From an uncultured Singulisphaera sp. (GTDB lineage: Bacteria; Planctomycetota; UBA1135; UBA2386), in assembly GCA_964514315.1 (NCBI GenBank), contig CAZEQF010000003.1:2916-39377 (forward strand): a DNA stretch of 36,462 nucleotides, written 5' to 3'. Below the pieces are notes generated by a model. It saw nothing but the letters and a program-made list of their open reading frames with translations. It made no database searches and was not told the origin of the DNA. Numbering within the stretch: the stretch's first letter is position 1; each line of letters starts with the position of its first letter. The position numbers and the translations under genes were made by a program. This document shows positions 1 through 36,462 of the stretch, in pieces.

Positions 1-373
1 CGGCCGGCGGGCTTGCAGGCTGCGCCTGCTCCGCATTCGGCTCCACAGACTGCACAGGCTCCACAGAATCAACGGACGCAACAGACTCCGCGACCTCCGC
101 GGGCGCATGCAGCAACTGCTTGGCGGCTTCGCCGGAGAACTCCAGGTCCGTCCGTCCGTGCGCCGCGAGCAACTCGGCCAGCTCGGAACGCAGCGCCTCG
201 GTGTTCACGGCATAGACCGGATCCTCGGCGCCATGCTCGTCCGTGATCGAGCCGAGCACTTCCAGTTGGCCGGACCAGAGCCACGCGGCAATGCGTTCGC
301 CTTCGACCGACATCCCTTCGAGGTCGGAGCGGCAGAGCAGGCGTTGGCGAACGTGCGGCGCGATGGATGGCAT
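1..373 (-). CDS. hypothetical protein, N-terminal part only (gene runs off the left edge)
   Basis: Absent from the ORF track because it has no stop in the window. Codon-by-codon reverse translation from ATG (complement of 371-373) gives 124 stop-free codons: MPSIAPHVRQRLLCRSDLEGMSVEGERIAAWLWSGQLEVLGSITDEHGAEDPVYAVNTEALRSELAELLAAHGRTDLEFSGEAAKQLLHAPAEVAESVASVDSVEPVQSVEPNAEQAQPASPPA. Third positions are G/C-rich and composition is normal. Track ORF 107-433 (+) is its antisense shadow. No family recognised. Confidence 0.55.
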   Translation of the reverse strand, partial: MPSIAPHVRQRLLCRSDLEGMSVEGERIAAWLWSGQLEVLGSITDEHGAEDPVYAVNTEALRSELAELLAAHGRTDLEFSGEAAKQLLHAPAEVAESVASVDSVEPVQSVEPNAEQAQPASPPA

Positions 374-662
374 TCCAAGATCCTGGAAGCCGACGCGATC
401 CCTGCACGCTTTCGGCGTTCTGTCGCGGACTGATGAAGCCCGCGACATCGCGTCGCCGAATGGCCGATGGCTTCGGCCTCTTGGCGGGACGAACCGCAAC
501 CACCGCGGGCTGCGCGCAGCGCAATCAGGCGAAGCCCGATCGCGCGCGTGTGCTGTCGCGTCCCTGCAACCCTCGCGATTCCCTCGTCTCGACGCCGCCT
601 TGTCTGTCGGCGCCCAGCCGATGCAGCTGCCCTTCAATCGGCAGCGCGACAGGCGCGTTGCG

Positions 663-1028
663 TCATTGGAGCTTGGGGAAGCGCATGCGCGAACGCGCGC
701 TGCGGACGAAGCGCACGTCCATCGGATCCTTGCCTGCGCGCAGGATGTGGATGGCCTGCGCGTCGATCAGCGAGTAGTCGCCGTTGTCGTAGATCAGCTC
801 GAAGCGCATGCCGCGCTCCGTGTCTTCGAGCAGGCGCACCTCGAACACGTTGCGCGACGGCACGACGCTCTTGTTGCCCTGCAGGTCGACGTAGTGCAGC
901 TCGCTCATCTGCATGACGTTGACGATGTCCGCGACGGCGGGGTCTTGGATGCCCTGCGGCGACTGCGGCATCATCGCAAGGAGGCCGACCACGAAGGGGA
1001 GGGGAAGGAGCACTTGCCAGGTCTTCAT
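663..1028 (-). CDS. small secreted hypothetical protein (121 aa)
   Basis: Track ORF with non-biased composition. N-terminal hydrophobic signal-like segment MKTWQVLLPLPFVVGLLAMM. ATG at complement of 1026-1028. No family recognised. Confidence 0.7.
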   Translation of the reverse strand: MKTWQVLLPLPFVVGLLAMMPQSPQGIQDPAVADIVNVMQMSELHYVDLQGNKSVVPSRNVFEVRLLEDTERGMRFELIYDNGDYSLIDAQAIHILRAGKDPMDVRFVRSARSRMRFPKLQ

Positions 1029-1093
1029 CGTTCGCTCGTTGTGGGACGCGGTCTTCTCTACGGCAGTTGGCGGGCCTATGACGGGCCCTCCGC

Positions 1094-2083
1094 ATGATTC
1101 TGCCGGGCATTCTCTCGCTGTTGCTTTGCTGCTCGACGCAAGCGCCGGGCAACGGCACCGTCACGGTAGCGGCTGCGACGGAGAAAGTCCCTGCGCAGGC
1201 CCTCGCCCGCGTCGAGGCCGAGGTCGGCCCGGCGCTGCGCATGCTCGCTCCCTACTTCCGCGCCGAAACGACGCAGCCGTTCCGCGTCGTCGTGCACGAG
1301 GGCGGCGACGAGTTGCCTCCGATGCTGTCGGCGATGCACCACGAGGGATCGCCTGGCTTCGCGATCCTCAGCCGGCACGAGATCCATGTGATGCTCGACG
1401 AGGTGGCGGCCAACGGCCGCGGCCTCCTGCCGGTGCTCGTGCACGAGTTCGTGCACGAACTGCTCGACCAGACCTGTGGCCGCAACGGCCGTCGGATCCC
1501 GCGTTGGTTCCACGAAGGCCTCGCGCAGACGCTCGCGGGCGACACCTACCTCGGCGCCAGCGAGGAGATGATCGTGTGGCGCGCCGCAACCGACCAGTTG
1601 CTGCCGTTCTTCGAACTGGAGGACCGCTTCCCCGAGGGGCGTCGCGCGCTCGCGGTCGCCTATGCGCAGAGCTACTCGTTCGTGTCGTGGCTAGTTCGAT
1701 CGCGCGGCGCCGACGAAGTGCTCGCCATCGCGCGCGCCGTCGACGACGAGACGTCGTTGGACACCGCGATGGTCCGGGCCACCGGGAAGTCCACGGCGGC
1801 GCTGCATGCAGCGTGGCGCGACCATCTCGTGCACGGCAGTGGCGCTGCATGGCGCGCGCTGCTGTCCGAGTTCTTCTCGCTGTCCCTCGTGCTGCTGCTG
1901 CCGGTGCTCGCGATCGCGATGATCCGACGCATGAAGGCGGACCGCATCGCGCGCGATCGCCTTGTGCGAGCCGAGCGCGAAGAGGCCATGGCGATCGCCA
2001 TCGCGGCATCTGTCGGGGCGGATGGGTCCCTGCCGGAGGACCCGGCCACGCGCGGCCCTGCGGGCGGCGCAGGCGACAACTAA
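1094..2083 (+). CDS. gluzincin (peptidase MA-like) zinc metalloprotease with N-terminal signal/lipobox-like segment and C-terminal TM anchor
   Basis: HEFVH (HExxH) is followed 20 residues later by WFHEGLA, matching the M1-type HExxH-X18-20-E / WLNEGFA pattern. N-terminus ILSLLLCCS. Hydrophobic C-terminal segment FFSLSLVLLLPVLAIAMI followed by a charged tail. Confidence 0.7.
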   Translation: MILPGILSLLLCCSTQAPGNGTVTVAAATEKVPAQALARVEAEVGPALRMLAPYFRAETTQPFRVVVHEGGDELPPMLSAMHHEGSPGFAILSRHEIHVMLDEVAANGRGLLPVLVHEFVHELLDQTCGRNGRRIPRWFHEGLAQTLAGDTYLGASEEMIVWRAATDQLLPFFELEDRFPEGRRALAVAYAQSYSFVSWLVRSRGADEVLAIARAVDDETSLDTAMVRATGKSTAALHAAWRDHLVHGSGAAWRALLSEFFSLSLVLLLPVLAIAMIRRMKADRIARDRLVRAEREEAMAIAIAASVGADGSLPEDPATRGPAGGAGDN

Positions 2084-2086
2084 CGG

Positions 2087-2428
2087 ATGCCCACGGCAGT
2101 GGCGCGCGCTACAACGACTCGCGTGCCGGAACATTCGCATCGACGGATTTCGCCGCTCCTCCTCGCCCTTTGCTGTGCCCCGCTCGCGGGCTGCATGGTG
2201 CACGAGCATGTCGTCGGCCTCGGGCCCACGGGCCTCGGCGAGTCGTCGAAGCGGCAGTACTTCGTGTTCTTCGGCCTCATGAGCATCAGCGAGGTCAACG
2301 TGCAGAACATGGCCGGCAACCTGACGAGCTACTCGGTGAAGTCGTCCTACACGTTCACCGACCTGCTGTTGTTCCCGATCCTGCTGCCGTTGACCGTGAC
2401 CAGCCGCACCGTCACGGTGAAGACGTGA
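2087..2428 (+). CDS. Bor-like lipoprotein
   Basis: Lipobox LLLALCCAPLAGC. The mature part QYFVFFGLMSISEVNVQNMAGNLTSYSVKSSYTFTDLLLFPILLPLTVTSRTVTV follows the lambda Bor/Iss pattern (HHFFVSGIGQKKTVD...VKTETQQTFVNGLLGFITLGIYTP). ATG lies 3 nt after the upstream stop. Alignment done by eye only. Confidence 0.6.
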   Translation: MPTAVARATTTRVPEHSHRRISPLLLALCCAPLAGCMVHEHVVGLGPTGLGESSKRQYFVFFGLMSISEVNVQNMAGNLTSYSVKSSYTFTDLLLFPILLPLTVTSRTVTVKT

Positions 2429-3339
2429 CCGACACGCGCGTGTTCGTGCTCGACGCGGCGCGCGCGCGATCGCTGGAGGAGCATCTGCGCGCGGCGTTGC
2501 CGCCGGATGCCGAGTGGCGGCGCGTCGACCACGCGCGCTACGCAGTGAAGGCGATGGGCGTCAACCTCGTCTGCTACACGAGCGGCAAGGTCGTCGTGCA
2601 GGGCAAGTCGCTCGATGCGTTCGTCGGCGAGTTCCTCGGCGGCGCCAACACAGCTGCGCAGAAGGGGCGCGACGACGACCCCGAGATTCCGTTCGACGCG
2701 CCGATGATCGGCTCGGACGAAGCGGGCAAGGGCGACTACTTCGGCCCGCTCGTCGTCGCCTCGGTCTATGCGGAGCCTGAGCGCAAGCAGGAACTGCTCG
2801 CGATGGGCATCGCGGACAGCAAGACCCTCTCCGACCAGCGCATGTTCCCGATGGCCGAGTTGGTCGAACGCGGCTTCGACTGCGAAGTGCGCGTGCTCAT
2901 GCCCAAGGACTACAACGCGCGCTGGAACGAGGCTCGCAACGTCAACCACGTGCTCGCCGAGTTGCACGCGGACGCGATCGCAACGCTGCTGCGCCGCCAC
3001 CCCGACGCGAACGTGCTCGTGGACCGATTCGGCGACGAGAGCCTGATCGCGACCCGCCTGCAGAAGAAGCTCGGCCACGCGCCGAAGAAGCTCGTGCAGG
3101 TGCCGCGCGCCGAGGCGAATCCCGTCGTCGGCGCCGCGAGCGTCGTGGCGCGCGTCCGCTTCGTCGAGGGCTTCCTGGAATGCGAGGCCGAGAGCGGCAC
3201 GGACCTGCACAAGGGCGGCGGCGAGCCTGTCGACGTCGCGGCGCGGCGCGCATTCGCGATCGGCGGCGTGGACCTGATGGCGCGCATCGCGAAGCTGCAC
3301 TTCAAGAACAGCGAACGGATCCCGGGACTCCGATCATGA
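2425..3339 (+). CDS. rnhC: ribonuclease HIII
   Basis: C-terminal 304 aa of track ORF 913-3339. GTG at 2425 overlaps the Bor-like stop (GTGA). N-terminal TBP-like domain ending YTSGKVVVQGKS. Catalytic motifs IGSDEAGKGDYFGPLVVA, DSKTLSD and VDRFG are typical of RNase HIII. Confidence 0.85.
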   Translation: MTDTRVFVLDAARARSLEEHLRAALPPDAEWRRVDHARYAVKAMGVNLVCYTSGKVVVQGKSLDAFVGEFLGGANTAAQKGRDDDPEIPFDAPMIGSDEAGKGDYFGPLVVASVYAEPERKQELLAMGIADSKTLSDQRMFPMAELVERGFDCEVRVLMPKDYNARWNEARNVNHVLAELHADAIATLLRRHPDANVLVDRFGDESLIATRLQKKLGHAPKKLVQVPRAEANPVVGAASVVARVRFVEGFLECEAESGTDLHKGGGEPVDVAARRAFAIGGVDLMARIAKLHFKNSERIPGLRS

Positions 3340-4718
3340 GCATCGCACTCCAGTTCCTCGGCGCGGCGCGCCACGTCACCGGCAGCAAGCATCTGCTGAC
3401 TGTCGGCGACAAGAACATCCTGCTCGACTGCGGCCTCGTGCAGGGCCCGCGCAAGATCGCGGACCAGGCCAACCGCAACCTGCCGATCGCCGGCGACGCG
3501 GTGGACTCGGTCGTGTTGAGCCACGCGCACATCGACCACTGCGGCGCGTTGCCCCGTCTCGTCAAGAACGGCTATCGCGGGCCGATCCACTGCACGGATG
3601 CGACCGAGGACATGCTGCGCATGATGCTGATGGACGCTGCGAAGATCCAAGCGCAGGACATCGGCTACCTGCATCGGCACGGCCAGGAGGTCGAGCCGCT
3701 CTACGACGAGCAGGACGTCGAGGAGACGCTGAAGCTCGTTCGCAGCGTTCCCTATCGCCATCCCTTCGAAGTGATGCCCGGCGTGCGCTGCGAGTTCCTC
3801 GAAGCGGGCCACATCCTCGGCGCGGCGATCGTGCAACTCGACGTCGACCACCAGGGCAAGCAGCGCCGCATCGTGTTCACGGGCGACCACGGCCGGAAGA
3901 ACCTGCCGATCCTTCGCGATCCCGACCACATCGATCGCTGCGACGTGCTGATCACCGAGTCGACCTACGGCGACCGGCAGCACGAGAAGGACATCGACAT
4001 GCAGGAAGCGCTGATGCGCATCGTCAACGACGAGCAGCGCGACGGCGGCCGCATCATCATCCCTGCGTTCTCGGTGGGCCGCACGCAGACCGTCGTGCTC
4101 TACCTCGGCCAACTCATGGCCAGGGGCCTGATCCCCAAGATCCCGATCTGGGTCGATTCGCCGATGAGCCGCGAAGCGACCAAGATCATGTCGCGTCATC
4201 CGAAGCTCTTCGACAAGGAGACGCGCGCGATCCTCGAACGCGGCGAGAGCCCGTTCTTCTTCGACGGCGTGCGCTACGTCGCGGACGTCGAGGAGAGCAA
4301 GTCGCTCAACGCCGAACACAACGGCATCATCGTCTCTGCTTCGGGCATGTGCGAAGCGGGCCGCATCCTGCATCACTTGAAGCACAGCGTCGGTCGCAAG
4401 CAGGACTGCGTGCTGATCGTCGGCTACCAGGCCGAGTCGACGTTGGGCCGCAAGCTGCTCGACGGTTGGAAGCAGGTGAAGATCTACGGCAACGAATACG
4501 ACGTGCGCTGCAAGGTCGCGTTCATGCCGGGCTTCTCCGCGCACGCCGACTACGGCGAACTGCTCGACGCGACGGGGCACCTTCGCGCGACGTGCCGGCA
4601 AGCGTTCGTCGTGCACGGCGAAGGGCCGCAAGCGGATGCGTACGCGCAGCGTCTGCGCGACCACGGCTTCTCCAAAGTCGAAGTCCCGGCCAAGGGCGAC
4701 CGCTTCGAGATCACGTGA
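3336..4718 (+). CDS. MBL-fold beta-CASP ribonuclease (RNA-metabolising metallo-beta-lactamase family)
   Basis: ATG at 3336 overlaps the rnhC stop (ATGA). N-terminus MSIALQFLGAARHVTGSKHLL. HxHxDH motif LSHAHIDHCG. beta-CASP region ESTYGDRQH ... IPAFSVGRTQ. C-terminal motif GFSAHADYGELL. Confidence 0.85.
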   Translation: MSIALQFLGAARHVTGSKHLLTVGDKNILLDCGLVQGPRKIADQANRNLPIAGDAVDSVVLSHAHIDHCGALPRLVKNGYRGPIHCTDATEDMLRMMLMDAAKIQAQDIGYLHRHGQEVEPLYDEQDVEETLKLVRSVPYRHPFEVMPGVRCEFLEAGHILGAAIVQLDVDHQGKQRRIVFTGDHGRKNLPILRDPDHIDRCDVLITESTYGDRQHEKDIDMQEALMRIVNDEQRDGGRIIIPAFSVGRTQTVVLYLGQLMARGLIPKIPIWVDSPMSREATKIMSRHPKLFDKETRAILERGESPFFFDGVRYVADVEESKSLNAEHNGIIVSASGMCEAGRILHHLKHSVGRKQDCVLIVGYQAESTLGRKLLDGWKQVKIYGNEYDVRCKVAFMPGFSAHADYGELLDATGHLRATCRQAFVVHGEGPQADAYAQRLRDHGFSKVEVPAKGDRFEIT

Positions 4719-5542
4719 TGCGCGTCCCCTTCGTGAAGATGGAGGGGGCAGGCAACGACTACGTGTTCGTCGACGCGATTCGCGACGCGTTCCCGTTCGC
4801 GCAAGCGAAGGAGCTCGCGCGCGCGTGGTCGGACCGCCGCTTCGGCATCGGCGCCGATGGCCTGATCGTCCTGCGCCGTGGCGCGACGGCCCCCGTCGCG
4901 ATGGCGATGTGGAACGCCGACGGTTCCGAAGGCTCGATGTGCGGCAACGGCCTGCGATGCCTCGCGGTCCTCGCGCGCGAGCACGGCCACGTCCACGACG
5001 ATGCGTTCGCGGTCGAGACCAAGGCGGGGCTGCGCAACGTGCGGATCCTCCGCGACAGCGAAGGCCGCGTGCGCTGCGTCGAGGCCGACATGGGCAACGT
5101 GCAGGTCGCGACCGAGCCCATCTGCCTCGAGGTCTGCGGCCATTCGCTTGAGTTCTTCTGCGGCGACGCCGGCAATCCGCACGCGGTGACGTTCGTCGAC
5201 GGCAGCCTGGATCGTTTCCCGGTCGAGGAGATGGGCTCGGCATTGCAGCGGCACGCGAGGTTTCCCGACGGCGTCAACGTGGAGTTCGTCCGCGTCACCG
5301 ACGACGGGGCGCTCGCGCAGCGCACCTACGAACGCGGCAGCGGCGAGACGCTGGCCTTCGGCACCGGCGCGACGGCGGCCGCCGTCTGCGCGATGCAGCG
5401 AGGGCTCGTTCGCGGGCCCGAGGTCCGAGTCCTGTTGCGCGGGGGAGAACTTCGCGTCGCGCGTCGCGGCAGCTCCCTTGTCCTCGCGGGTCCGGCACGT
5501 ACGGTCTTCCAAGGCGTCGTCGAAGCGCAAGCTCGCGCGTGA
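4718..5542 (+). CDS. dapF: diaminopimelate epimerase-like protein (second catalytic Cys replaced by Phe)
   Basis: ATG at 4718 shares one base with the upstream stop (TGATG). Motifs FVKMEGAGNDYVFVD, NADGSEGSMCGNGLRC (first catalytic Cys), GNPHAVTFV and YERGSGETLAFGTGATAA. The last aligns to ERGAGETQACGSGACAA of E. coli DapF, with F where the second catalytic Cys should be. Confidence 0.85.
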   Translation: MRVPFVKMEGAGNDYVFVDAIRDAFPFAQAKELARAWSDRRFGIGADGLIVLRRGATAPVAMAMWNADGSEGSMCGNGLRCLAVLAREHGHVHDDAFAVETKAGLRNVRILRDSEGRVRCVEADMGNVQVATEPICLEVCGHSLEFFCGDAGNPHAVTFVDGSLDRFPVEEMGSALQRHARFPDGVNVEFVRVTDDGALAQRTYERGSGETLAFGTGATAAAVCAMQRGLVRGPEVRVLLRGGELRVARRGSSLVLAGPARTVFQGVVEAQARA

Positions 5543-5595
5543 CGCCCGTTCGTCCGCCGCCTGCGGACCGCTTCGCACCGCTCGAGGAGCCAATC

Positions 5596-6165
5596 GTGGA
5601 GAACTTGATCTGGATCGTTCCGCTCGCCGTCGTGCTGCTCGTCGTGATGTGGTGGATCGGGGCCTACAACGGCCTCGTCGCCCGTCGCAACGAGACGAAG
5701 AACTCGTGGAGCCAGATCGATGTGCAGCTGAAGCGTCGCTACGACCTGATCCCCAACCTCGTCGAGACGGCGAAGGGCTACATGAAGCACGAGCGCGAGA
5801 CGCTCGAAGCGGTCGTGAAGGCGCGCCAGACCTGCGTCGACCTTCGCGGCGCCGGCAACGTCGGCGAATTGGTGAAGGCCGAAGGCGCGCTCGCGGGATC
5901 GCTGCGCCAACTGTTCGCGGTCGCCGAGAACTACCCTGAGCTCAAGGCCAACCAGAACATGCTGCAGGTGCAGGAGGAGCTCACCTCGACCGAGAACCGC
6001 ATCGGCTTCGCGCGCCAGGCCTACAACGATTCGGTGATGCGCTACAACAACGCATGCGAGCAGTTCCCGGGCTCGCTCATCGCCGGCATGTCGGGCTTCA
6101 AGCTCGCCGAGTACTTCGAGGTCGAGGCGCAAGAGGAGCGCAAGGCCGTCAAGGTCCAGTTCTGA
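5596..6165 (+). CDS. lemA: LemA family membrane protein
   Basis: VENLIWIVPLAVVLLVVMWWIGAYNGLVARRNETKNSWSQIDVQLKRRYDLIPNLVETAKGYMKHERETL is a typical LemA N-terminal TM plus core. GTG at 5596 has GAGGAG 6 nt upstream. The track start (GTG 5539, a GTGA overlap with the dapF stop) is an alternative. Confidence 0.85.
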   Translation: MENLIWIVPLAVVLLVVMWWIGAYNGLVARRNETKNSWSQIDVQLKRRYDLIPNLVETAKGYMKHERETLEAVVKARQTCVDLRGAGNVGELVKAEGALAGSLRQLFAVAENYPELKANQNMLQVQEELTSTENRIGFARQAYNDSVMRYNNACEQFPGSLIAGMSGFKLAEYFEVEAQEERKAVKVQF

Positions 6166-6175
6166 TCCCGGAGCC

Positions 6176-6907
6176 ATGGCCTTCGACCTCGCTTCACTCG
6201 CCGGCAAGACGATCATCGTCGGCGGCGCAACGGGACAACTCGGCGCCGTCGTCGTGAAGGCCGCGCTGCATGCGGGCGCGCGCGTCGCGATCCCGGTGCG
6301 CAAGCCGTGGCAGGTCGAGAAGGTGAAGGCCGCGTATCCCGGCGCACCGTTGCTCGTCGGCTGCGTCGGCGAGCTCGATGGCGAGGCGTCGGCGGGGTTC
6401 GCGAAGGGCGTCAACGACGCGCTCTCCGGCATCGACGCGCTGTTGTGCTGCAACGGCGCGTTCGCAGCGAGCGCGATCGGCCGCGATCCAGCGGGCGAGC
6501 TGCAAGAACTGATGACCGCGAACGTGCTCGCGGTCGCCAATCTCGCGCGCGGCGCGATCGGCGTGATGAAGCGCAAGAAGCGCGGCGCGATCGTGTGCGT
6601 CGGCAGCGCGAGCGTCGGCCACGGCGGCGCCAACGTCGCCAACTACCTCGCAAGCAAGGCGGCGCTGCACGAATGGGTGCGCGCGTTCGCGGTCGAGTTG
6701 CAGGGCACGGGCGTGCGCGCCGCTGCCGTCGTCGCGGGCACGATGGACACGGAGTCCAACCGTCGCGCTATGCCGGAGGCAGACACCACGCAGTGGCTGC
6801 CGCTGGAGCACGTCGCGCACGCGATGTTCGCCGCGGCCTTCGCGCCCACGGGCCACGGGCCGCTGTTCCCGGTTGCTGCGCCTTCGGCTGCTGCGCGGGG
6901 GAACTGA
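6176..6907 (+). CDS. SDR-family NAD(P)-dependent oxidoreductase
   Basis: Rossmann motif IIVGGATGQLG, catalytic YLASK (YxxxK), NGA motif region CCNGAF. GGAG lies upstream of the ATG. Confidence 0.8.
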   Translation: MAFDLASLAGKTIIVGGATGQLGAVVVKAALHAGARVAIPVRKPWQVEKVKAAYPGAPLLVGCVGELDGEASAGFAKGVNDALSGIDALLCCNGAFAASAIGRDPAGELQELMTANVLAVANLARGAIGVMKRKKRGAIVCVGSASVGHGGANVANYLASKAALHEWVRAFAVELQGTGVRAAAVVAGTMDTESNRRAMPEADTTQWLPLEHVAHAMFAAAFAPTGHGPLFPVAAPSAAARGN

Positions 6908-6909
6908 CC

Positions 6910-7920
6910 GTGCGTCGCCGCGGCGCGCTCGCGTTGTCGTTGCTGCTCGCAGCGCTTTCCGCGCAGCAGCAGGATCCTGTCGAACCGAAGCCGCAGTCGT
7001 GCATCGAGCTGGCCGAAGCGTGGCTCGCTTCCGACCAGTCGAACCAGGACCAGAAGCAGTCCGTCGCGCAGGCGATGGTCGTCGCGCAGGCCGAGTCGTT
7101 CCCGTGGTTGTGCGCCGCGTTGCAGAAGGCGACCGATGCAGCATCCACGCGCAGCAAGGGGCTCCGCGCGCTGCTCGTCGACGTCGTGCTCGGCTTCGTG
7201 GAGGCGCAGCGTCGCAGCGGCGTCGTCTATCGCGGCCAGTATGCAGCGCTCGCCGCGTTGCAGCCGTTCGCGGGCGAGTTGCTGTTCGAGCTCCTGTTGC
7301 GCACTCCTGATTGGCTCGCGGACACGCGGCGCGTGCATCTCGTGCCGGCGATCTTCGACTTGCAGAAGACGCAACCCGAGCCGTCGCTGTTGCTCGGCGT
7401 CGTCGACATCGTCGAGAACGTCGAGATCGAGCCTGCAGACCTTCGCAACGCGCTGGCCGCGTTGTTGTGGCAGTGGGGGCGCAAGGAGTTCGTCGAAGCG
7501 CGCGCGAAGTTGCTGCGCGACCAGTCCGGCGAAGGCGACGCGGAGGACCGCGTGCTCGCGTTCCGCGAACTCGGCGACCTGTGGTATCGCGTGCAGGAGC
7601 ACAAGCGGGCTGCGTCCGCGCATGCGGCGATGGTCGCGCTCGCCGACAGCGCCAAGCTCGAGTTGCTGCCGGCCGACTGGTATTGGGGCGCGTGCTACAA
7701 CGGGCTCGCAGGCAAGCTCGACGCTGGCTTTGTCGCGCTCGCACGTTGCGCCGACATGCACGCGTCGGATCGCGTCGATCCCGTGCGCAAGTTTCCGCGC
7801 GCCCTCTGGGAGATCGACCCCGACCTCGCCGCACTGCGCGCAGATCCGCGGTTCGCAGCGATCCTCCTTCGCGCATTCCCGGAGCCGAAGCCCGAACAGG
7901 AACGCAAGGGAGACCGCTGA
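6910..7920 (+). CDS. secreted hypothetical protein (helical, TPR-like C-terminus)
   Basis: 3' part of track ORF 6307-7920. GTG at 6910 lies 2 nt after the SDR stop. Signal peptide VRRRGALALSLLLAALSAQQQ. Normal composition. Ends with a DPDLAALRADPRFAAILL motif of the kind that closes many TPR domains. Confidence 0.65.
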   Translation: MRRRGALALSLLLAALSAQQQDPVEPKPQSCIELAEAWLASDQSNQDQKQSVAQAMVVAQAESFPWLCAALQKATDAASTRSKGLRALLVDVVLGFVEAQRRSGVVYRGQYAALAALQPFAGELLFELLLRTPDWLADTRRVHLVPAIFDLQKTQPEPSLLLGVVDIVENVEIEPADLRNALAALLWQWGRKEFVEARAKLLRDQSGEGDAEDRVLAFRELGDLWYRVQEHKRAASAHAAMVALADSAKLELLPADWYWGACYNGLAGKLDAGFVALARCADMHASDRVDPVRKFPRALWEIDPDLAALRADPRFAAILLRAFPEPKPEQERKGDR

Positions 7921-7923
7921 CCT

Positions 7924-9627
7924 GTGGTCGTCCCGATCGCCTACGCGCTGTCGCTCGCAGTGATGCTGCTTGCGCGCGACCTGTTCTTGGTGCTGCCGGG
8001 CTCGGGCCATGTCGAATCGGGGGCAGCAGGTTGCGCGTTGCTGTTGTTGCCGTCGATCGTGGCCGAACTCGCGCGTCGCGCACGTTCGCCGCGTCGCCGT
8101 CGCGCCATCGAACGCGCGTCCGCGGCGCTGCTGCCTGCGTGCTACGCGACGTTGCTCGGGCCGTGTGGCTGGGCCGACCTCGCGGACCGTTGGGCGCACG
8201 GCAGCCATCTCGCCGAGTTGTTCGCCTTGCTTGCGCCGCTCGTGTCCGGCGAAGCGCTGCGCATCGTCGCCGAAGTCCGCGACGACTTCGGCCCCGACGA
8301 TGCTGCGGGCCTCCGTCCCGTGCTGCGCGCGCGCTTTGCGTTCGTCGCGTTGTTCACGATGCCGTGGGTTGCGCTCGCCGTGATCGGCGACCTGATGCAG
8401 ACGCATCGAGCCGTGTTCGGCTTCGTGGTCGGCACGGGACTGGGCCTCACGCTCGGCACGCTCGCGTTCGTGTTGGTCATCGCGGTCGCGTTGCCGTTCG
8501 CGTTCCGCATCGCGTTCGGCCTCACGCCGCGCCTGCCGGAGCCGCTCGGCGCGCAATTGCGGGAGACGGCTGCGGCGTTGGGGTTCCGCGGCAATGCGGT
8601 GCTTCTGCTCGACAGCGGCATGCGCACGGTGAACGCGCTGCTCGTCGGTCCGTTGCCGTGGCCGCGCTACCTCGTGCTCACGGACGGACTCGTCGCGATC
8701 CTCGACGCGCACGCGCTGCGCGGCGTCGTCGCGCACGAAGTCGGCCATGCGCAGGCGGGGCATCCCGCGATGCTGCTCGCGTTGTTCGTCGCGACGCCGT
8801 TGTTGCTCGCGAACGCGGGCCAGCAGCTGCCGGTCGAGGACTTCATGACGCCGGTCGGCATCGCGGTCGGCGCAGCGCTCGCGGCCGCCTCGGTCGTGGC
8901 GTTGCGCAAGGTGTCGCATCGCTTCGAGCACGAAGCGGATGTGCTGTCGGCGATTGCGCTCGGCGGCGCGGAGCCGTGCATCCAGGCGCTCGCGCGCGTC
9001 GGCGAAGTGGTCCACGGCGAACCCGACCGCGCGACGATGCTGCATCCGAGCGAGTCGTCGCGCATCGCGCTGCTGCGTCGCTTTGCGTCGGATCAGGCGT
9101 TCCGCGCGCGCTTTGCGCTGCGCGGCCTTCGCCTGCGGCGTTGCATCGCGGCTGCGTTCTTCGTCGCGTCCGTCGTCGGCGCGTTGAGCTGGTTGCGCGC
9201 GTGGCCCTACGAATCGGCGGCGATCGCGTTCCATCGCGGCGACCTCGCAGAAGCGCGTCGGCTGGTCGAGGCTGCGGGCTCGAACGTTCCCGAAGGCCAT
9301 TGGGAATGGTGGCAACGGTTCCGCGAAGACCTGGAAGCTGCGACTGCGATCGCGGGCGACGGCGGCGCATGGGAGACCATCCGACCTCGCTTCGCCGAAG
9401 AAGGCTGGCGCCGCGGCGTCGCGATCCTGTTGGAGCAAGGCCCCGCCGCAGCGCGCCCGTGGCTCGCGTTGTCGACCGAGGACGAAGGACGATCGGCCCT
9501 GCGCCGCAGCGTGCTGCTCTACTGCGAGGCCGCAGTCGACGCCGACCTTTCGCGCATGGACGAGATCGCCGCGCACGTGCGCATGCTCGGCGTGCCCGCG
9601 GACCTCGCGCCGGTCTTCGGCGGCTGA
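7924..9627 (+). CDS. M48-family (HtpX/Ste24-like) membrane zinc metallopeptidase with C-terminal helical extension
   Basis: Several N-terminal hydrophobic segments. HEVGH (HExxH), then a hydrophobic segment, then SHRFEHEADVLS (the M48 E-x-x-AD third-ligand motif). About 200 aa of helical C-terminus. GTG lies 3 nt after the upstream stop. Confidence 0.8.
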   Translation: MVVPIAYALSLAVMLLARDLFLVLPGSGHVESGAAGCALLLLPSIVAELARRARSPRRRRAIERASAALLPACYATLLGPCGWADLADRWAHGSHLAELFALLAPLVSGEALRIVAEVRDDFGPDDAAGLRPVLRARFAFVALFTMPWVALAVIGDLMQTHRAVFGFVVGTGLGLTLGTLAFVLVIAVALPFAFRIAFGLTPRLPEPLGAQLRETAAALGFRGNAVLLLDSGMRTVNALLVGPLPWPRYLVLTDGLVAILDAHALRGVVAHEVGHAQAGHPAMLLALFVATPLLLANAGQQLPVEDFMTPVGIAVGAALAAASVVALRKVSHRFEHEADVLSAIALGGAEPCIQALARVGEVVHGEPDRATMLHPSESSRIALLRRFASDQAFRARFALRGLRLRRCIAAAFFVASVVGALSWLRAWPYESAAIAFHRGDLAEARRLVEAAGSNVPEGHWEWWQRFREDLEAATAIAGDGGAWETIRPRFAEEGWRRGVAILLEQGPAAARPWLALSTEDEGRSALRRSVLLYCEAAVDADLSRMDEIAAHVRMLGVPADLAPVFGG

Positions 9628-9638
9628 TGCGCCGCGCG

Positions 9639-9660
9639 CGAACCGCTCAGTAGCGGTTCG
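9639..9660. terminator. 9-bp hairpin between convergent genes (possible bidirectional terminator)
   Basis: CGAACCGCT-cagt-AGCGGTTCG is a perfect 9-bp stem with a 4-nt loop. It lies 12 nt after the M48 stop and overlaps the stop codon (9647-9649) of the minus-strand gene. No U-tract. Confidence 0.35.
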
Positions 9661-11929
9661 ACTCCAGCGCCCAGTTCACTTCCTTGCTCCACGTGACGTT
9701 CTTGCGCCGGTCGAACTCGCGCACGAGGTCCTTCTCCGAAACGATCGTGTTGCCGTTGGGCAAGCGGTCCGCATCGCTCGGCGACACGAGGCCCGACAGT
9801 TCCCACACGACCTTGCCGTCGCGGTCGACTTCGATCACGGAGCCCTTCGCGCGCAGCGTCACGAGCGTGTTGCCGTTCGGCAGGCGATCCGCGTCGTGCG
9901 CGCTGTTCATGCCCTTCAGCTCCCAGACGATCTCGCCCGCCGTCGTGACTTCGAGCACGCGGTCGCGCAGCACGTCGCAGATCAGCGTGTTGCCGTTCGG
10001 CAAGCGATCGCAGTCGAAGGGCCGCACATCCTTGTCGTAGGTCCACACGATCTTCTTGTCCGGCGAGACCTCGATCACGCGCGCGCCGTAGCAGTCGGCG
10101 ATCAGCGTGTTGCCGTTGGGCAAGCGGTCCGCGTCGTAGGGGTTCTTGAGCTTTGGGTCCTCGAACACCCACACCGTCTCGCCCTTGCGGTTGACCTCGC
10201 TGATGCGGCTCACGGAGAACTCCGTGATGAGCAGGTTGTTGTTGTCGAGGCACTCGATGTCGGCCGCGCCGAAGATGTCTTCGAGCTCGAACGTCACGCG
10301 GCCCTGGTCGTCGACTTCGAGGATCTTGTTGTCGCTGTAGTCGGCGATGACGGTGAAGCCCCACATCGCGCCGCCACCGACGCCGAGTTCGATGCGCGAG
10401 ACGTTGCGCATGGGCAGGACGGCGGAGCCCACAGAAGGCGCGACGACCGCGACATCGTTGGCAGAGCTGCCGACGACGAGGCAGAGGATGCGGTCGCCGT
10501 TCTGCAACTCGATGCGCGCGTAGGTCGCGGTGTCAGGCTCGGCGGCGCGCGGCCGCTTCATCAGCACGCCGGCGACTTCCGCGAGCGGGATGCGCCTCGG
10601 TTGCCCTTGCGCGTCCTCGAGCACGAGCGCGTCGCCGTCGATGCGCTGGATGGCGCCGTCGACGAGCTCGTTGGACTGGAGCCGCACGCGGTCCGTGTCC
10701 ACCGATGAGCCGACGAGACGATCGAGCTTGGGGTCGATCGCGATGCCCTGCACGGTGCTGCGCGGCAGTTGCAGTTCGCCGAACGTGGTCGAACGCACGC
10801 GAACGGTTGTTTCGTCGAAGCCGACCAGCGCGCCGGTGACGAGGCTGCCTTGCGTCAAGAACACGCGCGTCGTCGCGATGGGCTGCGCCGGGCTGTCGGG
10901 GAATTCGAGCACGCTCGCTTCGGCGAACTCGATGCGCAAAGAGGTCAAGGTCTCGAACGCGCCGCGCACCGAGGTCGCATCGCCGTCGAACCCCGCGAAC
11001 TCGCCGGTGATCGGGTCGTGGCCGGGCACCGCGATCGTGACCTTCGGTCCTGCGCTCGCGGGCTTCGGCATGTCGAGCTTGGCGCCGATCGCGACCGAGG
11101 GTTCCTTGCTCGACGCGAGCGCCGCGCGCAACGCCGCTGCGTCGGCGCGCCCGTTCGTGCCCGCCAGCAACGCACACTGCTCGGCGCGCGAGAGCGAGCC
11201 TTCGGTCTGCAGCTTCAGCAACAACTCGACCGCGCGCGGCGAACGCATGCGAAGCAGCGCTTCGAGCACGCGCGCGCGGTGCAGGCCGCCCTTCCATGCG
11301 AGTTGCGCGAACACCGCGTCCGCCTCCTCGTCGCCGCCGTGGATGCCGAGCGCGCGGATCGCGCCGTCGACGACCGCTGCATCGGTGTGGCCGATCGCCG
11401 AACGCAACGCGCGCAGCAACTTCGCATCCGGCTTCATGAACGACGCGAGCGCGACGAAGCCGCGCAGGTAACGGAGTTGTCGCTCCTCGTCCACGGTGCC
11501 GCGCGCGCGGATCGCATCGACGATGCGGCGGCAGCGCATGCGCTCCTCCAGCACCGAGGCGCTCTCCGCGCGTTGGAGGATCGTCGTCTGCGCGCGTGCG
11601 CCGATCTCGATCAAGTTGCGCTCCGCTTGCTCACGCTGCGACCATCGCGCGTCGGTCAGTTCGCCGAGCAGCCGTTCGACCTTGAGCATGTATTCGCGGT
11701 GGTCGCCGTGGATGCGGCTCGTCACCGCGGCGGTTGCCTTGTCGATCTGCGGCATCAACGTGGCGATCTGCTGCAGGCGAACGAAACCGTCGTCGGAGTC
11801 GAAGCCCTTGGCGGCAGCCATGAGTTCTTCGTCCGTCCAGTCCTGCGCGTTCGCAGTGGCGGCCGCGGTCGCGGCGAGCATGGAGATCAGGAGCCAACGG
11901 GCCGGTCGGTTCATGGAGCTGCGCATCAT
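9647..11929 (-). CDS. secreted HEAT-repeat / beta-module / six-bladed-type beta-propeller protein
   Basis: 3' 760 aa of track ORF 9647-12247. Candidate starts are ATG ATG at 11929/11926 or ATG at 11914. Signal peptide MNRPARWLLISMLAATAAATANAQD. HEAT-like region (RALRSAIGHTDAAVVDGAIRALG...). Four ~45-aa beta-modules. C-terminal blades carry D(A/C)DRLPNGNT(L/I) four times (ASST/PQQ-like propeller type). Confidence 0.8.
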   Translation of the reverse strand: MMRSSMNRPARWLLISMLAATAAATANAQDWTDEELMAAAKGFDSDDGFVRLQQIATLMPQIDKATAAVTSRIHGDHREYMLKVERLLGELTDARWSQREQAERNLIEIGARAQTTILQRAESASVLEERMRCRRIVDAIRARGTVDEERQLRYLRGFVALASFMKPDAKLLRALRSAIGHTDAAVVDGAIRALGIHGGDEEADAVFAQLAWKGGLHRARVLEALLRMRSPRAVELLLKLQTEGSLSRAEQCALLAGTNGRADAAALRAALASSKEPSVAIGAKLDMPKPASAGPKVTIAVPGHDPITGEFAGFDGDATSVRGAFETLTSLRIEFAEASVLEFPDSPAQPIATTRVFLTQGSLVTGALVGFDETTVRVRSTTFGELQLPRSTVQGIAIDPKLDRLVGSSVDTDRVRLQSNELVDGAIQRIDGDALVLEDAQGQPRRIPLAEVAGVLMKRPRAAEPDTATYARIELQNGDRILCLVVGSSANDVAVVAPSVGSAVLPMRNVSRIELGVGGGAMWGFTVIADYSDNKILEVDDQGRVTFELEDIFGAADIECLDNNNLLITEFSVSRISEVNRKGETVWVFEDPKLKNPYDADRLPNGNTLIADCYGARVIEVSPDKKIVWTYDKDVRPFDCDRLPNGNTLICDVLRDRVLEVTTAGEIVWELKGMNSAHDADRLPNGNTLVTLRAKGSVIEVDRDGKVVWELSGLVSPSDADRLPNGNTIVSEKDLVREFDRRKNVTWSKEVNWALESNRY
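9747..10138 (-). repeat. intragenic tandem repeat with exact 120-bp period (propeller blades)
   Basis: GTGTTGCCGTT(G/C)GGCA(A/G)GCG(G/A)TC starts at 9747, 9867, 9987 and 10107, exactly 120 nt (40 codons) apart. It encodes DRLPNGNT on the minus strand. A degenerate further copy sits near 10232. Confidence 0.85.
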
Positions 11930-12057
11930 GGAGCAGGATCGCGGAAGGATCCTCGCCCTCGTCGGTCTTGGTGTCAGCAATCGAGTGCAGCGACGCGCAG
12001 GTTCGGTCCAGGAGAATGGTCCTGCGGACCTCGCCGCCTGTGCGCGGTTGACGTAGA

Positions 12058-14961
12058 TTGCGCATCGATCCCTCCCGGCGCGCGCGACGTTGGATCCTCG
12101 GGGTCGCCGACCGCCGCAGCCCGTCCGCAACCGGGCCGCTTCCTGACCCGCGACCGACCCTCTCCACCTTGCTCCGACCCGCCTCGATCGCACCGCACGC
12201 GTTGCTCGCGTTCGCCGTCGCGCTGTCGTGCGCACGGGCGCAGGCACAAGCCCAGGTGAAGGTGCAGGTGCGCGGCGGGATCGGAGCGATCAACGCCCCG
12301 GCCAAGGAAGAACCGGAGACCGGCGTGCCGGTCGAGATGTTCGAGAGCCCCAACCTCGATCGCTTCGTGCGCCGCGCGCGGCGGTTCCTCGACGAGGAGC
12401 GCTACGAGGATGCGATCGCAGTGCTGCAGTCCGTGGTCGAAGGGCGAACGCTCGAAGCGGAGCCGACGGACGGAGAAGCCCAGCCGACGCCGGAGCCCAA
12501 GCAGGCCGAAGTCGAGCCAGAGGCACAGGGCCAGGCCGGCGCCAACCAGAAGCCTCGTTCCGCGGCGCGCGTGCCAGGACGCGACCAACCGAAGAAGGAC
12601 GACAAGCAGAACGAGGGCCCAGTCGATCCGCGCAAGGCGGTGTTCTCCGTGGACGGCCGCCTCTACCGGCCCGCGGCACGGCTCTGCCAGGAATACCTCG
12701 CGCAGATGCCCGCGGTCGGCATCGAGCTCTACCAGGCGCGCTACGAGTCGCAGGCGGCGGCGCTGCTCGACGAGGCGCGGCGCACGGGGACGGCGCGCGA
12801 CTACGAACAGGTCGCGGTGCGCCACTTCCCGTCGCAGGCAGCGGGCCTCGCGTTGCAGTCGCTTGCCGACCTGCACATGCAGGCGGGCCGCTATCGCGCT
12901 GCGGTGCAGACGCTGCGCGACCTCGTCGGCGTCTATCCCAAGGCCAACCTGCAGCGACTCGGCATCTCGCCGTTGTGGTGCCGGTTCAAGATCGCGCTGT
13001 GCTTGCGATTGTCAGGCGACCTGCTCGGCGCGCGCGAAGCCGTGGAGCAACTGGCGAACGAGAACCCCGACGAGTCGCTGCGCGTGATGGGCGAACTGAC
13101 GCCCGTGCGCGACCTGCCGACGAGCCCGTGGTTTGCCGCGCCGGAGCCGATCGCGGTCGCGGGCAACGACGCGCGGCCGGTGAGTTGGTTGTCGTCGGGC
13201 GACGAGGCGCTGGTTCCGCTGTGGGTCTACCGCTTCGCGGGCAACGACCCCTACGAGCCCGTGCAGGGCAAGCGCGGCAACAACGAGATCTTCGTGTTCG
13301 GCGGGTCCGGCTCCGGATCGACGGCGTCGCCGCCCGCCACCAAGTACGGCGTCGGCACGCAGGTCGCGTTCTTCGGCGAACGTCACGGCCGCGCGGTGTT
13401 CCTCGAGAACTTCCGGCTGCGCATCGCCGAGTCGTTGACCGGCATCCTCGTGCGCGAAGGCGACGGCGAGGAGTTGCCGCCGAAGCCGCTCGAAGGTCGC
13501 CCGCGGCCGCGCGTGCCGGTCTACGACCTCGCGTTGATGACGCCGCTGGAGGACGAGGACCGTTACTACGCGGTCCTTGGCTACAACCGCGTGACGCAGT
13601 CGGCGGAGCCGCTCAAGAACAACTGGCTCGTCGCCTACGGCAAGGAAGGCGGTCCGCGTGTGTGGAGCACCGAGTCCTACGCCGAAGGCGAGGACGGATT
13701 CGACGACGTGACGTTCCTCGCGGCGCCGGTGCGCTTCGCCGAGACGTTGCTCGCGCCGGTGCTGCACAAGGGTGTCTACGCGCTGCAGTGCATCGATCGC
13801 GCGTCGGGCAAGCCGCTGTGGCGCACGCGCATCCACGCTGCGGGCACGCGCTACTTCAAGGCGCCGGGCGCGCGCGTGAAGACGCAAGGCAGCACGGCCT
13901 ACATGCTGACGAACGCGGGCGCATTCGCCGCGATCGACGCGTTCGCCGGCGACCTGCGTTGGATCCGCAAGTACGAACGCACCGACCCGCTGCGCGCGAA
14001 GCCCGCGAAGCGGAAGTCCGACGGCAACTCGAACCCGTTCGGCTTCTCCAACTCGTATGTCGAGTCCGATCTCCCCGGCGCGTTGCCGAGCGAGGTCTAC
14101 GAAGCCAACGGCGCACTGGTGTTCGCGCCGTGCGACAGCGACCTGTTGCTCTGCGTCGACGGCGCATCGGGCGAGCCGGTCTGGATGCTCGACGGCACGA
14201 CGCGCTACGCGCCCTACGGCAAGCTGCGCTATCTGATCGGCGTCGACGACGGCCTCTTGTTCTTCGAGGCGAGCAGCGACCTCCGCGACCATCTCGTCTG
14301 CGTCGAGGTTGCGACCGGCATCGTGCGCTGGTCGCGCGAGATCCCGCGTTCGACCGAACGGCTCACGCGCTGGCCCGGCCGCGGCTGCATCGCCGAAGGC
14401 CGCGTGCTGTTGCCCGGCGACCGTCGCGTGCACTCGATCGACGTGAAGGGCGAAGGCGCGTGGGAAGAGCGCTTGCTGCCGCCGTTCTCCGCGGGTGAAG
14501 AGCCGCTGCGCGGACCCAACAACCTGTTCGTGCGCGGCAGCTGGCTGTCGGTCTGCTACGCGCGCGGCATCGAGACCTACTCCACGGCTTCCGAACTCGC
14601 GCGGCTCGCGCAAGGCAGCGAAGACGTGGAAGCGCGCGCGCGCATCCTCGTGCAGGCCAGCCAGCTGCAGGACGCCCTCGATGCGCTCGTGCGCTCGCTG
14701 GGCGAACTTGGACCTGCCGGTGATCCCGTGATCGCCGAACGGCGCGCGCTGCAAGCAGTCGCGATCGCCCGCAGCCTCGCGTTGTCGACGCGCGATGCGC
14801 CGTTGGTGGCGCTCGACGCGATTGCGCCGTTCGTCACCGCGCCCAAGGCCAGGCTCGCATGGCTCCTCGCGCGGGTCGACGCAGTGCGCGCAGCCGGCGA
14901 CAGCGCGGCGACCGAACGCGAACAAGAGGCCCTCTACCGCACCATGGAAGGCAAGCAATGA
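12058..14961 (+). CDS. secreted TPR + PQQ-like (BamB-type) beta-propeller repeat protein
   Basis: TPR-like helices (ERYEDAIAVLQSVVEG; LADLHMQAGRYRAAVQTLRDLVGVYP). Repeated PQQ-like strand motifs: CIDRASGKPLWRTRI, AIDAFAGDLRWIRKYE, CVDGASGEPVWMLDG, CVEVATGIVRWSREI. The start is uncertain: TTG 12058 (track) or in-frame TTG 12169. The latter gives a clean signal peptide, MLRPASIAPHALLAFAVALSCARAQA. Confidence 0.8.
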   Translation: MRIDPSRRARRWILGVADRRSPSATGPLPDPRPTLSTLLRPASIAPHALLAFAVALSCARAQAQAQVKVQVRGGIGAINAPAKEEPETGVPVEMFESPNLDRFVRRARRFLDEERYEDAIAVLQSVVEGRTLEAEPTDGEAQPTPEPKQAEVEPEAQGQAGANQKPRSAARVPGRDQPKKDDKQNEGPVDPRKAVFSVDGRLYRPAARLCQEYLAQMPAVGIELYQARYESQAAALLDEARRTGTARDYEQVAVRHFPSQAAGLALQSLADLHMQAGRYRAAVQTLRDLVGVYPKANLQRLGISPLWCRFKIALCLRLSGDLLGAREAVEQLANENPDESLRVMGELTPVRDLPTSPWFAAPEPIAVAGNDARPVSWLSSGDEALVPLWVYRFAGNDPYEPVQGKRGNNEIFVFGGSGSGSTASPPATKYGVGTQVAFFGERHGRAVFLENFRLRIAESLTGILVREGDGEELPPKPLEGRPRPRVPVYDLALMTPLEDEDRYYAVLGYNRVTQSAEPLKNNWLVAYGKEGGPRVWSTESYAEGEDGFDDVTFLAAPVRFAETLLAPVLHKGVYALQCIDRASGKPLWRTRIHAAGTRYFKAPGARVKTQGSTAYMLTNAGAFAAIDAFAGDLRWIRKYERTDPLRAKPAKRKSDGNSNPFGFSNSYVESDLPGALPSEVYEANGALVFAPCDSDLLLCVDGASGEPVWMLDGTTRYAPYGKLRYLIGVDDGLLFFEASSDLRDHLVCVEVATGIVRWSREIPRSTERLTRWPGRGCIAEGRVLLPGDRRVHSIDVKGEGAWEERLLPPFSAGEEPLRGPNNLFVRGSWLSVCYARGIETYSTASELARLAQGSEDVEARARILVQASQLQDALDALVRSLGELGPAGDPVIAERRALQAVAIARSLALSTRDAPLVALDAIAPFVTAPKARLAWLLARVDAVRAAGDSAATEREQEALYRTMEGKQ

Positions 14962-16031
14962 ACGAGCAGCGCCCCTCCGTTCCCCTCTCGCGCTTCGCGG
15001 CCTCGTGGCTCTGCGCCATGGCGATGCTGTGCAGCGTCGACGCAACTGCGCAAGAACAGGTCGAGGTCCTTCCGCGCGGTGTCACGCGCGAGATGCAGTC
15101 CGCGGTGAAGAGCGGGCTGCAGTTCTTGAAGCGCAACCAGTCGCCGGACGGCTCTTGGCGCAGCGCCGGCGGCCACGGCACGTATCCCACCGCGATGACC
15201 GGCCTGGCCGGCATGGCGCTGGTCGCCTCGGGCTCGACGCCGACGCGCGGCCCGTACTGGCGCGAGATCCGCCAGTCGATGGACTACCTCGTCAAGCACG
15301 CGGATCCGCAGACCGGCGTCATCACCGAGATGTCGACCGAGAACCGCAACATGTACGGGCACGGCTTCTCGTTGCTCTACCTCGCGTCGGTCTACGGCAT
15401 GGAAGAGGACGCGCAACGGCAGCAGAAGCTGCACGGCGTGCTCACGCGCGCCGTGAAGCTGATCGAACGCGCGCAGTCGGGCGCTGGCGGTTGGATCTAC
15501 ACGCCGGACTCCGGCGGCGACGAGGGCAGCGTCACGGTCACGCAAGTGCAGGCTCTGCGCGCGTGCCGCATGGGCGGCATCATCGTCGACAAGAAGACGA
15601 TCGACCGCGCCGTCGACTACATCAAGAAGTGCCAGAACCCGGACGGCGGCATCAGCTACAGCCTCGGCTCGCGCGGCGCGAGCAGGCCGGCGATCAGCGC
15701 CGCGGGCGTCGCGGTGCTCTACAACGCAGGCGTCTACGACGACCAACCGTTCGTCGACAAGGCGATGAAGTACGTGATGAAGAACGTGAGCCCGACGACG
15801 GACTCGACGGGCCATCACTTCTACACGCAACTCTACTTTGCGCAGGCGCTCTACCAGCGCGGCGGCAAGGACTGGGACGACTACCTCGCCAAGATCGGCC
15901 CGTGGCTCGTTCGCACGCAGAAGAAGGACGGCTCGTGGGAAGGCGACGGCGTCGGCGCCATCTACGGCACTGCGATCGCGTTGACGATCCTGCAGCTGCC
16001 GTTCGCGCTGGTCCCGATCTACCAACGTTGA
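14958..16031 (+). CDS. secreted prenyltransferase/squalene-oxidase-repeat (alpha/alpha-toroid) protein
   Basis: ATG at 14958 overlaps the upstream stop (ATGA). Signal peptide ...WLCAMAMLCSVDATAQE. Repeated Q-x-x-DG-S/G-W motifs (NQSPDGSWRS, AQSGAGGWIY, CQNPDGGISY, TQKKDGSWEG). Confidence 0.8.
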   Translation: MNEQRPSVPLSRFAASWLCAMAMLCSVDATAQEQVEVLPRGVTREMQSAVKSGLQFLKRNQSPDGSWRSAGGHGTYPTAMTGLAGMALVASGSTPTRGPYWREIRQSMDYLVKHADPQTGVITEMSTENRNMYGHGFSLLYLASVYGMEEDAQRQQKLHGVLTRAVKLIERAQSGAGGWIYTPDSGGDEGSVTVTQVQALRACRMGGIIVDKKTIDRAVDYIKKCQNPDGGISYSLGSRGASRPAISAAGVAVLYNAGVYDDQPFVDKAMKYVMKNVSPTTDSTGHHFYTQLYFAQALYQRGGKDWDDYLAKIGPWLVRTQKKDGSWEGDGVGAIYGTAIALTILQLPFALVPIYQR

Positions 16032-16044
16032 GCCAAGGTCGGTG

Positions 16045-18309
16045 ATGCTCGCGCTGTCGTTCCTCAATCCGATGCTGCTCTGGGCCGTGCCGCTCGCGGC
16101 CGTGCCCATCGTCATCCATCTGCTCAACCGCCGCCGCTTCCGCGAAGTGCGTTGGGCCGCGATGGAGTACCTGCTCAAGGCGCTCGAACGGAACCGCAAG
16201 CGCTTGCGCATGGAGCAGTGGCTCGTGCTGCTGCTGCGCACGCTCGCAGTCATGCTGCTCGTGATGCTCGTGTCGCGTCCGCAACTCGGCGGCGGCATCA
16301 CGTCCACCGTGGCGCACCACGTCGTGCTGCTCGACGACACGGCGTCGATGCGTCAGCGCAGCGGCAGCGTGTCGCTGTTCGACAAGGCGCAGGACCAGGT
16401 TCGCACGCTGGCGCAGAAGCTCGCGGCTTTGCGCGGCGGCGACCTCGTCTCGATCGTCCGAGCGAGCAAGGTGAACGAGCCCGACCTGTGGGCGCAGCGC
16501 ATCGGCGAAGGAACCGAGCGCCGCATCGGCCAGCTGCTCGCGGAGCAACGCTGTGGCGACGGCACTGCGGACCTCGGCGCAGCGCTCGCAGCTGTGCGCA
16601 CGCGCGCGATCGCGACCAAGGAGTCGAGCCGCACCGACTACTACGTCGTCAGCGACCTGCGGTCGTGTGACTGGCTGTCGGACGACGGCAAGCCGCGTTC
16701 GACCGTCGTGCAGTTCCTCGCGCAGACGGATGCGTCGGTGGAGCACGTGCACGCGATGGGCATCGGTTCGCGCGACGCGGACAACCTCGCGGTCACCGCG
16801 GTGCGCTGCGTCGATCGCATGGCGATCGCGGGCGTTCCCGTCGAGCTCGCGGTCGACGTGCAGAACTTCGGCCTCGACGCGACGCAGGCCGGCGAGCTCT
16901 CGGTCGAGATGGACGGCAAGAGCCGCGTCACGCGGCCGCTGCCGCCGCTCGCGCCCGGCGAACGCGCGTCGATCCCGGTTGCGCACACGTTCTTCAACGG
17001 TGGCGACCATCGCGTCGAAGCGTCGTTCGCGCCGGTGGACCACTACCTCGTCGACGACCGTCGCACGCTCGCGTTGCCGGTGCAGTCCGCATCGCGCGTG
17101 CTGCTCGTCGACGGCGAACCCGACGACGGCAGCGAAGACGGCGGCGAGACGATGTTCCTGCAAGCGGCGCTCGATCCAGGCGGCGACCAGCCTTCGGGCG
17201 TCGCGGTCGAGGTCGTCGCGGAGACCGCGCTCGGCGAAGTGGACTTCGCGCCGTTCGACATGGTGTGGCTGTGCAATGCGCCCGCGCCGTCGCCGTCGAT
17301 CGTGGACAAGCTGGAGAAGTTCGTCGCCGCAGGCGGCGGGCTCGCGATCTTCCTCGGCGCGCAGGTCGATGCTGCCCGCTACGTCGAAACGATGTGGAAG
17401 GGCGGCAAAGGCTTGCTGCCGCTGCCGATCGGGGACATCGCCGGCGATCCCGATCGTCGCGAGCACGTCGTGCTCACGGACAAGGACCATCCGGTGTGCG
17501 GCAAGATCGGCGACGTGCTGCAGTTGCTCGTCGACAGCACGGTGCTCGTGAAGCGTTACCTCACGATCCAGGAAGAACCGTCGAGCGGCGCTGCAGTCGT
17601 CGCGCGCATGCGCGATGCAGACGGGCCGCCGGCGATCGTCACGCGCACGTTCGGCAGCGGCGGCGGTGAAGTCGTGCTGTTCGCATTCGCGGCGGACAAG
17701 CGTTGGTCCAACTGGCCCGACACCGACGTCAACGTCGTGATGGCGCATCAAGTGCATCGCTTCGCAAGCAAGCCGCGCGAACTCGCGAGCAAGAACCTCG
17801 ATCCGGCCGGCGTCTTCCGCCTCGCGCTCGATCCAGGCAGCTACCAGAACGACGTGCGCATCCTGGCGTTCGCGGAAGACGGCGAAGAACGCACGCTGAC
17901 GGCGCGCATCCCGGAAGCCGTGGCGACGACCGACGGCGCGAACGGCGCGAACGGCGCGACGCCTGCGTTGCCCGCGGCCCCGCAGACGTTGGAGCTCGTC
18001 GTGCCCATGTCCGAGTTGCACTCGCTCGGCGGCTACGAGGCGAAGCTGATGCTGCACTCGGGCGCCGAGGAGAGCCGCGTGTTCGCGCGCAATGTCGACG
18101 TCGGCGAGAGCCGGCTCGTGCGCATGTTGCCGCAGGACTTCGCGCGCGTGTTCCCGCAGGAACTGCACACGCGAGTGACATTCCTCGACGAAGGCGGCGG
18201 CCTGCTGCGCGGCGAGGGCGAAGGCGAGATGTGGCGACTGCTCGGCGTGGGCATGTTGCTCGCGCTGTTGCTCGAGACCCTCTTGGCCTGGAGGTTCGGC
18301 CGCCGCTAG
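16045..18309 (+). CDS. BatA_N (aerotolerance-regulator N-terminal double-TM) domain protein with vWA-like domain and C-terminal TM
   Basis: MLALSFLNPMLLWAVPLAAVPIVIHLLNRRRFREVRWAAMEYL plus a second TM (WLVLLLRTLAVMLLVMLV) is the BatA_N signature. D-x-T-x-S (VVLLDDTASM, 16333-16347). C-terminal TM MWRLLGVGMLLALLLETLLAW. AAGG lies 6 nt before the ATG. GTG 16042 is an alternative start. Confidence 0.8.
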   Translation: MLALSFLNPMLLWAVPLAAVPIVIHLLNRRRFREVRWAAMEYLLKALERNRKRLRMEQWLVLLLRTLAVMLLVMLVSRPQLGGGITSTVAHHVVLLDDTASMRQRSGSVSLFDKAQDQVRTLAQKLAALRGGDLVSIVRASKVNEPDLWAQRIGEGTERRIGQLLAEQRCGDGTADLGAALAAVRTRAIATKESSRTDYYVVSDLRSCDWLSDDGKPRSTVVQFLAQTDASVEHVHAMGIGSRDADNLAVTAVRCVDRMAIAGVPVELAVDVQNFGLDATQAGELSVEMDGKSRVTRPLPPLAPGERASIPVAHTFFNGGDHRVEASFAPVDHYLVDDRRTLALPVQSASRVLLVDGEPDDGSEDGGETMFLQAALDPGGDQPSGVAVEVVAETALGEVDFAPFDMVWLCNAPAPSPSIVDKLEKFVAAGGGLAIFLGAQVDAARYVETMWKGGKGLLPLPIGDIAGDPDRREHVVLTDKDHPVCGKIGDVLQLLVDSTVLVKRYLTIQEEPSSGAAVVARMRDADGPPAIVTRTFGSGGGEVVLFAFAADKRWSNWPDTDVNVVMAHQVHRFASKPRELASKNLDPAGVFRLALDPGSYQNDVRILAFAEDGEERTLTARIPEAVATTDGANGANGATPALPAAPQTLELVVPMSELHSLGGYEAKLMLHSGAEESRVFARNVDVGESRLVRMLPQDFARVFPQELHTRVTFLDEGGGLLRGEGEGEMWRLLGVGMLLALLLETLLAWRFGRR

Positions 18310-18326
18310 GCGACCGGGAGACGACC

Positions 18327-20840
18327 ATGCAGGAATTGCTGCGCTGGATCGCAAGCCTCCAAGGCATCCAAGTGGACGACGCGGAGATGCAGTTCGAGTT
18401 CGCGAGCTTCCCTGGCGGCGGGCTCGGGTTGCTCGTGCTCGCGCTGCTTGCGTTGCTCGTCGTGTTCGTGGCCTTCGTGTATCGCCGTGACGGCAAGGCG
18501 CTGTCGCGCCGACAACGCATCGTGCTCGCTTCGCTGCGCGCGCTCGCGCTGCTGTGCGCGGCGTTGTTGTTGCTGGAGCCGAGCCTCGTCTCGGTGCAAC
18601 GCGACACGCGGCCCGGCGCGACGATCCTGCTCGTCGACACGAGCCAGTCGATGCAGCAAGTCGATCCGTTCCGCCGCGACACGGTGCAGCCGACGGCGGC
18701 AGCGTGGCGCAAGCTCGGCGATGGCAACCAGGTCGCGCCCGGGAGCATGTCGCGGCTCGACTTGCTCAAGGCGCTGCTGCGCGAAGGCGACGGCGCGCTC
18801 GCGAAGAAGCTCGCGCTGCGCAACGAAGCGCGCATCTACGGGTTCTCGTCCGGCCTCACGCCGTTGCCGCTCGTGGTCGATCCCGACGCCGCCGCGAAGA
18901 AGGGCACGCAAGACGACGCGCGCAAACGCGACGCGTCGTCCCCGGCGCGCATCGACGTCGACAAGATCGTCGCCGACGGCCGCTACTCGGACCTCGGCGG
19001 CGCGTTGCGTTCTGCGCTCGACAAGAGCCGCAACAGCGAGATCGCCGCGGTCGTCGTGCTCGGCGACGGTCGTCGCAACGCGGGCCCGCAAGGCGCGGAG
19101 ATCGCGCGCATGCTCAACCAACGCAAGGTGCCGCACACGTTCGTGCTCGGCATCGGCGATCCGTCGGCGACGCAGACGGTCGGCATCGGCCGCTTCGAAG
19201 CGCCGGAGAAGGTCTTCCAGAAGGACCCGTTCGAGATGCGCGCGACGGTCGCGTCGCAGGGCTACGACCCGATCTCGGTGACGGTTCGCCTCGTGCGCTC
19301 CGGTGCGCAAGGCGCGGAGACCGTGGTCGCGACGCAGCAGGTCGAGGTCGGCGGCGACCGCAGCGAAGCGCTCGTCGAGTGGAAGGGCCTCACGTCGCAG
19401 GAGACGGGACGGTTCGTCTATCGCGCCGAGGTCGCGCCGCCGAGCGGTGAGCCGCCGGCTGCCGAACGCCACCAGAAGAGCCTGCCCGTCGAGGTGCTCG
19501 GCGAACGCACGCGCGTGCTGCTGCTGTCCGGCGGCGCGAACCACGAGTTCCAGATCCTTCGCAACCTGTTGCTGCGCGACAAGACGATCGACGTGAGCTG
19601 CTGGCTGCAGAGCGCGGACCCCGCGTTCCCGCAGGACGGCGACGAAGGCTCGCGCATCGAGACGTTGCCGATCGACGAGAAGCAGCTCGATCCGTTCGAC
19701 GTGGTGATCGCGATCGACCCCGACGCGAGCAAGCTCACGCCACAGTTCTGCGAGTTGCTGAAGAAGCACGTGCTGGAGAACGGCTGCGGCCTGTGGTGGG
19801 TCGCGGGCGAGAAGTTCTCGATCGACGCGCTGAAGGACGGCGCCGTGACGAAGCCGATCGCGGACTTGCTGCCGGTCGTGCCCGACCTCGCGTTCGCGGA
19901 GAGCGTCGCCAACCTCGGCCTCGGCCTCGCGCATCCGCGCACCTATCCCTACGCGCTGTTGCCCGAAGGCGAGGACGGCGTCGCAAGCAAGGTGACGCGC
20001 ATCGCCGACAACCGCGACGAGAGCAAGTTGCTGTGGTCGCGTTTGCCCGGCTTCCACCTCGCGTTCCCCGTGCAGAAGTTGAAGCCCGCCGCGACGGCGC
20101 TCGTCGCGCATCCCAACGCGGACGCGCGGTTGAAGCGCGACGGCGCTGGCATGCCGGTCGTCGCGACGCAACTCGTCGGCGCAGGCCGTGTGGTCTGGAG
20201 CGGCGTGGACGAGACGTATCGCTGGCGCTCGATCTACGAGGACGCCTACGACCGGTTCTGGGTGAAGGGCATTCGCTATCTCTTCGAAGGCCGCGTGCAC
20301 GCAGGCAACAGCCGCATGCAGCTGCGCATCAGCGACGAGAAGGTCGAACTCGGCGACGCGCTGTTGATCACCGCTGCGGCCAAGGACGAGCAGATGCAGC
20401 CCGTGGTCGCGCCGTCGCTCGAAGTCGCGCTCGAACGTGATGGACAGGCGCAGGAGCCGTTGCGGCTCGTGCCCGTCGAAGAGCAACCCGGCTCGTTCCA
20501 GTTCGAGTTGCGGCCGACGCAGCTCGGCGTCTACCGCGTGCGGGCGACGACGCCCGGCGGCAAGGCCGTGGAGCTGCCGTTCCAGGTCGTGCCTGCGCAG
20601 ATCGAGACCGAAGGTCCCGTCGACCGCGCGGAGCTCTCGGCCATCGCGGCCTGCAATGGCGGTCGTCTCTTCGACTCGCCGCAGGACCTGCTCGCCGCGC
20701 TCGACGAGATCCCGTCGCGCAACGCGACGGACACGTTCCGCACGCCGCATCCGGTGTGGGACGGCTGGGCGACCGTCGCCGTGCTGCTGACCGCGCTCGC
20801 CGCGGAGTGGATCCTTCGCAAGAGGTTCAACCTGCTATGA
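18327..20840 (+). CDS. membrane-anchored vWA (MIDAS) protein with large ectodomain and C-terminal TM
   Basis: 3' 837 aa of track ORF 17703-20840. ATG 18327 has GGGAG 6 nt upstream. Two N-terminal TMs. MIDAS ILLVDTSQSM (DxSxS, 18636-18650). A central region (RVLLLSGGANHEFQILRNLL...FDVVIAIDPD) resembles the GATase1-like domain seen in BatB-type proteins (tentative). C-terminal TM WATVAVLLTALAAEWIL. Confidence 0.8.
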   Translation: MQELLRWIASLQGIQVDDAEMQFEFASFPGGGLGLLVLALLALLVVFVAFVYRRDGKALSRRQRIVLASLRALALLCAALLLLEPSLVSVQRDTRPGATILLVDTSQSMQQVDPFRRDTVQPTAAAWRKLGDGNQVAPGSMSRLDLLKALLREGDGALAKKLALRNEARIYGFSSGLTPLPLVVDPDAAAKKGTQDDARKRDASSPARIDVDKIVADGRYSDLGGALRSALDKSRNSEIAAVVVLGDGRRNAGPQGAEIARMLNQRKVPHTFVLGIGDPSATQTVGIGRFEAPEKVFQKDPFEMRATVASQGYDPISVTVRLVRSGAQGAETVVATQQVEVGGDRSEALVEWKGLTSQETGRFVYRAEVAPPSGEPPAAERHQKSLPVEVLGERTRVLLLSGGANHEFQILRNLLLRDKTIDVSCWLQSADPAFPQDGDEGSRIETLPIDEKQLDPFDVVIAIDPDASKLTPQFCELLKKHVLENGCGLWWVAGEKFSIDALKDGAVTKPIADLLPVVPDLAFAESVANLGLGLAHPRTYPYALLPEGEDGVASKVTRIADNRDESKLLWSRLPGFHLAFPVQKLKPAATALVAHPNADARLKRDGAGMPVVATQLVGAGRVVWSGVDETYRWRSIYEDAYDRFWVKGIRYLFEGRVHAGNSRMQLRISDEKVELGDALLITAAAKDEQMQPVVAPSLEVALERDGQAQEPLRLVPVEEQPGSFQFELRPTQLGVYRVRATTPGGKAVELPFQVVPAQIETEGPVDRAELSAIAACNGGRLFDSPQDLLAALDEIPSRNATDTFRTPHPVWDGWATVAVLLTALAAEWILRKRFNLL

Positions 20841-23122
20841 GCGCCGCGACTCCTCCTGTGCACGACTCGCGCGAGACCGGCGTGGAACGCGTGGCGCACT
20901 CGGCGTTGCGTGCAGCGGCGCCGCAGTTCTTCGCGATGCGGGCCAAGATCCGCGTCGCGACGTGGACCGAGGCGGCCGCCTACACGGCGTTCTCGCTCCT
21001 CGGATTCGCGGCGCTGACGTTCGTCGCGGACCGGTCGCTGCGGCTAGAGACGGCCGCTCGCGCCGTCATGCTCTGCGTGTTCGTCGTGTTCGTGGTCCGG
21101 CTGTTGTGGCGGCGATGCTGGGTCCCGTTGCGCGCGAGCTTGTCGGACGACGAACTCGCGCTCGCCGTCGAACGGCACGCGCCGTCGTTGCGGCAGTCGC
21201 TGATCAGCTCGCTGCAGTTCGAACGCGGCCTCGAGACGCGAACGCGCGGCGGCGAGTCGCAGGCGATGATGCGCGAGGTCATCGAGTCCGCGTCCGCATC
21301 GATGTCGTCCGTGCCGTTCGCGCTCGCGCTCGACGGCAAGCGCATGGGTCGCTTCTCGTCCGGGCTCGTCGGCGTGGCGGTGTTGTTCGCGACTTGGGCC
21401 TTTGCGTCCGGCGAGACGCTGCGCCTCTGGGCCGCGCGCAACCTGCTGCTGTCGAGCGAAGCATGGCCGCGCTACACGCAGCTCGCGTTCGTCGGCGCGG
21501 ACGCTGGCGTGCTGCGGCTGCCGCAAGGCGACCCGCTCACGGTCACCGTGCGCGCGACCGGCGAGCTGCCCGAGCAAGTGTTCTTGCGCAGCGAGTTCGA
21601 GCGCGGCGACAGCGGCCACGAGCCGATGAGCCGCACCGGCGACGCCGAGTTCACGCTGACGATGGAGACGATCCTCGAGAACGCGACGCTCGTCGCCGAG
21701 GGTGGCGACGGCGTGTCTGTGCCGCTTCGCATCGAGATCGTCGAACGTCCGCGTCTCGACGGCATCGCGTTGCAGGTCGTGTTCCCGGCCTACATGCAGA
21801 AGGAGCCGGAGGACGTGCCGCCGACCGAAGGCGAGTTGCGCATCGTCCGCGGCAGCGAGCTTCGCATCCGCGGCCGCAGCACGAAGCCGATCGCGAGCGC
21901 GTTCGCGCTGCTCGGCGACCAGAAGCGCGACCTCGCGTCGAAGGACGACGGCTCGTTCGAAGGTTCGATCGCACCCGACGCGTCGGCGTTGCTGACGATC
22001 GACGTGATCGACCGCGACCAGCTCGGCGCGGGTTCGCCGCACAAGCTGTCGGTGCGCCTCGTCGACGACAAGGCGCCGTCGGTCGAGTTCAAGCTGCGCG
22101 GCATCGGCCCGCTCGTGACGGCGCAGGTGCGCATCCCCGGCGAGCTCAAGGCCAAGGACGACTTCGGCATGACCAAGGTCGTGGCCGAGTTCCGCGCGGT
22201 CGACGACGCGCCGCAACAGAAGGCGCCGGGAGCAGACAACGCACCGCAAGGCGTCGAGGCGACGAAGCCCGCGACGGTCGCCGATGTGCCGTTCGTTGCG
22301 ATCGACGCAGCGCTGCGCGACGCGTTGCAGCCTGGTGCGGTGCGCTACGAGACGTCGGCGACGATCGACGTGTTGCGTCGCAACAAGAAGCCCGATGCGG
22401 AGACCGATCCGCAGAACGAAGTGCGCCCCGGCATGCTGCTGTCGCTGCGCTTTTCCGCTACCGACAACTTCGGTCCTGGGGCGCCGCACGTCACCAACGG
22501 CGAGGCGTTCACGTTCCGCGTCGTCACGCGCGACAAGCTCGTCGACGAACTGCGTCGCCGGCAGGTCGAGCAACGCATGGAAGTGCAGAAGATCCGCGAC
22601 GACGAGGCGCAGGCGCAGCTTGTCCTGCGCGAGACGCTGAGCCCGAAGTCCGACGATCCGCGCGCGAAGGAGGCGCGGCTGCAGTTCAAGCAACTCGCCG
22701 CGCGCCAGCAGTCGCTCGGCCGCCGCGTCGCGCTCGCCTCGGACCTCTACCAGCGCATCCTCTGGGAATACGAGAACAACCGGATCTGGGAGCCGACGAA
22801 GGTCCGCGAATACGAGGCGCTGACCGCCGTGCCGCTGCTCGACCTCGGCAAGACGTCGTTCCCCGCGACCGCGCGCGACGTGGCCGCGTTCGCCGACACC
22901 GGCGACGAGGAACTGCGCACCGCGGCGCTCGAGAGCTACGACGAGATCCTGCGCCGGCTCGACTCGATCCTGCGCATCATGGAACAGGTCGAGACGTTGG
23001 CGGCGTTGATCGAGCAGCTGCGCGGCGTGATCAAGGTCGAGGACTCCGCGATCCGCGATGTCGAGACCAGGCTGAAGGCAGCCGGCGAAAGCCTGTTCCA
23101 GAAGCCGGGCAACAAGAAGTGA
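20837..23122 (+). CDS. large membrane protein, unknown function (possibly DUF4175-like)
   Basis: ATG 20837 overlaps the upstream stop (ATGA). Hydrophobic segments AAYTAFSLLGFAALTFV, AVMLCVFVVFVVRLLW and LVGVAVLFATWAFA. The segment LALAVERHAPSLRQSLISSLQF follows the TMs. Long beta-rich middle and helical C-terminus. The family call is from memory of the pattern only. Confidence 0.7.
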   Translation: MSAATPPVHDSRETGVERVAHSALRAAAPQFFAMRAKIRVATWTEAAAYTAFSLLGFAALTFVADRSLRLETAARAVMLCVFVVFVVRLLWRRCWVPLRASLSDDELALAVERHAPSLRQSLISSLQFERGLETRTRGGESQAMMREVIESASASMSSVPFALALDGKRMGRFSSGLVGVAVLFATWAFASGETLRLWAARNLLLSSEAWPRYTQLAFVGADAGVLRLPQGDPLTVTVRATGELPEQVFLRSEFERGDSGHEPMSRTGDAEFTLTMETILENATLVAEGGDGVSVPLRIEIVERPRLDGIALQVVFPAYMQKEPEDVPPTEGELRIVRGSELRIRGRSTKPIASAFALLGDQKRDLASKDDGSFEGSIAPDASALLTIDVIDRDQLGAGSPHKLSVRLVDDKAPSVEFKLRGIGPLVTAQVRIPGELKAKDDFGMTKVVAEFRAVDDAPQQKAPGADNAPQGVEATKPATVADVPFVAIDAALRDALQPGAVRYETSATIDVLRRNKKPDAETDPQNEVRPGMLLSLRFSATDNFGPGAPHVTNGEAFTFRVVTRDKLVDELRRRQVEQRMEVQKIRDDEAQAQLVLRETLSPKSDDPRAKEARLQFKQLAARQQSLGRRVALASDLYQRILWEYENNRIWEPTKVREYEALTAVPLLDLGKTSFPATARDVAAFADTGDEELRTAALESYDEILRRLDSILRIMEQVETLAALIEQLRGVIKVEDSAIRDVETRLKAAGESLFQKPGNKK

Positions 23123-23132
23123 GGACCGAGCG

Positions 23133-25037
23133 ATGACACGTTTCCTTGCAGTCGCGTTGGCCACGGCGCTCGCCGCGGTCCTTCCGCACGCAGCGCTGCT
23201 CGCGCAGGACCCACCGTCCGCGCAGCAGCAACAGCAGAACGCGGAGGCTCGGTTCCGCGAGCTGACGGAGAGCATGCAGCGGCTGCACGCCTACCTCGCG
23301 AAGGTCGGCAACCAGGACGACATCAAGGTCCTGCGCGCGGGCATGACGTTCGTGCAGGAGAAGAAGATCGACGACGCGATGGCGCAGATCCGCGCGCTGC
23401 TCGACCAGCAGAAGTGGGACCTCGCTCTCGAGCGCATGCAAGTCGTGCGCAAAGACCTCGTGCAGCTCATGGAGGTCCTGCAGAACCGCAACCTCGACCT
23501 GCAGCAACTGCTCGCGAAGCTGGAGCAGCTGAAGGGCTTCCGCAGCGACGTCGACAAGCTCGTGCAGGAGCAAGCGGCGGAGAAGGAGGCTTCGGCCCGC
23601 ACGCAGGAACTGCAGGAGCAACTCGACGCGATCCAGAAGGCCAAGGCGGCGACGGATGCGCTGTTGCAGGCACAGCAGTCGTTGCGCAAGGCGACCAACG
23701 ATCTCGGCATCCAGGCTTCGCCGGATGCGACCAAGCCGCTCGCGGAGCAGGAAGCGGAGCTGAAGGCGCGCGCCGAGGAACTCGGCAAGCAACTCGATCC
23801 GATCGAGAAGAAGGCGGCGGAGTTGGCCAAGCCCGCGGACGCGAAGAAGGACGCTGGCGGCAAGCAATCGCCGCCGTCGGAGCCGAAGGACGCGCAGCCC
23901 GGCCAGCCCAAGGCAGGCGCCGCCGCCAAGGCCGCCGCCGGTTCGATGCAACAGGCCTCGTCACAGTTGCAGGAGAACAAGCCCGAGCCGTCGTTGCAGG
24001 ACCAGGACCGCGCGATCGAGTCGTTGCAGCGCGCGCAGAAGGAACTCGAGCGCATGGCCGACGAGGCGAAGCGCGAACTCGAGAAGCTGCCGTTCGACGA
24101 ACAGGCCAAGAAGCAGGAGGACACGAAGAGCGCCACGGACACGCTCGCCAGCAAGATGGAGAAGGCCGAGCAGGAAGGCGAACAGTCCGACGGCGAGCCG
24201 ACTCCGGGCCGCAAGTCCGTGCAGCAGGCCGTGCCCAAGCAGAAGGCCGCCGCGGGCCAGCTCAAGGAGTACAAGCCCGCGAAGCAGAAGCAGCAGGACG
24301 CGAAGGAAGACCTCGAGAACGCGCGAGAGGAACTCGACGAGGCGATCAACCAACTCCGTCAGCAGTTGCAGGACGAAGTGCTGCGAGCGCTGGAGGAGCG
24401 CTTCACCGCGATGCTCGCCAAGCAACGCGAGCTGTCGGCGCAGACCAAGACGCTCGACAAGACGCGGCAGAAGACGTTGACCGCCGACGGAAGCCTGCCC
24501 GCATCGCTCAAGGAACGCATCCAGAGCGTCGCCGGCGGCGAGCAGGACCTCGAAGTCGAGGCCAGTGACGCGCTCAAGCTGATCGAGGAAGAGGGCACGA
24601 CGGCGGTGTTCCCCGAGATCGTCGCGGAGCTGAAGTCGCAACTCGCGCGCGTCGCGAAGGACTGCCGCGCGAACGAGACCGGCGCGCCGTTGCAGCAACG
24701 CCAGCGCGAGGTCGAGGACACGCTGACGCTGCTCGTCAACGCGTTGCGCAAGACGATCGAGACGCGCGAAGGCGGCCAGCAAGGCGATCCGTCGTCGGGC
24801 AGCGAGCCGCCGCTCGTCGGCGTCGCGGCCGAACTCAAGATGATCAAGTTCCTGCAAGAGCGCGTGAACACCGGCACGAAGGACTACGAGAAGTCCTTCC
24901 CCGAGGCGCAGCGCGGCACGGACGACGCGAAGTCGCAGTCCGACGAGTTGTCGGGCAAGCAAGCGCGCGTGCGCGACCTGACGCGCAAGCTCGCGACCAA
25001 GCTCGGCAAGGAAAACGACGCGCAGGAGGACAAGTGA
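23133..25037 (+). CDS. secreted Q/E/K-rich coiled-coil protein (634 aa)
   Basis: GAGGA lies 7 nt upstream of the ATG. Signal peptide MTRFLAVALATALAAVLPHAALLAQD. Long heptad-like low-complexity stretches (LQQLLAKLEQLKGF..., QELQEQLDAIQKAKAATDALLQAQQSL). Coding is supported by its position and coupling within the operon. Confidence 0.75.
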   Translation: MTRFLAVALATALAAVLPHAALLAQDPPSAQQQQQNAEARFRELTESMQRLHAYLAKVGNQDDIKVLRAGMTFVQEKKIDDAMAQIRALLDQQKWDLALERMQVVRKDLVQLMEVLQNRNLDLQQLLAKLEQLKGFRSDVDKLVQEQAAEKEASARTQELQEQLDAIQKAKAATDALLQAQQSLRKATNDLGIQASPDATKPLAEQEAELKARAEELGKQLDPIEKKAAELAKPADAKKDAGGKQSPPSEPKDAQPGQPKAGAAAKAAAGSMQQASSQLQENKPEPSLQDQDRAIESLQRAQKELERMADEAKRELEKLPFDEQAKKQEDTKSATDTLASKMEKAEQEGEQSDGEPTPGRKSVQQAVPKQKAAAGQLKEYKPAKQKQQDAKEDLENAREELDEAINQLRQQLQDEVLRALEERFTAMLAKQRELSAQTKTLDKTRQKTLTADGSLPASLKERIQSVAGGEQDLEVEASDALKLIEEEGTTAVFPEIVAELKSQLARVAKDCRANETGAPLQQRQREVEDTLTLLVNALRKTIETREGGQQGDPSSGSEPPLVGVAAELKMIKFLQERVNTGTKDYEKSFPEAQRGTDDAKSQSDELSGKQARVRDLTRKLATKLGKENDAQEDK

Positions 25038-25039
25038 CC

Positions 25040-26068
25040 ATGGCGCGCATGCACCAGATGTTCGCGGCGACCGCAGCCGCTTGGGTCCTGGCTCTCGCGT
25101 CGTCGCTGTGCGCGCAGGTTGAGCAAGACCCGCCCGCAGTCGTGCAGAGCCCGTTCACGCCGTTCGACCGCGTGGCCTACGAGGCGCGCGCGAAGAAGCT
25201 CGGCGCCACGGATGCGCAACTGCAGGCCTTCGCCCAAGACCTCGGCGAACTCGGCCCCGCGCGCGCCGGCGACAAGTTGATGCGCGCGCTGCGCCCTGCG
25301 TTCGACGCAGCGGCCAAGCTCAGCGAAGACGGCGCTCCGAAGGCGGCGCTCGCGCTCGCGCAGTTCGCGGCCGCGGAGACCGACGCTGCGCTCGGCGCGC
25401 ATGCGCGCTACCACCTCGCGCGCGTCTTCCTCGACGGCGACGACCCGGAGCGCGCGGTCGAGATCCTCAACGACTACCTCAAGGCCAACATCAACTGCTC
25501 GCCGCTCGACGGCGAGGCGGCGTTCTTCTACGCGCAGGCGTTGGCCGAGATCCCGATGCCCGACCTCGCGTTGCCGCGGCTGCGCGCGTTCTTGGAGTGG
25601 TTTCCGGATGCGAGCGAACGGTTCCGCGCGACGGCACAGCAGCGCATCGGCGAGCTGGAGACGCAGAAGGAGAGTCGACTGCACAACCTCGCGGACCGCA
25701 TGAAGAAGGTCTCGCGCGACCTGAAGAAGCAGAAGACGAACGACCCGATCCAGGTCGAGCAGAAGGAGATGACCGAGGAGCTGCAGGAGCTCATCGAGAT
25801 GTACGAGGAGCAGGAGCAGCAGTCGTCGGGACCGCCGAACGGCAACGGCCCTTCGAACACGCCCGCGAACCAGAGCTCGCTCACCGAGGGCGAAGGCCGC
25901 ATCGGCAACCTGGAGAAGCGCGTGAGCCTCAACGACCGCTGGGGCGACATGAAGGACAAGGACCGCAAGGAGATCGAGTCCGCGGTCCAGAACAACCTGC
26001 CTCCGCAGTACCGCAAGCTGCTCGAGGAGTACTACAAGAAGCTCGGCACGGGCGGCGACAAGAAGTGA
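25040..26068 (+). CDS. secreted TPR-like protein with acidic linker and conserved-looking C-terminal PPQYRKLLEEYYKKL tail
   Basis: AGGAGGA ends 9 nt before ATG 25040. The track start GTG 25034 would be only 3 nt from the SD. Signal peptide MARMHQMFAATAAAWVLALASSLCAQ. Helical repeats (ARYHLARVFLDGDDPERAVEILNDYL). Confidence 0.7.
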   Translation: MARMHQMFAATAAAWVLALASSLCAQVEQDPPAVVQSPFTPFDRVAYEARAKKLGATDAQLQAFAQDLGELGPARAGDKLMRALRPAFDAAAKLSEDGAPKAALALAQFAAAETDAALGAHARYHLARVFLDGDDPERAVEILNDYLKANINCSPLDGEAAFFYAQALAEIPMPDLALPRLRAFLEWFPDASERFRATAQQRIGELETQKESRLHNLADRMKKVSRDLKKQKTNDPIQVEQKEMTEELQELIEMYEEQEQQSSGPPNGNGPSNTPANQSSLTEGEGRIGNLEKRVSLNDRWGDMKDKDRKEIESAVQNNLPPQYRKLLEEYYKKLGTGGDKK

Positions 26069-26073
26069 ACGCC

Positions 26074-27426
26074 ATGCACGTCGCAACGAACCTTGATGCG
26101 GGCGTGTCGAGCGTCGCATGCAGCGACGGGACGCCGCATGCGTACGCGGCATCGCGCCGCCGCTGCGTCGCGGCGCGCAGCAGGCGAGACTTGGCCGGGA
26201 GCAACCTCCGTGTCCTGGCTCGCGCCGCGTGCTGCGCGTTCGCGTTGGCAGTCTCCGCGTCCGCGCAGGCGCCCGAGGCAAGCGTCGCGACGATCGACGG
26301 CCGTTCGCTGCGCGGCGCCGTGTCGTTCGACGGCACGTCGCTCACCGTTGCCGGCGCGTCGATGTCGCTCGGCGATGCGTTGTCGATCCGCTTCGACGAA
26401 GCGGCGCTCGAGCCCGCGAAGTCCGCGCCCTACAGCGTGTGGCTGCGTTCGGGCTCGATCGTGCCGTGCACGCGCATCGACGGCATCGCGGCGAAGGACG
26501 GCGCACCTCCTACGCTGGTCGCGATCGGCGCGTCGGGCTGCGAAGTGAAGATGCCGCTGTCGACCGTCGCTGCGTTGCGCAGTCGCGCCAACGATCCGCA
26601 GACCTTCGTCGCGGACCGCGCGGCGCCGGACGAGAACCTCGATTTCCTCTACGTCGTCAAGAACGGCGAGCCGCAGCGCTTCTCGGTGCTCGTCGACACG
26701 ATCGACCAAGGCGTCGCGCGCTTCGACTTGCGCGGTTCGCAATACGAGTTCGCGTTGCACGGCGACGACAGCGTTGCGGCGATCGTGTTCGGCAAGAACA
26801 CGGGCTTCGCGCCGGATCGCGCCACGGGCTCTCGCTGCCAGGTGTCGTTGACGGGCGGCGAGTCGCTCGGCGGCGCGTTGCTCTCGATCGCGGACGGCAC
26901 GCTGCGAATGCGGCTCGACGAGGGATCGGAGCTCACCGCAAGCCTGTCGCGCGTGCGCGCGATCGACGTCGCGAGCGACAAGGTCGCGTGGCTGTCGGCG
27001 CTGCAGCCGAAGGTCGAGCAGACCGCGGCCTTCGATCGCGTCTGGCCGTGGACCGTGGATCGAAGCCCAGCGGGCGCCGGCATCCGCGTGCACGGCGTGA
27101 CCTATGCGCGCGGCCTCGTGCTCGTGCCGAAGACGCGGCTCACGTTCGACCTCGGCGGCAAGTTCGGCCGGTTCGAGTGCGTGGCAGGGCTCGACGAACG
27201 AAGTGGACCACTTGCGCATGCCGTGTTGCGCGTGGTCGCCGACGGCAAGGTCGTCTGGGAAGCGACGCAGGACGGAGCGAAGGCGGCGCCACATGCGCTG
27301 CGCCTCGCGATCGCGGGCTGCAAGCAGCTCTCGCTCGAAGCGGACTTCGGCGAGAACTTCGACCTCGGCGATCTCTGCGCGTTCGCGGACGCGCGTGTGC
27401 TGGTGACCGACGAGGCCAACAAGTGA
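26074..27426 (+). CDS. secreted protein with four ~45-aa beta-modules and a C-terminal NPCBM/NEW2-like domain
   Basis: 3' part of track ORF 25597-27426. The C-terminus WLSALQP...HGVTYARGLVLVPKTRLTFDLGGKFGRFECVAGLDE...LRVVADGKVVWE...LSLEADFGENFDLGDLCAFADARVL follows the NPCBM pattern (YxxGLxxH..S.i.y.L.G.y.rF...vGvDD...V.F.V..DG...L.L....DhadWadA). Start is ATG 26074 or in-frame TTG 26191. The latter gives the signal peptide MAGSNLRVLARAACCAFALAVSASAQA. Confidence 0.7.
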   Translation: MHVATNLDAGVSSVACSDGTPHAYAASRRRCVAARSRRDLAGSNLRVLARAACCAFALAVSASAQAPEASVATIDGRSLRGAVSFDGTSLTVAGASMSLGDALSIRFDEAALEPAKSAPYSVWLRSGSIVPCTRIDGIAAKDGAPPTLVAIGASGCEVKMPLSTVAALRSRANDPQTFVADRAAPDENLDFLYVVKNGEPQRFSVLVDTIDQGVARFDLRGSQYEFALHGDDSVAAIVFGKNTGFAPDRATGSRCQVSLTGGESLGGALLSIADGTLRMRLDEGSELTASLSRVRAIDVASDKVAWLSALQPKVEQTAAFDRVWPWTVDRSPAGAGIRVHGVTYARGLVLVPKTRLTFDLGGKFGRFECVAGLDERSGPLAHAVLRVVADGKVVWEATQDGAKAAPHALRLAIAGCKQLSLEADFGENFDLGDLCAFADARVLVTDEANK

Positions 27427-27436
27427 GGAACGTCGC

Positions 27437-29263
27437 ATGATCGCGCGCTGCGTGCCTTCGGTTCTCGTGCTGTCCGCAGCGCTCGCGCAAGGTCCCGACC
27501 TCGCGTCGGTGCGAGCTGCCGAAGCGCGCCGCGTCGAGGCGATCGCGCAGTGCGCGCCCGCCGTCTGCTCGGTGATGGACCGCAGCGCGCCGGGCGGCGG
27601 CAGCGGCGTGATCTTCGATCCGCGCGGCTACGTGCTGACGAACTACCACGTCATCGGCGCGCCCGACACCAACGCGAAGGTCGACAAGAACGAAGTGCTG
27701 CCCGCGCCGCCGGAGCCGCCAGCAGACGTGGTCGCCAAGTGGCGCGCCGACAACGCAGCGGCCGATGACGCGGCGCAGAAGGCGTTCGTGGTCGCGTGGC
27801 AGGACGAGTGGAAGAAGCAGAACTGGCCCGTCGGCAAGCAGCACTGGCGCAACAAGAAGGTCGGCTTGCCGGACGGCGAGCTCTACGAAGCGGTGGTGCT
27901 CGGCGTCGATCCCGGCAGTGACCTCGCAGTGTTGCGGCTCGTCGGCAAGACCGAAGGCCAGCAGTGGCCGTGGCGCCCGCTCGGCGACTCCGACGCGCTG
28001 CTCGTCGGGCAGACCGTGTTCGCGATGGGCAACCCGTTCCTGCTCGCGACCGACTTCACGCCGACGGTCACGTTCGGCGTCGTGTCCGGCACGCATCGCT
28101 ACCAGGAAGGCCAAGGCAACCGGATGCTCGTCTATCCGGACTGCATCCAGGTCGATGCGCCGATCAATCCAGGCAACTCCGGCGGCCCGTTGTTCAACGA
28201 GGCAGGCGAAGTCGTCGGCATCAACGGCCGCATCTCGCTCGGCGACCGCGGCCGCGTGAACGTCGGCGTCGGCTTCGCGATCGCGAGCAACCAGGTGCGC
28301 AACTTCCTGCCCGATCTGATGGCCGGCCGTCATGCAGAACACGGCACGCTCGACATGAGCGCGTGGTTCATGAAGGCGAAGACGGGCTCCGAAGACCGGC
28401 ACGGCGTGTTCGTGCAACAGCTGTTCAAGGACTCGGTCGCGGCGCTCGCTGGCATCGCGCTCGGCGACGAGATCGTGCGATTCGACGGCGAGGACGTGCG
28501 TTCGGCCAACCAGCTCGCGTCGCGCATCGGCGTGTTGCCCGCCGGATCATGGGTCGAGGTCGGGTACCGATCGGTCGACGAGAACAACACGTTCGGCCCG
28601 CCTCGCTACGCGGACATCAAGCTGGCGCCGCTCGACACGGGCAGCAGCATCGACGCGCGCGCCGACGGCGAACGGCTCGCCAGCCCGGTCGAACGACGCA
28701 TCGCGACCAAGGCGCTGCGCGCGACGCTCGCTTCGCGATGGCAGGAGAACGACCGGCGGCAGCCTTCGCGCACCGTGACCTTCGCGCTCGTCGACGCAAG
28801 CGGAGCCACCTGGTCGCTCGTGCGCGACCTGCAACATAGTTCAATCCGCATCGAGCAAGGCGGGCGCGTGATCGTCGACGCGCCTTCTCTCGACGCGTTG
28901 CCCGCCGACGACGCCGCGCTCGCGCAACGCCACATCCGCTGCAACCCGTTCGCGTGGATCGGCTGCGACTTCGGCGAGCGACTCGATGAAGGGCTCCTGG
29001 TCGGAGGCGCGCGCGTGCTCGGCAAGCCCGCGTATCGCTTCGCGTTCCCTGGCGACGGCGAGCTCGAGGCGCTGATCTTCGAGGACGGCGCGCCCGCGGG
29101 CTTCGCGATGCGCGATCCGGTCCGCAAGCAGAAGGTCGAGTTCCACTGCGACGGCGCACAGGCGCGTTGGATCCTCGACGGCCAGTGCGTCCGCGGCTGG
29201 AAGGTCGTGGACTCGAAGCACGACACGGACATCGACCGATCGTCGTTCCGGAGGCCGCAATGA
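27437..29263 (+). CDS. HtrA/DegP-family (S1C) serine protease with PDZ domain and long C-terminal extension
   Basis: GAGGAA lies 6 nt upstream of the ATG. Signal peptide. Catalytic triad contexts are YVLTNYHVIG (His), GSDLAVLRL (Asp) and INPGNSGGPLF (Ser codon 28178-28180). PDZ region GVFVQQLFKDSVAALAGIALGDEIVRFDGEDV. Confidence 0.85.
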   Translation: MIARCVPSVLVLSAALAQGPDLASVRAAEARRVEAIAQCAPAVCSVMDRSAPGGGSGVIFDPRGYVLTNYHVIGAPDTNAKVDKNEVLPAPPEPPADVVAKWRADNAAADDAAQKAFVVAWQDEWKKQNWPVGKQHWRNKKVGLPDGELYEAVVLGVDPGSDLAVLRLVGKTEGQQWPWRPLGDSDALLVGQTVFAMGNPFLLATDFTPTVTFGVVSGTHRYQEGQGNRMLVYPDCIQVDAPINPGNSGGPLFNEAGEVVGINGRISLGDRGRVNVGVGFAIASNQVRNFLPDLMAGRHAEHGTLDMSAWFMKAKTGSEDRHGVFVQQLFKDSVAALAGIALGDEIVRFDGEDVRSANQLASRIGVLPAGSWVEVGYRSVDENNTFGPPRYADIKLAPLDTGSSIDARADGERLASPVERRIATKALRATLASRWQENDRRQPSRTVTFALVDASGATWSLVRDLQHSSIRIEQGGRVIVDAPSLDALPADDAALAQRHIRCNPFAWIGCDFGERLDEGLLVGGARVLGKPAYRFAFPGDGELEALIFEDGAPAGFAMRDPVRKQKVEFHCDGAQARWILDGQCVRGWKVVDSKHDTDIDRSSFRRPQ

Positions 29264-30318
29264 AGCTCGTGCTCCTCGGTCTAGGTTTCGCGGCGTCGCT
29301 GGTTGCGCAGGAACCCGTCGCGCCGCAGCCGCCGGTGTCGCTGCGCGAAGCCGCCGCGTTCGCCGAGCGCGAGCCGCAGACGCAGGTCGAGAACGCGATC
29401 GAGCGGCTGTTGCCGAGCATCGTCAAGGTGCAGGGCGCTTCGGGCTTCTCGACGATCGTCCCGTATGCGGCCGGCGTCGTCGTCAGCGACCGCGGCCACA
29501 TCCTCACGCTCGACCAGGTGCTCGTGCAGAAGGGCAGCACGCGCGTCGTGCTCTACGACGGCACGGTGCTCGACGCGCAGTTGCTGCCCGAAGATCCCAA
29601 GCTCGGCGTGCGGCTCCTTCGCGTCGATCCGGAGGCGTGCAAGGGCAAGCTGCGCCCCGTGTGGCCGGACGAGCAGGGGCCTGCGTTCCGCACGGGCCAG
29701 TTCGTCGTGTCGATCGGCAACTGCTTCCGGCTCGCGGAGTTCTCGGAGAAGTCGTCGGCGACGTTCGGCGTCGTGGTGGGCAAGGCCAGCACCGCGCTGC
29801 GCTTTCGCCTCACGGACGTCGCCTACGACGGCGAACTGATCCTCACCGACGCGTGCAACAACCCCGGCCACTACGGCGGCGGGTTGTTCTCGCTCGACGG
29901 TCGTTGGCTCGGCCTCAACACGCGGTTGTTGGAGAGCAAGGAGACCAACACGATGCTGTCGGCGGCGATCCCGTCGCGCGATCTCCTGCCGTATCTGAAG
30001 GAGCACATCCTCGGCGAGGCGCGCGAAGAGGTCGTCGTCGAACGCAAGCCCGTGCGCACCGGCATCGTGCTGTTCCGCCAGGCGGGCCGCACCTCGCCGC
30101 CTGCCTACGTCGATCGCATCGAACGCGATTCTCCGGCTTCGTCGCTGGGCCTGCGCCCCGACGACCTGATCGTGCGCATCGGCGAGTTCTCCGTTCGCAC
30201 GTGCAAGGAGTTCGACGCGGCTCTGGAGCGGTTCGTGCCCGGCCAGAAGGTCACGCTGACGTGGAAGCGCGGAACGAGCGTGATGCAAGGCGAGGTCGAG
30301 CTCGCAGCGAAGGACTGA
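29260..30318 (+). CDS. HtrA-like pseudoprotease with PDZ domain (catalytic triad lost)
   Basis: ATG 29260 overlaps the upstream stop (ATGA). Signal peptide MKLVLLGLGFAASLVAQE. Trypsin-fold and PDZ regions are colinear with the upstream HtrA. The triad positions read GHILTLDQVL (Gln, 29515-29517), PKLGVRLLRV (Gly) and NNPGHYGGGLF (Tyr, 29872-29874). Confidence 0.8.
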   Translation: MKLVLLGLGFAASLVAQEPVAPQPPVSLREAAAFAEREPQTQVENAIERLLPSIVKVQGASGFSTIVPYAAGVVVSDRGHILTLDQVLVQKGSTRVVLYDGTVLDAQLLPEDPKLGVRLLRVDPEACKGKLRPVWPDEQGPAFRTGQFVVSIGNCFRLAEFSEKSSATFGVVVGKASTALRFRLTDVAYDGELILTDACNNPGHYGGGLFSLDGRWLGLNTRLLESKETNTMLSAAIPSRDLLPYLKEHILGEAREEVVVERKPVRTGIVLFRQAGRTSPPAYVDRIERDSPASSLGLRPDDLIVRIGEFSVRTCKEFDAALERFVPGQKVTLTWKRGTSVMQGEVELAAKD

Positions 30319-30353
30319 CACGCGCGATCCGTGTGGCCCCCGCCCGGAACGAC

Positions 30354-30390
30354 GCGGACGCCAGAGCCTGCGAGGAGGCTCGGCGTCCGC
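30354..30390. terminator. GC-rich hairpin between convergent genes (candidate bidirectional intrinsic terminator)
   Basis: GCGGACGCC-a-GAGCC-tgcgagga-GGCTC-GGCGTCCGC has 14 paired positions with one bulge and an 8-nt loop. It lies 36 nt after the stop at 30318 and 31 nt before the minus-gene stop at 30421. No U-tract. Confidence 0.5.
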
Positions 30391-30420
30391 GACGAGAAGT
30401 GACGGTTCGTCGCGTGTCGA

Positions 30421-32553
30421 TCAGCGCCAGCCGCCGATCGTCAGCTTGCGCGCGTTGCTGATCGTCCAGCCGAACGTGTTGGCCGGCGCGTCGGCGACCA
30501 GGAACTGCGAGTAGACGTCCGCGCCGATCATGCCCGGGTCGTTGGGCAGCATGAGCACGCGCGCCGCCGAGCCCGACGCGAAGATCGCCTCGGTGATCGC
30601 GGCGTCGTGACGCAGCACGCAGCCAGGCGCGCCGACGATGCCGAGGTCGAGCGGCAGCGGCACGCCGTTGTAGCTGACCGTCTGGAAGCCGAGCAGCAGC
30701 AGCGCCAGCGTGGGAGACGGGATCGAGCTGACCGTGAAGCTCATCGGCTCGCCGATTTCGCCGGACCCGCTCGTGTTGTGGAACGGCGTGCCGTTGGATC
30801 CTGCGCAGCCAGACGGGCCGAAGTAGCTCAGCGCTGCGGGCGTGTAGTGGACCCACGTCGCCAACGCCGACTTCACGCGGTCCCAGACCAGTTCGAGCTC
30901 GGCGTCCGCCATCGCGTCGCGACCAGCCACTTCGTTCTCCGCGCCGGTGAAGCGGTAGTTGAAGACGCCGAACGTGTACTCCTTGGAGATGTCGAGGCCG
31001 TTCGCAGAGCGGAACGGAACGGACATCCAGCCGCCTTCGGCGAAGTAGAAGGTCCACGGGCCCGGGGTCGTCCAGCCGATGCCGCCCGGCTTGTAGGCGA
31101 TGCGCAGCTCGCTCTTGAAGGCGTTGCGCGCCGCAGCCGGGATGCCGAGCAGCGTGGCCTCAGCGTTGATGCGGGCATCCAGCGAGTCCGTGCCCCCAGT
31201 CGGGAACAGCAGGTTCTCAGCCATCAGCGAGTAGAAGTTCTCGCGCTGCGCGCCGAGGTAGCCGTTGGCGACTTGCTCGTGCAGGTTCGACAGGTCGCGC
31301 AGCGTCAGCTGGCTCTCCGGCGACGGGCCGCTGCAGCCGATCGTGAAGTTGATCGACGTGTTGCCCATGCCCAGCGCGTTGGCGGTGGCTTGGATCGCGG
31401 GGATGCCGAAGTGGTTGGAGATCGCGAGCGTCGCCTCGTTGTCCGAGTACTCCATCATCTGCGCGAGCAGCTCCTGCAGCGTGTAGTTGGAGCCGGGCAC
31501 GCCGCACGACAGCGGCTTGTTGATCGTCTGCGACAGGCTCGCCGTGCCGTTCGCGACGGCCTTCATCGCGTGGGCGTGGTAGACGGTCTTCATCGTGCTC
31601 GCGGGCTCGAACTGCGTGTCAGGGCGCATCTGCGCGAGCGTCGGGCCGTTGACCTCCTTCAGGAAGAAGCCGTAGTCGCCGAGCGCCGCTGCAGGGGCCT
31701 CGAGGAACTTCGCGCGGACCGCGCGTTCGAGCGTGTTGGCGTTGTCCAGCATCACGCAGTCGTATCGGACGCCGAGCAACGTGGTCCGACGCTCGATGTC
31801 GATGATGCGGCCGACGTTCTGCTGCAGCAGTTCGGTCACCGCCGCCGCGCTCTGGTCGACGTAGTACCAGTGGCCGATGCCGTTGTTGCGGATCAGGATC
31901 ACGTCGTAGCTGTCCGTGCCGACGCGCTCGATGTTGTAGATGCGGTTGTTGTTCGCGGCCATGTTGGCCTGGATGGTCGCGAGCGACGCGCCGTAGAGGT
32001 AACCCCACGTGCGTTGGTCCGATCCGGTGTTGGCGATCAGCGAGATCGCGTAGCGCGTCTGACCCGCGACGGTGTAGCGCTTGAAGTTGACGAGGCGTCC
32101 GTTGTTCTGCTGCACCGCGGCGTCGACCTGCGCGGACGTGAGGTCGTAGCCCCACAGCCACGCCTTCTGCTCGGCGCCCGTGTTGCTGGTGAGCAGCGCC
32201 GCGAAGCGCGTCGAGCCGTTGCTGTCGAATGGCTCGATGTCGACGATGCGCGCGTTGTATTGCGTGAGCGCCGAGGTGAGTTGCGCCGCCGTGAGGTCAT
32301 AGGCCCACCACCATGCCTTCTGGTAGGAGCCGGCGTTCTGCACCGCGGCCACCGTGAACTTCCACGGCGACGTCGACTCGATCTCGAGATCGGTGACGCG
32401 CCAGCCGCCGTTGGCAAGCTGGCTGATCTGCGCCGGCGTCTGGTCGGTGTGCCAGACGGCAGCAACCGGCGCGTTGCGGTCGCGGTCGTCTTGAGCGAGC
32501 ACGGAGAAGGCGGCGAAGGCGCCGGCAGCGACAGTCGTGAGGATGCGGTTCAT
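30421..32553 (-). CDS. secreted class-A beta-lactamase-fold serine hydrolase with five N-terminal tandem repeats and an extra C-terminal domain
   Basis: 3' 710 aa of track ORF 30421-33507. ATG is at complement of 32551-32553. Signal peptide MNRILTTVAAGAFAAFSVLAQD. Five ~50-aa repeats (e.g. KAWWWAYDLTAAQLTSALTQYNARIVDIEPF.., KAWLWGYDLTSAQVDAAVQQNNGRLVNFKRY..). Catalytic motifs are STMK (Ser 31597-31599), SDN (31438-31446) and KPG in place of KTG. Confidence 0.8.
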   Translation of the reverse strand: MNRILTTVAAGAFAAFSVLAQDDRDRNAPVAAVWHTDQTPAQISQLANGGWRVTDLEIESTSPWKFTVAAVQNAGSYQKAWWWAYDLTAAQLTSALTQYNARIVDIEPFDSNGSTRFAALLTSNTGAEQKAWLWGYDLTSAQVDAAVQQNNGRLVNFKRYTVAGQTRYAISLIANTGSDQRTWGYLYGASLATIQANMAANNNRIYNIERVGTDSYDVILIRNNGIGHWYYVDQSAAAVTELLQQNVGRIIDIERRTTLLGVRYDCVMLDNANTLERAVRAKFLEAPAAALGDYGFFLKEVNGPTLAQMRPDTQFEPASTMKTVYHAHAMKAVANGTASLSQTINKPLSCGVPGSNYTLQELLAQMMEYSDNEATLAISNHFGIPAIQATANALGMGNTSINFTIGCSGPSPESQLTLRDLSNLHEQVANGYLGAQRENFYSLMAENLLFPTGGTDSLDARINAEATLLGIPAAARNAFKSELRIAYKPGGIGWTTPGPWTFYFAEGGWMSVPFRSANGLDISKEYTFGVFNYRFTGAENEVAGRDAMADAELELVWDRVKSALATWVHYTPAALSYFGPSGCAGSNGTPFHNTSGSGEIGEPMSFTVSSIPSPTLALLLLGFQTVSYNGVPLPLDLGIVGAPGCVLRHDAAITEAIFASGSAARVLMLPNDPGMIGADVYSQFLVADAPANTFGWTISNARKLTIGGWR

Positions 32554-32667
32554 GGCGGTTGGCGAACTTGTTGGGTTGTGGTTCTTGGGCGCCGCCGAAG
32601 GGCGCCTCTGCCCGCACATCCCCGCGGCCCTCCCGGCGTGACGCGGTGTCGTGGTATTTTTCGCGCC

Positions 32668-33258
32668 GTGAGCGACGACTCCCTCGAACTGGCCCAGCGC
32701 GCAGCCTCCGGCGACCGCCTCGCCGTCGAGATGCTGATCGACCAAAACCTCTCGAGCGTAAGGGCTTATGTGCGATCGCACATGGGGCCCAAGCTGCGCG
32801 CCCGGGAGTCGGCCTCGGACCTCGTCCAGTCGGTCTGCAGAGACCTGCTGACCCACCAGGACCGGTTTGCCCACCCAAGCGCCGAGGCGTTCCGCGCCTG
32901 GCTGTTCACGACCGCGCGTCGCAAGGTGCAGAACCGGGCTCGCGACCTCGAGCGCGAGAAGCGGGACGCGGCGCGCGAGGTCCAAGGTGTCGAGGAGGCG
33001 CAACTCGCGTCGCTCGGCGCGGCCTATGCGCGCGTGACCAATCCGGGCGAGCGCGCGCTTCGCAACGAGGAGATCGCGCGGCTGGAGTCGGCGATCGAGT
33101 CGTTGCCCGAGGAGCAACGCGAGGTGCTGACGCTCGCGCACTTCGTCGGCTTGTCGCGCGCGGAGATCGCGCGGCAACTCGGCAAGACGGAGGAAGGCGT
33201 GCGCTCGATGCTGCACCGTGCGATGGCGCGACTGTCGTTGCTCCTCGACGCGAAGTGA
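32668..33258 (+). CDS. ECF-type RNA polymerase sigma-70 family factor
   Basis: Last 196 aa of track ORF 30607-33258, from GTG 32668. Region 2 (SASDLVQSVCRDLLTHQDRF...FRAWLFTTARRKVQNRARD). Region 4 HTH (LPEEQREVLTLAHFVGLSRAEIARQLGKTEEGVRSMLHRAMARL). Confidence 0.85.
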   Translation: MSDDSLELAQRAASGDRLAVEMLIDQNLSSVRAYVRSHMGPKLRARESASDLVQSVCRDLLTHQDRFAHPSAEAFRAWLFTTARRKVQNRARDLEREKRDAAREVQGVEEAQLASLGAAYARVTNPGERALRNEEIARLESAIESLPEEQREVLTLAHFVGLSRAEIARQLGKTEEGVRSMLHRAMARLSLLLDAK

Positions 33259-33286
33259 TCGCAGCAGCTCGCGCGAGTATCGAGCG

Positions 33287-36232
33287 CTACTTGCCGCCGC
33301 TCGACTCGGCGCGCCGTCGATTGTCGCCGATCTTTGCGAGCGCCTCGGCAAAGCCAGGGGCATCGCGCAACGTGTCGAAAGACTCGTTGTCGCGGACCCG
33401 TTCGTAGTCGCCGCAACCGAGATCAGCGGCCTTGCGCATGCACGACATCGCCTGTGCCACGACGTCCTTCGCGAGGTCCGCCCGCTCCTGCGCCGTCGAC
33501 GATGCATCGTCGAGCGCGATCGTGACCGAAGCGCCGAGCAGTTCCGCCGCGAGGATCTGCGACTCCGAGTCCTCTGGCCGCAGGCTCGCGATCCGCGCCG
33601 CGCATTCGCGCTGCGAGCGATGGTCGCCCAACGCGCCGGCGGCGAGCGCCTGGTGCCATACGACGGCGTGCAGTTGGTCCTGCCATGCGGTGCGCTGCGG
33701 CTCCTCGGCGACGGCCCGCTCGATGCCGGCGCGCGCCTCGGCGAGCATCGAAGACGCCGTCTTCGCGTCGCCGTCGTCCGCGTGGATCACGGCGAGATTG
33801 GCGAGGCCCGCGCAGAGGTTGACGCCGTTCTCGAGCACCGAGGGATCCGCGGCGACGAGCCGCCGCAACGTCGCGATCGAGGCCTCGAGCAATGCGCGCC
33901 GCTCCGTTCGACGGCCTTCGTCGTGGAGCAGCAGGACAGCGAGGTTGTTCTGCGCGTTCGCGAGCATGCGCAACACGGTGGTGCTGTCGGGCTGCTCGTC
34001 GAGCAGCGTCTCGTAGCCGTCGATCGCGCGCCGGTAGCGCCGCTCGGCCTCGGCGAGATCGCCGTTCTGCTGCGCGATCGCGGCGCGCAGCGTCTCGATG
34101 CGCACTCGATGGCGACGCACGACGGCGGAACGGCTCGCCGTCCCGCTCTCCGCAGCCGCCAGGTCGTTGCAGCGCGCGAGTTGTCGAGCCGCCTCCTCGG
34201 CGAGGCCTTGTTGCGCGAGCATCGCGGCCCGGTCGCACGAGGCCACGAAGTAGCGCTCGAAGGCATCGCCCCGGTCCGGCCGCGTCGCATCGATGCCGCG
34301 GATCGCGTCCCAAGCTGCATCCAGCGCTCGTTGGCATTCGGCAGCGGTCGCTGCGTCGCTGTCCTTCCGAACCAAGAACGCGCGCGCCTGCTCGACGGAG
34401 ATCACGTGGATGGCCGCGCGCACCGCGTCCTGTGCGGCGACCGACTGCAGCAGCACGCTCGCGCGATCGAGGTCGGAACGCGCGGACTCGGCATCGCCGA
34501 GTTGTTGCCGCATCTTGCCGCGCAACGTCATCGCCTTGGCGAGGAGGATCTTGGAGTCGAGGCCATCGGCGTCACGCGCCGCCGCGCGGTCCGCGAGCGC
34601 CACGGCGCGATCCGCGGCGGCGAGCGCCTCGGTGGTGCGGCCGAGCTCGCTCGACAACGTCGCGACCTGGAAGCTGGAGTCCGCGGCCTGCGCGACGGCC
34701 TCCGAATCGTCCTCGCCGTCGGCGAGGAACCGCTCGTGGAAGTCGCGCGCGCTGAGCAGCAACCGTTCGCGCACGCCTTGCATGCGCGGCAACTCGAACA
34801 GCTCTTCGTTGGCAACCTGTTGCAGCAATACCGAAACGGCCTCGCGGCCGCGGTCGCGATCGCGACGCGCGGCATCGAGCGCCGCCTGGATGCGCGCATT
34901 CGCGAGGCTCTGCTGCACGAGGAACACGGTGGGGGCCACGAACAGCAGCAACGCCGTGGCGACCGACGTGACCGCGCGCGCCGGGTGGCGCTGGGTCCAT
35001 CGCTGCGCGCGCCGCAAAGCGCCTGGCGGCGAGGCTGCGATCGGCCGCGACGCGAGCACGTTGCCGAGGTCGGAGGCGAACTCCTCGGCGCTCGCGTAGC
35101 GATCGCGGCGATCGGTGGCGATCGCCTTCTTGCAGACGATCGCGAGGTCGCGTGGCACCGCCGCGTTGCGCGCGCGCAACGGCGGTGACGCTCCGTCGAG
35201 CACAAGCCTTCGTGCTTCTTCCGCCGAGTCGACCGCGAACGGCGCGTGCAGCGTCAGCAACTCGTAGAGCGTCACCCCGAGCGAATAGATGTCCGTGCGC
35301 GCGTCGAGGTCGCGTTCGCCGCGCACCTGTTCCGGCGACATGTAAGCGGGGCTGCCGATCACGCTCTGTGACGCGGTGAGCCGCGAGGCTCCTGTTGCGG
35401 CGGCGAGGCCGAAGTCGAGCAACTGCGCGCGGCCGTCCTGCGTGAGCACGACGTTGGCTGGCTTCACGTCGCGGTGCAGCACGCCGCGGCGATGCGCGTG
35501 CTCGAGCGCCAGGGCAACGTCGCGCACGATGCGCGCGCACGCGCTGGTCCACGAGTCGTCGCCGAACGCGCCACGCGCCGGGGTCGTCGCGGCGACCTGA
35601 TCCTTCGAGCGAGCGACCTCTGCGATCGAGCGGTCGAGGTCGCTGCCTGCGAGGCGAGCGGGTCGCGATCCGTCGAGCGCGCGGATCACGTCGTCGAGCG
35701 TCGCGCCGAGGACGTATTCCATCGCCATCCACGGCACACCCTGGTCTTCGCCCGCGGCGTAGACGGGGACGATGCCTGGATGCTGCAGCCGTGCGATGGC
35801 CTCGACCTCGCGCTTGAAGCGATCGCGCGCGCCGTCGAACCACAGGTGCTCGGGCCGGATGAGCTTCAACGCGACCTGGCGCGCGAGCGAATCCTGCTCG
35901 GCGAGGTAGACGACGCCCATGCCGCCGCCGCCGAGTCGCGCGAGCAGTCGGAAGTCGCCGAGCCGTTCCGGGAACGATTCACGAGCTGTGCGCGCCGGCG
36001 TCGTGTCGTCGCCAAGGAGTCCGAGACCCCGCAGGCGATCGACGTGGCGACGCAGCGCTTCGGCGTGCTCCGGATGCGATGCGATCGCGCGATCGACCGA
36101 GGCCATGCCGCCCTGTTCGTGCAGGTCGAGGACCTGCTCGAGCAGTCGTTCGAGCCCGTCGTCGTCGGGCGGTGGCTTCTGCGTGTCGGCCAAGCGACGG
36201 CGACTATCGCCGCGACATTGCCGACGCGCCAC
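33287..36232 (-). CDS. membrane Ser/Thr protein kinase with a ~530-aa C-terminal TPR domain
   Basis: Hanks kinase motifs GGGGMGVVY, VALKLI, HRDVKPANVVL, DFGLA and SPAYMSPEQ. One TM, AVTSVATALLLFVAPTVFLV (about 34913-34975). Many TPR-like helices follow. Start is GTG 36232 (track) or in-frame TTG 36193. Confidence 0.85.
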   Translation of the reverse strand: MARRQCRGDSRRRLADTQKPPPDDDGLERLLEQVLDLHEQGGMASVDRAIASHPEHAEALRRHVDRLRGLGLLGDDTTPARTARESFPERLGDFRLLARLGGGGMGVVYLAEQDSLARQVALKLIRPEHLWFDGARDRFKREVEAIARLQHPGIVPVYAAGEDQGVPWMAMEYVLGATLDDVIRALDGSRPARLAGSDLDRSIAEVARSKDQVAATTPARGAFGDDSWTSACARIVRDVALALEHAHRRGVLHRDVKPANVVLTQDGRAQLLDFGLAAATGASRLTASQSVIGSPAYMSPEQVRGERDLDARTDIYSLGVTLYELLTLHAPFAVDSAEEARRLVLDGASPPLRARNAAVPRDLAIVCKKAIATDRRDRYASAEEFASDLGNVLASRPIAASPPGALRRAQRWTQRHPARAVTSVATALLLFVAPTVFLVQQSLANARIQAALDAARRDRDRGREAVSVLLQQVANEELFELPRMQGVRERLLLSARDFHERFLADGEDDSEAVAQAADSSFQVATLSSELGRTTEALAAADRAVALADRAAARDADGLDSKILLAKAMTLRGKMRQQLGDAESARSDLDRASVLLQSVAAQDAVRAAIHVISVEQARAFLVRKDSDAATAAECQRALDAAWDAIRGIDATRPDRGDAFERYFVASCDRAAMLAQQGLAEEAARQLARCNDLAAAESGTASRSAVVRRHRVRIETLRAAIAQQNGDLAEAERRYRRAIDGYETLLDEQPDSTTVLRMLANAQNNLAVLLLHDEGRRTERRALLEASIATLRRLVAADPSVLENGVNLCAGLANLAVIHADDGDAKTASSMLAEARAGIERAVAEEPQRTAWQDQLHAVVWHQALAAGALGDHRSQRECAARIASLRPEDSESQILAAELLGASVTIALDDASSTAQERADLAKDVVAQAMSCMRKAADLGCGDYERVRDNESFDTLRDAPGFAEALAKIGDNRRRAESSGGK

Positions 36233-36277
36233 CCGCGCGCCGCGTGGTTAGGATGCGTAGCCTCGAGCGGACCCCGC

Positions 36278-36462
36278 ATGAGTGATGCCATCGACATCGA
36301 AAAGTCGTCTGCCCGCGCGCCGCGCCGCGCCGCGTCGATCCTCGTGTCGGCATGTGTCGTGTTCGTGTCGCATGCGAGAGCCCAGCGAGTAGCGGTGGAC
36401 GAGTTCGCCAAGCTGGAGCCCGTGCTGCAGGCGGCGATGCAGAAGGCCGCGCCGTTCGTCGT
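36278..36462 (+). CDS. secreted protein, N-terminal part only (possibly another HtrA-like protease); runs off the right edge
   Basis: Not in the ORF track (no stop in the window). ATG 36278 gives MSDAIDIEKSSARAPRRAASILVSACVVFVSHARAQRVAVDEFAKLEPVLQAAMQKAAPFVV. This is a signal peptide followed by a ...AAPFVV segment resembling the start of the trypsin fold in the two HtrA-like genes (CAPAVCSV, LLPSIVKV). The overlapping minus ORF 35866-36411 looks like a shadow. Confidence 0.45.
   Translation, partial: MSDAIDIEKSSARAPRRAASILVSACVVFVSHARAQRVAVDEFAKLEPVLQAAMQKAAPFV

What the first reader, a model, noticed from the sequence alone, without database searches (positions are those of the whole stretch)
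12058..30318. Ten-gene, ~18 kb translationally coupled envelope operon built on BatA_N/vWA-MIDAS proteins with no MoxR/DUF58 in the window: candidate undescribed trans-envelope system
Seen in sequence:
- Ten same-strand ORFs. Junctions are either 4-nt ATGA overlaps (14958, 20837, 29260) or gaps of 2-17 nt.
- Several junctions have clear SD boxes: GGGAG before 18327, GAGGA before 23133, AGGAGGA before 25040, GAGGAA before 27437.
- The unit is closed by the hairpin at 30354-30390.
- Every product carries a signal peptide or TM anchors.
- Domain order: (1) TPR + PQQ-like propeller; (2) prenyltransferase-type alpha/alpha toroid; (3) BatA_N double-TM + DxTxS vWA-like; (4) TM + DxSxS MIDAS vWA + large ectodomain + C-terminal TM; (5) 761-aa multi-TM protein; (6) 634-aa coiled coil; (7) TPR-like protein with a PPQYRKLLEEYYKKL tail; (8) four beta-modules + NPCBM-like domain; (9) HtrA; (10) dead HtrA.

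Established knowledge: BatA_N/vWA membrane proteins normally lie downstream of a MoxR AAA+ ATPase and a DUF58 protein (the Bacteroides bat operon and related clusters). The molecular function of those clusters is still unclear.

Inference: here the ATPase module is absent. The vWA pair is instead embedded with a propeller, a toroid, a glycan-binding-type domain, long coiled coils and a protease/pseudoprotease pair. This suggests a self-contained envelope scaffold or adhesion/maturation machine. I do not recognise it as a described system.
Basis: partly seen in the sequence, partly recalled or inferred. Interest (0 to 1): 0.8.

Follow-up and report, generated by a model that had tools for sequence, protein, structure and literature searches.

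The report
Bat-type envelope operon lacking its ATPase
This is a real ten-gene operon, conserved in an uncultured group of Planctomycetota, that is an enlarged version of the widespread but poorly understood MoxR/DUF58/BatA/vWA/DUF4175 cell-envelope gene cluster from which the two cytoplasmic genes (the MoxR ATPase and DUF58) have gone, so it is an unusual variant of a known kind and not a new system.

Summary
There are ten co-directional genes at 12058-30318 with three ATGA overlaps and gaps of 2-17 nt. Most of the domain calls are confirmed, and there is no MoxR or DUF58 anywhere in the 36 kb window.

The same ten genes are colinear in 37 fetched loci (36 distinct genomes) of Planctomycetota MAGs, down to 39% identity for g5. 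None of those loci has MoxR or DUF58 within about 10 kb of the central gene.

The cluster is not a previously unseen kind of system. More distant relatives carry MoxR and DUF58 exactly between the toroid gene and the BatA gene: L002, a Phycisphaerae MAG, and L065, which also has the NPCBM gene and the HtrA pair. L067 has them at the head of the cluster. The canonical core DUF4159-MoxR-DUF58-BatA-DUF4175 is seen in L066. Gene 5 is homologous to the N-terminal 500 residues of a Pfam-positive DUF4175 protein (hhalign 99.8%). The tail of gene 7 matches that protein's extreme C-terminus.

The best reading is a lineage-specific, expanded Bat/DUF4175-type apparatus, anchored in the inner membrane and facing the periplasm, whose ATPase pair was lost from the locus. 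I could not test whether MoxR/DUF58 survive elsewhere in these genomes. The function of the whole class remains unresolved.

Novelty: new variant of a known kind. Interest: moderate.

The parts
9647..11929 (-). Divergent neighbour 'upASST': a secreted protein with HEAT and an arylsulfotransferase-like beta-propeller. It is probably an associated eleventh component.
   Evidence: Pfam gives Arylsulfotran_2 3e-10 and weak HEAT_2. The likely start is ATG 11929, with the signal peptide MMRSSMNRPARWLLISMLAATAAATANA. A homolog sits in the same divergent position in every related locus that has enough upstream flank (27 distinct loci). In L068 a related protein lies co-directionally just upstream of the g4-like gene.
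12058..14961 (+). g1: secreted protein with TPR and a PQQ-like (BamB-type) beta-propeller. Its start is uncertain (12058, 12169 or 12202).
   Evidence: PQQ_2 7e-12, TPR_6 2e-5. Median identity to the clade is 43%. A PQQ_2 gene is also present in the MoxR-containing relatives L002 and L067.
14958..16031 (+). g2: secreted single alpha/alpha toroid of the squalene-hopene-cyclase/prenyltransferase type. It is probably non-catalytic.
   Evidence: SQHop_cyclase_C 7e-14. PDB hits are to squalene-hopene-cyclase toroids, best 7.5e-9. It has four QW-like repeats, no CxEQ thioester motif and no conserved DxDD motif. It is tied with g10 as the most conserved gene (median identity 66%). It is tandemly duplicated in a subclade.
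16042..18309 (+). g3: BatA-type inner-membrane protein. It has an N-terminal double-TM domain, a periplasmic MIDAS vWA domain, a CARDB Ig-like domain, a further ectodomain and a C-terminal TM helix.
   Evidence: BatA 1e-17, TIGR02226 1e-20, VWA_2 1e-4, CARDB 4e-4. TM segments lie at 10-28, 60-78 and 730-748. The MIDAS motif is DDTAS here and DDSAS in most orthologs. The BatA_N region is the most conserved part of the protein.
18327..20840 (+). g4: second inner-membrane vWA/MIDAS protein with the same topology as g3 (two N-terminal TM helices, a large periplasmic part, a C-terminal TM helix).
   Evidence: No Pfam hit. DTSQS (DxSxS) is conserved in orthologs. A family profile hits PDB vWA domains 4rck and 5a8j at 1e-3 and the integrin alpha-M I-domain, and hits GATase1-like proteins at 0.2-0.3. 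The AlphaFold model (pLDDT 80) shows an alpha/beta domain at 85-275, a beta-sandwich, a second alpha/beta domain at 383-660, another beta-sandwich, and a TM helix at 814-834.
20837..23122 (+). g5: DUF4175-like protein with three TM helices, three periplasmic beta-sandwich domains and a C-terminal helical bundle.
   Evidence: hhalign of the family against the Pfam-positive DUF4175 protein P0082 gives 99.8% probability, E 2e-29, over 484 columns. blastp to P0080 gives 1e-24. The AlphaFold model has pLDDT 85. Foldseek returns generic MG/Ig-like arrays with TM-score 0.2 or less.
23133..25037 (+). g6: secreted protein rich in Lys, Glu and Gln, probably coiled coil. It corresponds to the low-complexity middle part of long DUF4175 proteins.
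   Evidence: An N-terminal hydrophobic segment lies at 5-23. It gives only weak Rad50/SMC-type coiled-coil hits. blastp to P0080 residues 928-1231 gives 2e-5. It is conserved in position in all related loci.
25040..26068 (+). g7: secreted TPR-like protein with a charged linker and a conserved C-terminal tail, LPPxYRkmLEeYYkkLG.
   Evidence: TPR_16 8e-4. The tail is conserved in alignment A4. The tail matches the extreme C-terminus of the DUF4175 protein P0082, APPEYRAMVEEYYRSL (hhalign 75% probability, E 3e-5, 21 columns). The family comprises 882 representative clusters, mostly stand-alone proteins of about 350 aa.
26074..27426 (+). g8: secreted protein with a C-terminal NPCBM/NEW2 (glycan-binding type) domain.
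   Evidence: NPCBM 1e-21 at residues 305-442. An NPCBM gene occupies the same position in L001, L002, L065 and L069.
27437..29263 (+). g9: HtrA/DegP-family serine protease with one PDZ domain and a C-terminal extension of about 220 aa.
   Evidence: Trypsin_2 2e-32, TIGR02037 3e-61. The His, Asp and Ser motifs (TNYHV, DLAV, GNSGGP) are conserved in 46 of 46 orthologs.
29260..30318 (+). g10: a conserved HtrA pseudoprotease (trypsin fold plus PDZ, all three catalytic residues replaced).
   Evidence: Trypsin_2 7e-16, PDZ_2 2e-7. Ser is replaced by Tyr, Phe, Gln or Glu (GHYGGG), His by Gln (TLDQV), and the Asp motif is lost, in every true ortholog. It is more conserved than the active g9 (median identity 66% against 55%).
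30351..30393 (.). GC-rich hairpin between the end of g10 and the convergent gene 30421-33507(-). It is a possible bidirectional terminator.
   Evidence: Sequence GCGGACGCC-AGAGCCT...AGGCTC-GGCGTCCGC. The fold has z = -3.7. It has no U-tract and was not found by the terminator scan.

Best explanation
**What it is.** The locus is a lineage-specific, expanded descendant of the widespread MoxR-DUF58-BatA(TIGR02226)-vWA-DUF4175 ('Bat-like') envelope cluster. In this uncultured Planctomycetota clade the two cytoplasmic genes (the MoxR AAA+ ATPase and DUF58) have been removed from the locus, while all membrane and periplasmic components were kept and remain tightly coupled.

**Shown here.** Homology and synteny with MoxR-containing clusters, the domain content, and the conservation.

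**Inferred architecture.**
- g3 and g4 are staple-like inner-membrane proteins: two N-terminal TM helices, a C-terminal TM helix, and a large ectodomain. They present intact MIDAS vWA domains to the periplasm.
- g5 (3 TM helices, three beta-sandwiches, a helical bundle), g6 (coiled coil) and g7 (TPR plus conserved tail) together are the equivalent of one long DUF4175 protein. They form an elongated periplasmic stalk or scaffold.
- The MIDAS sites bind acidic residues of these partners in a metal-dependent way.
- The NPCBM protein (g8) ties the assembly to a glycan of the wall or outer layers. The propeller/TPR protein (g1), the toroid (g2) and probably the divergently encoded propeller add further periplasmic or outer-membrane contacts.
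- The active HtrA (g9), paired with a conserved pseudo-HtrA (g10), matures or quality-controls the assembly.

**Likely role.** Maintenance or stress tolerance of the cell envelope, as suggested for other Bat/MoxR-vWA clusters.

**On the ATPase.** The cytoplasmic ATPase step is most likely still supplied in trans by MoxR/DUF58 encoded elsewhere, but this was not tested.
For: **Conserved order.** The ten-gene order is colinear in 37 loci and is kept at 39% g5 identity.

**MoxR/DUF58 in relatives.**
- L002 and L065 have MoxR and DUF58 between the g2 and g3 homologs.
- L067 has MoxR-DUF58-BatA-VWA-PQQ-toroid-g5-like.
- L066 has the canonical core DUF4159-MoxR-DUF58-BatA-DUF4175.

**Link to DUF4175.**
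- g5 is homologous to the N-terminal 500 aa of the DUF4175 protein P0082 (hhalign 99.8%).
- g6 matches the coiled middle part of P0080 (2e-5).
- The g7 tail matches the P0082 C-terminus.

**vWA and topology.**
- The BatA/TIGR02226 hits are strong.
- MIDAS motifs are conserved in g3 and g4.
- A positive-inside reading of the TM segments puts the ectodomains in the periplasm. This agrees with the experimentally determined periplasmic vWA domain of the BatA-like protein BB0173 (PMC5700661).
- The cytoplasmic BatA_N loop is the most conserved part of g3. The C-terminal cytoplasmic motif of g4 (LEWLLRKRFNLL) is shared with the MoxR-linked relatives L002 and L065.

**Proteases.** The g9 catalytic triad is kept in 46 of 46 orthologs. 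g10 has lost all three catalytic residues yet is more conserved than g9.

**Literature.** In Rhodobacter sphaeroides, a TIGR02302 (DUF4175-type) gene and a MoxR gene are listed in the paper's table of CenR binding-motif genes; the paper is about the CenKR system that regulates cell division and envelope biosynthesis (PMC9275681).
Against: - No experiment exists for any member of this cluster.
- The function of Bat-type clusters is itself unresolved. Deleting all bat genes in Leptospira biflexa gave no phenotype (PMC3557215).
- No complex was modelled, so all subunit contacts are inference.
- g4, g5, g6 and g7 get no significant Pfam hit of their own (only sub-threshold TPR matches for g7). Their assignment is transitive.
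- The HtrA pair and the NPCBM gene are missing from some MoxR-containing relatives (L002 lacks HtrA; L067 lacks both). They may therefore be later add-ons and not core parts.
- I could not show that MoxR/DUF58 exist elsewhere in these genomes. The MoxR search was swamped by Phycisphaerae sequences.
- Across g5, conservation does not clearly single out the cytoplasmic parts.
Confidence: 0.6

Rival explanations
1. This is an autonomous machine that needs no ATPase. In this clade the periplasmic module has become independent of any MoxR/DUF58 partner. Assembly or remodelling is driven on the periplasmic side, for example by the HtrA/pseudo-HtrA pair acting as an ATP-independent chaperone-protease.
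For: There is no MoxR or DUF58 in the 36 kb window. None lies within about 10 kb of g5 in about 60 related loci. That state is old, since it is kept down to 39% identity. The whole clade has the HtrA pair, and some members add a third HtrA-like gene.
Against: L065 has both MoxR/DUF58 and the HtrA pair, so HtrA did not simply replace the ATPase. The cytoplasm-facing BatA_N loop and the C-terminal cytoplasmic motifs of g3 and g4 stay highly conserved and are shared with MoxR-linked relatives, which suggests a cytoplasmic partner persists. Planctomycete genomes usually hold several MoxR genes (my own knowledge, not tested here).
Confidence: 0.2
2. This is a co-transcribed mosaic and not one machine. 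It would be a Bat/DUF4175 core (g3-g7) that has accreted functionally separate envelope genes (propeller, toroid, NPCBM protein, HtrA stress proteases), which share only a promoter and a compartment.
For: Gene content and order vary among distant relatives. There is no HtrA in L002, no NPCBM or HtrA in L067, and PQQ and the toroid lie after the vWA genes in L067. L068 shows only propeller - vWA - g5-like.
Against: PQQ-propeller and toroid genes recur with the core in three differently arranged clusters (L002, L067 and the window clade); L065 shows only the toroid. Recurrence under rearrangement is the classic sign of a functional link. The ten genes are colinear, with overlapping or nearly abutting junctions, in 37 loci. 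The pseudoprotease g10 and the toroid g2 are the most conserved genes of the set.
Confidence: 0.15
3. This is an alpha-2-macroglobulin-like protease trap, or a glycan-processing system. The idea comes from MG-like beta-sandwiches (g5), a toroid similar to the thioester (TED) domain (g2), the NPCBM domain (g8) and glycoside-hydrolase-like fold hits for g4.
For: Foldseek places the g5 beta-sandwich region on the MG arrays of complement C3 and A2M (E 1e-7). g2 gives a weak TED_complement hit (0.0024). The whole-chain fold search of g4 lists GH2 and GH3 enzymes. NPCBM domains are typical of glycosidases.
Against: TM-scores are only 0.1-0.2, which means generic Ig-like or alpha/beta similarity. Neither g2 nor g5 has a CxEQ thioester motif, and g2 carries QW repeats of the cyclase/prenyltransferase type. 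No glycoside hydrolase catalytic domain is found by Pfam in any of the ten proteins. No PADLOC defence family matches, apart from a generic trypsin-fold hit.
Confidence: 0.05

Closest known systems
Bat (Bacteroides aerotolerance) operons and related MoxR-DUF58-vWA clusters: B. fragilis batA-E, Leptospira bat genes, the Borrelia genes around BB0172/BB0173, the Riemerella anatipestifer bat operon
   Same: They share the BatA_N double-TM domain fused to a periplasmic MIDAS vWA domain, a second paralogous vWA membrane protein, TPR partners, an envelope location, and a tightly packed operon. The topology predicted here matches the periplasmic vWA domain shown experimentally for BB0173 (PMC5700661).
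   Different: Here MoxR and DUF58 are missing from the locus. The vWA proteins are much larger (755-837 aa, with extra Ig-like and GATase1-like domains and a C-terminal TM helix). The cluster also carries DUF4175-like, coiled-coil, NPCBM, propeller, toroid and HtrA genes that classical bat operons lack.
The (DUF4159)-MoxR-DUF58-BatA-DUF4175 core cluster, as in L066, and its planctomycete elaborations L002, L065 and L067
   Same: g3, g4 and g5 are homologous to the corresponding genes, and g6, g7 and g8 too in L002 and L065. The PQQ-propeller and toroid genes are present in L002 and L067 and the toroid in L065. The gene order from the BatA gene onward is the same.
   Different: There is no MoxR or DUF58. 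The DUF4175 function is spread over three genes (g5, g6, g7) instead of one protein of about 1170 aa. An HtrA plus pseudo-HtrA pair is fixed at the 3' end, which among these relatives is shared only with L065.
AdvA of Acinetobacter baumannii (an essential cell-division protein with a DUF4175 domain)
   Same: The paper describes a DUF4175 domain and two predicted TM helices near the N-terminus (PMC7481262). g5 has comparable N-terminal TM helices followed by a conserved region.
   Different: I did not test direct similarity between g5 and AdvA. AdvA is described there as a cell-division protein, and the passages I read say nothing about a vWA/BatA cluster. Its relevance is only that a DUF4175-type membrane protein can have an envelope or division role.
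MamE/MamO of magnetotactic bacteria and other pairs of active and inactive HtrA proteins
   Same: g9 and g10 give weak NCBIfam hits to MamE and MamO. From my own knowledge, MamO is a degenerate HtrA-family protease that acts together with the active MamE, which is the same logic of an active protease paired with a pseudoprotease.
   Different: The scores are far below the family cut-offs (112 bits and 34 bits for g9, 30 bits for g10, against a cut-off of 800). There is no magnetosome context. The resemblance is in mode of working only, not in membership.

Membership tests
MoxR-DUF58-BatA-vWA ('Bat-like') gene cluster | A MoxR-family AAA+ ATPase gene (PF07726/PF20030) in the cluster | tested here: not met
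   There is no AAA_3/bpMoxR hit in any large ORF of the window. tblastn with the L002 MoxR finds nothing in the window or in about 60 clade loci.
MoxR-DUF58-BatA-vWA ('Bat-like') gene cluster | A DUF58 (PF01882) gene next to MoxR | tested here: not met
   There is no DUF58 hit in the window. tblastn with the L002 DUF58 hits only L002 and L065.
MoxR-DUF58-BatA-vWA ('Bat-like') gene cluster | A membrane protein with the BatA_N / TIGR02226 double-TM domain | tested here: met
   g3 gives PF07584 at 1.2e-17 (64.5 bits, cut-off 25.9) and TIGR02226 at 1.2e-20 (73.6 bits, cut-off 23.05).
MoxR-DUF58-BatA-vWA ('Bat-like') gene cluster | vWA domains with a MIDAS motif (DxSxS) | tested here: met
   g3 has DDTAS (DDSAS in orthologs) and a VWA_2 hit at 1.3e-4, below the gathering score. 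g4 has a conserved DTSQS motif and profile hits to PDB vWA domains at 1e-3. The sequence-model support for g4 is weak; the motif and the AlphaFold model are consistent with a vWA domain.
MoxR-DUF58-BatA-vWA ('Bat-like') gene cluster | Orthology and synteny with clusters that do contain MoxR and DUF58 | tested here: met
   L002, L065 and L067 hold homologs of g2-g8 (and of g9-g10 in L065), with MoxR and DUF58 inserted between g2 and g3 or placed at the head of the cluster.
DUF4175 (PF13779) / TIGR02302 proteins | A direct match to the family model | tested here: not met
   g5, g6 and g7 match neither PF13779 nor TIGR02302, even at E up to 10.
DUF4175 (PF13779) / TIGR02302 proteins | Homology to a protein that passes the family model | tested here: met
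   The g5 family against P0082 (PF13779 at 6e-12, 44.8 bits, cut-off 27.3) gives hhalign 99.8%, E 2e-29, over 484 columns. The g7 tail matches the P0082 C-terminus with 75% probability.
HtrA/DegP serine proteases | Trypsin fold plus PDZ domain plus an intact His-Asp-Ser triad | tested here: met
   This row is for g9: Trypsin_2 2e-32, a PDZ domain, and the triad motifs kept in 46 of 46 orthologs. It scores below the TIGR02037 cut-off (208 bits against 416), so it is a divergent member.
HtrA/DegP serine proteases | An intact catalytic triad (for g10) | tested here: not met
   g10 keeps the fold (Trypsin_2 7e-16, PDZ_2 2e-7), but Ser, His and Asp are all replaced in every true ortholog. It is a pseudoprotease.
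NPCBM/NEW2 domain proteins | A match to PF08305 above the gathering score | tested here: met
   g8 residues 305-442 score 77.9 bits against a cut-off of 23.9. Glycan binding itself cannot be tested with these tools.
Class II terpene cyclases (squalene-hopene cyclase) | A two-domain beta-gamma toroid of about 630 aa with the catalytic DxDD motif | tested here: not met
   g2 is a single toroid of 357 aa with a signal peptide. Its only D.DD string (DWDD) is not conserved in orthologs (DWRD in L061). Scores are far below the family cut-offs.
Alpha-2-macroglobulin / complement C3-like thioester proteins | A CxEQ thioester motif in the TED toroid, covalently linked to MG domains | tested here: not met
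   Neither g2 nor g5 has a CxEQ motif. The toroid and the beta-sandwich protein are separate genes. Foldseek TM-scores are 0.2 or less.
Known anti-phage defence systems (including vWA-MoxR conflict systems) | A match to PADLOC models | tested here: not met
   The only hit is a generic trypsin-fold match of g9 to RT-Protease_XI (6e-8). The other nine proteins match nothing.

The most novel reading that the evidence does not exclude
In this clade the periplasmic Bat/DUF4175 apparatus truly works with no AAA+ partner. That would make it a natural, ATPase-free, eleven-component scaffold spanning the periplasm: two MIDAS staples, a three-gene split DUF4175 stalk, a lectin-like subunit, two propellers, a toroid, and a protease/pseudoprotease pair. 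Such a scaffold might be specialised for the unusual planctomycete envelope. It would show that the membrane module of MoxR-vWA clusters is a machine in its own right, and not merely a substrate of the chaperone.
Probability: 0.2. Interest if true: 0.65.

Novelty: new variant of a known kind. Interest (0 to 1): 0.45.

Why it matters
MoxR-DUF58-BatA-vWA-DUF4175 clusters occur in many bacterial phyla. Since the first bat operon was described in 1999, nobody has established what they do. One open point is what the cytoplasmic AAA+ pair has to do with vWA domains that face the periplasm.

This clade offers a natural experiment. Every membrane and periplasmic part is kept, expanded and tightly coupled across dozens of species, while the ATPase pair has left the locus. 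It also defines a larger, repeatedly co-occurring parts list that could guide interaction modelling and genetics in tractable planctomycetes: a propeller, a toroid, an NPCBM protein, an HtrA and a conserved pseudo-HtrA, and a DUF4175 split into three genes.

The finding does not reveal a new kind of system, and all the organisms are uncultured, so its immediate impact is moderate.

Tried and rejected
1. **Search for MoxR elsewhere in clade genomes.** I ran the search for homologous proteins with the L002 MoxR, hoping to spot hits on the 8.07, 7.19 or 6.59 Mb chromosomes. All 8000 scored candidates had E <= 1e-30, and the 120 listed were Phycisphaerae-type MoxRs.
2. **First genome scan.** The scan with the diverse alignment A1 failed because no conserved stretch was found. 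It was repeated with the closer set A2.
3. **Direct Pfam/NCBIfam scans of g4-g7 at E up to 10.** No DUF4175, VWA or TIGR02302 hit appeared.
4. **Whole-chain Foldseek of the g4 and g5 models.** Only generic multi-domain matches came back, with TM-scores of 0.1-0.2. I rejected these as evidence for a glycosidase or alpha-2-macroglobulin function.
5. **Sequence searches of g3 and g8 against the PDB.** Nothing was found.
6. **Look-up of the window's own g6 protein in the assembly index, to extend the context.** It is not on record.
7. **Other scans.**
   - Rfam scan of the window: no family.
   - PADLOC: no defence system.
   - Promoter scan of 11400-30800: none. Terminator-like sites are no more frequent than in shuffles.
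8. **Test of whether the cytoplasmic segments of g5 are more conserved than its periplasmic domains.** There is no clear difference, so I do not use that argument for g5.
9. **Literature searches for this cluster in Planctomycetota.** No paper was found.

Full report
**Observation**

The window has 68% G+C, so raw ORF lists are full of spurious frames. Codon-position GC picks out one clear series of + strand genes between 12058 and 30318, with GC3 of 0.82-0.89 and GC2 near 0.5.

The ten genes are:

| Gene | Coordinates |
|---|---|
| g1 | 12058-14961 |
| g2 | 14958-16031 |
| g3 | 16042-18309 |
| g4 | 18327-20840 |
| g5 | 20837-23122 |
| g6 | 23133-25037 |
| g7 | 25040-26068 |
| g8 | 26074-27426 |
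| g9 | 27437-29263 |
| g10 | 29260-30318 |

ATGA overlaps lie at 14958, 20837 and 29260, and the remaining gaps are 10, 17, 10, 2, 5 and 10 nt.

A 16-bp GC-rich hairpin lies at about 30351-30393, between g10 and a convergent gene (z = -3.7). It has no U-tract, and the terminator scan did not report it.

The start of g1 is uncertain. The divergent upstream gene most likely starts at ATG 11929, where it has a classic signal peptide. That leaves an intergenic region whether g1 starts at 12058, 12169 or 12202. An ortholog of g1 is called at 904 aa.

**Domain content**

- g1: PQQ_2 plus weak TPR.
- g2: a squalene-hopene-cyclase/prenyltransferase-type toroid.
- g3: BatA/TIGR02226, a sub-threshold VWA_2 hit, and CARDB.
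- g8: a C-terminal NPCBM domain.
- g9: Trypsin_2 plus PDZ.
- g10: Trypsin_2 plus PDZ.

g4, g5 and g6 have no Pfam hit, and g7 has only a weak TPR hit.

For g4:
- The DxSxS MIDAS motif is conserved across orthologs.
- A family profile reaches PDB vWA domains only marginally. 4rck and 5a8j score 1e-3 and the integrin alpha-M I-domain 0.03-0.1. GATase1-like proteins score 0.2-0.3 further along the chain.
- The AlphaFold model (pLDDT 80) shows this order of elements:
  - two N-terminal TM helices;
  - an alpha/beta domain;
  - a beta-sandwich;
  - a second alpha/beta domain;
  - a beta-sandwich;
  - a C-terminal TM helix.

For g5, the AlphaFold model (pLDDT 85) shows a TM hairpin, a helical segment, a third TM helix, three beta-sandwich domains and a long helical bundle.

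The flanks of the window encode unrelated functions, and there is no MoxR or DUF58:
- Upstream: a peptidase MA, a Bor-like protein, a beta-CASP nuclease, DapF, LemA, an unknown protein, an M48 peptidase, and an arylsulfotransferase-like propeller on the - strand.
- Downstream: a beta-lactamase-like protein and a Ser/Thr kinase, both on the - strand.

**Conservation**

A protein search with g5 found 82 relatives, all from Planctomycetota metagenomes. A scan of one genome per species returned 63 loci. All are MAGs and nearly all are labelled Planctomycetota.

tblastn of the ten products against these loci shows the full colinear set in 37 loci, including two copies of one 8.07 Mb chromosome. The set is kept down to 39% identity for g5. 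Junctions are also short or overlapping in the orthologs, although my start-codon choices there are rough.

The divergent propeller gene is present upstream in every locus with enough flank. The downstream neighbour is never conserved. This defines the unit as g1-g10 plus, probably, the divergent gene.

A subclade has a tandem duplicate of g2. Some members add a third HtrA-like gene after g10.

None of these loci has MoxR or DUF58.

**What it is related to**

The decisive result is the gene content of more distant homologs:
- **L002**, a Phycisphaerae MAG (g5 identity 26%): PQQ_2 - toroid - MoxR - (GIY-YIG) - DUF58 - (PDDEXK) - BatA/VWA - 888 aa - g5-like - 744 aa - 393 aa - NPCBM.
- **L065**: toroid - MoxR (68% identical to the L002 MoxR) - DUF58 - g3 ... 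g10, including the HtrA pair.
- **L067**: MoxR - DUF58 - BatA/VWA - VWA - PQQ_2 - toroid - g5-like - 1039 aa.
- **L066**, reached through the Pfam-positive DUF4175 protein P0082: the canonical core DUF4159 - MoxR - DUF58 - BatA/VWA - DUF4175 - TPR.

The link to DUF4175 is as follows:
- The g5 family aligns to residues 14-501 of P0082 with hhalign probability 99.8% and E 2e-29.
- g6 matches the coiled, low-complexity part of the long protein P0080 (2e-5).
- The conserved tail of g7 (LPPxYRkmLEeYYkkLG) matches the last 21 residues of P0082, APPEYRAMVEEYYRSLARKKP (hhalign 75%, E 3e-5).
- g5, g6 and g7 therefore look like one DUF4175-type protein distributed over three genes. The g6 and g7 links are weak. 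g7-like proteins are mostly stand-alone across 882 representative clusters.

The parsimonious history is an ancestral MoxR-DUF58-BatA-vWA-DUF4175 cluster that was elaborated in Planctomycetota with propeller, toroid, NPCBM and HtrA genes. The ATPase pair was then deleted or relocated at the base of the clade to which this window belongs.

**How it most likely works**

Shown by the sequences:
- Both vWA proteins keep full MIDAS motifs.
- g9 keeps its catalytic triad in 46 of 46 orthologs. g10 has lost His, Asp and Ser in every true ortholog, yet it is more conserved than g9.
- g2 lacks cyclase and thioester motifs.

Inferred:
- Charge distribution around the TM segments puts the large parts of g3, g4 and g5 in the periplasm. 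This agrees with the experimentally mapped periplasmic vWA domain of the BatA-like protein BB0173 (PMC5700661).
- I therefore favour an inner-membrane-anchored periplasmic assembly with these roles:
  - two MIDAS 'staples' bind, through metal ions, the acidic coiled-coil and TPR proteins that together with g5 form a DUF4175-like stalk;
  - the NPCBM subunit and the propeller and toroid proteins make contacts with glycans or outer layers;
  - the HtrA/pseudo-HtrA pair matures or polices the complex.
- The strongly conserved cytoplasmic BatA_N loop of g3, and the C-terminal cytoplasmic motifs shared with MoxR-linked relatives, suggest a cytoplasmic partner still exists. Hence I expect that MoxR/DUF58 act in trans.

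An envelope-maintenance role is suggested only by analogy:
- bat operons are linked to stress tolerance in some species (PMC11834572);
- bat genes gave no phenotype when deleted in Leptospira (PMC3557215);
- a DUF4175-domain protein is an essential division factor in Acinetobacter (PMC7481262);
- TIGR02302 and MoxR genes are listed in the table of CenR binding-motif genes in Rhodobacter sphaeroides, in a paper on regulation of cell division and envelope biosynthesis (PMC9275681).

**Rivals**

- **A truly ATPase-independent machine (0.2).** It fits the long-standing absence of MoxR from the locus. It is weakened by L065, which has both MoxR and the HtrA pair, and by the conserved cytoplasmic motifs.
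- **A co-transcribed mosaic of independent modules (0.15).** It fits the variable content of distant relatives. It is countered by the recurrence of the propeller and toroid genes with the core in differently ordered clusters, and by strict colinearity in 37 loci.
- **A macroglobulin-like trap or a glycan-processing system (0.05).** It rests on fold hits with TM-scores of 0.1-0.2 and fails its motif tests.
- **A defence system.** PADLOC gives no support for this.

**Comparison and novelty**

The cluster works like, and descends from, the Bat/MoxR-vWA-DUF4175 class. It fails two defining features of that class, because MoxR and DUF58 are not in the cluster. It adds six or seven genes that classical bat operons lack.

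I found no publication describing it. I rate it a new variant of a known kind.

Its value is as a natural dissection of a widespread, unexplained system, and as an extended parts list. It is limited by the absence of cultured hosts and by the untested question of a MoxR acting in trans.

Interest is 0.45. The most novel reading still open, a genuinely ATPase-free periplasmic machine, has a probability of about 0.2 and an interest of about 0.65 if true.

Noticed in passing
window 9647-11929 (-): A secreted protein with HEAT and an arylsulfotransferase-like beta-propeller is encoded divergently from g1. It is conserved in that position in every related locus with enough flank. In L068 a similar protein lies co-directionally just upstream of a g4-like gene. 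It may be an eleventh component of the system.
   Followed up: partly
L061 4051-5151; L012 4058-5107; L069 6638-7726: A subclade carries a tandem duplicate of the toroid gene g2 between g2 and g3. This is exactly the position where MoxR and DUF58 sit in distant relatives.
   Followed up: partly
L001 19237-20463; L069 21858-end: Some clade members have a third HtrA-like gene (Trypsin_2 plus PDZ) directly after g10. The window has the hairpin and a convergent gene there instead.
   Followed up: no
window 29260-30318 versus 27437-29263: The pseudoprotease g10 (all three catalytic residues lost) is more conserved across the clade than the active protease g9 (median identity 66% against 55%). The toroid g2 is equally conserved (66%).
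   Followed up: partly
window 16321-16335 (g3 residues 94-98 region): The MIDAS motif of g3 reads DDTAS in this window. Nearly all of the 52 aligned sequences (which include the window) have the canonical DDSAS; apart from the window only one other listed variant shows the Thr.
   Followed up: yes
L002 2892-3185 and 4402-4872: In the Phycisphaerae relative, small GIY-YIG and PDDEXK_3 genes are inserted between MoxR, DUF58 and BatA. They look like selfish nuclease insertions inside the operon.
   Followed up: no
window 5152-9627 (+): Upstream of the propeller gene lies a co-directional trio: LemA, an unknown 537-aa protein, and an M48-like peptidase of 567 aa. It may be a separate envelope module. 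I could not check its conservation because the related loci do not reach that far.
   Followed up: no
window 28600-29260 (g9 residues about 390-608): The active HtrA carries a C-terminal extension of about 220 residues after its single PDZ domain. The extension has no family match.
   Followed up: no
L045 (JBERSB010000504.1) and several loci labelled Brocadiaceae or Kuenenia: A 4 kb contig with g5 and g6 homologs is filed under a Luminiphilus (gammaproteobacterial) MAG. Several clade MAGs carry anammox-family labels. These look like binning or labelling artefacts and not real taxonomic spread.
   Followed up: no
L065 (CAWJNN010000054.1): Several cluster genes in this locus appear broken into overlapping ORFs (for example 9764-10666 and 10446-12137). 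This suggests indel errors in the assembly and not real pseudogenes.
   Followed up: no
P0348, P0363, P0396: A few g7 relatives are the C-terminal part of proteins of 656-694 aa. These may be fusions with a g6-like coiled coil, which would fit the idea that g5, g6 and g7 are pieces of one DUF4175-type protein.
   Followed up: no
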